Source of the DNA: Alphaproteobacteria bacterium
Lineage (GTDB): Bacteria > Pseudomonadota > Alphaproteobacteria > UBA9219 > RFNS01
Length of the DNA stretch: 64,000 bases
Reading direction: 5' to 3'
Assembly (NCBI GenBank): GCA_037200005.1
Contig: JBBCGY010000002.1
Span: forward strand, 460,667-524,666
Shown: positions 1 to 64,000 of the stretch, piece after piece
How positions within the stretch are numbered: position 1 is the stretch's first letter
Layout: every line of letters starts with the position of its first letter
The notes under the pieces: generated by a model
What the model was told of the DNA's origin: nothing
Seen by the model: only the letters and a program-made list of their open reading frames with translations
Database searches by the model: none
Position numbers and translations under genes: made by a program

Positions 1-149
1 TGGCATAGCCTTGCGCGATGCCTATGCAGTGCCACGCGAATACCGATAATGCGAGAAAAACTCTGGCAAAATCAAAACCCGGACCAACGCCTTTGTGACT
101 GTCCAGAATGGACCCAAAAGATCGCACGCGTCGTCTCCAACAAAAAAAG

Positions 150-180
150 GGCTGAACCAGACGGTTCAGCCCTTTCTTGT
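150..180 (-). terminator. Rho-independent terminator downstream of the PsiF-like gene
   Basis: Inverted repeat GGGCTGAACC-GTCT-GGTTCAGCCC followed by a T-run on the minus strand immediately 3' of the CDS end at 209. Confidence 0.5.
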
Positions 181-208
181 TATCAAGATTCTTTCGAGGA
201 ATCCGCTT

Positions 209-586
209 TTATTCGTTCGTTGCCGGGGCTGCGGGGGCGTCCATGGCCGGAGCGGGCGCGACGGCGGGTTTTTCCATCATGGCGGGAGCCGGGGAGGCGG
301 GCATCATCTTCGCCGCCGCTGGGGCCATCATGCCGGATTGATAGCTGCCGGGCTTATAGTTCTTCTTGAGGCATGTGCCGATAAACTTGCGATATTCCGG
401 CTTCGCGATCTTTTTTTCATGATATTCCGCGACGCAGGCTTTCATTTTGCCCGCCTGAGCGGAAACCGGCTTGACGGACGGCGCTTTGGGAGCCGAGGGG
501 GCCATCGGATCGGCGGCAAAGGCCGGCATGGCAAAAATGGCGGCCAACGCGGCTACGGCGAGGATTTTTTTCAAGGGATTCTCCAT
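209..586 (-). CDS. PsiF-repeat (phosphate-starvation-inducible-like) periplasmic protein
   Basis: Signal peptide MENPLKKILAVAALAAIFAMPAFAA. PsiF-type motif KMKACVAEYHEKKIAKPEYRKFIGTCLKK (C...ey..F...CLKK). A/P/M-rich low-complexity tail. ATG at 586 chosen over the ORF-track start at 637. Confidence 0.55.
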   Translation of the reverse strand: MENPLKKILAVAALAAIFAMPAFAADPMAPSAPKAPSVKPVSAQAGKMKACVAEYHEKKIAKPEYRKFIGTCLKKNYKPGSYQSGMMAPAAAKMMPASPAPAMMEKPAVAPAPAMDAPAAPATNE

Positions 587-864
587 GGTGGGGTGGGGGA
601 TGTCGGGAAAATTGGCGGGGACGAGGGCGATAAGCAACTTACGGTGGCGAATACGATGAAATTAATCTCTTGTCAACCATTGCAAATCTGGCCATATTCG
701 GCTCATTCAGAAGATAAATGAGTCGAGACGCGCAAGTGTCCGGCAAATTAGTTCTAAATAAAAACCATTTTATTTCATAGGGTTAGGGCAGTTATTTTTA
801 ACTGTGGATTAAGCTTGGTTGTGGTAAGGTCGTAAAGCTTTTATCAAGGAAATGGTGGTGTCCT

Positions 865-1104
865 ATGACGTTTTCACCAGCAATGCAATTGGCGCAAGAC
901 GCCGTCGAGAGTGGCGCGACTTATTGTTCGGCCCATGGCGCGGTTGTCGAAAAAGCCGAAGTTCTAAGCGTCGGCAGCGATCGCGTCGGCATTCCTCATG
1001 TGCGTTTCCAGCTTGAAGTCAAACGCGGCTGCAACACGCCGACGGTTGAGCAGCGTACGCTCGCTCTGTCGAGCTTCCGCGCGCGTTATCGCGACCGCCT
1101 TTAA
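865..1104 (+). CDS. hypothetical protein (79 aa)
   Basis: Intact ORF in an intergenic gap after an AT-rich promoter-like region at 720-860. No recognisable motif. Confidence 0.3.
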   Translation: MTFSPAMQLAQDAVESGATYCSAHGAVVEKAEVLSVGSDRVGIPHVRFQLEVKRGCNTPTVEQRTLALSSFRARYRDRL

Positions 1105-1129
1105 AACGCGTCATTTCTCTTTCTAGAGA

Positions 1130-1819
1130 TTACGGCAGCGCTGAAACCAGATTCTGCGCGGCTTGAGAATTCGTCGCGGTGAAGCTGCGATCGATCACGA
1201 TGCCGCGCGCCGTGGCCGCGTCGCCATAGACCAGCTTATTCCAGCTGTCGCGCGGCTCGATCCATGAGCCGTCGAGCGAAATTCCGGCGTAAAGCCCCGC
1301 GGTCTTGGCGAAGGTATACATGTCGGCATTGATCCCCACGCCGGTCGCGGCGTTGTAGCCTTTGCCCAGTTCGCCCGCGGCGACGCTGGCGTCGGCGCCG
1401 AGCGTCACGCGCCGGTCGATGACCGCGTTAAGCCCGCGCTCCGTCATGATGACGATGATGATTTCCTGTTCCTGGACGCCGGCCTGCAAGCCCCAATTGA
1501 CGCCGCCGAGCGTGTAGAAGGCGGGCTGGCTCCAGCCGCCGCTGCCCGAGGCGTCGCGCGTGAGCAGGACGCCATTGCCGGTGCGCGCTCCCCAGATGAA
1601 GCTCGCGCGCAGCATGCTGGGAACGATCAGAACCCCGCGCGCGCGGTTGGTCAGGTTGAGCAAGGTCGCGTATTCGGGATTGCTGTACATCGCCTTGGCC
1701 GTGGCCGCCGCGTTGTCGATCAATTTCTCAGGCTCGTTCTGCAAGCCTTCGGGGCCGTGGCAGGCGCTCACGCCGAACGTCACGGTAAGCAGCAGCGCAA
1801 TCAGGCGAATCATGTTCAT
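1130..1819 (-). CDS. SYLF/Ysc84-like (DUF500) lipid-binding periplasmic protein
   Basis: Signal peptide MNMIRLIALLLTVTFGVSA. The SYLF-domain assignment is by overall sequence similarity of the ~200-aa mature region to that family. GGAGGA RBS 9 nt upstream of ATG 1819. Confidence 0.6.
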   Translation of the reverse strand: MNMIRLIALLLTVTFGVSACHGPEGLQNEPEKLIDNAAATAKAMYSNPEYATLLNLTNRARGVLIVPSMLRASFIWGARTGNGVLLTRDASGSGGWSQPAFYTLGGVNWGLQAGVQEQEIIIVIMTERGLNAVIDRRVTLGADASVAAGELGKGYNAATGVGINADMYTFAKTAGLYAGISLDGSWIEPRDSWNKLVYGDAATARGIVIDRSFTATNSQAAQNLVSALP

Positions 1820-1980
1820 AGGTCGTTCCTCCACAGACTCCCGGATATGCCGAGTGGGGGAGGATGTCAAATATGATTATCGCCGCGCCTATCTTTCTGC
1901 CCCGATATTGACGCATTCGTATATTCTATTGCGTTCGCTAGGCTCATGATCAACCGCTTCGTGCTCCAAAGGATGCCGCC

Positions 1981-2727
1981 ATGAAAATCGATGAGATCGC
2001 CAAGACCTTATCCATGCCAGCTTTCAGCCCGAGCTACCCCGCCGGGCCTTATCACTTCAAGCAGCGCGAATATCTGATCGTTTCTTACGAGACCGATCCG
2101 GAGGCCGTGCGCGCCGCGCTGCCCGAGCCGCTGGAGCCTGCGGGCGCGGGCAATCTATGCTTCTACGAATGGATGAAGATGCCCGACAGTTCGGGCTTCG
2201 GCAGTTATGAGGAAAGCGGCAGCGGCATTCTCGCGACGTTTAAGGGCGAGCCGTGCAATTTTTCGGTGCAGATGTATCTGAACGATGAGCCGCCGATCAC
2301 CGCGGGCCGCGAAATCTGGGGGTTTCCGAAAAAATGGGGCGAGCCGAAACTGCGCGTGACCAAGGACACGCTGACCGGCACCTTGCATTACGACGGCATC
2401 CCCGTCGCCATCGGCACGATGGGCTATAAGCATGTCAGCCTGGAGTCTCATCTGCCCGACGTCAAGAAGGGCCTCGAGAAGCTCAACGTCAATCTCAAGC
2501 TCATTCCCGACGTGGACGGCAAGCCGAAGATCGCGCAGCTGGTCGGCTATAATCTGGAAAATGTCGTCGTGCATGGCGCGTGGGAAGGCCCGGCATGCCT
2601 GGAGCTATTCCATCATGTGAATTGCCGCGTGGCGGGACTGCCGGTGCGCAAAATCCTCGGCGGCAGGCATCAGGTCGTCGATTTCACGCTGCCCTACGGG
2701 CGGGTTCTGCATGATTATTTGGGGTGA
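1981..2727 (+). CDS. adc: acetoacetate decarboxylase (ADC) family protein
   Basis: 248 aa. N-terminus MKIDEIAK...PAFSPSYPAGPYHFKQREYLIVSYETDPEAVRAALPEPLEP and REIWGFPKKWGEP are typical of acetoacetate decarboxylase. Confidence 0.8.
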   Translation: MKIDEIAKTLSMPAFSPSYPAGPYHFKQREYLIVSYETDPEAVRAALPEPLEPAGAGNLCFYEWMKMPDSSGFGSYEESGSGILATFKGEPCNFSVQMYLNDEPPITAGREIWGFPKKWGEPKLRVTKDTLTGTLHYDGIPVAIGTMGYKHVSLESHLPDVKKGLEKLNVNLKLIPDVDGKPKIAQLVGYNLENVVVHGAWEGPACLELFHHVNCRVAGLPVRKILGGRHQVVDFTLPYGRVLHDYLG

Positions 2728-2762
2728 GATCGGAATGAGGACGCCGACGCGAACCTCGCCAA

Positions 2763-3623
2763 TCAATCCCCAACATCGATCGACTGTCCCGCCACCAGGG
2801 CGCAGATCATGGCGATTTCGGCGACTTGCTGCAGGGTGCCGAGCATCGGGCCGTTATAGCCGCCGAACAGCTTGTTGCCGATGACGATGGCGATGGCCGC
2901 CGCCGCCGAACTGACGAGGATAGCCAGCCCGCCGGAACTGCCCATGACGGCGAATACGATGGCCGCGCCGAGGGCGAGCGCGATCAGCACGCGGTTGAGC
3001 GGCGGCTGGCCGAAATGGGCGGACACGGGATCGTGGGGCAGGGGCTTCATCCAGGCCGCGCCGATCGACATCAAGGCATGCGACCAGGCGCTGCTGGCGA
3101 TCAGCGTCGCGAAAACCAGTTCGATGCTGTTCAGGCTGGAGATCGCGCCGACTCGCAGCAGGATCACGAAAACCATCGCGATGGTGCCGTAGCGGACGGA
3201 GCGTTCTTCCTTCAGCCAGCCGACGCGGCGCGTCTTGTCGCCGAGATCGCCATACTGATTGGCGAGCGAGGCCAGCTCTTCCTCATGCAGCCCGCGCGTC
3301 AGCCACATCATGCCGAGCACGGCCAACGCAGATGTCACCGTCACCGGCAGGCGCAGGATGGCGATGGCAAAGCCGTCGATGCCCGCGCCGAACGCGCCGA
3401 TGAGGGCGCCGATCAGCGGAAACCACGCCATCGAGCCGCCGATTTGCATCTGATCCGGCAGGCCGCGCAAGGGCACTCTGATGCGCGTGAGGTATTTGGC
3501 GGCGATAATCAGTTCGCGCCACCAGTCGTTGCGCCATTGGCTCGCCAAGGCCCTCGGCGCGGCCGGAGCAGCGTTTTCTACGGCGGGCTTGCCCGGTTCT
3601 TGCGGTGATTCCTGATCGGTCAT
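2763..3623 (-). CDS. cobS: adenosylcobinamide-GDP ribazoletransferase (CobS/CobV family) polytopic membrane protein
   Basis: Multi-TM protein with LTRIRVPL near the N-terminus and a GLHEEELASL...DLGD segment resembling the CobS LTRLPV / HLDGLAD motifs. ATG at 3623 chosen; the ORF track shows a GTG extension to 3683. Confidence 0.5.
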   Translation of the reverse strand: MTDQESPQEPGKPAVENAAPAAPRALASQWRNDWWRELIIAAKYLTRIRVPLRGLPDQMQIGGSMAWFPLIGALIGAFGAGIDGFAIAILRLPVTVTSALAVLGMMWLTRGLHEEELASLANQYGDLGDKTRRVGWLKEERSVRYGTIAMVFVILLRVGAISSLNSIELVFATLIASSAWSHALMSIGAAWMKPLPHDPVSAHFGQPPLNRVLIALALGAAIVFAVMGSSGGLAILVSSAAAAIAIVIGNKLFGGYNGPMLGTLQQVAEIAMICALVAGQSIDVGD

Positions 3624-3720
3624 GGGATGGTAGGGAGGGGGCTTGCAAAAGCTTAGTTGAAAAGAGCGGGATGCTTGCCGCACCCCGCTCTTCCGGAGGA
3701 ATTTATTGCTTGGATAGAAT

Positions 3721-4245
3721 TTAGGCGGCCTTTTTCATTCTTTCCTTGATCATGACCGCTTCGATCTTCTCGGCGGCCTTGGCTTGATCGATCTTCTCCA
3801 CCGCCGCGAGTTCGCGGGCGAGGCGTTCGAGAGCCGCCTGATAGATTTGGCGCTCGCTGTAGCTCTGCTCCGGCTGGTCGCTGCCGCGATGCAAATCGCG
3901 CACCACTTCGGCAATGGATACCGGATCGCCGGAGTTGATCTTGGTCTCGTATTCCTGGGCCCGGCGGCTCCACATGACGCGGCGGACTCGCGCGCGGCCC
4001 TGCAGGGTCGTGACGGCGTCCTTGATCCTGTCCTTGGAGCTCAGGCGGCGCAGACCGGCGGTCTTGGCTTTCATCACCGGAACTTTAAGCCGCATCCGGT
4101 CCTGTTCGAACATGATGGAATATAAAGTAACGCTGCTGCCCGAGACGGCGAAGCTTTCAATGCCCTCAACCCGTCCCACGCCATGAACCGGATATACTAC
4201 AAAATCGCCTTTTTTGAATTCCAGCTTCTCAACCTTATCCGCCAT
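3721..4245 (-). CDS. cdnL: CarD/CdnL family transcriptional regulator
   Basis: MADKVEKLEFKKGDFVVYPVHGVGRVEGIE is the canonical CarD N-terminal RNAP-interaction domain. AGGGAG RBS upstream of ATG 4245. Confidence 0.85.
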   Translation of the reverse strand: MADKVEKLEFKKGDFVVYPVHGVGRVEGIESFAVSGSSVTLYSIMFEQDRMRLKVPVMKAKTAGLRRLSSKDRIKDAVTTLQGRARVRRVMWSRRAQEYETKINSGDPVSIAEVVRDLHRGSDQPEQSYSERQIYQAALERLARELAAVEKIDQAKAAEKIEAVMIKERMKKAA

Positions 4246-4573
4246 CACGTACTCCCTTTCTCGCCCTAAACGGGCTTACTTTGGTTATCGTCAATGACCT
4301 AACCTCAGGCGTTCGATAAAAGACCGGACTATGGAATTCGCCAGAATTCCATACTGGCCCGGTTCATTTACGGAAGCTACCTTGGGCAGCCAGCTTTGGT
4401 TAATATTACCGCGCAATTGATTGAAATTTTCTTTCAAACGGTAACAATTCCAAATCTTGACCGACAATAACACGAATCAGCGTTTTTGACAAAACTTTCC
4501 ATGGGTTAAAATGATTTCATAAAGCGGCTTTCGTGCCTTTATTTTGCCATCATGGTAAATATTTATGGTTAAA

Positions 4574-4903
4574 TTAACCGCTTTTCTCACTGAAATACTT
4601 GGCGAATTTATCCGGCACGCCCTTCCATTGGTCCGCGTCTTCGGGGGCGGGCTTCTTTTTGCTGATGTTGGCCCACTGATTTGCATACTCCCGGTTGATC
4701 TCAAGCCACTTAGCTGCAACCTCGTTAGTGTCGGAGACAATGGCCTCGGCGGGACATTCAGGTTCGCATACGCCGCAATCGATGCACTCGTCCGGATGGA
4801 TGACGAGCATGTTCTCGCCCTCATAGAAACAATCGACCGGGCACACTTCGACGCAGTCCATATATTTGCAGCGGATGCAGGATTCGGTAACGACATAAGG
4901 CAT
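4574..4903 (-). CDS. fdxA: 7Fe (3Fe-4S + 4Fe-4S) ferredoxin, Azotobacter FdxA type
   Basis: [55 protein letters not shown] cysteine pattern of FdxA. Confidence 0.85.
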
Positions 4904-5024
4904 GGATGAGACTCCTCAAGGCGGAAATCACCATGTAATGCCTATGCTTCTTAAAGGCAAGGGGTTGGATAATCGCGATCCGCCCTCTATGATGGACTCG
5001 GTTGCAGCCGTAAGGAGACGAAGA

Positions 5025-5450
5025 ATGGTTTCCAGCCTGGAAAAAGTGTGCGTCCAAAAAGGACTTAAGATGACCGAGCAGCGCCGGACCATCAGCCGCG
5101 TGCTGTCCGAAGCCCACGATCATCCCGATGTCGAGGAAGTCTATCGCCGCGCCGCCGCGCTCGACCCCAAGATCAGCATCGCCACGGTCTATCGCACCAT
5201 GCGCCTGCTGGAAGAGGCCAGCGTCATCGAACGGCTCGATTTCGGCGATGGCCGCGCCCGCTATGAAGAATCCCGCGACGAGCACCACCATCACCTGATC
5301 GACCTAAACAGCGGCGAAGTCATCGAATTCAAGAACGACGAGTTGGAACAGCTCAAGAAGAAAATCGCCGCCGATCTCGGCTATGAATTGGTCGGCCATC
5401 GCCTTGAGCTGTATGGCGTGAAAAAAGGCGCTCGCCCGTCGCGCAAATGA
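5025..5450 (+). CDS. irr: Fur-family regulator, Irr-like (iron response regulator)
   Basis: Fur-family fold (TEQRRTISRVL...ATVYRTMRLL) with an HHHH motif (DEHHHHLIDL) and no C-terminal CxxC pairs, as in Irr. AAGGAG RBS 8 nt upstream of ATG 5025. The track ORF extends to 4902, but that region is the fdxA-irr intergenic. Confidence 0.65.
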   Translation: MVSSLEKVCVQKGLKMTEQRRTISRVLSEAHDHPDVEEVYRRAAALDPKISIATVYRTMRLLEEASVIERLDFGDGRARYEESRDEHHHHLIDLNSGEVIEFKNDELEQLKKKIAADLGYELVGHRLELYGVKKGARPSRK

Positions 5451-5683
5451 TGACCAAAATCGCCAAGCTTCAGGATTATCACGACGCGCTCGACATATGC
5501 GCGGGCGATTGCTGCATGAGCGCGGTGCGGCGCGCCTATGCCGAATTATGCGATACGGGAGCGGCGGATACGGCGGCGTTCGACGTGGCGCTGACGGTTT
5601 TCAAGTGGCATCACCCCGAAACCAATCTGACGGACGCGGCGACCATCGTGCGCGGCTGGGTGCGGCAGGGCGCGGAGCATTAA
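5447..5683 (+). CDS. small Cys-containing hypothetical protein (78 aa), translationally coupled to irr
   Basis: ATGA overlap with the irr stop (ATG 5447-5449 / TGA 5448-5450). Sequence ...DICAGDCCMSAVRRAYAELCDTG... has 5 Cys. No known domain. Confidence 0.4.
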   Translation: MMTKIAKLQDYHDALDICAGDCCMSAVRRAYAELCDTGAADTAAFDVALTVFKWHHPETNLTDAATIVRGWVRQGAEH

Positions 5684-5695
5684 ACTGCCTGCTAT

Positions 5696-6028
5696 TTAAG
5701 ACGCAAACATCACCTGCTGATACGGCTCGCCTTTGTGATGGCGGCTGACGCGGATGGTGATTTTCTGTTCGAGCCGCTTGAGGAACGCGAATAACCGGCC
5801 TTCGGCGAACAAGTGATATTGGCCGTTCATCAGTTTCGACACTTCGGCCTGGTCGATGTCCAGCAGCGCGGCGGCTTCGCGCTGTTTCAGTTTTCTGTCC
5901 TTGAGGATCATGCGGACGGTATGGCCGAGCTGCGCGCGCGTCATAAGCTCGTCGGCATCGTCCAGGCCAAGATCAGCGAAGACATTGCCGCTGCCGATTT
6001 CGTATTCCGGGGTTTTTTTCCTGCTCAT
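5696..6028 (-). CDS. higA: HigA-like antitoxin (XRE-family HTH)
   Basis: HTH_XRE core LKQREAAALLDIDQAEVSKLMNG. 110 aa. Stop overlaps the upstream toxin gene. Confidence 0.6.
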   Translation of the reverse strand: MSRKKTPEYEIGSGNVFADLGLDDADELMTRAQLGHTVRMILKDRKLKQREAAALLDIDQAEVSKLMNGQYHLFAEGRLFAFLKRLEQKITIRVSRHHKGEPYQQVMFAS

Positions 6029-6378
6029 GATTCCTTCTCCATCGTAACGGCCTGTCTGTAGCGTTGTCCGATCAAATGCACATCCTGTTTCGGGGTCGAA
6101 ATCCCTGCCTTCGATTTTTTCTGGAAGGCGTGGAGAACGTATATCTGTTTGCCGATCTGCACCGCATATACCGTCCGATACGCGTTCGTATCAAATCGCA
6201 CGGCAATCTCGAATATGCCGCTGCCGATTCCCTTAAAAGGCTTTGCCGTGGGTGCTTTCTGTCCTTTCTGAGCGTCGTACAATGCCGCGCCGATACTTTT
6301 CCGAACTTCCGGCGGAAAGTTTTGCACCTGCTTCTTTGAATCGCCCAGCCATGTGACCGGCCTGATGTCTTCACTCAA
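6025..6378 (-). CDS. higB: RelE/ParE-superfamily toxin, HigB/Gp49-like (PF05973-like)
   Basis: GIGSGIFEIAVRFDTNAYRTVYAVQIGKQIYVLHAFQKKSKAGISTPKQDVHLI matches the phage Gp49/HigB toxin core (ElR...R.ly...g..ivlLhaf.KK). TTG start at 6378 sits after a GGGG RBS and a sigma70 promoter. The ORF track's ATG at 6456 would place the start inside that promoter. Confidence 0.55.
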   Translation of the reverse strand: MSEDIRPVTWLGDSKKQVQNFPPEVRKSIGAALYDAQKGQKAPTAKPFKGIGSGIFEIAVRFDTNAYRTVYAVQIGKQIYVLHAFQKKSKAGISTPKQDVHLIGQRYRQAVTMEKES

Positions 6379-6389
6379 GCGCGAACCCC

Positions 6390-6417
6390 ATAATATGATA
6401 AAATACTCATAAATGCA
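6390..6417 (-). promoter_or_regulatory. sigma70-type promoter for higBA (TTGCAT-N16-TATTAT)
   Basis: Read on the minus strand: TTGCAT, 16-nt spacer, TATTAT, then GGGG RBS and TTG start. Confidence 0.4.
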
Positions 6418-6531
6418 ATAGTGCGATGAATTGCCAATGGCAAGCGCTATATGCATCGCACCATTGAATCTTTAACCAACCCTAACCATTTCTTAAAGAG
6501 TTCGGGCCAGATTCATGATGGAGGCTTCCCC

Positions 6532-7668
6532 ATGAAATCAGTCGTCATTGCCGGTTATCTGCGCTCGCCTTTCTGTTTCGCGACGAAGGGCGAGTTGGCG
6601 GAAGTTCGTCCCGATGACATGGCTGCGGCGGTCGTGCGCGCGCTGGTCGAGCGCAGCAAGATCAATCCCGCGCTGATCGAGGATTTGCAGATGGGCTGCG
6701 CCTTTCCCGAAGGCGAGCAAGGGCTGAATATCGCGCGCCTCGTCGTGCTGCTTGCGGATTTGCCGCAGAGCGTGGGCGGGGCGACGGTCAACAGATTTTG
6801 CGGTTCGTCGATGCAGGGGATTCACAACGCGGCGGGCGCGATCCAGCTTGGCGCGGGCGAAGTGTTCATCTGCGCGGGCGTCGAATCCATGACGAGAATT
6901 CCGATGTCGGGATTCAATCCGATGCCGAATTTCGATCTGATGGAGCGGCTGCCCGGCGCATACATGAGCATGGGGCAGACGGCGGAGAACGTCGCGCGCA
7001 AATATCAAATCACGCGCAAGGAACAGGAAGAATTCGCGCTGACCTCGCAGCAGAAGGCGGCGGCGGCGCAAGCCGCGGGAAAACTGGCGGACGAAATCAT
7101 CGCCATTACAGCCCCTGGGGGCGATGTAACGAAGGACGGCTGCATCCGCGCGGAAACGACGCTGGAAAAACTGGCTGGACTGAAGCTGGCCTTCGACGAG
7201 AACGGCACGGTCACGGCGGGAACGTCATCGCCGCTGACCGACGGCGCGGCGGCGGTTTTGGTGACGACAGAGGAATTCGCGCACACGCATAATCTGCCGA
7301 TCCTGGCGCGGATCAAATCCGTCGCGGTGGCGGGCTGCGATCCCGAGATCATGGGCATCGGCCCGGTCGCGGCGACGCAGAAAGCGCTGAAGCGCGCGGG
7401 GCTGACGGCCAAGGATTTGGACATCATCGAACTCAACGAAGCTTTCGCCAGCCAGTCCATCGCCTGCATTCGCGATCTCGGCCTGGATCAAGGCAAGATC
7501 AATATCGACGGCGGCGCGATCGCCATTGGGCATCCGCTGGGGGCCACCGGCGCGCGCATCACCGGCAAGGCCGCCATGCTGCTCAAGCGCGAAGGCAAGC
7601 AATTCGCCCTCGCCACGCAATGCATTGGTGGCGGGCAGGGGATCGCGACGGTGCTGGAGGCGGTATGA
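6532..7668 (+). CDS. fadA: acetyl-CoA C-acyltransferase (3-ketoacyl-CoA thiolase)
   Basis: [14 protein letters not shown]...NRFCGSSMQ...[11 protein letters not shown]...CIGGGQGIA thiolase signatures. GGAGG RBS. Confidence 0.9.
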
Positions 7669-8213
7669 GCGGCGTTCCCGAAAGAGAAGCCGATGACGAC
7701 ATAAAGGCGGCTTTCATGCAGCTTGTCGCCAAGAACGCCGAGGCCGCGCACGGAGCGGGCATGCCAAGCTTACTCAACGTCACGCTCAAGCAAAGCGATG
7801 CCAGCCCCTTTCTTCCTTCGGCGGAACGCGCCGCCGACATGAATTTTCCTCTTCCCTTTACCGGCGACCGTCCCGAAGTTCCGCATTTGATTGTCGAATT
7901 CGACATGAAGGATGAGAGTCAGAAGATGGAATGGCGCTTGCTCCATAAGGCTCTGTCGTCAAATCGTACGAAAGAATTAGGCGGCGTACTTCAAATTGAC
8001 GGCAAGCGAACTCGATGGGTGATTCCCATGGGCCATATGCGATACGATGGCAAAGCTTCCCGGCGTCAAAGGATATTGGACGCTCATAAAACAGAAAAAG
8101 AAGGCGTTTATGAGCCGACGCTTCTGGCGACGATCAGAAGCGCGATCGAACTTCCCAAAGTGCCGGGGGGAGGATCGACGCCTTTCACGCCGGCGGCACC
8201 GCTTCCCAATTAG
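7665..8213 (+). CDS. hypothetical protein embedded in the beta-oxidation operon (182 aa)
   Basis: ATG 7665 overlaps the thiolase stop (ATGA), with a GGAGG RBS. No recognisable domain. Confidence 0.4.
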
Positions 8214-8229
8214 AATAGGCATCGCAATC

Positions 8230-10557
8230 ATGAGTCCAATTCAAAAAATTGCCGTTCTCGGTTCCGGCGTGATGGGCAGCCAGATCGCCGCGCAGGCCGC
8301 CAATGCTGGCGTGCCGGTGCTGCTGCTCGACATCGTTCCGAAAGACGCGAAGGATCGCAACCAGCTTGCCAAGGGTGCATTGGAAAGAATGCAGAAAGCC
8401 GATCCCGCGCCTTTCATGCATGCCAAGGCGATCAAACTGGTGACGCCGGGCAATCTCGAAGACGATTTGCAAAAGCTTGCCGATGTCGATTGGATCGTCG
8501 AGGCGGTGCTGGAAAATCCGCAGGTCAAGAGCGACATCTATAAAAAGATCGATGCCGCGCGCAAGACCGGCTCCATCGTGTCGTCCAACACTTCGACGAT
8601 TCCATTGCATATTCTGACTGGCGGGCAGTCGGAGCAATTCGCGCGCGATTTCCTGGTGACGCATTTTTTCAACCCGCCGCGTTACATGCGGCTTCTTGAA
8701 CTTGTCGCGGGACCGAAGACGCGCCCCGATGCCGTGACCGCCGTCAGCGATTTCATCGATAAGCGCATGGGCAAGGGCATCGTGATCTGCAAGGACACGC
8801 CCGGCTTCATCGCCAACCGCATCGGCACCTTCTTCATGCAGACGGCGATCAACGCTACGCTCGATCTCGGCCTTTCGGTCGAAACGGCGGACGCCGTATG
8901 CGGCAAGCCGATGGGCGTGCCGAAGACCGGCGTTTTCGGCCTGATCGATCTCGTCGGCCTCGATTTAATGCCGCTGATCGCCAAGAGCTTCATGGAGACG
9001 TTGCCGCCGGACGACGAATACCGGAAAATCTATCGCGAGCCGGATTTGTTCAAGAAGATGATCGCCGACGGCTATACGGGCCGCAAGGGCAAGGGCGGTT
9101 TTTACCGCATCAACAAGGAAGGCGGCGGCAAGGTCAAAGAGGCCATCGACCTGAAGACCGGCGAATATCGCCCGGCGAGCAAGGAAAAGCATCCGGCGAT
9201 TGAATCGGCGGGCAAGGATTTGCGCGCGCTGTGCTCTTCATCCGAAAAAGCCGGGCAATTGGCCTGGTCGGTTCTCAGCCAGACCTTAAGCTATGCCGCG
9301 AGCTTGGTGCCGCAAATCGCCGACGACGTGGTCGGCGTCGATAGCGCGATGCGCTGGGGCTATAACTGGGATTTCGGGCCGTTCGAGCTGATCGACAAGC
9401 TCGGCGCGGCATGGCTTGCCGAAAAATTGAAAGCCGAAAACAGGCCGGTGCCGGAACTGCTCAAACTGGCCGGCGACCGTTCGTTCTATAAAGTTCAGGA
9501 CGGCAAACTGCACTATCTGATGCTGGCGAGCGAGTATAAGCCGGTGCCGCGCGCCGAAGGCGTATTGCTGCTCGAAGACGTGAAGCGCGCGGGCAAACCC
9601 GTGCTGAAAAACGCCTCCGCGAGTCTGTGGGATATCGGCGATGGCGTCGCCTGTTTCGAATATCACACCAAGATGAATACCATCGATCCCGATTTGCTGG
9701 GCATGCTGCACAAGAGCGTGGAGTTGTTAGGGAGCGACCGCGCGCGCTGGCGCGGCATGGTGATCTATAACGAGGGCAAGGTCTTTTCGGCGGGCGCCAA
9801 TCTCGGCCTCGCCATGTTCGCCATCAATCTGGCGATGTATCAGGCTATCGATCAGCTTATCGAGCAGGGACAGGCGGCCTATCGCGCCGTAAGATTTGCG
9901 CCGTTCCCGGTCGTCGGCGCTCCCGCCAATCTGGCGCTGGGAGGCGGATGCGAGATTCTGCTGAATTGCGCGGCGGTGCAGGCGCATGCCGAGCTATATA
10001 CCGGCCTCGTCGAAGTCGGCATCGGCGTCGTTCCGGGCTGGGGCGGCTGCGCGCAGATGCTGGGGCGGACTTATGCGCTCAAGAAAGGCTTCGGCGGCCC
10101 GATCCCGCCGCTGGTGCAAGCATTCGAGACCATCGGCACGGCCAAAGTGTCGAAATCGGCGGCGGAGGCCGTCGATCTTATGTATCTGCGACCGACCGAC
10201 GGCATCACGATGAATCGCGACCGGCTGCTTTTCGATGCCAAGCAAAAAGCGATCGAGCTTGCGAAAGATTATAAGCCCCCTGAGGAAGAAACGTTCAAGC
10301 TGGCGGGCAAGACCGGCCGCGCCGCCGTCGCTCTCGCCATCGAGGGATTCCGCGCCGCGGGCAAGGCAACGCCGCATGACGTGGTGGTGGGCAAAAAGCT
10401 TGCCGAAGTCTTGACCGGCGGCGATTTGCCGTCGCCGCAAAGCGAGGCGGATATCCTGACACTGGAACGCAAAGCCTTTTTCGACCTCGTGCGCCATCCC
10501 GATACCCAGGCGCGGATCGAATATATGCTGGCGAACGGCAAGCCGTTGAGGAATTGA
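8230..10557 (+). CDS. 3-hydroxyacyl-CoA dehydrogenase / enoyl-CoA hydratase family protein (776 aa)
   Basis: N-terminal Rossmann motif KIAVLGSGVMGSQIA (HCDH NAD-binding) and a C-terminal crotonase-like region (GANLGL...). The track ORF start at 8047 is an out-of-frame upstream extension. Confidence 0.85.
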   Translation: MSPIQKIAVLGSGVMGSQIAAQAANAGVPVLLLDIVPKDAKDRNQLAKGALERMQKADPAPFMHAKAIKLVTPGNLEDDLQKLADVDWIVEAVLENPQVKSDIYKKIDAARKTGSIVSSNTSTIPLHILTGGQSEQFARDFLVTHFFNPPRYMRLLELVAGPKTRPDAVTAVSDFIDKRMGKGIVICKDTPGFIANRIGTFFMQTAINATLDLGLSVETADAVCGKPMGVPKTGVFGLIDLVGLDLMPLIAKSFMETLPPDDEYRKIYREPDLFKKMIADGYTGRKGKGGFYRINKEGGGKVKEAIDLKTGEYRPASKEKHPAIESAGKDLRALCSSSEKAGQLAWSVLSQTLSYAASLVPQIADDVVGVDSAMRWGYNWDFGPFELIDKLGAAWLAEKLKAENRPVPELLKLAGDRSFYKVQDGKLHYLMLASEYKPVPRAEGVLLLEDVKRAGKPVLKNASASLWDIGDGVACFEYHTKMNTIDPDLLGMLHKSVELLGSDRARWRGMVIYNEGKVFSAGANLGLAMFAINLAMYQAIDQLIEQGQAAYRAVRFAPFPVVGAPANLALGGGCEILLNCAAVQAHAELYTGLVEVGIGVVPGWGGCAQMLGRTYALKKGFGGPIPPLVQAFETIGTAKVSKSAAEAVDLMYLRPTDGITMNRDRLLFDAKQKAIELAKDYKPPEEETFKLAGKTGRAAVALAIEGFRAAGKATPHDVVVGKKLAEVLTGGDLPSPQSEADILTLERKAFFDLVRHPDTQARIEYMLANGKPLRN

Positions 10558-10560
10558 ACC

Positions 10561-12342
10561 ATGCCCAAATATCAAGCGCCGCGCGACGACATCAAATTTC
10601 TGCTGCATGAGGTGCTGGACGCCGCGCAGCTGGAAAAATTCCAGGGCTACGGCGACGCCAGTCTGGAATTGATCGACAGCGTGATCGAAGAGGCGGGCAA
10701 GGTCGCGGAGCAAGTGTTGTTTCCGCTCAACCAGTCGGGCGATGAGGAAGGCTGCCATTTCGACAATGGCGTCGTCACGACGCCGAAGGGATTCAAGGAA
10801 GCTTACACGACATTCCGCGAGGGCGGCTGGATCGGCCTATCCTGCGATCCGGCCTATGGCGGGCAAGGGCTGCCGCTACTGCTGAATTTCGTCGTCGATG
10901 AAATCGTCAGCGCGGCGAACATGTCGTTCGGCATGTATCCCGGCCTGTCGCACGGCGCGTATAACGCGATCAATATTCACGGCAGCGCGGAATTGAAACA
11001 GCAATATCTGCCGAAGCTGGTGGATGGAACCTGGTCGGGCACGATGTGCCTGACCGAGCCGCAATGCGGAACCGATCTCGGCCTGATCCGCACGCGGGCG
11101 GAGCCGGACGGAAACGGCGGTTACAAAATCATCGGCACGAAGATATTCATCTCGGCGGGCGAGCATGATTTGACCGATAACATTTTGCATCTGGTGCTGG
11201 CGAAGCTGCCCGACGCGCCCGCCGGAACCAAGGGCATTAGTTTGTTCCTGGTGCCGAAGATTTTGCCGGACGGCAAGCGCAACGGGCTGAATTGCGGGCG
11301 CATCGAGCACAAGATGGGCATCAAGGCGTCATCGACCTGCGTGATGAATTTCGAGGGCGCGACCGGCTGGCTGGTCGGCAAGCCGCATGGCGGCATGAAG
11401 GCGATGTTCACGATGATGAACGAGGCGCGGCTCGCGGTCGGCATTCAGGGGCTTGGGCTGGCCGAAGTCAGCTATCAGAATGCCGTGGTCTATGCCAAGG
11501 AGCGCCTGCAGATGCGGGCGCTGACCGGCGTAAAATTTCCGGACAAGCCTGCCGATCCGATCATCGTCCATCCCGACGTGCGGCGCAATCTTCTGACCAT
11601 GAAGGCGCTGACCGAAGGCTGCCGTGCGCTGGCCTGCTGGATCGGGCTGCATCTCGATATCGAGGCGAAGCATCCCGATGCCGCGAAGCGGGCGGAGGCG
11701 GGCGAGCTCGTCGCGCTGATGACGCCGATCGTCAAATCCTTCCTGACCGATACAGGCTTCGATGTCGCCAATATCGGCATGCAGATTTACGGCGGCCATG
11801 GCTACTGCATGGATTTCGGCATGGAGCAATATGTCCGCGACGCCCGCATCACGCAGATTTATGAAGGCACCAACGGCATTCAGGCGCTCGATCTCGTCGG
11901 GCGCAAGATGCCGGATACCTACGGCAAGCTGCTGCGGCGGTTTTTCCATCCGGTCGCAGATTTTATCGAGGCCGAGAAGGGGAGCGCCGCGCTGGCGGAT
12001 TTCATGCCGTCCTTTATCAGCGCCTTCGGCAAATTGCAGATGGCCTCGGTGACGGTGGCCTCGCGCGGCCTTGGCAATCCTGACGAGGCCGGGGCGGCGG
12101 CGAGCGACTATCTCAAGCTGTTCGCGTATGTCGCCGTCGGCTATATGTGGCTGAAGATGGCAAAGGTCGCGGCGGAGAAACTTCCGGCGGCGGGCGACCG
12201 CGCGGGCTTTTACGACGCCAAGCTCAAAACCGCGCGCTTCTATTTCCAGAAGATCATGCCGCAGGTCAATGCGCTCAACCTCTCCATCATGGCGGGCAGC
12301 AAGCCGGTCATGGATTTCCCGGTCGAGGGATTCGGAAACTAA
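10561..12342 (+). CDS. acyl-CoA dehydrogenase (long-form, 593 aa)
   Basis: ACAD core (GTMCLTEPQCGTDL, IYEGTNGIQALDL) plus an N-terminal extension and a C-terminal domain. Confidence 0.85.
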   Translation: MPKYQAPRDDIKFLLHEVLDAAQLEKFQGYGDASLELIDSVIEEAGKVAEQVLFPLNQSGDEEGCHFDNGVVTTPKGFKEAYTTFREGGWIGLSCDPAYGGQGLPLLLNFVVDEIVSAANMSFGMYPGLSHGAYNAINIHGSAELKQQYLPKLVDGTWSGTMCLTEPQCGTDLGLIRTRAEPDGNGGYKIIGTKIFISAGEHDLTDNILHLVLAKLPDAPAGTKGISLFLVPKILPDGKRNGLNCGRIEHKMGIKASSTCVMNFEGATGWLVGKPHGGMKAMFTMMNEARLAVGIQGLGLAEVSYQNAVVYAKERLQMRALTGVKFPDKPADPIIVHPDVRRNLLTMKALTEGCRALACWIGLHLDIEAKHPDAAKRAEAGELVALMTPIVKSFLTDTGFDVANIGMQIYGGHGYCMDFGMEQYVRDARITQIYEGTNGIQALDLVGRKMPDTYGKLLRRFFHPVADFIEAEKGSAALADFMPSFISAFGKLQMASVTVASRGLGNPDEAGAAASDYLKLFAYVAVGYMWLKMAKVAAEKLPAAGDRAGFYDAKLKTARFYFQKIMPQVNALNLSIMAGSKPVMDFPVEGFGN

Positions 12343-12986
12343 CCGACTACAGCGCGCAGATGGCCGCTAGCGGAACGTTGCTCGCCGGTTGGCCGTGAAG
12401 CTTGGGCACTGGTTTCTTGCTTGAGATGCTTGGCAAGGGCTTGGCCCATATTAGTCAGGACATATGATATGGTCAGTGGGCCGGAAAAAGCCACCGTTTG
12501 ATCGGAGGTGCTGGGACGGGGCCAGGGCTCCACCAAGCCCTCTTGGCTAAGCTGGGCTATCCGGTTTTTCGTTTCGCCGATCGTCACGCCCAGCCTGTCC
12601 GCCACATCTCGGGGAGCAATCGGGCCGCTGCTTTGCAGCACATCCATGACGGGCTGCCATTCGCCAATCATAGGCCGCCATGTTTGGAGGTTTTCCTGAA
12701 TTTTATGTTGAGAAATCTGGGTGCCCTCGACATGATCGAGATATCCCTGAACCACGCTGGTCAGCACGGTGCGAATAGCCTTCCCATCCGGCCCATGCAA
12801 TGTGAGTTCCTCGGCGAGGTCCACGAACTTTTTTAAGAGCTGCAAGCTTTCTTCATCCCGATTCGCCATGGCGCTTCCGATTGAAGCGCCGATTTTGTGT
12901 ATGACGGCGGGAGCTCGCATTCCCCTATCAACCAAGCCTAAATTCCGTGCCAATTCTGATGCTGAATCGTCGTTGTGGATCGGCAT
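12339..12986 (-). CDS. hypothetical protein with winged-helix-like segment
   Basis: IAPRDVADRLGVTIGETKNRIAQLSQEGLV resembles a MarR-type HTH. GGAGA RBS before ATG 12986. Confidence 0.35.
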   Translation of the reverse strand: MPIHNDDSASELARNLGLVDRGMRAPAVIHKIGASIGSAMANRDEESLQLLKKFVDLAEELTLHGPDGKAIRTVLTSVVQGYLDHVEGTQISQHKIQENLQTWRPMIGEWQPVMDVLQSSGPIAPRDVADRLGVTIGETKNRIAQLSQEGLVEPWPRPSTSDQTVAFSGPLTISYVLTNMGQALAKHLKQETSAQASRPTGEQRSASGHLRAVVG

Positions 12987-13105
12987 TGCAAATCTCCATT
13001 CGTTAAAATCACGCTTCGACTGTAGCAATCGAAACGCGCATTTGCCAAACGGAAAATGTGGCCGCAAACACAGCAGGATAAGCCGGAAAATCGCGTCCTA
13101 AAGCT

Positions 13106-14080
13106 TTAGCCGCGCTGCCATCTGTGCAGATTGTTCCACCATCTTTTCATGGTGGAATCGGCTATCGGCGGGGCCGACGTATCGGCGCGCGCTATGCTTT
13201 CCTGAACTTGATCGATCTCCATGCGAATGGACAAGATCGAATCCTTTTTATCCTTGTAGTGGATGTCCCGCTGCATGTTTTCCAGGGCTTTGTCGGCATG
13301 GGCCAGTGCGTAGCGGGCGGCGGCATAGTTATTCTCGATGATGAAATAGCGGGCCAGGGCGATGTTGTTGCTCGCTTTGTCGAGGGCCGTGTCATATTGC
13401 TCTCTATTGTCGACAATATTTTCCATAAGCTCAGTCAGGCGCTGCTCGGCTTCCGCATAATCGCCCTCGCCGATCGCCGCGCCGGCTGCCTGCAGATATC
13501 GCTCAGGCGCGTCGGTGGAAAAATCCAGGCGGATATTCATTGCTTCCACGTCGGCGAAATTATGGCCCGTGGGCACAAGGACGGTATTTTCAACCGTGGT
13601 GACTTCGACATAGCCTGTTTGGTTGGGTAAATAGCGGTATTGATATATGACAGGATTAGAAACAGCGGTCGGCATGTATACGCTTCGGCCCAGATTGACC
13701 TTGATGATCCGCTGGTCAGGCGGGGTGATCGCTTTGAGGCCCGCCGCGAGGGTTTGGGCCGCGGCGATGTGCGTTTGAGCCAGCGCGGGATTATCCGTGG
13801 ACAGCGCCCACTGGGCGTCGCTCACGCGTTCCATGAAATAGCCCGCCGCGGTAGCGGGATTGCTGATGACGACCGTATCCGGAGGAACGGAATAGGGGGC
13901 GGGTTCCACCGGCACGATCGATATGACGGGCGTCGTTTGGGGCGCTATGACCATCCCGCGCCGTTCCGTCATGGAAGATGCGGGACTGGTGATGATGACC
14001 GCGTCGGCCGCTTGCGCCGTCGCCGCAAGACCCCATGCTCCTAGTAGCATCGCGCTCGCGAGAATAAATTTCCTGGACAT
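13106..14080 (-). CDS. secreted hypothetical protein (324 aa), possibly YfdX-like helical-repeat C-terminal region
   Basis: Signal peptide MSRKFILASAMLLGAWGLAATAQA. The C-terminal helical Ala-rich repeats (ARYALAHADKALENM...) weakly resemble the YfdX family. Confidence 0.4.
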   Translation of the reverse strand: MSRKFILASAMLLGAWGLAATAQAADAVIITSPASSMTERRGMVIAPQTTPVISIVPVEPAPYSVPPDTVVISNPATAAGYFMERVSDAQWALSTDNPALAQTHIAAAQTLAAGLKAITPPDQRIIKVNLGRSVYMPTAVSNPVIYQYRYLPNQTGYVEVTTVENTVLVPTGHNFADVEAMNIRLDFSTDAPERYLQAAGAAIGEGDYAEAEQRLTELMENIVDNREQYDTALDKASNNIALARYFIIENNYAAARYALAHADKALENMQRDIHYKDKKDSILSIRMEIDQVQESIARADTSAPPIADSTMKRWWNNLHRWQRG

Positions 14081-14098
14081 GACGGGACTCCTTAAACG

Positions 14099-14374
14099 TT
14101 AGGCAGGAACTTTTTCTTCCATCGTACAACGCTTGTTAAGCCTGACTTCGATGCGTTTCCGCACACTCTCAAGCTCCGAGGATATCATCAGCCACGGCTT
14201 GCCCGCCGCGAAATTCCGGTAATTATCCGACGCGATCCGCCCGGCATGATCGAACGCCTCAATAGCCGATTCCAGGCAGCAAAGAACCTCCTCCGGAGAG
14301 TTTGATTCGTGAAGCTTGGGCAGGGTATTGATGGCTTGCTCTCTTTTGTCGTCATTCGCCTGATTAGCGGGCAT
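14099..14374 (-). CDS. hypothetical protein (91 aa)
   Basis: Intact ORF between the secreted protein and the small membrane protein. No motif. Confidence 0.3.
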   Translation of the reverse strand: MPANQANDDKREQAINTLPKLHESNSPEEVLCCLESAIEAFDHAGRIASDNYRNFAAGKPWLMISSELESVRKRIEVRLNKRCTMEEKVPA

Positions 14375-14624
14375 TCTTTTCGACCTCTTTCCGCCCGTCT
14401 TTCAAGGCGTCTCCGATTTTGTCGGCAGGCGTCCGGTCTTCGAGCTGCCGAACGGCCTTGTCGCCGCCGTCGGGAAGGGCGTCGACGGCATCGCCGACCT
14501 TCTGGCTAAAGCTGCGCTGGTCGGGCGTGGTCAGCATCATGAACAGCGCGAAGCCCGCGGCGGCCACGATAGCCGCGACGACGAAAAGCCTAATCATCGA
14601 ATTGGTATTTGCCATGACAGCCAT
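14364..14624 (-). CDS. small membrane-anchored stress protein (86 aa)
   Basis: MAVMANTNSMIRLFVVAAIVAAAGFALFMMLTT TM helix then a charged tail. AAGGA RBS before ATG 14624. Confidence 0.4.
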   Translation of the reverse strand: MAVMANTNSMIRLFVVAAIVAAAGFALFMMLTTPDQRSFSQKVGDAVDALPDGGDKAVRQLEDRTPADKIGDALKDGRKEVEKNAR

Positions 14625-14661
14625 TTTCAGTTCCTTTTCCGGGGTTGATGTAATTGGAAAT

Positions 14662-15177
14662 TCAGGCCTGCAGCTCACGGAGCATCCAGGCCGCTTTGTC
14701 GTGGAAAGCCATGCGCTGGACCATGAGATCGAAAGTCACCTGGTCGTCGGCTTCCTCGGAGATCGTCAGAACTTTGCGCGCTTCGCCCGAGCAGACTTCA
14801 TGGCTCTTGAGAAGATTGCCAATCATCTCTTTGGCGGAGGCCGGAAGCTTGCGATCTTCCGCAACCGAGGAAAGCGCGGCGAATTCGGTAAGCGTGCCGG
14901 GAGCGAAATATCCCAGCGCGCGAATGCGTTCCGCGATCGTGTCACCCGCCTCATGCAATTCCTGATAATGCTCTTCGAAAAGCTTATGCAGGGAAACGAA
15001 ATGCGGTCCTCCGACATTCCAATGATAAAAAAGAGATTTTTGATAGAGGGCATAGGTAGAGGCCAGAAAACGCGACAGGGCGTGAGCCGCCGCTTCCCGT
15101 TTGCGGGGATCCGCCGCCGCGTTCGATGCCTGAATCTCCGGCTGGGCGGGAACCGTGCTTATAATAGATGGTTTCAT
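14662..15177 (-). CDS. dps: Dps (DNA starvation/stationary-phase protection, ferritin-like)
   Basis: LASTYALYQKSLFYHWNVGGPHFVSLHKLFEEHYQELHEAGDTIAERIRALG ferroxidase-centre motifs of Dps. Confidence 0.85.
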   Translation of the reverse strand: MKPSIISTVPAQPEIQASNAAADPRKREAAAHALSRFLASTYALYQKSLFYHWNVGGPHFVSLHKLFEEHYQELHEAGDTIAERIRALGYFAPGTLTEFAALSSVAEDRKLPASAKEMIGNLLKSHEVCSGEARKVLTISEEADDQVTFDLMVQRMAFHDKAAWMLRELQA

Positions 15178-15312
15178 GGCCCTGATCTCGCTGGTTGCGT
15201 TGTAAAAGAATAGATGAGGTGAGAGGCTAAATGAGTCGCCGTCAGGTGACTGTCCTGAACCCCGGCGATATCGTAAGCAGCGTATAAGGGGCGATGATCC
15301 CTTTAATCAGCT

Positions 15313-15537
15313 TTATGCCGCCTCGTCGCGTTTGGAAGTTTTGGTCCGTTCTTCTTCCGGGGCCGCCGTTTTCATGCCGCCTATTCCCTCGAGACGGCGG
15401 TATATTTTGATTAATCTTTCAAGATCGTCCGCCTGGGCTTTGGTTGCCGGATTTCCTCCTTCGCCTTCAAGCCGCTGCATTTCCTCGATCGTCAATTTAA
15501 GGCGGTCGCGTATCTTTTGAATGGCCTCCGGAGTCAT
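15313..15537 (-). CDS. hypothetical small protein (74 aa)
   Basis: GGGAGA RBS before ATG 15537. Coiled-coil-like MTPEAIQKIRDRLKLTIEEMQRLEG. Confidence 0.35.
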   Translation of the reverse strand: MTPEAIQKIRDRLKLTIEEMQRLEGEGGNPATKAQADDLERLIKIYRRLEGIGGMKTAAPEEERTKTSKRDEAA

Positions 15538-15673
15538 AATCCATCTCCCGTGGTCGTGACTGGACAAGCTGGAAAAAACCTCCAACCCATATCAACCTAT
15601 TACGAAGAAAATAAGCGCGCCATGAATGATGGTCGGCTTATTGATAAACGAACGGTAAGGGGCCTGACTCGTC

Positions 15674-17269
15674 CTAGCTCGCCTTGCGCAGTCCGGAGAG
15701 CTTTTGCGCGAGCATGTCGGGATGGATCGGCTTGCTCATATAGTCGTCCATGCCGGCATCCAGGCAGCGCTCGCGATCTCCGGCAAGCGCGTGCGCGGTG
15801 ACGCCTATGATCGTGTGACGAAACAACTTGTCGCGCTCCAGTTGCCGGATATGGCGGGTGGTTTCATAGCCGTCGAGATCGTTCATCTGCACGTCCATGA
15901 GAATGGCTTCATAGGGTTCCATGATCGTGGCGATCTTGTCCACCGCTTGCTGGCCTGAATTGACGGCATCCACCTTATAGCCGAGATTCTCCAGCATCAG
16001 GGTCGCGACCAGGATATTCGCGGGATAATCTTCGACCAGCAGAATGCTTGGCTGGTGCGACTCGGCATCGGCGGCGGACGCCGGGTTTGCTTGAGGCGCG
16101 TTGTCTCGCGCTCCGGCCACGGTGCCCAATCTCCATGAAGCGGTGAAGGTCGATCCTTTGCCTTCCGTGCTTTCGACTTCGATGTTGCCGCCCATCATCT
16201 TGCTCAACCGCTGGCCGATAGCCAGCCCAAGACCCGATCCGCCGAAGCGGCGGGATATGCTTTGATCGGCTTGCGTAAATCTATCGAAAATATGGCCGAT
16301 TTTTTTCGGGGCGATGCCAATACCGGTATCGGTGACGCGGGCGCTTACCAGGCTGGTATGATCGTCGAGCGGCGTATGATCGATGACGAGTTCCACGCTG
16401 CCCTCATCGGTGAATTTGAGCGCGTTATTGAGCAGGTTGGCTATGGTTTGCTGGAGCCGCGTGCGGTCGCCATGGAAAGACATGCCTCCCGTCCGGTTCT
16501 CGATGGCGAATTTCAGTCCCTTTTGCTCCATTTGCAGCGTGAACATCGCTTTGATCTCGCCGATGATCTCGTCGAAACTGAAGATGGATATTTCGAGCTG
16601 CAGCTGGCCTGCCTCGATGCGGCTGAAATCCAGAAGGTTGTCGATGAGCTTCAAAAGAACGTCGGCATTGGTGCGGAGAGTCTCCGCCATCTCTTTTTGT
16701 TTGGCGTCGAGTTCCGTATTGGCGAGCAAAGTAGCCAGTCCGACGACCGCGTTCATGGGGGTGCGTATTTCATGGCTCATGGTGGCGAGGAATTCGCTTT
16801 TCGCCCGGTTGGCCGATTCCGCCTTGTCTTTCGCAAGCTCAAGCTCATGCCGCTGGGCTTCGTTTTCCCGCAGCAGGCGCTCGCGGACAAAGGCGGCTTG
16901 CATGACCGCAGGCAGCAAATCGAAGTATAATTGCCCCGTATCTTTGATCGTATAATCGGCAGCGCCCTTTTCGAGCGCTCTCACGGCGACACTCTCATCA
17001 CCGCTTCCCGTAAGAACGATGACAGGCGGGGGAGTTTTCCAAGACGACAATTTATCGAGAAGAGTCAGCCCGTCCATGCCCGGAAGATGATAATCGACCA
17101 GGATCATGTGGTATTCGTTCTTTTGAATCAGCTCTAGGCCTTCTTCCGCGCTGGGCGCGGTTTCGACATGAAAGCCGGCCCGGGCCAGATGTTTCTGGAG
17201 CAGGCGCGCGAGCCCGGCATCGTCTTCAATGTAAAGAACATTCTGCAGTTTGTCGTTTCCGTCAGGCAT
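15674..17269 (-). CDS. hybrid sensor histidine kinase with receiver domains at both ends (REC-HisKA-HATPase-REC)
   Basis: N-terminal REC ([13 protein letters not shown]...DGLTLL). HisKA H-box ([11 protein letters not shown]). HATPase (G-box GSGLGLAI). C-terminal REC ([11 protein letters not shown]...[13 protein letters not shown]). Confidence 0.85.
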
Positions 17270-17331
17270 CTCGTTTTCCTATCATATGTGCAATCGTATT
17301 CGACCGAAGGGGTGATGTAAACATCACCGTA

Positions 17332-19158
17332 TCATGACGCCTGGCGGAGACGCTCTTCCTTGGCCGCGGGGATGGTGAAATGAAACGTGCTGCCTTCGTT
17401 GAGAACGGAATCGAACCAAATTCTGCCTCCTAGCCTGCGCAAGATGGCTTTGACGTAAGCCATGCCCATGCCGGCGCCGCGCACGCCGGTCGTGTTGCCG
17501 GCGCGGCGGAAAATATCGAAGACTTTCTGCTTGTCCTGCGCGGCAATGCCGCGTCCGTTATCCTCGACGCTGAAGATGGTTTCCCAGGGCAATTGGCGCG
17601 CCCTGATTTTGACGACGCTCTTGCGGTTGGGCATGGCGTATTTGATGGCGTTGTCGAGGATATTGGCCAGAATTTGCTCGAATGCCGCCGCATCGGTGAG
17701 AACGGTAGGGAGCCGTTCGCATATGATTTCGACGTTCCGGTGCCGGATTTCATAAGATTGATTCTCGATGCAGCGGTTGACGACGATCTGGCAGTCGACT
17801 TGTCCGCGCTCATATTCGCGCTGGTCGATCCGCGCCAAATCAAGAATGTTGTTGGTCAGCCGGTCCATCCGTTCCACGCTGGTATGAATGAAATCGATAG
17901 CCTCCGGAATGTCGTCTTTAAAGGCATGATGCAGCTTGCCGGCTTCTTCTTCAGTGGGCTGGGCTTTCGCGATCATTTTATCCAGAAGAGGCGTGATTTC
18001 CAAAAGCGACCGTTCTATTTCGCTGGTGAATCCGCGAAGGTTGACCAAAGGCGTGCGCAAATCGTGAGAAATGACATAGACGACCCCCGACATATCGTCG
18101 TCGAACTGTTCCGAATTCTCGTTGCGCGTTTTCTGGTCGGTGATGTCGGTATGGGTGCCGACCATGCGCTCCATGACGCCGCGCTCGTCCCATATGCCGA
18201 CTCCGCGCGCGAGTATCCAGCGCCAGCTTCCATCCTTGTGCCTTAAGCGAAACGTGGAAACGTAGGAGGGAATTTCATGGCGCACGAATTGGCCTATCGC
18301 CCTTAAGGCGTTCTCGCGGTCGTCCGGATGCAGCAAGGCGATCACCAGTTCCAGGCTGTCCGGAAGCTCGGAAGCGTCGTAGCCCAGCAAATCATGGTAA
18401 CTCGGCGAGAACGACATCTTGCCGGTTTGAGGGGAGTAGTCATAGATGCCGTCCTTGATGCCATCAAGAATAAGGCGGTAGGTTTCCTTGGAATCGGCGA
18501 GGGAGTCATGGGATTTCCGGTTCGCCGCGATCAGGCCGATGATCGTAAGATAAGTAAGAAAAATACTGCCCAGCGTCAGGGCGGTGCCTATGATAAGGGC
18601 GATCGAATATTGCCGGTCGGCTTCAACGGTCGGTTGCCGGTATTCCCGCAGAAGCGTTTCTTCGGGAGCGGTGAGATTTTCCAAGGCCGCGCGGAAATCG
18701 TCCATGACTTCCTTGCTTCGGTGCAGGATTTCAGGCGTCGAGCGGGCGTCTCCGGATGCTTTAAGACGCTCGATTCGCGCATCGATGTCCGCGATCACTA
18801 GGGCGGCGTCCGCGCTTACCCTGTCGAAATTTTGCGCGCGTGCCGGATTGGCGGCGGCCAGAACCTTGAGGCTCTCGACATGTTTGGTCAAAGCCGCGCG
18901 GTCATTGGCGTATGATTCCAGAAATTCTCCCGATCCGCTCAGCGCGTAGCTGCGCTCGTCGGCTTGCATGTTCAAAGACGTCGAATCGGCCGCTCTAGCC
19001 AGGCGAACCATTTCGTAAGCGTCGATCATGCGGCGCTGGGTCGCGCGGCTTTGGTTGGCATGCAGATAGAGCGCATAGGTAAAAGCGGACAGCAGCAGGG
19101 GAGAGATCAAAAAGATGACGATAAGCGGGCGATGGCCGGAAAGATCGAAGCGGCGCAT
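17332..19158 (-). CDS. sensor histidine kinase, N-terminal periplasmic/CHASE3-like + PAS + HisKA + HATPase
   Basis: Two TM segments flank a ~170-aa sensor region. PAS (TFRLRHKDGSWRWILARG). H-box ISHDLRTPL. HATPase (EDNGRGI, GMGMAY). Confidence 0.85.
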   Translation of the reverse strand: MRRFDLSGHRPLIVIFLISPLLLSAFTYALYLHANQSRATQRRMIDAYEMVRLARAADSTSLNMQADERSYALSGSGEFLESYANDRAALTKHVESLKVLAAANPARAQNFDRVSADAALVIADIDARIERLKASGDARSTPEILHRSKEVMDDFRAALENLTAPEETLLREYRQPTVEADRQYSIALIIGTALTLGSIFLTYLTIIGLIAANRKSHDSLADSKETYRLILDGIKDGIYDYSPQTGKMSFSPSYHDLLGYDASELPDSLELVIALLHPDDRENALRAIGQFVRHEIPSYVSTFRLRHKDGSWRWILARGVGIWDERGVMERMVGTHTDITDQKTRNENSEQFDDDMSGVVYVISHDLRTPLVNLRGFTSEIERSLLEITPLLDKMIAKAQPTEEEAGKLHHAFKDDIPEAIDFIHTSVERMDRLTNNILDLARIDQREYERGQVDCQIVVNRCIENQSYEIRHRNVEIICERLPTVLTDAAAFEQILANILDNAIKYAMPNRKSVVKIRARQLPWETIFSVEDNGRGIAAQDKQKVFDIFRRAGNTTGVRGAGMGMAYVKAILRRLGGRIWFDSVLNEGSTFHFTIPAAKEERLRQAS

Positions 19159-19375
19159 GTGATGGCCTATATCCAGTGTTTGATCGCGTGTGTCCGCGTA
19201 ACAATTTATTCAATGGTGTTTATTGGTATGGGCGCTCTGATAATTCAATCGATCGGTTATCAAAAAAGATATCCGCCCAGCGAATACGATGGTCATATTT
19301 TTCATATAAAAATTCTATAAACATTGGGGGGCAAATCATTAATTCGCCATGGGGCCTTCGAATTATGCATAGAAA

Positions 19376-19403
19376 AATCCGCCGGGCATGACCCGGCGGA
19401 TTG
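19376..19403 (-). terminator. Rho-independent terminator downstream of the T/K/E-rich secreted protein gene
   Basis: CCGCCGGGCATGACCCGGCGG hairpin followed by a T-run on the minus strand. Confidence 0.5.
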
Positions 19404-19427
19404 ATAGCTAAGAACGGAATAACTCTA

Positions 19428-19844
19428 TCAGTCGTTATTCACTTTTTCTTTATCTTTTTTTTCTTCGACGATCTTGCCATCGACTTTTTTAACGTGGCTG
19501 GCTTCGACCGAACCATTTTTCGTGGCAGTCGAATCTTCAGTTTCGATGGTGGTCTTGTTCAGGAGGCCCGGGGGATCCTTGGTAATGGTGCTTTTAACTT
19601 TGGTTTCTCCGCCCTCACTTCCGATGGTGACATCTTTCGTGGTTTCCTTGTTGATCGTCGTTCCACCGGCGTCAGTCGTTTCTTCCTTGGCTTTGGTGCT
19701 GTAACCGCCGTTGTCATGAGTTTTAACGGTAGTTTCGGCCTTATAGCTTTCCTTTTCTTCAGCGGCTTGAGCCGGAATCGGCAGGGTAGTCAAAGCTACA
19801 CCAAGAATGACTAGGGCGAGCGGAGAAGACATGGATTGTTTCAT
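19428..19844 (-). CDS. secreted low-complexity T/K/E-rich protein
   Basis: Signal peptide MKQSMSSPLALVILGVALTTLPIPAQA. Mature part is T/K/E-rich (ETTVKTHDNGGYSTKAKEETTDAGGTTINKETTKD...). Locally AT-rich gene. Confidence 0.5.
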   Translation of the reverse strand: MKQSMSSPLALVILGVALTTLPIPAQAAEEKESYKAETTVKTHDNGGYSTKAKEETTDAGGTTINKETTKDVTIGSEGGETKVKSTITKDPPGLLNKTTIETEDSTATKNGSVEASHVKKVDGKIVEEKKDKEKVNND

Positions 19845-19904
19845 AGGATTTCCTTTTCTCAGTTGAAGTTATGATGTGGAGGGATAGAACTTGAATGACA
19901 GGTT

Positions 19905-20150
19905 TTATTTCCAGACCGGCTTGCCGAGATCGATCTGGCTCTTGTCGGTCAAACCGCCGGCTGCCGCGCCAGCGGCACCGCCTATAGCGGCTCCAATCGC
20001 GGGACTGCCCGCGAGCGCGCCGCCTATGGCCCCCGCGCCCGCGCCTATCGCGCCTCCCGACAAAGCGCGCTCGCCGGGCCTATCGCCGCAGGCCGAAAGC
20101 ATGATGAGGGAGATAAGGGATAAGCAACAGGCTACGTGCAATGCGCGCAT
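19905..20150 (-). CDS. glycine-zipper lipoprotein (17-kDa-antigen/YMGG-like)
   Basis: Lipobox LSAC. Then GAIGAGAGAIGGALAGSPAIGAAIGGAAGAAAGG glycine zipper. Confidence 0.55.
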   Translation of the reverse strand: MRALHVACCLSLISLIMLSACGDRPGERALSGGAIGAGAGAIGGALAGSPAIGAAIGGAAGAAAGGLTDKSQIDLGKPVWK

Positions 20151-20323
20151 GATGTAAACACTCCGTTTGTTGACAGGAGTTGCAGACTAAAAACGCGCGT
20201 ATTATTTTTATATAGGGATGGTGCCGGGATTTATAAGGCAGCGATGAGACAAACTGGAGTTAGCTTGTTTTTATCGGCGGCAACTTCTCAAGGAAGAGAA
20301 GCTTGCCGCCGATTTCGTTTCGC

Positions 20324-21046
20324 TTAGGCCGCCGAAGACTGCGGAATCGGATCCTCGAATGTTTCCATGCGATAGCCGATGCCGGGTTCGGTGATAATGA
20401 GGCGAGGGGAGCCTGAACTCTCTTCGATTTTTTCCCGAACCTGTCCGACATACACGCGGAGATACTGGGTATCCTCGCCGTGGGCCGGACCCCACACTTC
20501 TTTCAAGATCTGCTTATGCGTCAGCATCTTGCCGCGATTGATGAGGAAATAACGCAGCAGATCATATTCCCTGGGCGTGAACGGAATTTTTTCGCCATTG
20601 ACGAAAATCTCGTGCCGCACCAAATCCATGCGCACCGGTCCGTTGATAAGTTCCGGCTCGCCGGCGGCGCGCACGGCGGTCTTGCGAAGATTGGCGTTGA
20701 TGCGGGCGAGGAGCACGCTCGGATTGAACGGCTTCACCACATAATCGTCCGCGCCGAGATTCAGCGCGGCGGCGATCTCATCGTCCGCCGACCGAACGGA
20801 CAGGATGATGATCGGAACCTGCGACCATTGACGGATGGAGGCGACGACTTCCTTGCCGTCGATATCGGGCAGGCCGAGATCGAGCAGCACCAGGTTCGGC
20901 TTGATGGACGCCACCATGCGCATTCCTTGTCTTCCGGAATCGCTTTCTTCTATCTTGAAATCCGAGGCGTCGAGGAAAATGTTCAGCATTTTCCGGATCT
21001 GCGGTTCGTCATCAATGACGAGAAGGGTGTTTTTCTTTTCTGGCAT
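20324..21046 (-). CDS. OmpR/PhoB-family DNA-binding response regulator
   Basis: REC (LLVIDDEPQIRKML...LDLGLPDIDG) plus winged-helix trans_reg_C (LTPREYDLLRYFL...GYRM). GGGGA RBS before ATG 21046. Confidence 0.85.
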   Translation of the reverse strand: MPEKKNTLLVIDDEPQIRKMLNIFLDASDFKIEESDSGRQGMRMVASIKPNLVLLDLGLPDIDGKEVVASIRQWSQVPIIILSVRSADDEIAAALNLGADDYVVKPFNPSVLLARINANLRKTAVRAAGEPELINGPVRMDLVRHEIFVNGEKIPFTPREYDLLRYFLINRGKMLTHKQILKEVWGPAHGEDTQYLRVYVGQVREKIEESSGSPRLIITEPGIGYRMETFEDPIPQSSAA

Positions 21047-21224
21047 AGGTATCCCCAAATTAAAGTTTGCTCGTTAAAGTTAGTATAGCAGGAGAAAGGC
21101 TTGCGGCGGAACTTATTATACGAATCGCCCTCATCTTTAAGAGCGGCTCACTAGTTTGGCCGCCGCGCTTATAAAGAAAACATCATCTAACTCCAGGGGG
21201 TTATAAGAAAGATATAAATTAATA

Positions 21225-22319
21225 TTAAAAGCGCATGGCCACGTTAAGAGATCCGTATTGAGACAATCCCGTTTGGCCATGGAATTCGGGCGTCATGACG
21301 ACATGCGTATAAGACAGGCGCGCATTGCCGTAAGTGAGGGCGAATCCAGCCTGCAAGTCGCCGACGAAGACATTCTTGTCCACATGAGGGCTATCCCGGA
21401 ACGTATTGCCATCGAGGAAAATATCGCGCGCGACGGCGTGGGCCTGAAAGCCTGCGAACAGGTAGCCGCCGAACGTTTTGGTCGGAATAAAGAAGTCCGA
21501 CCCCGGCAGGCTTGGGCGGATGAGCGGCGGCCCGTAATCCGCGGGAAGATCATAGCCGAGGCGGAACGTCATCCCTGCCGCGCCGCTGGTGTTGATATTG
21601 CCGAGATTGACCGTTGCGTTCGGCGTGACGTCCATGCCGGTTCCGAAAGGCGAGAATTGATACAGGCTGCGCCATTTGCGCTGATAGGTGAGGATCGCGC
21701 CCGGCTCATTATGCAATTGCGAGTCCCATCCTTTCGGATCGCGCGAGCCGGTAATATTCTTATGGACGAATTTCTGGGTTTGCTCGGCGTACGACCAGGG
21801 ACCGACGACGCCCAAAGTGAGAACGAGATTGTCCAGCCTCCGGCCGTTGTCCGAGACGATGCCGAAAGAGCCGTATAGCCATCCCGCATAAGGACGGTCA
21901 TCAGGGCTTGGATTGGGATTGTTGAGGTCTTCGGGCGTATACATGCTTTGCCCGACGGCAATGGCGACGCGCTTCTGGCTATCTTTGTCTGCCATGGTCA
22001 AATTATTCGCGATCCAATGAGCAAATTGCGGCGTGTCTTTTTCCGAGGACAGCCACCCCACGCGGGCGCCGTTGGTATAGCCGCGGTCGGTGCGGGCGAT
22101 GATATCGTTTTCCCAGATAAGGCTGAAAATACCTTTTTCGTCGGGATTTCTTCCCAGATCGGGTGTGATCGGCGGGGGTGCGTTAGGTTCGGGAAAATGA
22201 AGATCGGGAATGAATTGCCAGGGATCAACGGCTGGAAGATTCTCATCCGCAGCGGCATGAGCGGGCATGGACAAAAAGGACAGAAGGACCGCCAACAGGG
22301 GGGCAATATATAGTTTCAT
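21225..22319 (-). CDS. lpxR: outer-membrane lipid A 3-O-deacylase-like protein (LpxR/DUF2219 family)
   Basis: Signal peptide then IFSLIWENDIIARTDRGYTNGARVGW, the conserved LpxR-family N-terminal motif. Ends in aromatic ...NVAMRF, as expected for an outer-membrane beta-barrel. Confidence 0.55.
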   Translation of the reverse strand: MKLYIAPLLAVLLSFLSMPAHAAADENLPAVDPWQFIPDLHFPEPNAPPPITPDLGRNPDEKGIFSLIWENDIIARTDRGYTNGARVGWLSSEKDTPQFAHWIANNLTMADKDSQKRVAIAVGQSMYTPEDLNNPNPSPDDRPYAGWLYGSFGIVSDNGRRLDNLVLTLGVVGPWSYAEQTQKFVHKNITGSRDPKGWDSQLHNEPGAILTYQRKWRSLYQFSPFGTGMDVTPNATVNLGNINTSGAAGMTFRLGYDLPADYGPPLIRPSLPGSDFFIPTKTFGGYLFAGFQAHAVARDIFLDGNTFRDSPHVDKNVFVGDLQAGFALTYGNARLSYTHVVMTPEFHGQTGLSQYGSLNVAMRF

Positions 22320-22322
22320 TTG

Positions 22323-22757
22323 TTATTTGCTTTCAGTGTGAACGCGGCGGGTAAGTAATCCCTGGATAAAGGCGTCGGCAACCGCGATGGCGCCATGGCC
22401 TATATCATTGGAGGGGAGAAGAGAGGGGCGCCGCATGATCCGGCTTGGCATTTCGGAAAGGCGGCGAGCTTGCTGTATGGCTACGACGACAAGAATCGCC
22501 GTGATCAAAGCGGCGCTCAGTCCCGTGATCGCCATGGCGGACGCTTGGGGCATGTCATAGTAAAGCAGCGCGCTGTATCCGGCATAAAGAGCGCCGACCA
22601 GCAATACGCCGACCAGCAGGCCGGATATCACGATCAAGGCGATGACGATCGCCAGTTTGGCGAGGAGTTCCTGGACTAATTTGGGATCGACGGAAGATCC
22701 TGGAAGGTCGATCAGCCCAGCGAGTTTTCCCAAGCCTGAAAGAATGGCCATTTTCAT
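22323..22757 (-). CDS. YqjE-like (DUF1469, phage-holin-like) inner-membrane protein
   Basis: Two-TM topology and size match E. coli YqjE. Sits directly downstream of a DUF883 gene, as in yqjD-yqjE. Confidence 0.45.
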   Translation of the reverse strand: MKMAILSGLGKLAGLIDLPGSSVDPKLVQELLAKLAIVIALIVISGLLVGVLLVGALYAGYSALLYYDMPQASAMAITGLSAALITAILVVVAIQQARRLSEMPSRIMRRPSLLPSNDIGHGAIAVADAFIQGLLTRRVHTESK

Positions 22758-22825
22758 ATCGATTCCCCTAAATAATAGAATTCCGGAAGGCGACGGCGCC
22801 GCCTTCCGGAATGACGTATCGAATA

Positions 22826-23125
22826 TTATTTACCGCGAACAAGCGCCCCGACGACAAAGCCCATGAACAGGGCGACGAGGGTGGCCTGGAAAGGATTGTG
22901 TTCGATGCGGGTGCGCACTTCCTTAGTTATGTGCTGCACCTCATCGGCGGCATGCTCGACTCCCTCGGAGGTGGAGTCGATAGCCCGGCGTACCTTTTGC
23001 CCCGCCTGATTGGCGGCTCTGCTGAGATCGTCCTTCACCTGGGTGTAGGTATCAGCGGCTTGGCCGGAGGCTTCGTTAACGGCCCTTTTGGCCTCAGTGG
23101 CTTCTGGAGCTCGTGATGCAAACAT
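22826..23125 (-). CDS. ElaB/YqjD/YgaM-family (DUF883) ribosome-associated membrane-anchored stress protein
   Basis: Helical N-region with a single C-terminal TM (NPFQATLVALFMGFVVGALV), typical of DUF883. AAGGAA RBS before ATG 23125. Confidence 0.55.
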   Translation of the reverse strand: MFASRAPEATEAKRAVNEASGQAADTYTQVKDDLSRAANQAGQKVRRAIDSTSEGVEHAADEVQHITKEVRTRIEHNPFQATLVALFMGFVVGALVRGK

Positions 23126-23159
23126 GACGTTTTCCTTTCTAGGGTTGGTGGTTCGGTAG

Positions 23160-23777
23160 TTAACGGGCTGCTTGCGGCCAGGATTCGGGGATGTATTCAA
23201 TTTCCACTTCGACCTTCCGGTCCGGCTGCAAGCACGCGATTAGTTTCTTCCTCGACAGTTTATCCGGGCACTTGGTGGCCGGGGCCGATTCGCCTAGCCA
23301 GCGCGTCTTCGCGACCTGGCTTTTCACGAAGCCCTGGGCAACGAGATAATCGCTGACCGCTTTGGCGCGTTTCTGCGAAAGCTTGTCATTGTATTTCGCG
23401 TTGCCGATCCGGTCGGCGTAACCGACGATCTTGGCGCTCTGTACCTGATCGTCCGATTTCAGGATGGACGCCAAGGTGTCGAGTTTGCCGCGCGCATCGG
23501 GCCGCAGAGCCGCTTTGTCGAAGTCGAAATAGACGGTGCGCTCATCGATGCCGAGGGTTTTGGCGCGGCGTATTTTCTTGGCCGTCGCGGAACCGCAGGC
23601 GTCGCCCGACGCAAGCCACTGGGTTCGCAGGCATGATCCCGTCAGCGCGGTATGGATGACGCTGCCTTGGCTGTCGAGCACGACATCCTCATAGTTGGTC
23701 TCGTTCGCATGGGCGGCAGGTATGATCGCCATGGTTGCCAACAGCAGGCACGAAAGCACCTTCTTCATATTCTTCAT
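23160..23777 (-). CDS. OmpA-family peptidoglycan-binding protein
   Basis: Signal peptide. OmpA-like C-domain (TVYFDFDKAALRPDARGKLDTLASIL...GYADRIGNAKYNDKLSQKRAKAV). Confidence 0.8.
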   Translation of the reverse strand: MKNMKKVLSCLLLATMAIIPAAHANETNYEDVVLDSQGSVIHTALTGSCLRTQWLASGDACGSATAKKIRRAKTLGIDERTVYFDFDKAALRPDARGKLDTLASILKSDDQVQSAKIVGYADRIGNAKYNDKLSQKRAKAVSDYLVAQGFVKSQVAKTRWLGESAPATKCPDKLSRKKLIACLQPDRKVEVEIEYIPESWPQAAR

Positions 23778-24071
23778 AAGACTTCTCCCGTATAGAGTTG
23801 TGAGTAATCAATGATTGGCAGAAGCCGGTCGAATGTCGAGCTTTAATAAAAGACGACTGGGGCAGGTAAGAGGAATTCAGGTTGGTGCCGCCGGAATGAG
23901 GGGAGTCATTGACGGCGGCACCGGAACAAAGAATGAAGGCTCAACCATAAGTTTTCGATTTGTTTACGGCTGCAAATGCTATTTTTTCCATAGAAAACTA
24001 ATCTATATCGTTGAATTTGCTTGATAAGAACAAATATAGAACATTTGTTTCGATTTTGCTATATAGAGAAT

Positions 24072-25154
24072 ATGAAACAAGAAACCACGAAACCGGGCGT
24101 GCATGGGCGCGGCGCGCTGGAAAATCCCGCGGGGCGATTCGAAAAGCTCGCCACTATTGAAGAACGCGACGATGATTTCCACGATCCCGAAGACGAATCG
24201 GGCAAACGCCTGCCGACCACGGTTTTCCGCGATGCGTCGCGCAGCGTGATCTCGACCAATGACAGTCCCGATATCGGCATGGAGGCCTCGGTCAATCCCT
24301 ATCGCGGCTGCGAGCATGGCTGCATCTATTGTTACGCGCGCCCGACCCATGAATATTTCGGGCTTTCGGCGGGACTGGATTTCGAGACGAAAATTTTCGC
24401 GAAGACCGACGCTCCGGAATTGCTACGCGCCAAACTCGCCTCCAAATCCTGGGAACCCAAAGTCATAACCTTCAGCGGCGTGACCGATTGCTATCAGCCT
24501 ATCGAGCGCAAGATGAAGATTACGCGCGGCTGCATGCAAGTTCTGGCCGCGTTTCGCAATCCGGCCGTCGTCATCACCAAGAATTATCTTGTCACGCGCG
24601 ATATCGATATCTTCAAGGAGATGGCCGCCGTGCAGGCCATTGCCGTCAATCTGTCGATCACGACGCTCGATCCGAAACTGGCGCGCGCCATGGAGCCGCG
24701 CGCCTCGCGTCCCGCCTTGCGGCTGCGGGCGGTGGAAGAATTGGCGAAGGCGGGCATTCCGGTCAGCGTGATGGTCGCGCCGATCGTACCGGGACTTACC
24801 GAGCATGAAATCCCGGCGATTTTAGAGGCGGTGGCGAATGCGGGAGCGCGCACGGCGCATTATACCGTCATGAGCCTCCCTTACGGCGTGAAGGATTTGT
24901 TTCAAACCTGGATCGCCGAGCATTATCCCGACCGCGCCAAGAAAGTTCTGAACCGGATTCGGGAAATACGCGGCGGCAAGCTTAACGATCCGCGCTTCGG
25001 CAGCCGCATGAAAGGCGAGGGGGTTCACGCCGACCAGGTCGCGCAAATCTTCGCGCATTATAAAAAGCGGTATGGGCTGGACCGGCGCTATACCGCGCTA
25101 TCGACGGCGGCATTCCGGTGCGGCGGGAATGACGGGCAGGGGGAGTTGTTTTAG
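24072..25154 (+). CDS. radical SAM protein (PA0069-family-like)
   Basis: CEHGCIYCYARP radical-SAM cysteine motif after a conserved N-region (GRGALENPAGRFEK). Confidence 0.7.
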   Translation: MKQETTKPGVHGRGALENPAGRFEKLATIEERDDDFHDPEDESGKRLPTTVFRDASRSVISTNDSPDIGMEASVNPYRGCEHGCIYCYARPTHEYFGLSAGLDFETKIFAKTDAPELLRAKLASKSWEPKVITFSGVTDCYQPIERKMKITRGCMQVLAAFRNPAVVITKNYLVTRDIDIFKEMAAVQAIAVNLSITTLDPKLARAMEPRASRPALRLRAVEELAKAGIPVSVMVAPIVPGLTEHEIPAILEAVANAGARTAHYTVMSLPYGVKDLFQTWIAEHYPDRAKKVLNRIREIRGGKLNDPRFGSRMKGEGVHADQVAQIFAHYKKRYGLDRRYTALSTAAFRCGGNDGQGELF

Positions 25155-25196
25155 ACGATATGGTCAAATCATCCGTCGCAGGCTACGCTTTAGTCG

Positions 25197-26375
25197 ATGT
25201 TGACGAATCAAACTCCCGCCGTTTCTTTCGTCCTTCCGTGCCTCAATGAGGCGCGGACGGTCGTGCGCTGCGTTGAAATGGCCAAGGAATTTCTGCGGGC
25301 TTCCGGTTATGACGGAGAGGTCATCGTGGCGGATAACGGCAGCACCGACGGCTCGCAGGTGCTGGCGGAAGCCGCCGGGGCGCGCGTCGTGCCTGTCGAT
25401 GCGCGCGGCTATGGCGCGGCCTTGGCGGGCGGGATCGCGGCGGCGCGTGGCGAATATGTGGTCATGGGCGATTCCGATGCCAGCTATGATTTCCGCGAGG
25501 CCGGGAAACTGATCGATACGCTGCGCGCGGGCAGCGATGTCGTCATCGGCAATCGCTTCGAGGGCGGCATCGCGCCGGGAGCCATGCCGTTTCTGCATCG
25601 GTGGCTCGGCAATCCGGTGCTGAGTTTCATCGGACGCTTGTTCTTCAATATCAAGGTCGGCGATTTTCATTGCGGCCTGCGCGGCTTCCGGCGGCAGGCG
25701 ATTGCCGATCTTGATCTGCGCACCACCGGTATGGAGTATGCCAGCGAAATGATCGTCCGCGCCGCGCTCGCCGGGCTTAAAATAGGCGAGGCGCCCGTCA
25801 CGCTCTCCAAGGACGGGCGCGATCATCCGCCGCATTTGCAGACCTGGCGCGACGGTTGGAGGCATCTGCGCTTTTTGCTGCTCTACAGCCCGCGCTGGCT
25901 TTATCTGTATCCGGGAATTTTCATGATCCTGTTCGGCCTGTTCGTCGCGGCACTGCTGCTGCCGGGGCCGTTCATGGTCGCGCCGGGAGTCGGGCTTGAC
26001 GTTCATACCTTGCTCGTCGGCGCGCTCGCGCTTCTCGTCGGCGTGCAGAGCATCACTTTTGCGCTGCTTGCCCGCCAGTACGCGGTGAAGCAGGGCATGC
26101 TGCCTCCCAACTCGGCTTATGAGAGATGGTTCGCCTTGCTCAGCGTCGAGCGCTTGTTACTGCTGGCGCTGGTGATCCTGGTTATCGGCGGCGGCGGCGT
26201 TTTATGGGCGGCCCGGATTTGGTCGGCGGCGGATTTCGGCGCGCTCGATTACCGCGACGTCATGCGCATCATGATCGCGTCGGCGACATGCATCGTCGGC
26301 GGCCTCCAGCTGGGCTTCGCGGCGTTCATGCTCGGCATCATGGATATCAGGCATCGCCGGATAGATGACAGATGA
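25197..26375 (+). CDS. family 2 glycosyltransferase with C-terminal transmembrane region
   Basis: VSFVLPCLNEA...VADNGSTDGS...VMGDSDASYD (GT2 DxD-type motifs) followed by several TM helices. Confidence 0.8.
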   Translation: MLTNQTPAVSFVLPCLNEARTVVRCVEMAKEFLRASGYDGEVIVADNGSTDGSQVLAEAAGARVVPVDARGYGAALAGGIAAARGEYVVMGDSDASYDFREAGKLIDTLRAGSDVVIGNRFEGGIAPGAMPFLHRWLGNPVLSFIGRLFFNIKVGDFHCGLRGFRRQAIADLDLRTTGMEYASEMIVRAALAGLKIGEAPVTLSKDGRDHPPHLQTWRDGWRHLRFLLLYSPRWLYLYPGIFMILFGLFVAALLLPGPFMVAPGVGLDVHTLLVGALALLVGVQSITFALLARQYAVKQGMLPPNSAYERWFALLSVERLLLLALVILVIGGGGVLWAARIWSAADFGALDYRDVMRIMIASATCIVGGLQLGFAAFMLGIMDIRHRRIDDR

Positions 26376-27126
26376 CCGGCGTGTGATCCGAAGCTTTGTC
26401 CCAGCCGCGCGGCGCGCGGTCGATATGGCAACCCTGAAGGCGATCCGCCGCTTCCGGCGACAACAGGAAATGATCGATCCTGATGCCGAGATCGTTCTGC
26501 CATGCGCCTTGCTGGTAATCCCAGAAGCTGTAGGCATGAGGCTCGTCGGGATGCAGGGCGCGAAAAGCGTCGGTCAGGCCGAGATGCTTCAGCCGCCGCC
26601 ATGCGGCGCGGCTTTCAGGCCGGTATAGCGCGTCGCCCTCCCATCTCGCGGGATCATAGACGTCGAGGGCTGTCGGAATGACGTTGAAATCGCCGCCCAG
26701 GATGACCGGGCGCTCGGTCGCCAGCAATTCCCTGGCGCGGGCTTCCAGCCGTTCCAGCCATTTCAGCTTATAGGGAAATTTCTCGCTTTCGACCGGATTG
26801 CCGTTTGGGAGATAGATCGAGGCGACGATGAAATCGCCGCTTTGCGCTTCGAGATAGCGCGCATGGATGTCGCCATCGTCGCCGGGCAGGCGGTCGAGCG
26901 TCAGCTGAACGTCATGCCGGCTCAAGATCGCCACGCCGTTATAGGACTTCTGTCCCGATACATGAGCTTGATAGCCGAGCGCCTCGATCTCCATGCGCGG
27001 AAAACTTTCCGTTTCGCATTTCAATTCCTGCAGCAGCAGAATGTCGGGCTGCGCCTCTTTCACCCATTGGGCGATGTGAGGCATGCGCATTCTGATCGAA
27101 TTGACGTTCCAGGTGGCGATGCGCAT
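26347..27126 (-). CDS. xthA: exodeoxyribonuclease III
   Basis: MRIATWNVNSIR...LLLQELK...GDFNV...SDHTPV signatures of ExoIII/APE1. Confidence 0.9.
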   Translation of the reverse strand: MRIATWNVNSIRMRMPHIAQWVKEAQPDILLLQELKCETESFPRMEIEALGYQAHVSGQKSYNGVAILSRHDVQLTLDRLPGDDGDIHARYLEAQSGDFIVASIYLPNGNPVESEKFPYKLKWLERLEARARELLATERPVILGGDFNVIPTALDVYDPARWEGDALYRPESRAAWRRLKHLGLTDAFRALHPDEPHAYSFWDYQQGAWQNDLGIRIDHFLLSPEAADRLQGCHIDRAPRGWDKASDHTPVICHLSGDA

Positions 27127-27132
27127 GAGGGG

Positions 27133-27606
27133 TTAGGAATGAGAGTGAGGTTTATCTGTTCGTAGGAAGGATAAAACAATTAAACCAATCATAGAACACC
27201 ATATTACAATATTATAACTTTCCGCCGGGATGCCAAATATGTCCCAGGACATATCCCGGCATAGGGATACCATTGCATAGGATGACGCCGGGGCATTGGA
27301 TGTCTCAAGATATTCAAATAGCCCCGATGTTTTGAGAAGCATGGGGATCAAGATAATCGGGTATCCCCATCTTAGAAATAACACCGAGCGTCTATATCGA
27401 TTTGGAACAACAAGGATAATGACACTCGTTGCTAATAGCACCAAATATACAAGACGTTGAATTTTGCACGACCCGCAGCTTGCGCGTATGCCGTAAAAAT
27501 TCTCCGCGATGTAGGCTGCGCTGAGGGCTATACCACTTAAAACAGCAATTATTCCCGCGACGCCTTTTGGAGAAAGCAAATCGTTCGGGGTAATGGCAAT
27601 CCGCAC
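27133..27606 (-). CDS. DsbB-like disulfide bond formation membrane protein (AT-rich gene)
   Basis: Four predicted TM helices. A Cys pair in loop 1 (ASCGSCK) and a second pair ~23 aa apart in loop 2 (CRDMSW...IVIWC), the DsbB-like arrangement. GC content is clearly lower than flanking genes. Confidence 0.4.
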   Translation of the reverse strand: MRIAITPNDLLSPKGVAGIIAVLSGIALSAAYIAENFYGIRASCGSCKIQRLVYLVLLATSVIILVVPNRYRRSVLFLRWGYPIILIPMLLKTSGLFEYLETSNAPASSYAMVSLCRDMSWDIFGIPAESYNIVIWCSMIGLIVLSFLRTDKPHSHS

Positions 27607-27611
27607 GGGCC

Positions 27612-27962
27612 TTATTCCGATATGCTGAACGACTTGCCGCAGCCGCAGCGGGCATCCATGCCGGGAATTTTATCGATAACGAAACCTTCCTTGCCGATCT
27701 GGTCGACGTAATCCACCGTCGCGCCGGAGATAAGACTCAGCGACATCGGATCGATCAGAAGCTCCGCGCCCGCGGGCCCGAAGCGCGCGTCGTCGGTTTG
27801 CGGCTCCCCTTCGGCAAAAGCGATATCGAAGCCGGAGCAGCCGCCGGGATTGATGGCAAGGCGCACCTGCTTGCCGTGGCGCGCCACGAACGCCGCGAGC
27901 TGCTGCGCCGCTGTGCCGGTAACCGTCAAGGAACCGGACTGATGGGAATGCGTTTCGATCAT
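27612..27962 (-). CDS. erpA: iron-sulfur cluster insertion protein, HesB/IscA/ErpA family
   Basis: LAINPGGCSGFDIAF...IDKIPGMDARCGCGKSF with the conserved three cysteines of A-type carriers. Confidence 0.8.
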   Translation of the reverse strand: MIETHSHQSGSLTVTGTAAQQLAAFVARHGKQVRLAINPGGCSGFDIAFAEGEPQTDDARFGPAGAELLIDPMSLSLISGATVDYVDQIGKEGFVIDKIPGMDARCGCGKSFSISE

Positions 27963-27993
27963 GCGCCCATTATAGCGCATATTTTTCTATTTG

Positions 27994-30189
27994 TCAGTCC
28001 GGATGTACGAAGCAAAGGAGATGCTTGGGCGTGTCGCAGGATGCTCTTTCCCATGACCATCGGTTTGAGCTCATCCCGACGGGATCGCCTGTCATGCCAT
28101 AATAGTCGCTATCGTCGGATGTCCAGGGGGCGCTCACCCCCCAGATGCCGCATCCATTGACTTCGCCGTTGCCATTGCCCATATCCAGATTACCCCAGAA
28201 CATGTCGCCGCCGTATTGAGAGTCGCCATTCCGTCCCGTCCAATATTGCGCGGGCAGGCCGAAATGATCTCCCGTCGTCCAGCTCAGATTATCCAATGGC
28301 GCATCGCCATCTCCGTTCGCGCTGAAGGTCGCGCCGCCCGCCGTCGCCGAGCCGGAACGCGCGAACGTATAAGTGGTATCGGGAACCGGCCACGAGCAGT
28401 CGCCGTCGCATAGAAATGCTTCGACGTGGGAACTGTCGAGCAATCCGCGGCCGTTGGCATCGGATTTGTTCAACCAGGTGTTGGCGGTCAGGTCGGCAAG
28501 GCATTTGGCGTCCGCGCCTGCTCGCTCTCCCAGATTTCCGGTCCAGGTGCCGCTGGTCATGACAAAATAGCCGGTGCCGGCCGCCGGAGGAGCCGGATTG
28601 CCGTCCTCCGCTCCCGGATGCACGAGGCAGGCGAGATGCTCGGGCGTGGCGCAGCCGACGCGGCCATATTGCCACCGGGATGGGCCTGCGGTAAGCGCGT
28701 CGCCGATGAAGCCGCCATCCTCGTTGTCGTCGGATATCCAGGGGATAACTCCGGTATGGCCACAGGTATTGACCCACGCGTTGCCGCAGCAACCTTCCTG
28801 AGACCAGTCGGTCCATAGCGTCGGCAAGCCGCCCTCCCAATCAAGGGGATGCCCGCGCGCCGACCAGTATTCCGCCGGATAACCGAAGCGATCCGCCGTC
28901 GACCAGGGGATTTCGTCGCCCGGCCCCTGGCCGAATTCATCGGCAAGGAACGTCGCGCCGCCTGCCGTTGTCGAGCCGGAGCGGGCGAAAGTGTATGCGG
29001 CTTCAGGTTGCGACATCGCGCAATAGTCCCCGTTGCATATGAATGCCCGGACATGATCGGCGTTAAGCAATCCCCGGCTTACGGCGTCGGATTTGTTTAG
29101 CCAGTCATTGCCGGTCAAATCGGCGAGGCATTTCGCATCCGCGCCGTCCGATCCGGCAATACCGTTCAGATTGCCGGTCCATGTGTCGTGGCTCAGGACG
29201 AAGTAGCCGGTGTCGGCGGGCGGCGGCGAAGAATCGCCGTCCGAAAGGGAGGGATGGACGAAACACAGTAAATGTTCCGGCGTGTCGCAAGTGGCGTAGA
29301 ATCGGCCCCACCGGGTTTCCTGTGTATGGTTCGGATCGCCGATCCTGCCGGTGTCGCCAGGGTCGTCGCTCGCGAAAACATAGCCGCAGGTTTGGCTATC
29401 TCCGTTGTTGGCGCCGATATCGACGGAATATTCGAACCATATTTCCGATGAGTACCAGCCTTCCCATGGAAGAGGGTGCTGTCGTCCGGTCCAATATTGC
29501 GCCGCCGAATAGAAATAATTCACGCCGGCCCAGTTTTCATTGTTCTGCGGCCCTTCACCCCACGCATTCGCAGTGAAATTCGCGCCGCCCGCCGTCGTCG
29601 AGCCGGAACGGGCGAAGGTGTAGGGGGTGCTCGCGACGGCCATTGCGCAGCCAAAGCCGTTACATAGGAACGCCCGGACATGATCGGCATTGAGCAGTCC
29701 CCGGCTGACGGCGTCGGACTTGTTCAGCCAATTGTTATCAGTAAGATCGGTAAGGCATACGGCGTCGCCGCCGTCCGAACCATAAATGCTTCCCAGATTT
29801 CCGGTATAACCGTTTTTCGTCATCACGAAATAGCCGCTTCCTGCCGGAGGGGTCGTAGGATCGCCTACGCTGCCCTTGGCGAGGATTTTTTTCCAGACCG
29901 AGCCGTCGCACATCTCGATCGTGGCGTCGGCGTCGTTCCATTGGATGCGCCCCTTATTGTCGGCATCGCAAGTCGTGGGAGCTTCGCCGACCACGACGGT
30001 CTGCGGCGCCCATTTTCGCGTGCCGCCGGTGGTGGTGCATTTGAAAAAGCCGTCGGGGTTGGATTGCGTCTGCCCCGCCACCCTGTCGACGCAGCTCGTC
30101 CATGGTCCTGCCGTCGCGTCGCCCGCGTGGGCTGGAGAAGGAAACATGAGAAACATGATGGCAAGAAATAGAGCGGTCTTTTCGATCAT
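27994..30189 (-). CDS. secreted Cys-rich protein with 4-Cys N-terminal module + 3 x DUF1554/endostatin-like (C-type-lectin-fold) repeats (731 aa)
   Basis: Signal peptide MIEKTALFLAIMFLMFPSPAHA. 80-aa module GDATAGPWTSC...C...C...MCDG. Three ~195-aa repeats each GYFV(M/L)T..TGNLG...GADAKCLADLT..WLNKSDAVSRGLL...VRAFLC...YTFARSG...ATPEHLLCFVHP. The motif arrangement parallels endostatin (GIRGADFQC...FRAFLSS...YIVLCIEN) and the DUF1554 signature. GGGAAG RBS. Confidence 0.6.
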   Translation of the reverse strand: MIEKTALFLAIMFLMFPSPAHAGDATAGPWTSCVDRVAGQTQSNPDGFFKCTTTGGTRKWAPQTVVVGEAPTTCDADNKGRIQWNDADATIEMCDGSVWKKILAKGSVGDPTTPPAGSGYFVMTKNGYTGNLGSIYGSDGGDAVCLTDLTDNNWLNKSDAVSRGLLNADHVRAFLCNGFGCAMAVASTPYTFARSGSTTAGGANFTANAWGEGPQNNENWAGVNYFYSAAQYWTGRQHPLPWEGWYSSEIWFEYSVDIGANNGDSQTCGYVFASDDPGDTGRIGDPNHTQETRWGRFYATCDTPEHLLCFVHPSLSDGDSSPPPADTGYFVLSHDTWTGNLNGIAGSDGADAKCLADLTGNDWLNKSDAVSRGLLNADHVRAFICNGDYCAMSQPEAAYTFARSGSTTAGGATFLADEFGQGPGDEIPWSTADRFGYPAEYWSARGHPLDWEGGLPTLWTDWSQEGCCGNAWVNTCGHTGVIPWISDDNEDGGFIGDALTAGPSRWQYGRVGCATPEHLACLVHPGAEDGNPAPPAAGTGYFVMTSGTWTGNLGERAGADAKCLADLTANTWLNKSDANGRGLLDSSHVEAFLCDGDCSWPVPDTTYTFARSGSATAGGATFSANGDGDAPLDNLSWTTGDHFGLPAQYWTGRNGDSQYGGDMFWGNLDMGNGNGEVNGCGIWGVSAPWTSDDSDYYGMTGDPVGMSSNRWSWERASCDTPKHLLCFVHPD

Positions 30190-30213
30190 ATAAGTCTTCC
30201 CATCTGCGCTACC

Positions 30214-31137
30214 TCATTCATCCGTATGAACGAAGCATACGAGCCGTTTAGTGTTATCACATCCGACCATTTCCCCCCCATCAAGGGAAGTCCACCGAAG
30301 ATGGTTTGTCTGGGCCGTATCGCCATAGATGCCGCTATAAAATTCCTCGTCTGTCCAATTGCTGCAATTGTCAAAGCCGTTGTTCCATTGATGAGAATCC
30401 ACCCAGAATTCCTCGGGGCTGCCATAGTTAAACCGTCCCGACCAATATGTCGCTGTCGAATCGAAATGAGTCGCGTTCGACCAATCGTCGCTGTCGCCCG
30501 GCCCCGATCCCCATCCATCCACTATGAACGTCGCGCCGCCGGCCGTCGCCGAGCCGGAGCGGGCGAAAGTGTATGTGCCGTAAGGCAGCGCCATCGCGCA
30601 CTGATCCGAGCCGCATAAGAAGGCGCGAACATGGTCGGCGTTAAGCAGGCCCCGGCTCACGGCATCGGATTTATTCAGCCAGGTATTGGCGGTCAGATCG
30701 GAAAGGCATTTGTCATCCGCGCCTTCGACATTGCCCAGATCGCCTGTCCATGAAGCGCTGGTCAAGACGAAATAGCCCATGCCTTCGGGCGGCACGGCGG
30801 CGTCGCTGCCGCCGCTGGCGACGATCTTTTTCCAGTCCGAACCGTCGCACATTTTGATGGTGCTTTCCGTCGCGTCCCATCGCAAGCGGCCCTTATTGTT
30901 GGCATCGCAGGTTGTGGGAGTCTCGCCGATAACGATAGTCTGCGGCGCCCATTCTTGCGTGCTGCCGGTCGAGGTGCACATGAAAAATCCGTCTGGGGTG
31001 CTTTGTACATTTCCCAGCGCCCTGTCTTCACAGCTTGTCCACGGCCCCGCCGTCGCATCGCCAGCGTGAACCGCCGGCGCGGCGAGCAATAATGTGGCGA
31101 GAAGCAGAGCGAGGGCAAATTTGTTCATATAGGCCAT
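30214..31137 (-). CDS. secreted paralog: 4-Cys N-terminal module + 1 x DUF1554/endostatin-like domain
   Basis: Signal peptide MNKFALALLLATLLLAAPAVHA. N-module nearly identical to neighbours (GDATAGPWTSCEDRALGNVQSTPDGFFMCTSTGSTQEWAPQ...). One repeat ending ...KRLVCFVHTDE. Start ATG 31137 overlaps the upstream paralog's stop (TAATG); alternative ATG at 31128. Confidence 0.6.
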   Translation of the reverse strand: MAYMNKFALALLLATLLLAAPAVHAGDATAGPWTSCEDRALGNVQSTPDGFFMCTSTGSTQEWAPQTIVIGETPTTCDANNKGRLRWDATESTIKMCDGSDWKKIVASGGSDAAVPPEGMGYFVLTSASWTGDLGNVEGADDKCLSDLTANTWLNKSDAVSRGLLNADHVRAFLCGSDQCAMALPYGTYTFARSGSATAGGATFIVDGWGSGPGDSDDWSNATHFDSTATYWSGRFNYGSPEEFWVDSHQWNNGFDNCSNWTDEEFYSGIYGDTAQTNHLRWTSLDGGEMVGCDNTKRLVCFVHTDE

Positions 31138-32054
31138 TACCCCGGATGGACGAAACAGATGAGATGCTTGAGCGTCGTGCAATTGGCCCCGCCGACGTTC
31201 CAGCGGCTTTCGTTGGTAGCGGTGGAATTCCCCCAGTTGCCGTCGGTGCCGCTGTCCCAATCGACGGTCCAATTCCTGCAATGGCTGAATCCGGCATTCC
31301 AGTTGAACCATTCAAACCATACTTCGCTCGTATAGTATGTTTCAAATGGACCGGGATGTTGTCGCCCGGTCCAGTAGGGCGCGGCCATGCCGAAATAATT
31401 TACGCCTGCCCAGGTTTCGTTGCTTCCCGGCCCCATGCCTTCAATGTTCGCGGTGAATGTCGCGCCGCCCGCCGTCGCCGAGCCGGAGCGGGCAAAAGCG
31501 TAAGTCGCAAGCGGCAATGCCATCGCGCAACCGTCGCCGTCGCACAAGAACGCTTTTATATGATCGACATTGAGCATTTCGCGGCTATCGGCATCGGACT
31601 TGCCCAGCCAATCATTGGCCGTCAGGTCGGCGAGGCATTTCGCGTTCGCGCCGGAAATGCCGCCCATCTCTCCGTTCCATGTGTCATGCGACAGCACGAA
31701 ATAGCCGACGCCCTCCGGTGGAATTGATTGTTGCGCGCCGGCGGGGATGATCCACTTCCACGAACCATTCTGACACATCAAAAGGGTGCTGTATTCGTTG
31801 TTCCAGCCCAGGCGGCCGGTATTGTCCTGATTGCAAGTCGCCGGCGTCTCGCCGATCACGATGGTCTGTGGCGCCCATTTCCGGGTGCCGCCTGTCGTCG
31901 TGCATGCAAAGAATCCGTCGGGGTTGGATTGCGTCTGCCCCGCTGCTTTGTCGGTGCAGCTTGTCCACGGCCCCGCCGTCGCGTCGCCCGCGTGTACCGG
32001 CGCGGTGAAGAGCAGCGTCATGAGAAATAGAGCGGTCTTGAAATAAGGTGTCAT
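31137..32054 (-). CDS. secreted paralog: 4-Cys N-terminal module + 1 x DUF1554/endostatin-like domain
   Basis: Signal peptide MTPYFKTALFLMTLLFTAPVHA. Same N-module. One repeat ending ...LKHLICFVHPG. First gene of the three. Confidence 0.6.
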   Translation of the reverse strand: MTPYFKTALFLMTLLFTAPVHAGDATAGPWTSCTDKAAGQTQSNPDGFFACTTTGGTRKWAPQTIVIGETPATCNQDNTGRLGWNNEYSTLLMCQNGSWKWIIPAGAQQSIPPEGVGYFVLSHDTWNGEMGGISGANAKCLADLTANDWLGKSDADSREMLNVDHIKAFLCDGDGCAMALPLATYAFARSGSATAGGATFTANIEGMGPGSNETWAGVNYFGMAAPYWTGRQHPGPFETYYTSEVWFEWFNWNAGFSHCRNWTVDWDSGTDGNWGNSTATNESRWNVGGANCTTLKHLICFVHPG

Positions 32055-32084
32055 GCCGATCCCATACTGCCGCTTATAATCGGA

Positions 32085-32118
32085 ATAGTTGAATTATAGC
32101 CCATCGGCCATGAAAACG
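32085..32118 (-). promoter_or_regulatory. candidate promoter (TATAAT -10 box) upstream of the three-gene DUF1554-like cluster
   Basis: Minus-strand read ...GGGCTATAATTCAACTATTCCGATTATAAGCGG... about 35-45 nt upstream of ATG 32054. GGGA RBS. Confidence 0.3.
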
Positions 32119-32120
32119 CT

Positions 32121-33902
32121 CTAAAAATAACTCTCCGAAACGGTGCAAACCGTGTCCTTGCCGTCGGTTATGATCATGCGCAGGCCCGTCGTCTGCGGCA
32201 AAATCTGTTCGGCATAGAACAGCGCCGTCGTATTTTTATCATTGAGGAATGCCTGATCTTCCGCCGGAGCGGCGGCCAGCAACTGCGTTGCGTGCGCCGC
32301 CGATTGAGCAAGGCATAGACCGCCCAGCACGATTCCAGCGAGCCGAAGGTAATGAGCCGCGCCCGCCGCGGCGGCGAGCCTGTCATTGACCAGGTAATCG
32401 ACCATGGCCTGCGTCGCGCTTTCGAGATCGGTGCGCGCGAAGGCCAGCTGTTCCCGTATCTTGCGGGTACGGTCAGTGCCCAGACGTCCTAATTCAGATT
32501 CCAGCTTTTTGATCTCGGTGCATATCCTGAACATGGCCATGCCCTGGTCGGAGGCCAGTTTGCGAAACACTAAATCCTGCGCTTGAATGCCGTTGGTTCC
32601 TTCGTAGATGGCAAGAACCCGTGCGTCCCGGTAATGCTGGGCTATGCCCGCTTCCTCGATATAGCCCATGCCGCCGCAGACTTGAATGGCGAGGCTGGTG
32701 ACCTCGTTGCTCATATCCGTCAGCCATGCCTTGAGGATCGGCGTGAATAAATCCAGCTGTATGGCCGCTAATCTATCATCCTCGTTCTTCCGCGTCCGAT
32801 CGGCCATATGGCCGGCCAGAACGAAAAAGGCGCGGCCAGCCTCGATCTGGGAGCGCATGGTCATGAGCATGCGCTTCACGTCGGGATGCGCGATGATCGG
32901 AACCGGAGGGCTGTTCTTTTTCAGGCGCATGTCATGCCCCTGAACGCGGGTTTGAGCATAATTCCGCGCGTCCTGATAGGCGCGCTCGGCCAACGCCAGC
33001 CCCTGGATGCCGACGCCGATGCGGGCGTTATTCATCATGGTGAACATCGCCGCCATGCCGCCATGCTGCTGGCCGATGAGATAGCCAATTGCGCCGCCAT
33101 TGTCGCCATACGCCATGACGCAGGTCGGGCTGGCATGCTGGCCGAGCTTGTGTTCGATGGATACGACGCGCACATCGTTGGCCTTGCCGAGCGTGCCGTC
33201 CGACTTGACCAGCATTTTCGGCACCAGGAACAGCGATAAACCCTTGGTGCCCGGAGGCGCGTCGGGGAGGCGGGCGAGGACGAAGTGCAAAATATTTTCG
33301 GCCATGTCGTGGTCGCCATAGCTGATGAAGATTTTCTGCCCCACGATGCTGAAATAACCGTCTTGCGGCTTCGCGGTCGTGCGAATGGCGGCGACATCGG
33401 ACCCGGCCTGCGGCTCGGTGATGTTCATCGTGCCGGTCCATGCGCCGCTGACCAGTTTCGGCAGATAGCGGTTTTTGACTTCCTGCTGGCCGTGCGTCGC
33501 CAGAAGTTCGATGGCGCCTTGATTCAGCAAGGTGGCGAGCGCCAATGACAGATTCGCCGCCTGAAACATTTCCTGGATGCAGAATGCTACCGACCATGGC
33601 AGTCCCATGCCGCCAATCTCCGCGTCGAACGGCACGGCGTTCCAGCCGCCCTCGGTAAAAGCGCGGTAGGCGGCGGCGAAACCCTCAGGCATGACGGCTT
33701 TGCCGTCCTCCATGCGGGCGCCGGTCTTGTTGCCGCTGTAATTGAGCGGCGCGAAAGTGCCGGCGGCCAACGCTCCCGCGCCGCTCAGAACATCGTCGAT
33801 CAGTTCGGGCGTAACCTCGAAGCCAAGCTGCTGCATGTTGGGGACGCCGATCAGGTTTCTGAGAGCGAATCCCATATCGGCAAGCGGAGGAGCGTAGGTC
33901 AT
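32121..33902 (-). CDS. acyl-CoA dehydrogenase (long-form, 593 aa), paralog of the 10561-12342 gene
   Basis: Same architecture and conserved blocks as the first ACAD (NITEPQAGSDV, IYEGTNGIQAQDL). Confidence 0.85.
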   Translation of the reverse strand: MTYAPPLADMGFALRNLIGVPNMQQLGFEVTPELIDDVLSGAGALAAGTFAPLNYSGNKTGARMEDGKAVMPEGFAAAYRAFTEGGWNAVPFDAEIGGMGLPWSVAFCIQEMFQAANLSLALATLLNQGAIELLATHGQQEVKNRYLPKLVSGAWTGTMNITEPQAGSDVAAIRTTAKPQDGYFSIVGQKIFISYGDHDMAENILHFVLARLPDAPPGTKGLSLFLVPKMLVKSDGTLGKANDVRVVSIEHKLGQHASPTCVMAYGDNGGAIGYLIGQQHGGMAAMFTMMNNARIGVGIQGLALAERAYQDARNYAQTRVQGHDMRLKKNSPPVPIIAHPDVKRMLMTMRSQIEAGRAFFVLAGHMADRTRKNEDDRLAAIQLDLFTPILKAWLTDMSNEVTSLAIQVCGGMGYIEEAGIAQHYRDARVLAIYEGTNGIQAQDLVFRKLASDQGMAMFRICTEIKKLESELGRLGTDRTRKIREQLAFARTDLESATQAMVDYLVNDRLAAAAGAAHYLRLAGIVLGGLCLAQSAAHATQLLAAAPAEDQAFLNDKNTTALFYAEQILPQTTGLRMIITDGKDTVCTVSESYF

Positions 33903-34229
33903 GAGTTTTTATAAACGGCGGTGGGTTAAGAAGTTGCTATTCCGGGGAAGCATTCGATCGGACGATTGTGAAGCGTCCCGGCTGGTTTGTCCATATTTTG
34001 CGATTGCCGACAAACCCGCGTGACATTCGCGTCCGGCATGGTAGATTAGCCGCCGTGACAGGGTCTGAAAACCCTCGAAACCATACGGCGCAATATTCAC
34101 GGTGTGCGCACCCTCGGTCGAGAGGGTGCGGGAATAGAAGACCGCAAGGGAATACCGCGCACGCCGGGTTTTGGCGTTTTCAGCCTCTCGGCATCCGAGC
34201 CGTGTCCTGTCCAACGAAAGGGACGGGGC
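33903..34229. promoter_or_regulatory. long (327 nt) structured divergent intergenic region with an 8-bp inverted repeat GGTTTGTC-N17-GACAAACC and several hairpins
   Basis: GGTTTGTCCATATTTTGCGATTGCCGACAAACC at ~33990-34022. Hairpins GCACCCTC-GGTCGA-GAGGGTGC (~34110-34132) and ACGCC-GGGTTTT-GGCGT+TTTC (~34160-34185). Confidence 0.3.
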
Positions 34230-34595
34230 ATGGATGCAACGGACAGACTGGCGCTTGACCGGCGCATCGGCGAGAGCCTCAAGCGGGCGCGGGTCATGCG
34301 CGGCATGAGCCAGACCCGGCTGGGCAGGTCCATCGGCGTCACTTTTCAGCAGATTCAGAAATACGAGCGCGGCGATAACCGCATCGCGGCCTCGGCGCTG
34401 TTTGCCGCCGCCGCGGCCCTGGATGTCCCCATCGCCTATTTTTTCGACGACGAGGCGGAAAGCGAGGCCGAGGCGGTCTTATGGCCCTCGACGCGAAAAC
34501 ATTTGCTTCTCCTCCGCGCCTTGCAACGCGCCGAGCGCGACCGACCGGCGCTGTACGAAGCTTTATGCGGCGTGATCGCGGGGAAATTTTACTAA
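34230..34595 (+). CDS. XRE-family HTH transcriptional regulator
   Basis: LKRARVMRGMSQTRLGRSIGVTFQQIQKYERGDNRIAASALF is a canonical HTH_XRE. Confidence 0.65.
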   Translation: MDATDRLALDRRIGESLKRARVMRGMSQTRLGRSIGVTFQQIQKYERGDNRIAASALFAAAAALDVPIAYFFDDEAESEAEAVLWPSTRKHLLLLRALQRAERDRPALYEALCGVIAGKFY

Positions 34596-35398
34596 AGCAC
34601 CAACGCCCCGACGCGCGATTTGAAACGCCCGGCAGAAGTCAGGCAAGCAAGAAGGTCGGACGACATATCCGTTTTACAACCCGGCGCTTTGGTGAATAAG
34701 GCGCTGCCCAGCAAGTAGCAATCCTTGCTGAAAAAAGCTTTTCCGGCTTTTTTCATCTCATGAATGCGTTCTTGCACATGATCCTGGCGGCTATAGACGC
34801 CGAACGGCAGCGGCGTGACCCGAAAATCCGAAACCTTATACCCTCGCCGGGATGCATGATCGACGAGCTTCGCGGGATTGGAATAACTCGACATGAGAAG
34901 CAGGACGTTTTCATAGCCGCGCGATAAGAGTCGTTTGCTAACGTCAATACCTTCGCGACCGCCATAGAGGTCGGGCAAAGTCAATTGCTCTCTAGCCATG
35001 GCCGGAAGATACGGCGGGTTTGCTATCAGATATTCGGATTTGGGGATGTCGCGACTCTCAAAGAAGGAGCCGTGATGAGTGATATATTTTTTATTCAAAC
35101 CATATTCCGCGATCAGGCCGTTGGCTGTATCTAGGGCTTCCTTGTTGATTTCATAGCCGTGCACGGTGCCGGAGAAATCGGAATTCAGCAGCGCGGAAAC
35201 AACCGGCGATCCGGTGCCGGAACCGAATTCAACAATAACGGGGCTTGAACAATCCCGCAGCCTGTTAAAAACCATTTGTTCGACGGAACTCGAATACCAG
35301 GAGGATTCTTCCGGGCAGATGAATTTCTTGCGGAAATCCGCTTTATCCTTCGCGGAGACGATAACATCTTTCGTTATTTTTCTCTCAGCCGCAGCCAT
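34592..35398 (-). CDS. class I SAM-dependent methyltransferase, HemK/PrmC-like (NPPY family)
   Basis: Motif I VIVEFGSGTGSPV. Motif IV LIANPPYLP followed by ...LPDLYGGREGIDV, as in PrmC (NPPY...EP.AL.GG.DGL). Stop overlaps the convergent XRE gene by 4 nt. Confidence 0.55.
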   Translation of the reverse strand: MAAAERKITKDVIVSAKDKADFRKKFICPEESSWYSSSVEQMVFNRLRDCSSPVIVEFGSGTGSPVVSALLNSDFSGTVHGYEINKEALDTANGLIAEYGLNKKYITHHGSFFESRDIPKSEYLIANPPYLPAMAREQLTLPDLYGGREGIDVSKRLLSRGYENVLLLMSSYSNPAKLVDHASRRGYKVSDFRVTPLPFGVYSRQDHVQERIHEMKKAGKAFFSKDCYLLGSALFTKAPGCKTDMSSDLLACLTSAGRFKSRVGALVL

Positions 35399-35400
35399 GA

Positions 35401-36057
35401 TTATGTCCTCGGCTCTTTCGACAAATTCCACATCGCCTCGAATTGCTTGCGATAGGCAAGGGTGATCGCCGGAAATTTGTGGAGAATGATCGTCGGCGCG
35501 GGAACTGTCTGGAAATTCATGATCGCCAGGCATTCGCCATATATGTAGAACGGTACCGGCGCAAAAAGTTCCTTGGGGAACCAACGATACTCGTTGTAAT
35601 CGGCGGCGATAAAATTGGTGTCGCCTTCGCAGACAATCGCCAGGACCTTAATGTCCCTACGCTCGCGCACCAATTCCGTCATGCGCTTTCTGTGCGCCTT
35701 GGAAAATTCGACACCCATCGCCCAAAACAGGTTTTCATCGATGCCAAGCTGCATGATGGTGCCGCCATGCTCCTTGGTATATTCATACACGCCGTCAAAA
35801 AAGCGTTGAAGCCCGTCCGAGCCAACCAAAACTTCGACGCCTTGAGGCTTGAGACGAACGCCGGAATTGTCTGTGAACTCGACGCCGTTCTCATCGAACA
35901 CGCGTATAATATCGGCAAGCGTGCCTTCGCGCGGCTGTACGGCGTCGTCTTCGATCTTATTGATAGTGTCGCGCGTCAGCCCGGCCTTTTCCGCCAGCAA
36001 TGCGCCCGACCATCTTAAAAGGCCACGCGCGGCGCGTATCTGTCTGCCTATCGTCAT
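35401..36057 (-). CDS. XRE-family HTH domain fused to a ~150-aa uncharacterised C-terminal domain
   Basis: MTIGRQIRAARGLLRWSGALLAEKAGLTRDTINKIEDD (HTH_XRE). The remainder has no recognisable motif. Confidence 0.5.
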   Translation of the reverse strand: MTIGRQIRAARGLLRWSGALLAEKAGLTRDTINKIEDDAVQPREGTLADIIRVFDENGVEFTDNSGVRLKPQGVEVLVGSDGLQRFFDGVYEYTKEHGGTIMQLGIDENLFWAMGVEFSKAHRKRMTELVRERRDIKVLAIVCEGDTNFIAADYNEYRWFPKELFAPVPFYIYGECLAIMNFQTVPAPTIILHKFPAITLAYRKQFEAMWNLSKEPRT

Positions 36058-36306
36058 TTCAAATTGTTCCTCCGGGATACTTCGTAAATGCGTCCCGTTA
36101 AAATTACATGATTGCGTTATACAAGTATAATCAAAAACTGGCAATTAATTACACATATATGGTAAAATGAATGTTATCAACAGACATATTTAGTTTTATG
36201 CATGATTATTTCATGCAATTTGCAGGGTTTTTGTTGATTTTGACGAATCGGTTGGTTATATTGCCCATGATTTTGACTGAAGTCTCTATTTTATGAAGGA
36301 TTTTCG

Positions 36307-36480
36307 ATGACCAATTCATTCATGACTTTCCTCACGCGCCAGGGCGAACCGGCCACCGCCGCCATTGTCGAGAACTGGGAACGGCATGTCGGCCTGCGGG
36401 CGGATGCCGCAACGCCGCTGGAGCGGCGCTGGGCCATCATGATGGAGGATAGCGGGGCTACGGGGGCGGTTGCGGCATGA
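36307..36480 (+). CDS. small hypothetical ORF 1 of 3 (57 aa; below the ORF-track size cutoff)
   Basis: ATG with an AAGGA RBS 9 nt upstream, directly after a ~190-nt AT-rich promoter region. Stop overlaps the next start (ATGA). Confidence 0.35.
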   Translation: MTNSFMTFLTRQGEPATAAIVENWERHVGLRADAATPLERRWAIMMEDSGATGAVAA

Positions 36481-36701
36481 AAACCAAAACCGCCGAACAT
36501 TTCCGCGATGCCGTGGACGATCTGGCGCACGAAGCCGCAAGGTCAAATCGCTCTCGCGCCGCCATCCTGAAACGCGCCGAGGAATTGGACATTGCCGCCT
36601 GCCAATCCTGGCTCGATGGAGAAATCGAAAAACCGGATTATCTTGTCCTTGAAGCGCGTCTTATTGTCCTGATCGAATCTCTCTCGAAAGAAAAAGGCTA
36701 G
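36477..36701 (+). CDS. small hypothetical ORF 2 of 3 (74 aa)
   Basis: Coupled to ORF 1 (ATGA). Acidic helical protein MKTKTAEHFRDAVDDLAHEAARS... Confidence 0.4.
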   Translation: MKTKTAEHFRDAVDDLAHEAARSNRSRAAILKRAEELDIAACQSWLDGEIEKPDYLVLEARLIVLIESLSKEKG

Positions 36702-36705
36702 CGCG

Positions 36706-36870
36706 ATGACCTACAAGGAACTCGTCGCGCGTTATGGCTACGACATGGCTTTCGGTTTGCTTGTCACTATCGAGAAGCTGGCGAAGATCAAGCACGACAT
36801 TATCGAGATCGACGAAGAAATCCGGCTGCGACAGGCGCTGGAAGTTTTGGACCAAACGGAATTGGCATAA
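36706..36870 (+). CDS. small hypothetical ORF 3 of 3 (54 aa; below the ORF-track size cutoff)
   Basis: ATG 36706 with an AAAGG RBS. MTYKELVARYGYDMAFGLLVTIEKLAKIKHDIIEIDEEIRLRQALEVLDQTELA. Confidence 0.35.
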   Translation: MTYKELVARYGYDMAFGLLVTIEKLAKIKHDIIEIDEEIRLRQALEVLDQTELA

Positions 36871-36954
36871 CCGGAACCTGCGATCGCGCTGCTGCGTCAC
36901 TGTCGGAAGGAAACGGGAATGACGGCTCTATTTGTCGGATATTTTCCCAAAAAA

Positions 36955-37725
36955 TCATGAAGTCTGAAACCGTCCGATGGCCCTGGAAACCATGGCGGGC
37001 GTCGTTCTGTCGATTCCGGGATGATGGAACGGCACCCATCGAAACCGCATATACCACAACAGGCCGGGATGCGGCGGCCTGCTGTAGTCGTAATTCGCGA
37101 GCGGCCGGAAACTTTCCCGGGTCACATCGACATATGATAAATTGCGTTTCTCGGACGCATAGACGGCAAGGCAGCGGCGTTTCCATTCCTGCTCTTCCGG
37201 GGTGAGATATATGGTCGACACGGATCGGGTGGGGAAGGGGAACTGGTGGCTATTGACGGCGCCGCCGCACCAATTATATTCGGCGAATTCGATCACCGGC
37301 ATTTGTTTGCCTAATTCCCGGCCGACGGCGTTCAGCCCGTCGTGATCGGCATTGCCACCCTCATAAGCGGGGACCCATAGCTGATCGATCTGGTATTTCA
37401 GAATAATCTCTTCGATTTCCTTCAGCGCCTTGGGCAGTTGCCGCCATAGGAACCGCGCCGGAACCGGTTTCCATGACACCGGCATGATGCCCAGCATGGT
37501 TGCCGCCCGCCGGGCTTCCTCATGGCGTCGCAAAATCCGTTTCTTATAGGCGCGGCGTTGCCAGGGCCACAATGTTTGCAGGGCCGGGCAGCCATGCGTC
37601 AGATACGCCCCGTATATTTTCGCGCCTTCGGCCTGAGCGCGGCGTATGGCGGCGGCGCATGCGACGACTTCATCGTCAGGATGCGGAATCAGGATGAGTA
37701 TCTTTTTACCGAATGGGCCGATCAT
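36955..37725 (-). CDS. PIG-L/LmbE-family N-acetylglucosaminyl deacetylase
   Basis: KILILIPHPDDEVVACAAAI... and HDGLN, the LmbE/PIG-L zinc-binding signature. Confidence 0.75.
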   Translation of the reverse strand: MIGPFGKKILILIPHPDDEVVACAAAIRRAQAEGAKIYGAYLTHGCPALQTLWPWQRRAYKKRILRRHEEARRAATMLGIMPVSWKPVPARFLWRQLPKALKEIEEIILKYQIDQLWVPAYEGGNADHDGLNAVGRELGKQMPVIEFAEYNWCGGAVNSHQFPFPTRSVSTIYLTPEEQEWKRRCLAVYASEKRNLSYVDVTRESFRPLANYDYSRPPHPGLLWYMRFRWVPFHHPGIDRTTPAMVSRAIGRFQTS

Positions 37726-37799
37726 AAAATATTCCGCCTATCATTTTCTGGCATGCTGCATTAAAATTGGCCCGAACGGGACTCTCTTGGGGTGAACAA

Positions 37800-38435
37800 A
37801 TGCGTATCGTTGCATTATTGGTGCTGGCTTTTTGTCTGGTTGCCGGTTCTTCGCCTGTCATAGCACAGGACGCTAACCCCGGCGCGTCTACCGATACCAG
37901 CAACCAATCCGCCGCGCAAACCACTCAGCAGTGCCAAATTCCCATGCCCCCCGCGCCGTCTGCGGCGAACAATATGCCCATGGCAGGGATAAACTCCATC
38001 GGAGCAGGCATGGCTGGGGGCATGTCGGATCCCGCCCAAGACGCGCTGCAGAAAAAACTTCAGAACAATTTTCAAATCCAAATGATGAGGGCGATGCAGG
38101 CCAAGCTTGAGCAAATGTATGGGGCTAAGCTCCCCAAGCTGCCGGCGGGAGATTACGGCAAGGTATGCCCTCTTTGTTATATACTGGTCGGTGCCAATCG
38201 GTCGGACATTTTGCAGTGCACCTGCCCTGTAGGCGATGATAATAACAGTTACAAGCGCATAGATCTCGCCCTGGACGCTTGCAAGCCAGGTGAGAAGGTG
38301 TCTTATTGCGGCATGGATCTTGTGTGCGGAGATTGCATCAGCGCGAAAATTGAGCCCAGCGTTGAAAACTCTACTGAAATTAAAAGCTCTGCTAAAAAAA
38401 AGCGAGAAAGCTTCAGCGGTTGCAGTTCCCGATAA
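37800..38435 (+). CDS. secreted Cys-rich hypothetical protein; annotated stop follows an A8 tract, and the -1 frame continues as a Lys-rich tail to 38550
   Basis: Signal peptide MRIVALLVLAFCLVAGSSPVIAQ. Cys cluster CPLCY...CTCP...CKPGEKVSYCGMDLVCGDC. A8 at 38394-38401. Confidence 0.5.
   Translation: MRIVALLVLAFCLVAGSSPVIAQDANPGASTDTSNQSAAQTTQQCQIPMPPAPSAANNMPMAGINSIGAGMAGGMSDPAQDALQKKLQNNFQIQMMRAMQAKLEQMYGAKLPKLPAGDYGKVCPLCYILVGANRSDILQCTCPVGDDNNSYKRIDLALDACKPGEKVSYCGMDLVCGDCISAKIEPSVENSTEIKSSAKKKRESFSGCSSR
38394..38401 (+). repeat. A8 homopolymeric tract inside the CDS
   Basis: gctAAAAAAAAgcgag. Removing one A fuses the CDS to a 48-aa K/E/P-rich C-terminal extension ending at 38550. Confidence 0.9.
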
Positions 38436-38553
38436 AAAAGACCCCGGCAAAAAGGATGCCGAGAAAAAAGAGAATAAAAAACCGGCCGCTAAACCCGGCT
38501 TGCTGGAAATGCTTTTCGGCAAAAAGCCCGCCGAAGAACCAGCCAATTAAAAA

Positions 38554-39069
38554 TCAGCTTTTGTCCTGCTGCCGGGCATTCGTCGCCAGGCTGCGCGATG
38601 GCTCGCATGCGGGGAGATTGTTGTTGGCGCGAGTCCATATTTGGCTTTGTCCCAGAAGCGGCGTCAGAACATAACCTCTGAGTTCAATGGCGTCCGGGCT
38701 TTGGGGACGAATTTCCGAGCTGAATTTCGTGCCGTGCCTCGGGCTGTATATCCAGCCGCCGGAGAACTTGCCGTCGGCTTCGGTAAAGCCGCCCATGAAT
38801 TGCATGCCGCATAGCGGGCGGTTGCGCAATTTTGGATCGGGATTCTTGTCATCCATATCCGCGGCGGGCGCGTCATTCGGGTCTGGCTTCAGCCAATAAA
38901 ATTTGCCGCACAATTCCTGTCCGCACGGATAAAGCTCGACGGCGCCGCTTTTATCTTCGGTAAGCCATACACCTTTAACCGAGGTGAACGGATCGCTTGC
39001 CGCCATTGCTGTCCCTGGACTCAAAATAGCGGCCAAAAATGCGATACGAATAATGTTTCTTGTGAACAT
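38554..39069 (-). CDS. DUF2147-like periplasmic protein
   Basis: Signal peptide. GVWLTEDKSGAVELYPCGQELCGKFYWLK matches the DUF2147 N-terminal signature. Confidence 0.55.
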   Translation of the reverse strand: MFTRNIIRIAFLAAILSPGTAMAASDPFTSVKGVWLTEDKSGAVELYPCGQELCGKFYWLKPDPNDAPAADMDDKNPDPKLRNRPLCGMQFMGGFTEADGKFSGGWIYSPRHGTKFSSEIRPQSPDAIELRGYVLTPLLGQSQIWTRANNNLPACEPSRSLATNARQQDKS

Positions 39070-39225
39070 GCAACCATAACCTCATGATAAACATGAAGAG
39101 AACCTAGCATATAATATGTTGTTGTGGCTGCAACAGTAAGGGAAAATATATCACAGCCGGTTGCTAATTAACCATGATCCTGTTAACCATCATGCTGATT
39201 CAATTGTAGCGCTGGAGTAAACGAA

Positions 39226-39552
39226 ATGACCAATCGGGTAATTTATTGGAAGGCGATAGGGTTCAGCATTCTCGCCCTGTTGCTGACGGTAGCCTATGCG
39301 TTGCGCGTATACAGCAACAACGATCTGCGGCGCGTCATCGATGCGCGGCAGCAGCAGATCAATGCCGCCCAGCCTTTAGGTCAGCTGTATCAAGGCGTGG
39401 CGCAGTCTTTGATGGGCTATGCCATGGAACGGGATGATCGGGCTGTCCGGGATTTTCTGACCCAGGAAGGCATCGAAGTCCCGGCCGCCAAGCCTGCCGC
39501 GCCGACGCCTCAAGATAGCCCGGCCAAACCGGCTCCCACTAAATCCAAATAA
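39226..39552 (+). CDS. membrane-anchored hypothetical protein (108 aa)
   Basis: N-terminal TM IYWKAIGFSILALLLTVAYAL, then a Q-rich helix and a Pro/Ala-rich tail. Confidence 0.45.
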   Translation: MTNRVIYWKAIGFSILALLLTVAYALRVYSNNDLRRVIDARQQQINAAQPLGQLYQGVAQSLMGYAMERDDRAVRDFLTQEGIEVPAAKPAAPTPQDSPAKPAPTKSK

Positions 39553-39572
39553 TGTCGATAGAGGGTAAAGCG

Positions 39573-39926
39573 ATGAACTCGAACGAATCGTCCTGCAAAT
39601 TTAATCTGGCGTCTCTTTCCGAATGCCCTGTATTGCCGATAGCGATCCTGGCTCTCGCCGTTGTCGGGTTGGCCGGGGTTCAGGTGTCCCTGGCATGGTC
39701 CGATGGCACGGTGCTGCGTCAGGTGCGCGAGAACCAGACTCAGCCTTTAGCCCAGAGCCTCGAACTGCAGGCCAAGCTTGATCGCCTTGCGGTCGGAACT
39801 TTGCAGCTTGCCGATAGCGGCAATGCCAATGCTAAAGAGCTTGTGGAACGCATGAAGCAGGCGGGTGTCACGATCAATCCCGTCAAGCCTGCCGATGGCA
39901 ATGGCGGCGTTAAGCCCGCTAAATAA
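39573..39926 (+). CDS. membrane-anchored hypothetical protein, paralog of the preceding gene
   Basis: Same architecture. Tails are similar (GIEVPAAKPAAP vs GVTINPVKPADG). Alternative start at 39552. Confidence 0.45.
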   Translation: MNSNESSCKFNLASLSECPVLPIAILALAVVGLAGVQVSLAWSDGTVLRQVRENQTQPLAQSLELQAKLDRLAVGTLQLADSGNANAKELVERMKQAGVTINPVKPADGNGGVKPAK

Positions 39927-39937
39927 AGGCTGCCGAC

Positions 39938-40598
39938 TTAAGCGGCTACCGACGATAGCGGCATCTGATGCATTGCCTGATTGAGATAGCTCTCGATATG
40001 CTGCGTCAGTTCGTCCAGATGCTCGTTGAAAAAGTGACCCGCGCCGGGCACCAGACGGTAATCGATGGTGATGCCGCGCTGATAGGACAGCTTATGCACC
40101 AGCTTGGCGACGGCGGCTTCTGGCACCAACTCATCGGCGGCCCCATGGAGCATCATACCGGAAGTAGGGCAGGGCGCCAGGAAATTGAAATCGAGCAGGT
40201 TGGCGGGCGGGGCGACCGAGATGAAGCGGTCGATTGACGGCGCATCAGCAATTGCATGCCGATCCATGAGCCGAAGGAAAATCCCGCGACCCATACGGCG
40301 CGGCAATTCGGATTGAAGCTCTGCAGCCAGTCGAGCGCCGACGCCGCATCGGCCAATTCGCCTTCGCCACGGTCATAGCTGCCCTGGCTGCGGCCTACGC
40401 CGCGAAAGTTAAACCGAACGGTCGCGAAATCGCGCTTGGCGAACGCGTTATACATCGCATAAACGACTTTGTTGTTCATCGTTCGCCATGCTGCGGATGG
40501 GGATGCAAAATCAACGCGATGGGAGCGGTCGGAGACTTGCCGGGGCTATAGCGTCCCTCGAGACGGCCTGCGGGGCCCGTAAACAGAATTTCTGGCAT
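39938..40598 (-). pseudogene. alpha/beta hydrolase with two apparent 1-nt deletions (likely homopolymer sequencing errors)
   Basis: Three minus-strand frames concatenate to MPEILFTGPAGRLEGRYSPGKSPTAPIALILHPHPQHG|TMNNKVVYAMYNAF...GFSFGSWIGMQLLMRR|IDRFISVAPPANLLDFNFLAPCPTSGMMLHGAADELVP... Shifts lie at G-run ~40487 and C-run ~40266. Confidence 0.6.
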
Positions 40599-40897
40599 AA
40601 GAGCGAGTCTCCACTATTATCTAATTGAGAAACATGGAAAAATTTCCATATTCTGCTTTCTCTATATATCGCAATCCGGGCGGCAAAATTCAAGCATCTT
40701 GTATAAAACCGGAATAAATATTAACTGGCTTCTTAGAAAACACGCTTATATATTTGGAATGTAAGAACAATCCATGTTGTATAAGCATGCTATTCCGATG
40801 TTGGATTTTGCTGGATTGCATTATTAACCTATAACGATTCTTGAATTGCGATGATGATCGCTGATGATTAAGGCGTCGTGATGGCGGGCAGCAGGGC

Positions 40898-41996
40898 ATG
40901 ATTGATCTCGATTATAATGCGACGGCGCCGGTTTAAACCCGCCGTGCGCGAGGCCATGAGCGCCGCGCTGGAACTCGGGGGAAATGCCTCCTCGGTTCAT
41001 GGATTGGGCCGCAAGGCCCGCGCCGCCGTGGAAGAAGCCCGCGAACGGGTCGCGGCTATGGTGAAGATCAAGCCTGCCCACGTCTTTTTTACCGGCGGCG
41101 GCACCGAGGCCAATAATTGGGCGGTGAGGGGGTGGCAAGGGCAGGTTCTGGCCTCCGCCATCGAGCATGATTCAGTGCTGGCGTCAGTGCCAGGCCCCTA
41201 TATCCCCGTTACTGGCGACGGGATCGTGAATCTCGAAGCCCTAGAACAGATGCTTGCCGCGTCGGCGGCCCCGGCGCTGGTTTCGGTCATGCTGGTCAAT
41301 AATGAAACCGGCGTCATTCAACCGATCCGCGAGGTGGCCGATATAGCCCGCCGCCATCGCGCCACCGTCCATTGCGACGCCGTGCAGGCCGCCGGAAAAA
41401 TCCCGCTGGATTTTTACGATCTCGGCGTGGATATGCTGAGCCTTTCCGCCCATAAATTCGGCGGGCCGCAAGGGGTTGGCGCTTTGGTGCTGGCGGATAA
41501 AATACCGCTGGAGCCGCTGTTGCGGGGCGGCGGGCAGGAGAAACGCCGCCGGGCGGGGACGGAAAACGTCGCCGGGATCGTCGGTTTCGGAACGGCGGCG
41601 GCGCTGGTACCGGAAGAGTTGGCGCGGCAGGGTCAGCTGCGCGCCTGGCGCGACGCGCTTGAGGAAGGCATAAGAAATTATGCTCCCGACGCGATCATCG
41701 CGGGCGGCAAAGCCGAAAGGGTCGCCAACACGGCCTGCGTCATCATGCCGGGCATGAAGGGGGAGACCCAGGTCATGGGTTTCGATCTCGCGGGACTGGC
41801 GGTCAGCAGCGGCTCGGCCTGTTCCAGCGGGAAAGTCGCCTCATCCCATGTGCTAAAGGCCATGGGTTATGATATTATGCAGTCCGGCTCCGCCATGCGG
41901 CTTTCGCTGGGTTGGGGCAGCCGCGCGGAAGATGTCGACGCGGCAATAGAAAACTGGCAGAAGTTACACCGTCGCGCGCGCGGGCAGGCAGCATGA
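40898..41996 (+). pseudogene. cysteine desulfurase (NifS/IscS family) with apparent +1 T insertion at 40932-40934 near the N-terminus
   Basis: ATG 40898 encodes MIDLDYNATAPV then TAA. The next frame continues KPAVREAMSAALELGGNASSVHGLGRKA...SAHKFGGPQGVGAL...SSGSACSSG. Deleting one T of GTTTAAA restores a single ORF. Confidence 0.7.
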
Positions 41997-42038
41997 AAGA
42001 TCGCGATAAGCATAAAACGACAAGAATAAGGGGAGCGC

Positions 42039-42665
42039 ATGAGCAATAAGATCATCGGCATCATCGAAGCCAAGGACATGATGAGCACCGATATCGTGTG
42101 CTGGTTCTGCCAAAAGCAGCTGTCGCCGCGCGCCCTGTTCTGCAACCATTGCGGCGCGATCCAGCCGGTGCGGCCGCTGGACCATTTCGCGCGCCTCGGC
42201 ATCGAGCGGCGCATCGATATCGACCAGACCACGCTCGACCGGCAATTCGCGGGCATGCAGAAAACCCTCAGCCCCGACCGTTTCGCCATCCGCACCGCGA
42301 CCGAGCGCACCTATGCCGCCAAGCAGCTCGAAGCCCTCACGGCGGCCTATGAAGTTTTGCGCGATCCGGTGAAGCGCGGACGCTATTGGCTGACGATGCA
42401 TAACAAGGAGTTCGAGGACGCCCAGGCCACCATCGCCATCGTCCAGGAAATGCGCCTGCAATGCGAGCAGGCCGGCTCCGCGCCCGAGATCGACCGCGTG
42501 GCGCATAAGGCCACGCAGGCGTTCGAGGAAGGCATCACCCGCCTCATGCAGTCGCTGCGCCAGCAGAACTGGCAAGGCGCGAACGAAACCCTGCTCGAAC
42601 TCGACGGCATGGAAAACATCCTCTCCGAAGCCCGCCAAAAGCGGCGGGATATGGAGAAGAGGTAG
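42039..42665 (+). CDS. hscB: Fe-S cluster co-chaperone HscB (J-domain) with N-terminal Cys4 zinc-ribbon
   Basis: CWFCQKQLSPRALFCNHCGAIQP, then a J-like domain DHFARLGIERRIDIDQTTLDRQFAGMQKTLSPDRFA and a C-terminal helical domain. Confidence 0.65.
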   Translation: MSNKIIGIIEAKDMMSTDIVCWFCQKQLSPRALFCNHCGAIQPVRPLDHFARLGIERRIDIDQTTLDRQFAGMQKTLSPDRFAIRTATERTYAAKQLEALTAAYEVLRDPVKRGRYWLTMHNKEFEDAQATIAIVQEMRLQCEQAGSAPEIDRVAHKATQAFEEGITRLMQSLRQQNWQGANETLLELDGMENILSEARQKRRDMEKR

Positions 42666-42667
42666 GG

Positions 42668-43135
42668 TTAGGTCGGCGTCGGGACTTGAATGACCCGAAC
42701 GCCTGTTTCCTGAAGAAAAGACAGGCTTTGAAAGGGTGGCTTCTGCTCCCTTACGGAAAAAATCACTGTGCCGATCTGATACTGGGCGATCAGTTTTGCG
42801 CAAGACATTCTGTTGGGATCGCTGCGGCGGAAACAAGGCTCATGCGTGGATATGAGAATGCCGCCTTCGCATGCGACAGCTTTCTTGGCCGCTTCGCGGA
42901 ACAATAGCTCTTCGGCGTGGCCGAGACCGTGATCGGCTCCGCTATAGGTTCCATGGCATCCGCCGCCTTTATCGATAAGAATGGCGCCGACGGCTAAAGC
43001 GCCCTCCCGAGTCAGCAGATGTTTGGGAGTCCGCGACGCGAGCTCGAACGCGCAGCTTATCAATTGAGCCGCGATGCTGTCCGTAACGCCTTCCATGGCT
43101 TGCCGAACAAGATCAGGCGGAACAATGATTGGCAT
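42668..43135 (-). CDS. cytidine/deoxycytidylate-deaminase-family zinc-binding protein
   Basis: HAEELLF (H[AC]E motif) and [14 protein letters not shown] (PCxxC-like) deaminase zinc ligands. Confidence 0.55.
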
Positions 43136-44506
43136 TGGCTGCTCCATTTGAGACACCGCTATAAATGACTACGCCGCCTTGCTTTTCTCCTCCAGCCACG
43201 CTCCGAAATCCGCTTTCCGCCCGCGCGGTGTAGGCTTTCTTGCGCTCGCGGCCGCCGGGGCCGGTGGTGATCGGCGGGAATAATCCGAAATTGACGTTCA
43301 TCGGCTGGAAAGTTTCGGCGCTGGCCGCGCCGGTGATATGCGCCAATAGCGCGCCCATCGCGGTCGTGCGCGGCGGAGGCTGCATCGTCTGCCCAAGCCG
43401 CGCCGCCGCTGCGAACCGTCCCACGAGAATCCCGATCGCGCCGGATTCGACATAGCCCTCGACGCCGGTGATCTGCCCCGCGAAGCGGATATTGGGTTTC
43501 GCCTTGAGCCGCAATTCGCCGTCGAGCAAACGCGGGCTGTTGATGAAGGTGTTGCGATGCAGCCCGCCGAGGCGCGCGAATTCGGCGTTTTCCAGGCCGG
43601 GGATCATCTTGAAGATGCGCGTCTGCTCGGCATATTTCAACTTGGTCTGGAAGCCGACCATATTGTAGAGCGTGCCGAGCGCGTTATCCTGCCGCAGCTG
43701 CATCACGGCGTAAGGCCGCCGGCTGGTATGCGGATCGGTGAGGCCGACCGGCTTCATCGGGCCGTAGCGCAGCGTATCCGCGCCGCGCTCGGCCATCACT
43801 TCGATGGGCAGGCAGCCCTCGAAATAGGGCGTGCTCTTTTCCCATTCCTTGAAGTCGGTTTTTTCTCCCGCCAGCAGCGCCGCGATGAAAGCCAGATATT
43901 GCTCCTTGTCCATCGCGCAATTGATGTAGTCGCTGCGGTGCCGCCGGGGCCGACTTTGTCGTAGCGCGACTGCATCCACGCCTTGCTCATATCGATGCTC
44001 TCGCGATAGAGGATCGGCGCGATGGCGTCGAAGAAGGCGAGCGACTCCTCGCCGGTCAGTGCGCGGATCGATTCCGCTAGCGCCGTGCCGGTCAGCGGCC
44101 CGGTGGCGATGATCGTCTGATCCCATTCGGGCAGCGCCGCGATTTCCTCCCGCGCCACGGTCAGCAGCGGATGCGCGGTCAGCTTCGCGGTGACGGCCTC
44201 GGCGAAACCTTCGCGATCGACAGCCAGCGCGCCGCCAGCCGGAACCTGATGGCCCGCCGCCGTCTCCATGAGGATCGAGCCGCAGCGGCGCATTTCGTCA
44301 TGCAGCAGCCCGACGGCGTTATAGTCCGCGTCGTCGGAACGGAAGGAATTGGAGCAGACCAGCTCGGCGAATTGATCGGTCTGATGCGCGTCGGTCTTCA
44401 CGACCGGGCGCATTTCATGCAGCACGACGGGAATGCCGGACTGAAGTAGCTGCCACGCCGCTTCGCTGCCCGCCATGCCCGCGCCGATGATGTGGACGGG
44501 AGTCAT
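43113..44506 (-). pseudogene. trmFO: methylenetetrahydrofolate--tRNA-(uracil54-C5)-methyltransferase TrmFO with one apparent 1-nt deletion (~43941-43950)
   Basis: N-part [20 protein letters not shown]...[15 protein letters not shown] in frame A. Continuation ...[32 protein letters not shown]...[14 protein letters not shown]...[10 protein letters not shown] in frame B. Junction sits in a GGCCCCGGCGGC run. Confidence 0.75.
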
Positions 44507-45111
44507 TACTCCTTCGCGTCCGCCGCGACCTGCATCTTGACGATCTTGGTGGGCTCGCTGACGGTGCCGTTATTCCAGGTTTCGCCCCGCTTGATGAGGT
44601 CGAGGAATTCCATGCCGCCGATCACTTGTCCGAAAACCGTATATTGGCCGTCGAGATGCGGCGCCTCGTCGAGGCAGATGAAGAACTGGCTGTCCGCCGA
44701 GTCCGGATCGGCGGCGCGCGCCATTGAGACCGTGCCGCGAAGATGCGGGGCCTTGGAGAATTCGGCTTTCAGCTTTTGTCCCGAGCCGCCCGCGCCGGTG
44801 CCCGTCGGATCGCCGGTCTGGGCCATGAATCCTTCGATCACGCGATGAAAGCCGAGGCCGTCGTAGAAACCTTGCCGCGTCAGCTCTTTGATGCGGGCGA
44901 CATGCTTCGGCGCAAGATCGGGGCGCAATTGGATGATGATGCGTCCGGGCTTAAGGTCGAGATAGATCGTGTTCTCTTTGTCGGTAATCACGGGCTGCGC
45001 CTTTTCCTTATCCATGTCGCTCTTATCCTTGTCTGCCGCTAGAAGAGAAGCCGGTTGTAATAGCATCAAAGCGGCGGCGATGCCCAGCAGGGTTTTGAAA
45101 GCTTTGTTCAT
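44506..45111 (-). CDS. ppiA: peptidylprolyl isomerase, cyclophilin type (periplasmic)
   Basis: Signal peptide, then [23 protein letters not shown]...[21 protein letters not shown] cyclophilin signature. Confidence 0.85.
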
Positions 45112-45602
45112 GATGTCTTCTCCATGGTTAGCAGATATTCGATCATGCCGGTTATCCCCGGGCTGTCGGGCGGCGTGATGGACGAGTACCAATCGATCAG
45201 CTGTCCCTGGGGACCGATCAGGTATTTGTGGAAATTCCATTTCGGGCTGCCGATAAATCCGGCCCAGGTATTCGCCCATTGATAGAACGGATGAGCCTGC
45301 CTGCCTAGCACATGATATTTAGCGGTCAGCGGAAAATCGACTCCGAAATTGCGGGTGCAGAATTCGTCGATAGTTTTGGCGTCGCCCGGCTCCTGCTTGC
45401 CGAAATCATTGCAAGGCACGCCCAGCACCATCAGTCCGCGGCCTCTATAATTGAGCCATAACTGCTGCAAAGCCGCGTATTGCTTCGTGAAACCGCATTG
45501 CGACGCCGTGTTGACGATCAATATGGGCCGGCCCTGCCAAGCCGAAAGCGGCAACGGCACCCCATGCAGCGCATCGAACATAAAGTCATAGGCCATGGTC
45601 AT
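45108..45602 (-). CDS. glutathione peroxidase
   Basis: LIVNTASQCGFTKQYAALQQLW...VLGVPCNDFGKQEPG GPx motifs. Confidence 0.85.
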   Translation of the reverse strand: MTMAYDFMFDALHGVPLPLSAWQGRPILIVNTASQCGFTKQYAALQQLWLNYRGRGLMVLGVPCNDFGKQEPGDAKTIDEFCTRNFGVDFPLTAKYHVLGRQAHPFYQWANTWAGFIGSPKWNFHKYLIGPQGQLIDWYSSITPPDSPGITGMIEYLLTMEKTS

Positions 45603-45612
45603 GAGAGCCTCG

Positions 45613-47850
45613 TTATTGATGCACGACTTCGCGGTTGTTGTTGCCCAGCGTGCTCAAGGCATCGGTCTGCACGCCGCCCAGATTACGCAGATAAACCGAT
45701 AACATAAAAGATGTTCCTGAATTGAGGTCCGGGCGGCTGATTTGATCTTTGCTGCCGCTCAGACTGATTGTCGCGCATTCGTCCTGATAGGCGAGCGCCA
45801 TGCCGGTGGTGCGCGGGCCGGGATCGGTCTTGAGCGCCCGTCTTTGATAGGTGGTGAATGTCCAATAGCGCGTGAAATTCGAGGAGAAGCCGTAAGTGAG
45901 TTCCGCGATGGTGCTGCCGATCTGACCGGCGGTGTCGCTATCCACGGACAGATAATTGACGAAGGGGCGAAGCCACGGCTCGCCGGCGAAGAGATTGGCT
46001 TCGCTGCGGCGCGGCTGGAAGGTTTCCTCGTTAAGCTGGAAGCCGTAATTGGCGCCGAACCATGGCGCGGGCTGGACATCGATCTGCCCCACGTAATCCG
46101 ACAGCTTTTCGCGCAGGCCCGACGACGGCAGGAAATTGTCGTCGCGATTAAGGCGATAACTTTCGCCCAGCATGATTTCGTAGCGCCCGCCGTTATCGCC
46201 GTAAGCGGCGGTGCGGACGCCATAAGTGGCGCGCACGCCGGTCTCGAAACGGTCGAGGCCCGAATAGCGGTTGGCCGCGAACAGGTTAGTTTCGTCGAAT
46301 TCGACGTTCTGACTGTCTTCGTTGGCGATATGGGAATCGATGGAACGGCGCGGCGATGCCGTAATCGAGACAATCGGCTCGATGACCTGCTGCCAATGCT
46401 CGCCCTGCCGCGCCAGCGGGTAGCTGAACATCATGCTGCCGAGAGGGAACAGCCGATAGGCATAGCTGTCGCGGAAGTGATTGGCCGGGTCGTCCGGGTC
46501 TTGCACGCGGTTGGACCAGAACAGGTCGCTATAGACTTTGCCCGAAAAAGTGGAAACCAGGCCGAAATCGGAAATCATGCGGCGCTCCCATCCCCCGGAC
46601 AGCGAGGCGCGGCGTGAATCGGGGCCGCGCTTCACGGGAGAGACGATGCTATCGTCGCGGGTCAGGGAGACTCCGCTGGCGTTGATTTCCCAGCGCCCGC
46701 CCAGAGTTTTGCCGGGGGGCGCCCAACGCGGAATATTGGGCGCGCAGGGGTCACCGGCTCGATCTGGCGTTCGCCGGGGCGCAAATCCTGGAAATAATAG
46801 AGATCGGTTGTCGAGATAGTTCCGTCCGCCGAACCGCTCCAGATAGGCGCGATTTTCCAGAACGTCGGTGGTCGGAATGCGATAGCGATAGAGATAGCTT
46901 TTGTCGGACGTAAATCCGATGTTGGCTCCGGCGCGGTAACTGGGGCCGATATCGAAACGAACGTCACCGAACAAATGACCGCGAAGCTGATTTTTTTCAA
47001 GCGTATCTTGATCGTTGATCCGGTCGGCGACCACGGCGCTGCCGTTGAATTTCATTTGGCCGTGCGCGAAACGCTCCCGGTATTCTCCGGCGAACTGGAA
47101 GCCATCCTTGTCGCTGATGGTGGGGGCGAGGGTCATGTCCTTATCGGGCGCGAGGTCGATATAATAAGGCGCGGTGACATAAGCGCCCAGATTGCTGTTC
47201 TTTCCCACGACGGGAGTCAGAAAACCGGTCTTGCGCTTCACGGTCGGATCGGGGTGGGAGAAGTAAGGCGAGAAGAGAACCGGCACCCCGCCGAACTCCA
47301 GCGAAGCGTCGCGGTAGATGATCCGTTTGCTTTCATTGTCGTGCGTGACGCGCGCGGCGCGCAATTGCCAGAATGGAGGCTTTGTCGGGTCTTCTTTGCA
47401 AAGATCGCAAGCGGAGTAAGTCGCGCGGCGCAGGATGATGTAGCGTCCGTCCACCCGCTCGCCTTCCTGCGCGGCGAAGCGGGAATTGTCGGCGAGCAGG
47501 ATGCGGAGCTGGTTGACGAATCCTTGTTTCAGGTCGCTCGTTACCTCGGCCCGGTCGGCGAAGCTGACATGGCCGTTTTCTTCGAGAATGGCGACATTGC
47601 CTTCGGCGCTGACGATATTGCGCTGCTGGTCGTAGACGACCTTGTCGGCACGCAGCAGGCGCTCGCCCTGGCTGATCTCCACCTTGCCGAGCGCGGTGGC
47701 CATTTTGGTTTTCTGATCGTAGGTGACCCGGTCGGCATTCAGCAGAACCGGGTCTTTACTCAAATGCATTTCCTGCGCCCTCGCATGATTTGCATGGTAA
47801 GCGCAGAAAAATGGCAGGAGAAAGGCCAGGAGGGCGGCGAGTCGCTTCAT
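45613..47850 (-). CDS. lptD: LPS-assembly outer-membrane protein LptD (OstA/Imp)
   Basis: Signal peptide MKRLAALLAFLLPFFCAYHANHARA. N-terminal OstA domain (LNADRVTYDQKTKMATALGKVEISQGERLLRADKVVYDQ). Long beta-barrel C-region. Confidence 0.85.
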   Translation of the reverse strand: MKRLAALLAFLLPFFCAYHANHARAQEMHLSKDPVLLNADRVTYDQKTKMATALGKVEISQGERLLRADKVVYDQQRNIVSAEGNVAILEENGHVSFADRAEVTSDLKQGFVNQLRILLADNSRFAAQEGERVDGRYIILRRATYSACDLCKEDPTKPPFWQLRAARVTHDNESKRIIYRDASLEFGGVPVLFSPYFSHPDPTVKRKTGFLTPVVGKNSNLGAYVTAPYYIDLAPDKDMTLAPTISDKDGFQFAGEYRERFAHGQMKFNGSAVVADRINDQDTLEKNQLRGHLFGDVRFDIGPSYRAGANIGFTSDKSYLYRYRIPTTDVLENRAYLERFGGRNYLDNRSLLFPGFAPRRTPDRAGDPCAPNIPRWAPPGKTLGGRWEINASGVSLTRDDSIVSPVKRGPDSRRASLSGGWERRMISDFGLVSTFSGKVYSDLFWSNRVQDPDDPANHFRDSYAYRLFPLGSMMFSYPLARQGEHWQQVIEPIVSITASPRRSIDSHIANEDSQNVEFDETNLFAANRYSGLDRFETGVRATYGVRTAAYGDNGGRYEIMLGESYRLNRDDNFLPSSGLREKLSDYVGQIDVQPAPWFGANYGFQLNEETFQPRRSEANLFAGEPWLRPFVNYLSVDSDTAGQIGSTIAELTYGFSSNFTRYWTFTTYQRRALKTDPGPRTTGMALAYQDECATISLSGSKDQISRPDLNSGTSFMLSVYLRNLGGVQTDALSTLGNNNREVVHQ

Positions 47851-47911
47851 GGCCGTAAACTGCCAGACCGCAATCACCCCGTAAAGGGATGAAAAGATTG
47901 GGGTCTTGGGC

Positions 47912-48419
47912 TTATTTCCCCGGCGTTAGAACCCCCGGCGTCAGGTCGCCGAAGGCGGGACGGTCGAGAGGCGCTGGGCGCATGGGAGCCTGGGCGGCTT
48001 TCCGGGCTATATATTGAGCTATATTGAGGAATTCGATATTGGTTGTATCGGGCGCGTTATCATAGGCAAAACCAGCGGCTTTTTTGGGCGACGCCACGCG
48101 CATGCTCATATCCTGTTTCCAGAAGAACGGTTGCCACGGCCAGCATAGGTTTGGCGAAAAGCTGCCTCTGCCGCCCATTGGCGGAACATATGTTAACAAG
48201 CAAATCTTTACTGTATCGAATAATGTCTACATCACCTTCGCGAATATAGCGCTGCAAACGATCAAGGGCTTCGATCGCGCCCGTACGGTTGGGTTCTTGA
48301 TATGCCTGCTCTGCGGCCTTAATAGCATGTTGGAACACATCCGCGACGGTTTCCGGTTTCGTGCTCTCGGCGGCGGCGCTTCTGAAGCCTGAATCTAAAT
48401 CGCCCTGAAATTCGCTCAT
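47912..48419 (-). pseudogene. hypothetical protein split by an apparent 1-nt insertion in a T6/A6 run (48080-48085)
   Basis: ORFs 48060-48419 and 47912-48199 overlap on the same strand. Deleting one A of CCCAAAAAAGCC fuses them into one 168-aa protein. Confidence 0.35.
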
Positions 48420-48577
48420 GATAATATTTCCTTTGGGTTTAATATGCTTCGCCGATCATAACCCATGATTGCGCATGCGTGAATAGCCGAAATACTTTCA
48501 TGTTTTGCCCGCTTTGCCGCGATGCCAGAGATGTGTTAACCAGAAGTGATTCAGGTAAAATCGTGCGGGAACCGACC

Positions 48578-49707
48578 ATGCCTTTTCTTATTCTTCTTTT
48601 GCTTCTTTCCTTTGCCCGATTCCGGCCATGGCCGCCCCCGCGTTCGAGAGCGAGGCGGAGCAGGCGGTGCTGATCGACGCCACGACCGGCACGGTGCTTT
48701 TCGATAAAAAAGCCAACGAGCGGATGCCGACGTCGTCGATGAGCAAGATCATGACGATGTATCTGGTGTTCGACGCTATCAAGCAGGGCAAGCTGAAGCT
48801 GGACGAGATGGTGCCGGTCAGCGAGCATGCCTGGAAGATGGAAGGCTCGCGCATGTTCATCGATGTCGGCACGCAGGTGAAGGTCGAGGATTTGATCCGG
48901 GGCGTGGCGATCCAGTCCGGCAATGACGCTTCGGTGGCTTTGGCCGAGGCGGTCGGCGGCACCGAGGAGTCCTTCGCCAACCGCATGAACGAAACCGCCG
49001 CCAAGCTCGGCCTGACGAATAGTCATTTCGTCAATGCGACCGGCCTGCCTGATCCGCAGCATTATTCCACGCCGGACGATCTGGCGAAATTGTCGCTGGC
49101 CCTGATGCGGGATTTTCCCGAAGATTACCGCTATTTCGGCGAACATGAATTCACCTATAACAAAATTAAGCAAGGCAACCGCAATCCGCTGCTCTACCGC
49201 AATATCGGCGTCGATGGCGTCAAGACCGGCCATGCGGAAGATGCGGGCTACGGCATGATCGCCTCCGCCGTCCGGGACGGCAGGCGGCTGGTGCTGGTGG
49301 TGAACGGCCTATCGGACATGCAGGCGCGGGCCGATGAATCGGCGCGGCTGCTGGAATACGGATTCCACGAGTTCAGCACTTACGCCATCGCCAAGGCCGG
49401 GCAAAAGCTGGCAAGCGCTAAAACCTGGCTGGGCGAAAGCGCCGAGGTTTCCGTGGTCGCCGCACAGGATATCGCGATGACGCTGCCGGTTTCCGCGCGC
49501 GGCGGATTGCATGCCGCCATCGAATATCAGCAGCCTGTTACAGCGCCCATCGCCAAAGGCCAAAAACTCGGCAAGCTTATCGTGACCGTGCCGGGGAGTC
49601 CCGCCGTCGAAACGCCGCTCATTGCCGGTGAAAGTGTGGCCAGGAAGGGGTTCTTCGCCTCGCTGGCCGCCAAACTCAGCTTGCTGCTAGGCGGCAAGCA
49701 GACGTGA
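48578..49707 (+). pseudogene. dacC: D-alanyl-D-alanine carboxypeptidase (PBP5/6 DacC-like) with apparent frameshift inside the signal peptide (~48603-48617)
   Basis: ATG 48578 gives MPFLILLLLLSF... The mature frame (from 48628) starts AAPAFES...SMSKIMT (SxxK)...SGN. No in-frame start carries a signal peptide unless a 1-nt indel in the CTTCTTTCCTTTGCC run is corrected. Confidence 0.7.
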
Positions 49708-50315
49708 CGCGCGGGCGCTTCATCACTCTCGAAGGCGGGGAGGGGGCCGGGAAGTCCACGCAAGCCCGGCTTCTGGCCGAAAGGCTGGCGGCGGCGGGCC
49801 TGAAGACCCATGTCACCCGCGAAGTCGGCGGATCGCCTTCCGCCGAAGATATCCGCAAGCTATGGCTTGCCGATCGCGACGAGGAATGGGACGCGCTGAC
49901 CGAGCTTTTGCTCATTTTCGCCGCGCGGCGCGAGCACCTAACCAAGACCATATGGCCGAAGCTCGATGCCGGGACGTGGGTGATTTCGGATCGCTTCGTC
50001 GGCTCGACGATTGTCTATCAAGGCATCGTGATGGGACTGGGCCGCGACAAGGTGGAAACGCTCTATCGTATGGTGGCGGAGGATTTCCAGTCCGACTTGA
50101 CCCTACTGCTCGATGTTCCGGTCGCGGCGGCGCGCGAAAGAATCTCGGCGCGCAATCTCGATCGCTATGAACGCCAGCCGGACGAATTTCACGAAAAGCT
50201 GCGCCAGGGCTATTTGCGGCTCGCGGCGGAAAATCCGGCGGCGTGGCGGGTGATTGACGCGTCGCAGCCTGCCGAGAATGTAAGCGAGCAAATCTGGCGG
50301 GCGGCAAGTCCTTAA
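49704..50315 (+). CDS. tmk: dTMP (thymidylate) kinase
   Basis: FITLEGGEGAGKSTQ P-loop and DRF/LID region. Confidence 0.9.
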   Translation: MTRGRFITLEGGEGAGKSTQARLLAERLAAAGLKTHVTREVGGSPSAEDIRKLWLADRDEEWDALTELLLIFAARREHLTKTIWPKLDAGTWVISDRFVGSTIVYQGIVMGLGRDKVETLYRMVAEDFQSDLTLLLDVPVAAARERISARNLDRYERQPDEFHEKLRQGYLRLAAENPAAWRVIDASQPAENVSEQIWRAASP

Positions 50316-51084
50316 ACCGGCGTCGGAGGCTGCTGCTTTGCCCGCTTGCGCCCGAATAAGGTCATGACATCCGGTACGATATAGGTCAGGGCGGAAATGA
50401 TTTTCGGAACGTCACGGGTAAACAGAGCTCCACCCGCATAAGGGATATTGGAAAGATTGTAGCATATGCCGGCGCTGCGCACCGGATTTTTTGTTACGTA
50501 ATTCGTCATGCGCGCCGCGGCTTTTCTGAATTGTCCCGTGACGGCAGAAGGGGAAGCTTCGTTCGCGTCGGTTCCTCGCTCAGGCACGAATTTGAACGCT
50601 GCCGCCGTCAGGCACAAGAGTCCCGCCGGAATCTCTGTCCAATGACCGCTTGTCGTTCCCGAGGCAATCATGCCGATATAAGATGGCATTCTGCCCAGGG
50701 CAAATGTTTCCCATGGATAGGCCTGGGGATTGAGGGCGCGCCGCGCGGGCGAAATGTCGGCGTCCTGGGCATCGGTGTAATTTTCCGTCTGTCCTGCCTT
50801 GATCTTGGGATCGCCGTAGAGAAAAAGGCAGACCGAAGTCGCCGCAAAACCTATGGATGACAGCACGCCTGCTATGCTGCCGTTTTGGTATGACGAAATG
50901 CCGTAAAAACATCGGCCGCGAAGGAGGTCAGGCCCGTAAATTTGCTCGGATATACATTTGTTAGGGCCGTCTTCATTCCTTGCTGGACGATTGAGCGCGC
51001 TATATCCTGTGTGCTGTTCACGGCTTGCCGCGAAACTTCACGCGCCGTGCGGCGGAAACCATGGTAAATATCGGATATCGCCAT
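50312..51084 (-). pseudogene. hypothetical protein split by an apparent 1-nt deletion in an A4/T4 run (50885-50888)
   Basis: ORF 50872-51084 ends ...FRHTKTAA*. Adding one A to ACCAAAACGGC continues into ...NGSIAGVLSSIGFAATSVCLF... (ORF 50312-50866). Confidence 0.4.
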
Positions 51085-51183
51085 TGAATATAGCCTTGCT
51101 GCTGTATGCTATCTGTATATATGGTCAAAGAATGAACCGACTATCGTTTTTTTACTTTCAGACGCCAGAAGACCGGAATTCCG

Positions 51184-52218
51184 ATGAATGAAGCCCTTTC
51201 CGAGGCCCATGGCAACCCCCGACTCATAGGCCATGAAGACGCGATTGCGGCCTTCATGCAGGCCGCGGCGTCGCGCCTGCATCATGCTTGGCTGATTCAC
51301 GGGACGGAGGGAATCGGCAAGGCCAGTTTCGCGTTTCACTGCGCGAATTACCTGCTGTCGGAGGGACGGCAAAAAATTGGCGCTCTGGACGTGCAGGAGC
51401 GCAATTACCGGCTGATTGCCGGCGGCGCGCATCCGGATTTAAAGGTTCTGGAAAGGCCCGTCGACCCCAAGACCGGCGTGATGAAGGAAGAAATTCCCAT
51501 CGATCAGGTTCGCGACCTGACGGCGTTCTTTCAGCTGACGTCCAGCCATGGCGGCTGGCGCATCGCCATCGTCAAGCGCGCCGACGCGCTGAATCGCAAC
51601 GCCGCCAACGCGCTGCTGAAAATTCTCGAGGAGCCGCCGCCGCGCAGCCTGATCCTCATGACCGCCGTGACGCCGGGCAAGCTGTTGCCCACCATCCGCT
51701 CGCGCTGCCGCCCCTTGCGGTTGTCGCCGCTCGATGACGCGCAGATGAACGAGGTGCTGGGCGACCGCCTTGCCGAATGCTCCGGCGATGACGCGAAGAT
51801 TCTCCATCGCATGGCGCAGGGAAGCCCGGGCCGTGCGCTCGATATTCTGGCCCATGACGGTTTGGAGATTTACCGCGATTTTCTGAACCTGCTGCAAACC
51901 TCGCCCAGGGAGAGGAACGCGGCGCTGCTGCGTTTCACGGGCAGCGGCAAGGTCGAGCGCGAACGGTTCAATCTTATCGCCCGGTTCTGCGAAGATTGGC
52001 TGGTGCGCCTGCGGCATATGGCGGCGACCGGCGAAGCGCAGGAAATCATTCCGGGCGAGGGGCAGCTGATGCGGCGCATGGCCGTCAAGCCTCTTGCCGT
52101 CTGGTTCGATGTCGCGGAGAATTGCGGCCAGCAATTCGCGCTGGCGCAAACCGCCAGCCTTGATCGCCGCCTTATCATGCTGAATAATTTGCAGCAAATT
52201 CTCGCTGCTGCCGCTTAG
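51184..52218 (+). CDS. holB: DNA polymerase III subunit delta'
   Basis: AWLIHGTEGIGKASFA (AAA+ P-loop-like), ...RSRC... and LKILEEPP motifs typical of HolB. Confidence 0.8.
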   Translation: MNEALSEAHGNPRLIGHEDAIAAFMQAAASRLHHAWLIHGTEGIGKASFAFHCANYLLSEGRQKIGALDVQERNYRLIAGGAHPDLKVLERPVDPKTGVMKEEIPIDQVRDLTAFFQLTSSHGGWRIAIVKRADALNRNAANALLKILEEPPPRSLILMTAVTPGKLLPTIRSRCRPLRLSPLDDAQMNEVLGDRLAECSGDDAKILHRMAQGSPGRALDILAHDGLEIYRDFLNLLQTSPRERNAALLRFTGSGKVERERFNLIARFCEDWLVRLRHMAATGEAQEIIPGEGQLMRRMAVKPLAVWFDVAENCGQQFALAQTASLDRRLIMLNNLQQILAAAA

Positions 52219-52233
52219 AAACAGGAATATCCA

Positions 52234-53775
52234 GTGTCCAAAACCTTCTCCATCACCACCGCCATTCCGTACAGCAACGGCGCGCCGCATATCGGGCATG
52301 CCTATGAGGCGATTGCGACCGATGCCTTGGCGCGGTTCAAGCGGCTCGACGGCTATAAGGTGCATTTCCTCACCGGCATGGACGATCACGGCCAGAAGGT
52401 GCAGCAGACTGCCGAGAAGCAGGGCATCACGCCGCAGGCCATGGTCGACCGGGTCAACGAATTGTTCGCCGCCATGCGCGCGCAATTCATGATCACGAAC
52501 GACAATTTTATCCGCACGAGCGAGCCGCGCCATAAGGCCGCCGTGCAGGAATTTTGGAAAAAGCTGGAGGCGAAAGGCGATATCTACCTGGATAAATACG
52601 CGGGATGGTATTCGGTTCGCGACGAAGCCTATTTCACCGAAGACGAACTGACGGAAGCGGCGGACGGCAAGAAACTCGCGCCCGGCGGCGCGCCGGTGGA
52701 ATGGATGGAGGAAGAGAGTTATTTTTTCCGCCTTTCGGCCTATAAGGAAAAATTGCTGGCTCTCTATGAATCGCAGCCGGATTTCATCGGTCCCGCCACG
52801 CGCCGCAACGAAATCGTCAGTTTCGTCAAGGGCGACCTGCGCGATTTGTCGATTTCGCGCACGCTGTTCGACTGGGGCGTGCCGGTGCCGGACGCGCCCA
52901 AGCATGTCATGTATGTCTGGATCGACGCGCTGGCGAATTACATCACCGCGCTCGGCTATCCCGCCGAAACCGCGCTGATGGCGGATTTCTGGCCCTGCGA
53001 CGCGCATATGGTCGGCAAGGATATCATCCGCTTCCATGCGGTTTACTGGCCCGCGTTTCTCTGGGCGGCGGGTCTGCCACTGCCGAAATGCATTTTCGCG
53101 CACGGTTTTATCTATAACAAAGGCGAGAAAATGTCGAAGTCGGTCGGCAATGTCATCACGCCCGGCGATCTGGCCGAGAAATACGGCGTCGATCAGATTC
53201 GCTATTTCCTGCTGCGCGACATCGCCTATGGCCAGGATGGGAACATCTCGCATGAGACGCTGACGCAGCGGATCAACAGCGATCTCGCCAATGATTTCGG
53301 CAATCTGGCGCAGCGCAGCCTGTCGATGATCGCGAAGAATTGCGGCGGCAAGCTGCCGGAGCCGGGGCCGATGACCGAGGCCGATCACGCCTTGCGCGGC
53401 GCCGCCGACGATTTATTGCAGATCGTCCGCGCCGAAATGGAGGGCAAGCAGTTCCACAAGGCGCTTGAGGCGCTATGGGCTGTCATCGGCGCTGGGAACC
53501 GCTATATCGACGAGCAAGCGCCATGGGCGCTGAAGAAGACCGATCCCGCGCGCATGGGCAGCGTGTTGTATCATGTCGTCGAAGTGGTGCGCCGTCTCGC
53601 CATTCTTGCCCAGCCTTTCATGCCGCTGGCGATGGATAAATTGCTGGATCAGCTTGCCGTTCCGGCGGACGAGCGCAGCTTCGCGACGCTCGCGCCGACG
53701 ATTGCCTTGACGCCGGGAATAGAACTCCCCGCGCCGAGCGGCGTGTTTCCGAGATATGTGGAAGAAATAATTTAA
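52234..53775 (+). CDS. metG: methionine--tRNA ligase (short form)
   Basis: TAIPYSNGAPHIGHAYE (HIGH) and KMSKSVGN (KMSKS). Confidence 0.9.
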   Translation: MSKTFSITTAIPYSNGAPHIGHAYEAIATDALARFKRLDGYKVHFLTGMDDHGQKVQQTAEKQGITPQAMVDRVNELFAAMRAQFMITNDNFIRTSEPRHKAAVQEFWKKLEAKGDIYLDKYAGWYSVRDEAYFTEDELTEAADGKKLAPGGAPVEWMEEESYFFRLSAYKEKLLALYESQPDFIGPATRRNEIVSFVKGDLRDLSISRTLFDWGVPVPDAPKHVMYVWIDALANYITALGYPAETALMADFWPCDAHMVGKDIIRFHAVYWPAFLWAAGLPLPKCIFAHGFIYNKGEKMSKSVGNVITPGDLAEKYGVDQIRYFLLRDIAYGQDGNISHETLTQRINSDLANDFGNLAQRSLSMIAKNCGGKLPEPGPMTEADHALRGAADDLLQIVRAEMEGKQFHKALEALWAVIGAGNRYIDEQAPWALKKTDPARMGSVLYHVVEVVRRLAILAQPFMPLAMDKLLDQLAVPADERSFATLAPTIALTPGIELPAPSGVFPRYVEEII

Positions 53776-54287
53776 GGCCGGGGCGATGCGGCGGCGGCGA
53801 ACCTGCTGTGCCATTCGTGAAGCGATGGCTTGCTGGGATCGATAAGCTGTTCGAGAGCGTCGAGATTCTGCGCGACGGTGCCTTCATAAACCGCTCTGGC
53901 GAAGGTCGCGTCCCAAGATTGTCTTTCTTCCGGATCGCTGGGATATCCTTGCCTGGTCAGCACCTGTGCCTGAGCGCGGCTGACGTCACGCAGAGTCTCA
54001 AGAAGGTCCAGGCGTTGTTCGGGATTGGCAATCGCGCCGCTGCGTTGAAATAGATTCTTCGCGGCACTGGCGATTTGATAATGGATGCCGCCGTCGGCGT
54101 CGCTGGCGACGATATGAAGAGCCGAGGCCAGGCGAATTCCTGCGGCGCGCACATGCTCGTTATATTTGCCGTATTGCGCGATATGGGCGACCGCTCTCTC
54201 GCGTTCAGCGAGATCGATCGAGCGCAGGCCTTGTTTTATTGGCGCTATGGAGGCGTCGTCTATGACTGTAATAAGAGCGCGTTTCAT
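53772..54287 (-). CDS. hypothetical protein
   Basis: Intact ORF. Start ATG 54287 (MKRAL...) is one of several candidates. Confidence 0.3.
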   Translation of the reverse strand: MKRALITVIDDASIAPIKQGLRSIDLAERERAVAHIAQYGKYNEHVRAAGIRLASALHIVASDADGGIHYQIASAAKNLFQRSGAIANPEQRLDLLETLRDVSRAQAQVLTRQGYPSDPEERQSWDATFARAVYEGTVAQNLDALEQLIDPSKPSLHEWHSRFAAAASPRP

Positions 54288-54478
54288 ATAATTCCTCTTG
54301 CTTGCTTCAGGCGAATATAGCATCGAAACGCCGAAAGTAATGCTGAAAGCTTTCGCCCGGCGATGGGCTTTTTTTATGGTTAACCAGGACAAAATGAAAG
54401 TTTTGGCGGTGCGGAAGAATTGATATAGTGTCGACCGGATATAGGCTCAGCCAGCCGATTTTTTATTATGAGTAGAAC

Positions 54479-55672
54479 GTGCAAAAATTCATTGTTCCCA
54501 TTCCGAATTCCGCCGGTTACGCCACCGATATCATCGGTCATGTCTTCGCTTATGCGTCTTCACTGAAGGTCGGTGGCGCACCGGCGCAATTCGAGCTGCA
54601 TGCGGATGAGCGTTTTCAGGCCATGGTCGCGGATGGCGCCGAATCTTGGCGCGTCGATGTTTCTGTCGCCTATCCCTATAAGCGCACGGATATTCCAGGC
54701 TCCGCCGAAGTTACGCCCGCGCAGCAAGCGATCGTCGAACAGCTTTCGCAGCAGTCGGGGGCCAGCGTTATCACGAATGCGGAAATTGTACAAAAACTTC
54801 ATGCCAATGGCCCGGAATTCTATAAGCTCATTCCCTCTCCTTCGCCTGCGGGCATGCTGCTGGCTAAGCCTATTTCTTGGTTTGACCCTTCGGATGATAA
54901 ATATGAATCCATGATTGCCCGGCTGATACAGGCCGCCTCGGCGGGACGGCAGGAAGCCGGGCTTCCACCCGACGCGCCCGCGACGTTTCTGTTCTTCTTC
55001 GGCGGCAAATCGCTGACGGACTCCGAAGCCAATGCCGGTGCGAAGAAACTTGGCGGCATGGTGAAGTCGGTATGGGCCGAGGATCATATTCCCGGCATCG
55101 CCGCTTTCCAGAAAGAGGCAGCTCAGCGAGGCGAAGCGATCATTCCGGTCTTCGCTTTGCATGGCAACGCGGTGCAATTGCAGGAGCGCATCGACGAATT
55201 TAATCAGCAGGGCCTCGCGCCGCAAGCGACCAATCTCGGCATCGATTGGAACAATTTCGAGGAGCCGGCGACGGCGTTTCTGATAGCCGGGCTTCACCAT
55301 AAAGCGATTATTCTCGGCAATGGCAGTACGCCGCACCATCTAGCGCTGAGCGTCAACGATGATACTTCGCCTGCAAAGATCATCATCATGCGCCCGTCAT
55401 GGAAGAATATGCCCGGCGAATCCAGATGGGACGGAGCGGAAGATGCGGGGGCGGTGAAGATCGTCTCGGCTGGGTTCAGCTATGAGCAGATCATGGAACT
55501 GCTCAAGCCCGACAGTTTAACGCAGCAAGGCCCGGCCATCGCCAACCAGCTGATCCGGGATTCCTCGCGCAATATCTGCCAGGAAACCTATGCGCAGCTG
55601 ATTGCCGAGCTTGGCCCGCCGCACCCGCAGCCCAAATCGTCGCCGGTCGCCGTGCCGACTCATACGCCATGA
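54479..55672 (+). CDS. hypothetical protein (397 aa), no recognisable domain
   Basis: Long intact ORF with ordinary composition. No signal peptide or TM helix evident. Confidence 0.45.
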   Translation: MQKFIVPIPNSAGYATDIIGHVFAYASSLKVGGAPAQFELHADERFQAMVADGAESWRVDVSVAYPYKRTDIPGSAEVTPAQQAIVEQLSQQSGASVITNAEIVQKLHANGPEFYKLIPSPSPAGMLLAKPISWFDPSDDKYESMIARLIQAASAGRQEAGLPPDAPATFLFFFGGKSLTDSEANAGAKKLGGMVKSVWAEDHIPGIAAFQKEAAQRGEAIIPVFALHGNAVQLQERIDEFNQQGLAPQATNLGIDWNNFEEPATAFLIAGLHHKAIILGNGSTPHHLALSVNDDTSPAKIIIMRPSWKNMPGESRWDGAEDAGAVKIVSAGFSYEQIMELLKPDSLTQQGPAIANQLIRDSSRNICQETYAQLIAELGPPHPQPKSSPVAVPTHTP

Positions 55673-55708
55673 ATTGACTCTCGGCGGGCATGAATTTACC
55701 AATCATGC

Positions 55709-56491
55709 ATGCTTATCGACTCCCACTGCCATCTCGACTTCCCGGCGCTTGCGAAGGATCAGCAGGGCGTCGTCGAGCGCGCGCGCGCGGCGGGGGTGGG
55801 CCGGTTTCTGACGATCTCGACGCATATCACGAAAGCGCGGCAGGTGATCGGCGTCGCGGAATCCTATCCCGACGTGTTCTGCACCATCGGCGTGCATCCG
55901 CATCATGTGGCCGAGGACGGCGAGCAGGTGACGGCGGCTGATTTGGCGGCGAAGGCCGATCATCCGAAAATCGCCGCGCTGGGGGAAACCGGCCTCGATT
56001 ATTTTTACGATACCGCGCCCAGGCAGCGGCAGCAGGAAAGCTTCCGCGAGCATATGCGCGCCTGCATCGCAACCGGCCTGCCGATGATCGTGCATAGCCG
56101 CGATGCCGAGGAAGACACGGCCTCCCTTATCGCCGAGGAGCGGCGCGGCAAGGAAGACAAACTGCATGGCGTGATGCATTGCTTCAGCTCGAAGCGCATA
56201 TTGGCCGAAGCGGCGCTGGCGATGGGATTTTACATATCCTTTTCCGGCATCCTGACCTTCAAGAAATCCGAGGAATTGCGCGCCATCGCGCGCGACGTGC
56301 CGCTCGACCGGCTGCTGGTCGAAACCGACGCGCCGTTCCTCGCCCCGGAACCTTATCGCGGCAAACAAAACGAACCGGCTTTTATCGTGCATACCGCCGC
56401 CGTCTTGGCGCAGGTCAAAGGGGTAACAACCGACCAAATAGCGGCAATCACCACGGAAAATTTTTACCGCTTGTTCACGAAGGTGAACTGA
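55709..56491 (+). CDS. tatD: TatD-family metal-dependent DNase/hydrolase
   Basis: MLIDSHCHLDF...GVHPHH...GETGLDYFY...HSRDAE...ETDAPFLAP. Confidence 0.85.
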   Translation: MLIDSHCHLDFPALAKDQQGVVERARAAGVGRFLTISTHITKARQVIGVAESYPDVFCTIGVHPHHVAEDGEQVTAADLAAKADHPKIAALGETGLDYFYDTAPRQRQQESFREHMRACIATGLPMIVHSRDAEEDTASLIAEERRGKEDKLHGVMHCFSSKRILAEAALAMGFYISFSGILTFKKSEELRAIARDVPLDRLLVETDAPFLAPEPYRGKQNEPAFIVHTAAVLAQVKGVTTDQIAAITTENFYRLFTKVN

Positions 56492-56572
56492 TCCTGTACT
56501 TCAAGGATAGAAAATATAATTTCGATATCAAAATAAATAGTTGCTTCAGACTTTTCCGATATCACTGAGGGC

Positions 56573-56956
56573 ATGAATGGCTTCACTTTCATGCAAAAAC
56601 TTGATCCGGTTTCCGCCTGGGCGTGGCTGCGGAGCCATGAGAAACTCAAGGATATGCGCGACCTGATGGGCCGGATGCGTTGCGCGGCGCAGACCGACGA
56701 TAAAATGACGCCGAAAATGATGCGGCTGATGAAGGATATCGCCTTCGAGGAAGATTCGGAGCGCCAGGCCATTCTCGCCATCGCCGATGCGGAACGCCGG
56801 CATCGCCAGCGCAAGGCGAACAAGCAGCTTAAACGGATTTGTCAGCCGCCGCTTCTACAGCCGCAAAAACCAAAAGAAGATATGGAGTGGTTGTTGGGAT
56901 TCTTTATTGGCCTTGCGCTGGTTCCGCGGCCTAATCCCGGCAATGCGAACAGGTAG
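56573..56956 (+). CDS. hypothetical protein (127 aa)
   Basis: Intact ORF. Basic and helical. C-terminal hydrophobic stretch WLLGFFIGLALV. Confidence 0.3.
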   Translation: MNGFTFMQKLDPVSAWAWLRSHEKLKDMRDLMGRMRCAAQTDDKMTPKMMRLMKDIAFEEDSERQAILAIADAERRHRQRKANKQLKRICQPPLLQPQKPKEDMEWLLGFFIGLALVPRPNPGNANR

Positions 56957-56961
56957 AAGGA

Positions 56962-57291
56962 TTAGCGGCGTTTCGCGTCTTCCCCGGCAAGCGGCACAAG
57001 CGCGATGCGGAAATCGGGAAATTTCTTCTTAAGCACGGCGCGGAAGGCGATAAGCCCGGTGCCGATGCCGATGAGGGTGCCGAGGGCGGCAATTATTCCC
57101 GCCAATGTTTGCGAGTCCATGCCTAAGGCAAGACCCATATAACCGGCCGCGAGGCCTATGATGAAACTGCTGATAAGACCGAGCAACCCCGCGCGCCAGC
57201 AGAAGGCCCACCAGATTTTTATGATGCGTTTCCAGGTGAGGTCCAGCGGGGTGGTCGGGGCTGGGGAGGCGGAAGAAGGCATGGCATTCAT
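56962..57291 (-). CDS. small inner-membrane hypothetical protein
   Basis: Two to three TM helices (IWWAFCWRAGLLGLISSFIIGLAAGYMGLALG...IIAALGTLIGIGTGLIAF). Confidence 0.4.
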   Translation of the reverse strand: MNAMPSSASPAPTTPLDLTWKRIIKIWWAFCWRAGLLGLISSFIIGLAAGYMGLALGMDSQTLAGIIAALGTLIGIGTGLIAFRAVLKKKFPDFRIALVPLAGEDAKRR

Positions 57292-57323
57292 CGAATAAGC
57301 CTGTTGCTAAGACAGCCTTACTT

Positions 57324-57483
57324 GATTTTGCCTTCTTTGAATTTGACGTGCTTGCGCAGTTTTGGCGTCGTATTTGTTCAGTTCGAGCTTTTTGGTGTTG
57401 TTTTTCGGGTTTTTCTTCGTGACGTAGAAAGTACCGGTGCCGCCTTCGCTGAGCATCTTGATCGCGTTTTTGGTCTTAGCCAT
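57324..57483 (-). pseudogene. rpmG: 50S ribosomal protein L33 with an apparent extra A/T in a T4 run (57356-57359)
   Basis: MAKTKNAIKMLSEGGTGTFYVTKKNPKNNTKKLELNKYDAK then out of frame. Removing one A from GCCAAAACTGCGC yields ...KLRKHVKFKEGKIK*, the canonical L33 C-terminus. Confidence 0.75.
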
Positions 57484-57612
57484 TGTCATTCACCTGAAAA
57501 TTCAGCCATGGAAGCCCGGAACATCTTGAAAATCAGCCATTTTGTCAAGCTTTTGTTGCCGGAAGAGCAGAAACCGGTTAATGGTTAAAATCACGCTATC
57601 AGGGAAGCCGCC

Positions 57613-59405
57613 ATGTTCAAGCAAATCATGAAATATACCGTCGCGTCTTTGCGGCAATCGGGTTTCTGGTCGTTTTGGCAGTCGCTGGAGGCGTTTGGCT
57701 GGCGATGCATAAGGCGTCCGCGCCGCCGAAGATCCCCCGAGAAAATTATTCTGGTCGTGAATTTTAACACCGACCTGGTGGAAGAAGCCGAGGATATGCC
57801 GATATCGCTCAGGTCTTTCGTCGATACCATGACCCAGGATCGGGAGGTTTCGGTGCATGATGTCGTCGGCGCTCTGGAGCGCGGCAGCAAAGATGCGCAT
57901 GTTCTCGGCGTCATCGGGCTGTTCGGCAAGAATCTGCCTCATATGGCGCATGGCCAGGAAATTCGGGCCGCCCTGCAGAAATTCCGCGAGGCGGGAAAAT
58001 TCTCCTATGCTTTTTCTCCCAGCTTCGGCGATTTCGGCCCCAGCAACAGCGCTTATTACCTCGCCTCGGCCCTTCGAGAAAAATCTGGGTGCAGCCGGTC
58101 GGCACGGTCGGCCTGGTCCGGATTGCAGATAGAACAGCCTTTCGCCCCGCGCCGCCCTGGAGAAAGCCGGGGTGAAAGCGCATTTCGTGCAGCGCGAAGA
58201 ATATAAGACCGCGTTCGAATTCCTGAGCGAAGATAAAATGCCCGCGCCCGCCCGTGAAATGATGCAGTCGATGCTCGACGACATGAACGAGCAGCTGGCG
58301 TCCGGGATCGCGGCAAGCCGGAGTCTGCCGATCGAGCGGGTCAAGGAATTGATGGCCGGAGGGCCGTATACCGCGCAAGAGGCGCTCGATAAAAAACTGA
58401 TCGATCAGATCGGCTATAGCGACGAGATCGATAAAATCATGAATGACACCTATGGCAAGAAAGCCATGATGCGTCCCGAGGAGTATGTCGACTTGCCGCT
58501 CGACATGAAGAAAAACCCCATGCCGAAAGAGACGGTGGCGTTCATCGTCGCGCACGGCGAGATCGCCGATCGCGCCGAGCATTACAGCCCGCTTTCCCGG
58601 CGGCGAGACCATGGACGCCCGTGAAGTGGCCGAAGCCTTGCGCGATGCCGCCGAGGATAAGGAAGTGAAGCTGATTATCGTCCGCGTCGATAGTCCCGGC
58701 GGCTCGCCGTCGGCCTCGGAAACGATACGCCGCGCTTTGGTCAAAGCGCAGGACAAAGGCAAGAAGGGTCATCATATCGATGGGCGCCATGGCTGGTTCC
58801 GGCGGCTATTGGATCGCCATGAACGGCGACCGGATTTTTGCCGATCCCGCGACTCTCACCGGCTCGATCGGCGTCCTGGGCGGCAAGTTTATTCTTGCGG
58901 GCTTATACGAAAAACTGGGCATCAATTGGGATGTGCTGCAGACGGGGGGGAATATGGGCATGTGGTCGATGCTGCATGATTATACGCCCCGCGGAACAGG
59001 CGCGGATGGATGCGTTGATCGACGACACTTATAATACTTTCCCGCGAGAATGTTTCGAAAGCGCGAAAGATTCCGATGGATAAAATGCCGGCGGTCAGCA
59101 AAGGGCGCGTCTTTACCGGAGCGCAAGCCGTCAAGAACGGTCTTGTCGATGAACTGGGCGGTTTGAGCGCGGCCATTGCCTATGCCAAGACCAGCATGGG
59201 TCTGCAGCCTACGGACCTGATCATGCTCATAGCAGTTTCCGCCGCAGAAACGCCCGCGGAAAAGCTGGAACAGATGCTAAGGCAATATTTCGAGCCGAAA
59301 GTCTCTATGCCCAATCTCGGCGTGGCCATGAATCAATTGCATGAGTGGCTCGCGAGCATAGCGGCGCAGCCCGTCGCTCGAATGCCTTACATCGGGTTGA
59401 ATTAA
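57613..59405 (+). pseudogene. sppA: signal peptide peptidase SppA (protease IV) broken into >=6 frame segments by homopolymer indels
   Basis: Segments in different frames concatenate to ...HVLGVIGLFGK...FSPSFGDFGPSNSAYYLASALREK|IWVQPVGTVGLVR...KAHFVQREEYK...IVAHGEIAD...|TMDAREVAEA...LIIVRVDSPGGSPSASE...KGKK|VIISMGAMAGSGGYWIAM...|AEQARMDALIDDTYNTF|...MDKMPAVSKGRVFTGAQAVKNGLVDELGGL. Shifts include A5 at 58079-58083, GGG at ~58770 and CCCC at ~58990. Confidence 0.7.
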
Positions 59406-59419
59406 TGGAGCGTCGTATC

Positions 59420-59990
59420 CGGTCGGTTATTCTTATTTTCTTCCGCCAGATGCTTGAGATTGGCCTGTAAATAATCCCAGCGGTAATGAGGGTGAGCACG
59501 CCTGAGATCCACAGCAGGGTCGAGCCGATAAGAATCGACGGCACCGACTCAGGTCCGTAATCGCCGATGATAAGAAACGGACAGGGCCACGAATTGCAGC
59601 GTGGTTTTCCATTTCGACAGCTTGCTGACCGGCACGCTGACTTTGACCTCGCCAGGAACTCGCGCAACCCGGACACGGCAACTTCGCGCATGAGAATGAT
59701 GATCGCGGGGATGATCGCCGCGCCGTCGATGGCCCGCGTATTGGCCAGGTCAAGATCACCGCCGCCACCAGCATTTGTCCGCGATGACATCCATGACTTT
59801 GCCGAAACTGGAGACCAGGGCCTGCTTGCGCGCCAGATAACCGTCGAGCCAGTCGGTAATCGCCGCCGCCGCGAACAGGATAAGCGCCAGCCACGCGCTC
59901 CAGGTCGCCGACATCAGGATAAGGCCCCAGAATGATCGGAATGATCGCTATCCGGGCTACGGTCAATTGATTGGGAAGATTATCGAGCAT
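59420..59990 (-). pseudogene. pgsA: CDP-alcohol phosphatidyltransferase (PgsA-like) with multiple frameshifts
   Basis: N-terminus [21 protein letters not shown]... Later pieces ...IILMREVAVSGLREFLA... and ...GSTLLWISGVLTLITAGIIY... lie in other frames. Confidence 0.5.
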
Positions 59991-60115
59991 CGACGATATT
60001 TACCTATGATTTGCCCCACAATATACCGGAAAATGCGGTGGTGAAAACGGTTCATTTGCCTGCCGGGCGGGTCAAACATTGAATTATGGGGAATTTTACG
60101 GCCAATATCGCGCCA

Positions 60116-61198
60116 TGAATCTCGTCATTAAAATCGGCACGGCGGCGCTCAGCCGGGAAGACGGAACCCCGACCCCGTCCTGCTCGGCAATCTCGCGGCG
60201 GAGATCGCCTCCCTGAAGCGCGAGGGGGCCCATGTCGTGCTGGTCTCTTCGGGCGCGATGGGAACGGGGCGGACTATCCTGGCAGCCCAGGGCCGCGCGC
60301 TGCGCCATTGCGACCAGGTTGGCGGAGCGGCAGATTCTCGCCGCGCTCGGCCAGCCCAGATTGATGACGCTGTATCAGGATTTGCTGGCGCCCCACGGCA
60401 TCATCCCGGCGCAGATTTTGCTGACGAAGCAGGATTTCCGCACCCGCGATCATCACAAGAATATCGCGCATCTGTTCGCCATGCTGCATGGGCAACCGCA
60501 TATCCTGCCGGTCGTGAACGAGAATGACAGCGTCGCCATCACCGAACTTATGTTCACCGACAATGACGAGCTGGCGGGCCTGCTCGCGGCGATGCTCAAT
60601 GCCGACCGCCTGATTATCCTGTCGAACATCGCGGGGGTCTATGATTGCCCGCCGGACGAGCCGGGAGCGGCGGTCATTCCCGTCATCGACTGGCAGGAGA
60701 AGAAATCCGCCGTGACCGTCGGAAAATCGAAAACCGGGCGCGGCGGCATGGCCAGCAAGCTCGGCATCGCCAAGAAAATGGCCATGCTCGGCATTCGCAC
60801 GCATATCGCCTCGGCGCGCGAGCCGGAGATCATCGGCCGTATCATGCGCGACGAAACGGGCCGGCACGGTTTCCCTGCCGCTATCCGGCAAGCGCGGCGC
60901 CGTAAAGCGGTGGCTCGGCAGCGAAGCCCATATGACCCAAGCTTCGGTGACCGCCAACATATGTCTTGCCGCCATGCTGCGCGACGAAGAGAAGGTGTTC
61001 AGCGTGCTTCCGGTAGGCTTGAGCGCCATCGACGGCGATTTCGACAAAGGCGATCTGGTGCGGATCGTGGACGAGAATAAAAAACTGCTCGCGCTCGGCG
61101 TGGCCCGCTACGGTTCGAGCAAGCTTCGCCCGGTGCTGGAAAAGAAACAGCAGCCGGTTTTCGTGCATTACGATCATCTGCACAGAACGGAAGGCTGA
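60116..61198 (+). pseudogene. proB: glutamate 5-kinase (ProB, with PUA domain) with >=3 frameshifts
   Basis: MNLVIKIGTAALSREDG / PVLLGNLAAEIASLKREGAHVVLVSSGAMG / ATRLAERQILAALGQPRLMTLYQDLLAP...PVVNENDSVAITE...GGMASKL / ...GDLVRIVDENKKLLALGVARYGSSKL lie in different frames. Confidence 0.7.
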
Positions 61199-61199
61199 G

Positions 61200-61539
61200 A
61201 TGGACATTATTCCCTTCGATCAGTTCGCCGCCGTCGAATTACGCGCCGGTACTGTGGTGCGCGCCGAAACTTTTCCGCAGGCGCGCAAGCCTGCTTATAA
61301 AATCTGGGTGGATTTCGGCCCGGAATTCGGCGTCCGGCAAAGCTCGGAGCAGCTTACGGTGCATTACACGCCGGAAAGTTTGATCGGCAAGCAAATCGTC
61401 CGGCTGCCTCAATCTCGGCGAGCGGAATATCGGCGGCTTCATGTCGCAATTTCTTTGCACAGGCTTTCCCGACGAGAACGGCGCGGTCGTGCTCGTCAGT
61501 CCCGACAAACCCGTTCCAAACGGAGCGAAGCTGTTTTGA
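61200..61539 (+). pseudogene. csaA: tRNA-binding protein CsaA/Trbp111-like with one frameshift (~61395-61405)
   Basis: MDIIPFDQFAAVELRAGTVVRAETFPQARKPAYKIWVDFGPEFGVRQSSEQL...LIGKQIV then +1 frame LNLGERNIGGFMSQFLCTGFPDENGAVVLVSPDKPVPNGAKLF*. Confidence 0.6.
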
Positions 61540-62805
61540 TGGATATGACGAATAATCCCCTAACTTCTATCGGCCGGCAGGCTAAGGCGGTGGCGGCGCT
61601 TTTGGCGCAGGCTTCCCCTGAGGAAAAAAAATGCGGCGCTGACGGCGATTGCCGCGGGATTGCGGGCGCGGGCGGGCGAAATTCTCGCCGCAAACGCCGC
61701 CGATATGGACGCGGCGCGGAAATCGGGCATGGATGAGGCGAAGCTCGACCGGCTGCGGCTTGACGAGAGGGCGCGGCTGGCGTCGATTGCGGCTGGCGTC
61801 GATACGGTGCGCGGGCTGCCCGATCCTGTCGACCGGCTGCTTTCCGAAACGGTGCGTCCCCAACGGTCTCAGGATCGAAAAACGCAGCGTGCCCGCTCGG
61901 CGTGATAGGCATTATTTTTGAATCGCGCCCCAATGTTACGGTCGATGCCGCCGCGCTATGCTTGAAAATCGGGGAATGCCTGCATTCTGCGCGGAGGAAG
62001 CGAAAGTTGGCATAGCGTGAAGGCGCTGGCGGGCGTTATCCAGGACGCTCTAGCGGCATCCGGCCTGCCGCGCGATGCGGTGCAGATTTTGCCTTCGACG
62101 GACCGCGAACTGGTCGGCGCGTTATTGCGGCTTGAGGATTATGTCGATGTCATCATTCCGCGCGGCGGGAAATCGCTGATCGCCAGGGTGCAGCAGGAAA
62201 GCCGGATTCCGGTCTTCAGCCATCTGGACGGCATTTGCCATACCTATATCGATGCCGAAGCCGATGCCGCGAAAGCCATCGCCGTGACGGTCAATGCCAA
62301 GATGCGGCGTCCGTCGGTCTGCGGCGCGACCGAATGCCTGCTGCTGCATCGGGATATCGTAGCGACAACGGGCCGGACGGTCATCGAAGCTTTGCTGGCA
62401 GCGGGCTGCGAAGTGCGCGCGCCGGAGGCGTTGCTGCCGTTCCATCCGCTGCTGAAACGCGTGGAGCCGGGCGATTACGGCCATGAATTCCTCGCGCCGA
62501 TCATCGCGGTGGCCGTGGTGGCGGATGCGCATGAAGCCGTGGATTTCATCAATTGCCACGGCTCGCAGCATACCGACGCGATCATCACCGAGAATGGCGC
62601 AACGGCGGATTATTTCCTGCGGCACGTGAACAGCGCGGTTGCGATCCACAATGCCTCGACGCAATTCGCGGATGGGGGCGAATTCGGCAAAGGGGCGGAG
62701 ATCGGCATCGCCACCGGCAAGCTTCACGCGCGCGGCCCCGTGGGGCTGGAGGAGCTGACGACCTATCAATATCGCTTGCATGGCAGCGGGCAAGCGAGGG
62801 GTTAA
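61539..62805 (+). pseudogene. proA: gamma-glutamyl phosphate reductase (ProA) with >=3 frameshifts in the first 500 nt
   Basis: MDMTNNPLTSIGRQAKAVAALLAQASPEEK(A8 tract)|NAALTAIAAGLRARAGEILAANAADMDAARK...ETVRP|[11 protein letters not shown]|[37 protein letters not shown]|[12 protein letters not shown]... then intact to the stop. Overlaps the csaA stop (ATGA). Confidence 0.7.
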
Positions 62806-62893
62806 GCCGCGTTAACCAAACATCGCTTTATTTACTTTCGCGAAAATAAGGTAGAGTGAAGCGATTGCATGCAAATATGTCGATGGGGCATCC

Positions 62894-63253
62894 ATGGCGC
62901 AGAATTATTCTCTGGATCAGATCACGGAAATCGTTAAAGGGCCGGCGAGCCGGATCGTCGAATGCGCCAGGGAAATGGGCGCGGGTTTCCATAAGCAAGT
63001 CGCGTGGATTGCTGCCCGCGATATGTGTTTGGCCACAGAATTCTGCAGTTTGGTCAAAAGCAATGCCGGCTTGGATGAAATATTGGCCGGAAGAGCGGAA
63101 TTCAGCATGAAGCATCTGGATACCCAGCTGGCAGGCCGAATGGCCGCGTTGCTCAAGCCTCCCCTGGAAGCAGACCCCGCTCCGAATGAGCCGAAATGCG
63201 TTCGCTCCGATGTGGCTGGCGGCTTGTCAAATCTGATGTTCGGGTTGGGCTGA
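62894..63253 (+). CDS. hypothetical protein (119 aa)
   Basis: Intact ORF. No motif. Confidence 0.3.
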
Positions 63254-63288
63254 ATATTTTCTCCTGAACATTTTTGTCCCAATATTCT

Positions 63289-64000
63289 TCAATGAAACCA
63301 CGCATAAATCTTCCGCGCCAGACTGGCGCTGATGCCTGGCGCTTTCTGTAAATCGTGAACTCCCCGCTTCCGTCACCGCGCGTGCCGAGCCGAAATGGTG
63401 CAGCAGCGCCTTTTTTCGCGTCGGCCCGATGCCGGGGACGTCATCGAGCGGCGTCGAGCTTATGGCTTTCTGCCGTTTTTGCCGGTGCGCGCCGATGACG
63501 AAACGATGGGCTTCGTCGCGGAGGCGCTGCAGATAGAACAGCACGGGGTCGTTGGGCTGCAGCGTGAAATTCGTGCCGTCCGGCAGGTAAAATCTCTCCC
63601 GTCCGGCGTCGCGATCCGGCCCCTTGGCGATGCCGACGGCCATGATGTCGGTCAGGCCGAGTTCGCCGAGAATTTCCGTCACGGCGTTGAGCTGCCCCTG
63701 TCCGCCGTCGATCAGCAGCAGATCGGGCCATTGCGCGGTCTTGCGCTCGGAATCTTCTTCCATAAAGGCGGCGAAAGCGGCGAAGCATCACTTCGCGCAT
63801 CATTGCGTAATCGTCGCCGCCCGCGGATTCCGCGAAGCCTGGAGCGGCGGTGCTTGCCTGCTGCCCTTTGATATTAAACTTCCGGTATGACTTTTTGTCG
63901 AAGCCTTCCGGCCCGGCGACGATCATCGCGCCGGAAGCGTGGCGGCCCTGAATATGCGAATTGTCGTAAACCTCGATCCGCTTCGGCGTGTCGGACAATT
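63289..64000 (-). pseudogene. uvrC: excinuclease ABC subunit C (UvrC), C-terminal part only (gene continues beyond window end), with >=2 frameshifts
   Basis: RNaseH-like/HhH C-region. ...[10 protein letters not shown]...[17 protein letters not shown]...[11 protein letters not shown] then +1 frame [23 protein letters not shown] (GGGG run ~63350). Frame break near 63760. Confidence 0.7.

Follow-up and report, generated by a model that had tools for sequence, protein, structure and literature searches.

Organization of the locus

Three adjoining genes, here called A, B and C, lie on the minus strand of the window, by which we mean the whole 64,000-nucleotide stretch of DNA that was analysed. The initial annotation had described three paralogues on one strand, and we found their open reading frames at 31137-32054, 30214-31137 and 27994-30189. 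The products of A and C are identical to the NCBI hypothetical protein WDO70_12225 and to NCBI WDO70_12215, respectively. The features are as follows.

31137..32054, minus strand: gene A, 305 aa; signal peptide, four-Cys N-module and one endostatin-like domain (from the open reading frame and its anatomy)
31989..32054, minus strand: signal peptide of A, aa 1-22, MTPYFKTALFLMTLLFTAPVHA followed by GD; Lys in the n-region, hydrophobic core and V-H-A cleavage motif, read by eye
31707..31988, minus strand: N-module of A, 94 aa, Cys33/51/74/94
31143..31706, minus strand: domain A1, 188 aa, endostatin-like C-type-lectin fold
30214..31137, minus strand: gene B, 307 aa (304 aa from the MNKF start); signal peptide, N-module and one domain
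30223..30777, minus strand: domain B1, 185 aa; 248 bits against the family HMM
27994..30189, minus strand: gene C, 731 aa; signal peptide, N-module and three domains on Pro-rich linkers; three family-HMM domain matches
29251..29835, minus strand: domain C1, 195 aa; 246.8 bits against the family HMM
28615..29208, minus strand: domain C2, 198 aa, two extra Cys in the variable loop; 244.6 bits against the family HMM
28000..28572, minus strand: domain C3, 191 aa; 243.3 bits against the family HMM
32093..32098, minus strand: TATAAT hexamer upstream of gene A; putative element, no -35 match

The start of gene B is ambiguous. With the 307-aa start of the Logan gene call A and B do overlap in TAATG as proposed, whereas the MNKF start of the NCBI annotation (304 aa, P0002) puts an 8-nt gap between them. 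Between B and C there is a gap of 24 nt as described, in which GGGAAG, 6 nt before the ATG, would be the proposed ribosome binding site. A TATAAT promoter had also been proposed for gene A. The hexamer does exist, at 32098-32093 of the minus strand and 38 nt before the ATG of A, but its function as a promoter is unsupported; a sigma-70 scan upstream of gene A gave no promoter-like site, and no -35 element accompanies the hexamer. The acyl-CoA dehydrogenase gene upstream of A ends only 66 nt away, and transcription of A by read-through from that gene is therefore equally possible.

The neighbouring regions scanned with Pfam (24021-27980 and 32121-35584) encode a radical SAM protein, a family 2 glycosyltransferase, Xth, DsbB-like and IscA-like proteins, the acyl-CoA dehydrogenase and an HTH protein, as well as an ORF at 34592-35584 that has no family match in the scan. 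Neither pilus nor secretion genes are adjacent, be it at the window locus or in the relatives examined.

Protein anatomy and the repeated domain

The leaders were judged by eye, on the basis of Lys in the n-region, a hydrophobic core of at least 12 residues and small residues at -3 and -1. In this reading A, B and C each have the signal peptide that had been claimed for them, a Sec-type leader ending in VHA or AHA before GD, and the mature proteins all start with GDATAGPWTSC. The three proteins show neither a lipobox or prepilin leader nor an autotransporter or sorting signal. In the type IV pilin test (N_methyl, PF07963; a G/F-x-x-x-E leader plus hydrophobic helix) none of them gave an N_methyl match, and their leaders end in AxA. 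A Sec leader guarantees delivery to the periplasm only, and a signal for secretion or anchoring is not evident in the window proteins.

The leader is followed by a Cys module and then by the endostatin-like domains. The module has four cysteines in each protein as expected, but its size is 94-96 aa and not the roughly 80 aa first given. Its second half in A is the family-wide hairpin C-x5-G-x2-R-[YW]-N...C-x-G-x2-W, which scores 30.8 bits with the hairpin HMM. The AF2 model of this module (pLDDT 74.6) has two three-stranded beta units, and a fold search with the model returned no significant match.

The endostatin-like domain occurs in one, one and three copies in A, B and C, which bears out the claim of a repeated unit of about 195 aa. 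The copies have 185-198 aa and 6 Cys (8 in C2), and they open with GYFV and close with C[FL]VH[PT]. All five are mutually 48-55% identical and each scores 240-260 bits against the family HMM, which is far beyond chance. Comparison of the paralogues separates a conserved core (66% identity), made of the N-terminal half and the last strand, from a C-terminal half of Trp/Tyr/Gly-rich loops (34% identity with indels), which holds 6-9 Trp and differs in sequence and length in all five copies. Relaxed constraint alone would also be expected to let surface loops vary. All five domains are acidic, with 19-25 Asp+Glu against 9 Lys+Arg and a pI of 4.2-4.8.

Fold and remote homology

An endostatin-type C-type-lectin fold had been suggested for the domain, and both structure and profile searches agree with this. 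The AF2 model is of high confidence (pLDDT 92.3) and its best four Foldseek matches are endostatins, which are also the best match of the family profile to PDB sequences (E 0.011). In the profile alignment the GAxxKC, CxxW and CxxxxxLxC motifs follow in order and match the four cysteines of endostatin, and YWTG is aligned with the C-type lectin YFIGL (WIGL) motif. Endostatin has two nested disulfides, Cys33-Cys173 and Cys135-Cys165, and its four cysteines align with the family-invariant Cys24, Cys143, Cys176 and Cys184 of domain A1. The domain has the fold of endostatin (collagen XV/XVIII NC1; Pfam PF06482); the basic heparin-binding surface and the C-terminal position in a collagen are absent from these acidic domains, and no collagen repeat is found.

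The suggested likeness to DUF1554 (PF07588) was borne out by alignments over its full length in relatives, but the window proteins themselves fail the Pfam and NCBIfam thresholds. At the Pfam gathering cutoff of 27.5 bits (whole-protein HMM score) A and C have no match and B stays below the cutoff, with a weak partial match of 16.6 bits (E 0.007) to profile positions 3-36 only. DUF1554 is the sole Pfam family that recurs among the relatives, 23 of 105 matching it at E <=0.01. Several of these align to positions 2-135 of its 136 at about 25 bits, which is sub-threshold, and one (L009:6135-8540) passes the cutoff with 29.6 bits; a neighbour of a close homologue has recorded Endostatin and DUF1554 Pfam matches. 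Against NCBIfam NF047482 (endostatin-like outer membrane protein LenA/LenB, equivalog cutoff 300 bits) A scores 9.9 bits (E 0.41), in an alignment covering profile positions 70-227 of 230. As judged from sequence, the window proteins are remote homologues of endostatin and DUF1554 and no formal members of DUF1554, because they fall below every curated threshold.

Distribution and architectures of relatives

The family is rare, with about 470-680 clusters among 1.84 billion, and is hosted by environmental alphaproteobacteria, Micavibrio, Bdellovibrionales and a few other lineages, with many of its members coming from metagenome-assembled genomes of Micavibrio and Bdellovibrionales. A genome scan with a narrow sequence pattern gave 26 loci, 11 of them from Micavibrio or Bdellovibrionales MAGs and others from lineages that include CPR and DPANN. 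By its MetRS the window organism is not closely linked to Micavibrio.

Paralogue arrays and variable copy number, both anticipated by the initial annotation, recur in other genomes, with tandem arrays at L003, L004, L008, L009, L024 and L032 and up to 11 domain copies in a giant relative of 3515 aa. Relatives carry signal peptides, lipoboxes or prepilin (N_methyl) leaders, and three of them (P0003, P0051 and L004:6291-8576) score above the N_methyl cutoff. The pilin-like relatives have 600-800 aa, with the endostatin-like domain at the C-terminus, and are found in tandem arrays; no pilus machinery was found beside these arrays.

Interpretation

We consider it fairly probable (roughly 0.6) that A, B and C are Sec-exported, disulfide-stabilised, non-enzymatic binding proteins with a role in recognition or adhesion. 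Each mature protein would consist of the small beta-rich four-Cys module followed by one (A, B) or three (C) endostatin-like domains on short Pro-rich linkers, and the conserved core of each domain would probably be held by two nested endostatin-type disulfides and one extra local disulfide. The variable Trp/Tyr/Gly-rich loop surface may be where the ligand binds, as it is in other C-type-lectin-like domains, in which case the locus would provide five different binding specificities. By the same kind of analogy the ligand would be extracellular or on a cell surface, such as another cell's envelope or a polymer. We favor recognition or adhesion because relatives carry the domain at the far end of pilin-like proteins, lipoproteins and giant repeat proteins. 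An adhesin reading is attractive in relatives on account of their pilin-like N-terminus, which the window proteins lack, and this is a point against that reading here.

A more specific proposal, which we regard as tentative and rather unlikely, is that the domain family is a cell-cell recognition module of predatory or epibiotic bacteria and the window triplet its secreted or soluble version. The domain could then be displayed at type-IV-pilin-like tips or on giant surface proteins, or be secreted, and the array paralogues with their divergent Trp-rich loops might together determine, as a repertoire, which prey or partner cells are recognised; the uncultured alphaproteobacterium of the window might itself live as a predator. 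The share of Micavibrio and Bdellovibrionales MAGs (11/26 loci) and the frequent pilin-like arrays are consistent with this proposal, whereas the lack of a close MetRS link between the window organism and Micavibrio and the narrow sequence pattern behind the 26 loci limit its weight.

The three proteins could instead remain in the periplasm or on the envelope of their own cell, where their target would be a self component (peptidoglycan, LPS or another envelope protein), and not act as outward adhesins. Their purely Sec-type signal peptides, the housekeeping surroundings (acyl-CoA dehydrogenase, IscA-like, DsbB-like, Xth) and a DsbB-family gene two genes downstream, which fits periplasmic oxidative folding, would all suit such a role. 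However, the pilin-like, lipoprotein and 3515-aa multi-repeat relatives point outward, and loop diversification among paralogues would be unusual for a housekeeping envelope function, so that we find this explanation unlikely. Classical Ca2+-dependent carbohydrate-binding lectins are already disfavored and seem quite improbable. The fold does belong to the C-type-lectin-like superfold and aromatic-rich loops are typical of sugar-binding surfaces, but the EPN, QPD and WND Ca/sugar motifs we looked for are absent from the domains, which sets them outside the classical C-type lectins (Pfam Lectin_C). Since the domains are acidic and have none of these motifs, the best-understood binding chemistries of the fold, those for heparin and for Ca-dependent sugar, are not expected to transfer to them. 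The carbohydrate binding and the diversifying adhesion system suggested in the initial annotation are still conjecture.

The heparin-binding surface of endostatin is basic, and the strong acidity of all five domains is the opposite of what binding to polyanions needs. This makes it very improbable that the proteins are functional equivalents of endostatin or Leptospira Len, binding heparin-like polyanions, laminin or fibronectin of an animal host, even though endostatin is the nearest fold and Len the nearest named family in bacteria; the LenA/LenB score far below its cutoff and the origin of the organism and nearly all relatives in environmental MAGs also speak against it. We give almost no credence to the idea of target proteins of a diversity-generating retroelement (DGR; Mtd/TvpA type), with a variable region mutagenised from a template repeat, which was already disfavored. 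The C-type-lectin fold is the usual class of DGR targets and three relatives have weak Mtd_N matches in the N-terminal hairpin, but no reverse transcriptase is encoded among the Pfam-scanned neighbours (24021-27980 and 32121-35584) and 27000-33000 holds no non-coding template repeat. The DNA repeats in 27000-33000 are all paralogous coding copies (66-80% identity) in register with the domains, and the copies differ by indels, which are not a DGR product. With neither a reverse transcriptase nor a template repeat in the respective regions scanned, the proteins do not classify as DGR variable proteins.

Significance

To our knowledge, work on endostatin-like domains of bacteria has until now been confined to pathogenic Leptospira, in which the Len adhesins attach to complement regulators and matrix of the host. 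The locus belongs to a separate, rare branch of these domains that is mostly missed by curated models. This branch is marked by its own Cys pattern, a conserved Cys-hairpin partner module, fusions to pilin-like leaders and giant repeat proteins, and a strong tendency of its genes to lie in tandem as paralogues whose loop surfaces diverge. Should recognition be their function, the proteins would add a new candidate class of molecules by which predatory or surface-attached bacteria discriminate between targets, and they would also offer a compact, disulfide-stabilised binding scaffold. The present gain is modest. Three "hypothetical proteins" can now be assigned with confidence to a fold and a family, and the set of about 500-700 relatives can be the basis for a proper family model.

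Comparison with known systems

Mammalian endostatin (the C-terminal NC1 of collagens XV/XVIII; PDB 1dy2, 1koe, 1bnl) is 12-14% identical to the window domain, which differs in having an extra Cys pair (C55/C60 in A1), a longer, Trp-rich, loop-rich C-terminal half and an acidic instead of a basic character. The window domains also stand outside any collagen, as tandem copies behind a bacterial signal peptide. Likeness to the MAT fibres of Bdellovibrio bacteriovorus (Bd2740 C-type-lectin-fold tip, PDB 8oks) is at the superfold level only; MAT proteins form trimeric fibres with beta-helix stalks and some S74 peptidase ends, none of which is seen in the window proteins. The C-terminal domains of Legionella Lcl (Lcl_C/DUF1566, PDB 8q4e) and of intimin and invasin are far less similar than endostatin and have a different disulfide pattern and architecture.

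Minor type IV pilins may carry C-terminal lectin-type domains, an example being ETEC CofB with its H-type lectin domain. Several relatives (P0003, P0034, P0051 and members of L003/L004/L009) resemble such pilins, their prepilin N_methyl leader being joined to a binding-fold domain at the C-terminus, whereas A, B and C each start with an ordinary Sec leader and contain no pilin domain, and the domain folds differ. The Len proteins of Leptospira (LenA-F, from six len genes) have one or two endostatin-like modules; they are paralogues that act as surface adhesins and differ in ligand affinity, in a family shaped by gene and intragenic duplication (PMC2063517). Like Len/DUF1554 proteins, the window proteins are bacterial, probably exported and paralogous and are built from endostatin-like modules; their genes form a tandem array. 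They differ from Len in their N-terminal module and in their hosts, which are environmental alphaproteobacteria, Micavibrio and Bdellovibrionales rather than animal pathogens.

Organization of the array

The three genes of the array proved to be consecutive minus-strand ORFs with exactly the coordinates of the initial annotation, and the same three genes were recovered by an independent gene call on the read-set assembly.

Genes of the array
31137-32054, minus strand: ORF A, 305 aa, NCBI hypothetical protein WDO70_12225
30214-31137, minus strand: ORF B, 307 aa, NCBI hypothetical protein WDO70_12220
27994-30189, minus strand: ORF C, 731 aa, NCBI hypothetical protein WDO70_12215

The genes had been described as tightly coupled behind a TATAAT promoter. 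The 24-nt gap between B and C is confirmed in the sequence, and so is the TAATG overlap between the stop of A and the start of B, but the latter depends on the choice of the B start. One gene caller uses the ATG at 31137 (MAYMNKF), and NCBI uses the ATG at 31128 (MNKF, 304 aa), which lies three codons later and turns the overlap into an 8-nt gap. Only with the first start would A and B be translationally coupled by an overlap. The promoter did not hold up: the hexamer is found at 32098-32093 on the minus strand without a -35 partner, and the upstream scan returned no promoter-like site. The acyl-CoA dehydrogenase gene upstream of A ends 66 nt before it, and no terminator-like site was found on the minus strand downstream of C. 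The DNA repeats in the region are all paralogous segments with 66-80% identity.

All three proteins have Sec-type leaders that end in …VHA or …AHA directly before GD, so that the mature proteins all start with GDATAGPWTSC. A four-cysteine N-module of 94-96 aa is followed by one domain copy in A, one in B and three in C, each 185-198 aa long and bounded by GYFV at the start and C[FL]VH[PT] at the end. Each domain has six cysteines except C2, the second copy in C, which has eight. Pairwise protein identity among the five copies is 48-55%, a divergence at which synonymous sites are saturated, and each scores about 240-265 bits against the family HMM. A neighbour-joining tree of 73 domain copies groups the five as an exclusive clade, which suggests that the expansion is old but confined to this lineage.

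Fold of the repeated domain

Curated models barely recognize these proteins. In the Pfam scan, B matched part of DUF1554 (E 0.007; 16.6 bits, with the cutoff at 27.5 bits) and A and C did not match it, while the NCBIfam scan of A reached LenA/LenB only at a sub-threshold E of 0.41. Matches of C to TrbC and DMSO reductase in the same kind of scan were likewise sub-threshold and were judged spurious. Relatives are rare: a set of 5.8 billion proteins yielded 62 in a profile search, and 1.84 billion cluster representatives, searched exhaustively with an HMM, yielded 470, 684 and 2,680 at E ≤1e-30, ≤1e-10 and ≤1e-3, respectively. Among them DUF1554 is the sole recurring Pfam family (23 of 105 at E ≤0.01). 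In several relatives the alignment covers positions 2-135 of the 136 in the model at about 25 bits, and one Bdellovibrionales protein passes the cutoff with 29.6 bits. One family member has a Pfam Endostatin match, and for a neighbour of P0021, a close homologue, matches to both Endostatin and DUF1554 are on record. The proposed DUF1554 link therefore stands as remote homology, which these matches indicate to be real, but the window proteins fall below all curated thresholds and are not formal members of the family.

When a 44-sequence family profile was compared to all PDB sequences, the two best matches were mouse endostatin (E 0.011-0.013) and the third was a C-type lectin. The endostatin alignment pairs GAxxKC with GADFQC, CxxW with CETW and CxxxxxLxC with CHNSYIVLC, and the family YWTG aligns with the YFIGL motif of C-type lectins. 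An AlphaFold2 model of A1, the domain of A, built from the 44-sequence alignment had a mean pLDDT of 92.3 and a pTM of 0.90, with lower confidence only in the 120-150 loop region. Foldseek against the PDB placed four endostatin entries on top (probability 0.82-0.98), and the lower ranks held C-type-lectin-like domains only. Profile and Pfam evidence together with the predicted structure lead us to conclude that the repeated domain belongs to the C-type-lectin-like superfold and is of the endostatin type, in agreement with the initial annotation.

C24, C55, C60, C143, C176 and C184 (A1 numbering) are invariant or nearly so across the family, as are a number of Gly, Trp and Phe positions. Four of the six cysteines align with those that in endostatin pair as two nested disulfides; the predicted pairs in the domain are C24-C184 and C143-C176, and C55 and C60 would form an additional local one. 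Mean identity among the five window copies is 66% over residues 1-90, 65% in the last strand and 34% over residues 91-175, where there are about 12 gap positions per pair of copies and where 6-9 of the 8-11 tryptophans of each domain are found. Family-wide, entropy and insertion sites peak in residues 131-180, and insertions cluster also in the core half at residues 14-17 and 57-59.

The N-module

The second half of the N-module is a hairpin found family-wide, with the consensus ssatCdaateGaiRYNsttktlefCdGtaWkslv, that directly precedes the domain in most relatives, sometimes two or three times over. The first half is restricted to a subgroup of relatives. An AlphaFold2 model of the module was of moderate quality (pLDDT 74.6) and contained two three-stranded units. 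The idea that the module arose by tandem duplication of one hairpin is unsupported by sequence, since an HMM of the second hairpin misses the first. Foldseek of the module against the PDB returned nothing significant (best E 0.48); at noise level it listed Agrobacterium phage receptor-binding and tail-fibre chains. Separately, three family members have weak matches to Pfam Mtd_N, the N-terminal domain of the Bordetella phage receptor-binding protein (best E 0.0012). In one of them, P0232 (E 0.0099), the match at residues 28-52 falls on the Cys-hairpin motif (…RTIMYNTDSHTYQFCNGATW). We regard this resemblance as weak, a lead only.

Architectures and distribution of the relatives

The relatives are nearly always predicted to be exported, by signal peptides, lipoprotein-type leaders (…GCGR) or prepilin leaders. 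Many are proteins of 440-800 aa with a prepilin leader (RGFSLLE…) and an N_methyl match above the Pfam cutoff, and these carry the endostatin-like domain at the extreme C-terminus. The number of copies per protein ranges from 1 to 11. The upper end is P0183, a metagenomic protein of 3515 aa in which 11 copies alternate with repeats of about 110 aa before a long Gly-rich tail; its predicted architecture shows that very large repeat proteins are another setting for the domain.

Tandem paralogue arrays of variable copy number recur in other loci. The largest found is locus L003 (JGI metagenome 3300006417, 204-10474), where at least five consecutive same-strand pilin-like genes encode proteins of about 750 aa, each with the prepilin-type leader GFSLLEVT; the four complete ones carry the endostatin-like domain at the C-terminus, and the fifth is cut short by the end of the locus. 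L004 has two paralogues, L008, L009 and L024 have three each, and the triplet of L032 combines a signal peptide with a four-cysteine N-module as in the window.

When one genome per GTDB species was scanned, relatives turned up at 26 loci, although the scan used one short peptide pattern from a 12-sequence alignment, which skews the taxonomic picture in favour of close relatives.

Sources of the 26 loci
Micavibrio MAGs: 7
Bdellovibrionales or Bdellovibrio MAGs: 4
Alphaproteobacterial MAGs: 9
Unclassified Proteobacteria MAG, Acidobacteria, Magnetococcales, Amphritea, Peribacteria, Woesearchaeota: 1 each

A phage origin of the family was considered and rejected, as a pattern scan and tblastn of IMG/VR found no relatives in viral contigs. 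In the Bdellovibrio sp. CG10 MAG (L031, 7121-12921), the relative P0058 lies directly upstream of a toxin- or adhesin-like protein of 2131 aa with PKD repeats and teneurin-type NHL and YD-shell domains. At L033 (1600-7400), the relative P0033 lies beside many small ORFs, an N6/N4 DNA methyltransferase and a KlcB-like protein. These surroundings look like a mobile element, which hints that some family members may travel horizontally.

Genomic neighbourhood and host

The array sits among housekeeping genes. Downstream of C follow an IscA/ErpA-like gene, a DsbB-family gene and Xth, in that order, and elsewhere the window encodes beta-oxidation enzymes, histidine kinases, LptD, MetRS, HolB and TrmFO.

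Features around the array
6451-12342, plus strand: beta-oxidation cluster (FadA-like thiolase, 836-aa FadB-like protein, 593-aa acyl-CoA dehydrogenase)
27133-27606, minus strand: 157-aa membrane protein, CxxC…QR motif, above-cutoff match to only the N-terminal half of Pfam DsbB (E 1.2e-6)
27612-27980: IscA/ErpA-like gene
27961-27997, minus strand: sigma-70-like site, CTGACA-17-TATAAT (11/12)
32121-33902, minus strand: another 593-aa acyl-CoA dehydrogenase, directly upstream of the array
34104-34595, opposite strand to the next: HTH_3 (XRE-type) regulator gene
34592-35584, minus strand: 330-aa ORF without a Pfam family, its end overlapping that of the HTH_3 gene by 4 nt

The sigma-70-like site is the strongest of the region; it extends across the C stop codon and lies ahead of the IscA/ErpA-like gene. 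Its -10 element lies in a 20-nt palindrome, ATGCGCTATAATGGGCGCAT, a possible operator. The two 593-aa acyl-CoA dehydrogenases are possibly paralogues. The DsbB-family gene lies two genes downstream of the array, which encodes 44 cysteines, and a role of its product in the oxidative folding of the array proteins is a possible link.

The flanks of the arrays at L001, L004, L009, L031, L032 and L033 have nothing in common with each other or with the window, and thus offer no guilt-by-association clue; no pilus or secretion machinery was found in the flanks of the relatives examined. The host MetRS shares no more than 79% identity with other uncultured sequences and 63-68% with those of named taxa (Stellaceae, Hyphomicrobiales, Rhodoligotrophos, Oceanibaculum). 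Micavibrio is absent from its top 120 homologues, so the host cannot be called a predator on this basis.

Possible functions

On the best-supported reading, A, B and C are a small group of exported binding proteins stabilised by disulfides. The closest fold and every weaker structural neighbour are binding or adhesin modules, the relatives have adhesin-like architectures, and there is a precedent in the Len paralogues of Leptospira. These are the only characterised bacterial endostatin-like proteins, and they are surface adhesins whose ligand affinities vary from paralogue to paralogue (PMC2063517). In each domain, the conserved half would serve as a scaffold and the Trp-rich, indel-prone half could provide five different binding surfaces, with the three tandem copies in C perhaps adding avidity or combining specificities.

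Four rival readings were weighed. Binding of host matrix in the manner of Len has the same precedent, but the five domains are all acidic (pI 4.2-4.8), which argues against polyanion binding of the endostatin or Len type and makes this proposal very improbable. The superfold might suggest classical Ca-dependent sugar-binding lectins; the EPN, QPD and WND motifs are missing from all five domains, and we hold this to be quite unlikely. The domains could also be DGR targets, a hypothesis that we rejected as scarcely credible given that the scanned flanks contain no reverse transcriptase or template repeat and that indels separate the copies. The exported proteins might instead act in the periplasm or on the cell's own envelope, which is plausible in itself, though we consider it unlikely.

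For the domain family as a whole, a repertoire for recognizing prey or partner cells is a tentative and rather doubtful proposal. Predatory bacteria are known to use many paralogous surface proteins that differ at their tips, one tip being a Ca-independent C-type-lectin fold (PMC10769870), and Micavibrio has several operons of prepilin-type proteins, some of them highly expressed in attack or attachment (PMC3189940).

Comparison with known systems

Our literature search found no description of the family outside Leptospira. Both endostatin-like (DUF1554) proteins of bacteria and adhesins with a C-type-lectin fold are already known kinds, and among them the window family is a divergent and largely unmodelled branch. 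It is marked by a six-cysteine pattern, a conserved Cys-hairpin partner and recurrent tandem arrays, as well as by pilin-fused and giant multi-copy architectures and a range that includes predatory lineages.

Follow-up and report, generated by a model that had tools for sequence, protein, structure and literature searches.

Read-sized patches of one-base indels break genes in a PacBio HiFi metagenome contig and are most probably uncorrected sequencing errors

The 64,000-nucleotide stretch of DNA analysed here (the window) contains a series of genes whose reading frames are interrupted by very small insertions and deletions. Using frameshift-tolerant protein-to-DNA alignment together with a comparison to read-level assemblies, we counted 37 small indels in 14 genes, the first at 38,394 and the last at 63,764. 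All are 1 nt long except for one 2-nt event, and insertions outnumber deletions by 27 to 10. Homology alone located 28 of the 37 events, 25 of these in the dense core described below, and nine were compared with Logan k-mer assemblies of the raw run SRR28211700 (one of four runs), which overlap the window over 28,867 bp. A sequence-only reading had proposed that many genes are broken by 1-nt indels from 38,394 on, that the density is highest after 57 kb and that no long gene is affected in 0-38 kb, and all three points are borne out. It had also described a steady gradient towards the 3' end; what we see instead are four kb-scale blocks with sharp edges, having 0 events per kb in 1-38,393, 1.07 in 38,394-48,634, 0 in 48,635-57,300 and 4.0 in 57,356-63,764. 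No frameshift was detected in 1-38,393. When overlapping ORF pairs from 0-38 kb were scanned against Pfam, no family turned out to be split between neighbours, and 24,311-38,393 matches the read-level assemblies exactly. Frame switches called by a codon-usage model in 0-38 kb were rejected as frameshifts, since they are ordinary adjacent genes.

The sparse block opens with a hypothetical gene for a secreted protein, where a single event, an A8 run at 38394-38401 that is A7 in the Logan contig L179, splits in two an ORF that spans 37767-38546 once repaired. An alpha/beta hydrolase on the minus strand (39938-40600) has two 1-nt deletions, one at 40225-40245 (junction LLMRR/IDRFISV) and one at 40478-40490 (junction HPHPQHG/TMNNKVV), and in a frameshift-tolerant alignment the repaired protein is 66% identical to its homologue (L112). 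These had been placed in a C-run near 40266 and a G-run near 40487; the sites lie rather near 40235 and 40483, in runs of only 1-2 bases. A NifS/IscS-like aminotransferase (plus strand, gene to 41996) is cut within its N-terminal motif DYNATAPV/KPAVREA at the T3 run 40932-40934, which, judging from the sequence, is probably T2 in truth. A look-up with the 208-aa gene at 42039 placed it on no Logan contig. TrmFO (minus strand, 43113-44506) carries a 1-nt deletion at 43925-43950, near 43937, just before DYINCAM, and the repaired protein covers positions 4-434 of the 441 in the NCBIfam TrmFO model with 682 bits. In lptD (minus strand) there are three 1-nt insertions within 46714-46808: G6 for G5 at 46714, G4 for G3 at 46747 and T2 for T1 at 46808. 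They compensate each other (net +3), leaving the ORF open with 31 codons scrambled and a product of 718 aa as compared to 717 aa in the Logan version; the codon-usage frame model independently flagged 46742-46806. The earlier view that lptD is intact was therefore mistaken. An extra T at 48080-48085 (minus strand, T6 in the contig and T5 in reads) splits a 168-aa hypothetical gene into calls of 63 and 119 aa. Finally, the leader of a DacC-type carboxypeptidase (plus strand, 48614-48639) has two 1-nt deletions, C3 for C4 after 48614 and C5 for C6 after 48634; the exact true leader is uncertain, and its two Logan differences are less clear repairs. A further indel proposed in the T4 run 50885-50888 is unconfirmed, as the contig equals the read-level assembly there and no homologue supports it.

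The dense block starts with rpmG (minus strand, 57356-57366), in which one 1-nt insertion lies in the T4 run 57356-57359 or at 57366. The repaired L33 is 91% identical to that of a relative (L167) and matches positions 1-56 of 56 in the NCBIfam model. The 67K-type sppA (plus strand, 57613-59405) carries 10 indel events, with sites at 57643 (a deletion), ~57732, ~58078 (2 nt, in an A5 run), 58116, 58147, ~58590, 58767, 58993 and 59042, and six references agree on the positions. Repaired SppA has 587 aa and covers model positions 11-524 of 590; aligned over 99% of its length with intact SppA proteins of 594-600 aa, it shows 59% identity. In pgsA (minus strand, 59433-60000) six events, namely insertions at 59927 (C4) and 59578 and deletions at 59772, 59749, 59651 and 59480, fall at identical positions with 10 of 10 references; the repaired protein covers model positions 2-181 of 183 and is 75% identical over nearly its full length to intact relatives. 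The sequence-only reading had given per-gene frameshift counts that hold as lower bounds and fall short as totals, the fuller counts for these two genes being 10 and 6. The three events of proB (plus strand, 60115-61198), a deletion at ~60169-60181 and insertions at ~60297-60324 and ~60856, are placed to within about 30 nt, the references being only 33-51% identical. One weak ProB reference (39% identity) put a stop at 60903. A csaA-type gene for a tRNA-binding protein (plus strand, 61200-61535) has one insertion near 61405 and matches model positions 4-113 of 113 when repaired. Four insertions fall in proA (plus strand, 61540-62805), in the A8 run 61624-61631, the C4 run 61858-61861, at ~61883-61892 and in the A4 run 61965-61968; repaired ProA covers model positions 5-417 of 418 with 552 bits. 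Two events lie in uvrC on the minus strand, one in its C-terminal part at 63362-63365, where the contig has C4 and reads (Logan contig L176) have C3, and one at 63764-63766, with A3 in the contig and A2 in reads. An apparent further UvrC shift near 63,299 was rejected, since it lies past the true stop codon and came from stitching.

The dense core, 56938-62234, holds 25 of the 37 events. These 25 fall within 4.9 kb, a rate of about 0.5%, which is within the Q20 limit for HiFi reads. No Logan contig for 56.94-62.23 kb came from any look-up tried, including those with the 109-aa gene at 56965 and a ProA fragment, which returned the GenBank contig only. In the database searched there were no near-identical independent copies of SppA or PgsA, the best matches being at 59% and 75% identity.

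Repair restores ordinary proteins. L33, SppA, PgsA, ProB, CsaA, ProA, UvrC and TrmFO all score above the cut-offs of their NCBIfam equivalog models, and for seven the match runs almost from end to end. The alignments behind the counts are free of in-frame stops. Every lesion is an indel of 1-2 nt, nonsense codons and larger lesions being absent, as would be expected of an artefact. Among species-representative genomes MetG identity reaches 77% at best and synteny extends only over dacC-tmk-holB-metG-tatD, so these loci supply no references for the broken genes. A chimeric ProB+ProA+TrmFO query, tried as a route to close relatives, drew eukaryotic fused P5CS proteins instead. Scanning metagenomes with a ProA fragment gave no relative above 58% identity, and the loci found were used only as ProA/ProB references.

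The indels are associated with homopolymers. Eight of the nine exactly located sites lie in runs of at least 3 (binomial p = 3e-6) and four of the nine in runs of at least 5 (binomial p = 1.5e-5). Near the 29 alignment-located events, 13 runs of at least 4 were observed where 6.3 are expected (p = 0.004). This is the enrichment that a sequencing artefact would give, though some sites fall outside long runs. Several PgsA, SppA and hydrolase events are at runs of 2-3, which occur near almost any position by chance. The claim that each pinpointed indel sits in a short homopolymer thus stands as an enrichment and fails as a universal statement, given the hydrolase sites in runs of 1-2.

The origin of the DNA bears directly on these observations. 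An exact TatD look-up identified the window as an internal stretch of the GenBank contig JBBCBH010011404.1 (535,876 bp), the contig coordinate being 343,296 minus the window coordinate; the damage is thus located mid-contig, not at a contig end as had been supposed. The platform had been guessed as 454, Ion Torrent or uncorrected nanopore, and was in fact PacBio HiFi: the contig comes from a deadwood metagenome sequenced on the PacBio Sequel II with CCS accuracy of at least 99% and a mean HiFi read length of 18.3 kb (PMC11613949). Four samples of a complex community were co-assembled with hifiasm-meta r058 at default parameters, just 41% of the reads map back to it, and the source paper describes no polishing step (PMC11613949). 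An artefact would call for an error-prone platform without polishing, and HiFi reads with hifiasm-meta r058 fit that description (PMC11613949).

The Logan assemblies give a check at read level. Over the 28,867 bp they depart from the contig nine times, each time by a single base in run length and never by a substitution; the two share raw reads and technology, so that a systematic HiFi miscall would be common to both. There are no differences over 24311-34135 (L181) and 53122-56937 (L082), one over 34107-39528 (L179, the A8 at 38394), six over 44018-52155 (L173) and two over 62235-63929 (L176). Seven of the nine fall within 5.75 kb, whereas the clean blocks have none over 21.4 kb (p = 2e-5). 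At seven of the nine, gene pieces are rejoined or conserved sequence is recovered in the Logan version, the two DacC-leader sites being less clear. The indels are therefore absent from the consensus of raw reads at all nine comparable sites, the other 28 lying outside the comparison. The correct k-mers are backed by two or more reads in 38.4-39.5, 44.0-48.6 and 62.2-63.9 kb, yet hifiasm-meta kept the errors, so single-read coverage is not the whole explanation in those three stretches.

We are highly confident that the broken genes are one-base sequencing errors kept in an unpolished long-read metagenome contig, and do not reflect decay or another biological feature. The proposal of sequencing or assembly error over genome decay is in this respect supported by both the provenance and the Logan comparison. 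The assembler hifiasm joins error-corrected reads into a contig without consensus polishing, and what errors HiFi reads still contain are for the most part one-base indels that favour homopolymers. From what is generally known of the assembler, a read chosen where overlaps are few would carry its own residual errors into the contig. If the contig was tiled read by read, the blocks would mirror the quality of the underlying reads. Those at 1-38.4 and 48.6-57.3 kb would be good or well corrected, the one at 38.4-48.6 kb would have about 1 error per kb, and 57.3-63.8 kb would come from a read of roughly Q23-24 (~4-5 errors per kb) that may have had no second agreeing read in its central 5.3 kb. 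Gene callers would then split genes at every indel. Low local coverage is what we infer from the missing Logan contigs at 56.94-62.23 kb together with the 41% of reads that map.

Homopolymer indels that fragment gene calls are known from unpolished nanopore and PacBio assemblies (PMC9262707). The present case shares with these the homopolymer-enriched one-base indels, the adjacent out-of-frame gene pieces and the disappearance of errors in the read consensus; a dependence on coverage would be a further shared trait if read depth is low here. It differs in that HiFi reads with hifiasm-meta are usually thought to need no polishing, that insertions dominate, that many runs are short and that the errors come in read-sized blocks and are not evenly spread.

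Among the other explanations, genuine recent pseudogenisation, with real frameshifts in a bacterium in early genome decay, could account for the many broken genes, several in a row, and the 25 events in 56.9-62.2 kb are known from homology alone. As in the pseudogene-rich genomes of Sodalis and Mycobacterium leprae, many neighbouring genes are frameshifted. The genomes of those recently host-restricted bacteria are in addition marked throughout by read-confirmed nonsense mutations, deletions, IS expansion and relaxed constraint, and we see none of these further signs here. The read consensus has another run length at nine of nine comparable sites and visibly mends the gene at seven, nonsense codons and larger deletions are absent, as are substitutions over 28.9 kb, and the repaired proteins stay above equivalog cut-offs. 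Additionally, the essential rpmG and pgsA are hit up to 6 times each and sppA 10 times, and the lesions sit in sharp-edged kb-scale blocks beside clean ones, which fits reads and not mutation. Read-confirmed lesions of mixed type under relaxed constraint were thus not found, and we consider pseudogenisation very improbable.

Strain heterogeneity, in which the contig and the Logan assemblies would represent two co-existing strains that truly differ at these sites, has in its favour that four samples of a complex community were assembled together. Between strains substitutions would dominate, while we see 0 of them against 9 run-length indels in 28.9 kb, and at the seven clearest sites it is the contig version that breaks or scrambles the gene; we give this reading very little weight. 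The genes prfB and dnaX likewise change reading frame within the gene, each at one conserved site that has a defined slippery sequence. We see next to no chance that programmed ribosomal frameshifting or slippage in transcription restores the frames in vivo. A- or T-runs do occur at some sites (A8 at 38394 and 61624), but the sites are dozens in number, unconserved, up to 10 per gene and in both directions, and many have no slippery motif. The homologues of relatives show no interruption and neither a shared shift site nor a single conserved slippery site, and reads have A7 for the A8 at 38394.

The importance of retained sequencing errors here is one of data quality only: in read-sized patches of a public HiFi metagenome contig, indels reach 4-5 per kb. 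Such patches inflate gene counts and make false pseudogenes of essential genes, and, as the three compensating insertions of lptD show with their 31 scrambled codons, indels can hide inside seemingly intact ORFs. Pseudogene counts, protein databases and selection analyses that use this or similar unpolished low-coverage HiFi contigs should polish first or use frameshift-aware annotation. It is very doubtful that a few of the 25 core indels (56.94-62.23 kb), or the junction at 50,866-50,888, are genuine mutations; if they were, they would mean that sppA, pgsA, proB or proA had truly been inactivated, and very recently, in an uncultured deadwood alphaproteobacterium. The indels go on past the window, at 64,761 in UvrC, near 71.0 kb in TrmJ and near 72.5 kb in CysS.

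Tracing of the reading frame by codon usage showed single proteins spread over different frames in their successive parts, and the same switching appeared in tblastn searches with the E. coli ProA, ProB, PgsA, UvrC and SppA. The events, each an indel of one or two bases, were located with a purpose-written frameshift-tolerant protein-to-DNA aligner whose references were homologues, some taken from related loci and others from database searches. Together with a comparison to read-level assemblies this gives 37 events in 14 genes of the window (27 insertions and 10 deletions), so the 1-nt indels that the sequence-only reading had seen breaking many genes are real and were undercounted. SppA carries ten events (one deletion, eight one-base insertions and one two-base insertion, located in the A5 run at 58079-58083), ProA four insertions (A8 at 61624-61631, C4 at 61858, about 61883-61892 and A4 at 61965), ProB three events, CsaA one and L33 one insertion, all by frameshift-tolerant alignment. 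Ten references agree to the base on six events in PgsA. UvrC has three, one of which (64,761) lies just past the window end. A NifS/IscS-like gene is hit once, in T3 at 40932, TrmFO once at about 43937, and an alpha/beta hydrolase by two aligned deletions at about 40235 and 40483, the former having been misplaced at about 40266. The alignments behind these counts contain no in-frame stop codons; one weak ProB reference (39% identity) put one at 60903.

Once the frame is corrected at each indel, the genes are whole. Repaired L33, PgsA, ProB, ProA, UvrC, CsaA and TrmFO score above the curated cut-offs of their NCBIfam equivalog or subfamily models and match these essentially over the full length: ProA, for example, aligns to model positions 5-417 of 418 (552 bits), TrmFO to 4-434 of 441 (682 bits) and PgsA to 2-181 of 183. 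Repaired SppA scores 335 bits against a cut-off of 311, covering positions 11-524 of 590; aligned to intact proteins of 594-600 aa, it shows 59% identity across 99% of its length. Identity is 70-75% between repaired PgsA and intact proteins of 186-198 aa, and 91% between repaired L33 and that of the closest relative, which shares the rpmG-sppA-pgsA order. Neither the models nor these identities give any sign of relaxed constraint in the repaired genes.

Looking up the exact TatD sequence (55709-56488) retrieved two contigs, a 3.8-kb one in the Logan assembly of run SRR28211700 and GenBank JBBCBH010011404.1, which is 535,876 bp long and belongs to assembly GCA_037975565.1. The window matches the GenBank contig without any difference at 279,296-343,295 (contig position = 343,296 - window position), thus mid-contig and not at the contig end that had been supposed. 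The source study (PMC11613949) sampled beech deadwood (n=4) and used PacBio Sequel II HiFi reads averaging 18.3 kb at a CCS accuracy above 99%, so the earlier guesses of 454, Ion Torrent or nanopore can be set aside. Its co-assembly was made with hifiasm-meta r058, and only 41% of the reads map to the resulting contigs. The host is an uncultured alphaproteobacterium whose MetG is 77% identical to that of its best relative among the species-representative genomes searched.

Logan assemblies are made from the k-mers of one run each, and singleton k-mers are dropped. Five contigs from SRR28211700, thus from the same reads and technology as the contig, overlap the window over 28,867 bp and differ from it at no position in 24311-34135, at one in 34107-39528, six in 44018-52155, none in 53122-56937 and two in 62235-63929. 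All nine differences are single-base changes of run length, the contig reading A8 at 38394 (A7 in the reads), G6 at 46714 (G5), G4 at 46747 (G3), T2 at 46808 (T1), T6 at 48080 (T5), C3 at 48614 (C4), C5 at 48634 (C6), C4 at 63362 (C3) and A3 at 63764 (A2). Strain variation could make two assemblies differ, but would be expected to bring substitutions, of which there are none in these 28.9 kb, and we consider it very improbable. The read version brings back biology: at 38394 two ORFs merge into one secreted-protein ORF, at 48080 calls of 63 and 119 aa become one 168-aa gene, and the C-terminus of UvrC is uninterrupted again. In the DacC leader both C-run differences (48614 and 48634) are certain, and the choice of the correct leader is not fully clear.

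The gene lptD (45613-47877), which had been listed as intact, is affected as well. Its one-base insertions at 46714, 46747 and 46808 total +3 and scramble 31 codons, and the read version gives back a plausible DLYYFQDLRPGE segment. Because compensating insertions leave the ORF open, such damage escapes ORF-based checks and the gene appears intact.

The events do not follow the gradient towards the 3' end that had been described, but sit in blocks: none per kb in 1-38,393, 1.07 in 38,394-48,634, none in 48,635-57,300 and 4.0 in 57,301-63,800. In the Logan comparison the second block shows seven differences over 5.75 kb and the clean blocks show none over 21.4 kb (p = 2e-5). Past 63,800 the events thin out (64,761, about 71.0 kb and about 72.5 kb); beyond the window a SpoU/TrmJ-type methyltransferase (about 71.0 kb) and CysS (72.53 kb) each occupy two frames, and the indel errors of the contig therefore extend there at lower density. 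Logan coverage breaks off at 56,937 and restarts at 62,235. Within this gap, look-ups of a ProA fragment and a 109-aa gene match the GenBank contig alone, and the database searched holds no protein with an identity above 75% to repaired PgsA; a second agreeing read consensus was thus not found for the 5.3-kb core. The core contains 25 events, an error rate of about 0.5% or Q23 (25 events in about 4.9 kb), within the HiFi read acceptance limit of Q20.

The placement in homopolymers is significant as an enrichment. Eight of the nine exactly known sites lie in runs of at least 3 bases, which hold 15.6% of bases (p = 3e-6), and four in runs of at least 5, which hold 1.9% (p = 1.5e-5). For the 29 events placed by alignment, the longest run inside a distance of 6 nt has a mean length of 3.55, compared with 2.92 at random positions (p about 0.001), and 13 have runs of at least 4 where 6.3 are expected (p = 0.004). 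It does not extend to every event, as several in PgsA, SppA and the hydrolase lie at runs of only 1-3 bases.

Real pseudogenisation would also break frames, but is contradicted at all nine testable sites, and the lesion spectrum of indels only, the repeated hits in essential genes and the block edges speak against it as well; we regard it as highly unlikely. Programmed frameshifting, which would restore the frames, is less credible still, the sites numbering dozens, unconserved and in both directions. The frameshifts are almost certainly artefacts, carried by a HiFi metagenome contig that is unpolished, and the preference for sequencing or assembly error over genome decay holds, since the read-level consensus contradicts the indels wherever the two can be compared. 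The assembler joins corrected reads with no polishing step, and residual HiFi errors are chiefly homopolymer indels. If coverage of this genome is thin, the read picked for each stretch would retain its own residual errors, and each block would be an individual read, quality differing between reads. We infer this read tiling and local depth, and likewise why correction failed despite at least two other reads at 38.4-39.5, 44.0-48.6 and 62.2-63.9 kb. The consequence of such residual errors for gene calling has been described for long-read assemblies (PMC9262707). The importance of the finding is in data quality; otherwise its scientific interest is low.

Several other features were seen. On the minus strand at 50312-51084, ORFs of 70 and 184 aa lie in different frames 5 nt apart; no homologues were found for the pair, the codon model gives no clear coding signal and the read-level assembly is identical to the window. 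A frameshift proposed there in T4 at 50885-50888 was not confirmed, being the same in both assemblies and having no homologue, and was left uncounted. Opposite holB and metG, a 649-aa ORF at 51439-53388 (minus strand) was rejected as a gene; it is a shadow ORF driven by GC. Between metG and tatD, at 53772-55672, lie a 206-aa ORF (minus strand) and a 397-aa ORF (plus strand) with no Pfam matches; since tatD directly follows metG in one relative, this suggests a lineage-specific insertion. At 36000-39200, where GC falls to 52.5%, lie three very small ORFs and regulators of the HTH/XRE type. This segment, mostly non-coding by the codon-usage model, atypical in composition and differing from the read-level assembly only at 38394, may be foreign DNA. 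Beyond the window, beside uvrC, an intact transposase of the IS1595 family (67197-68192) and hypothetical genes occupy an island at about 65.2-70 kb (44-47% GC against 58% overall), which is probably an acquired or mobile segment.
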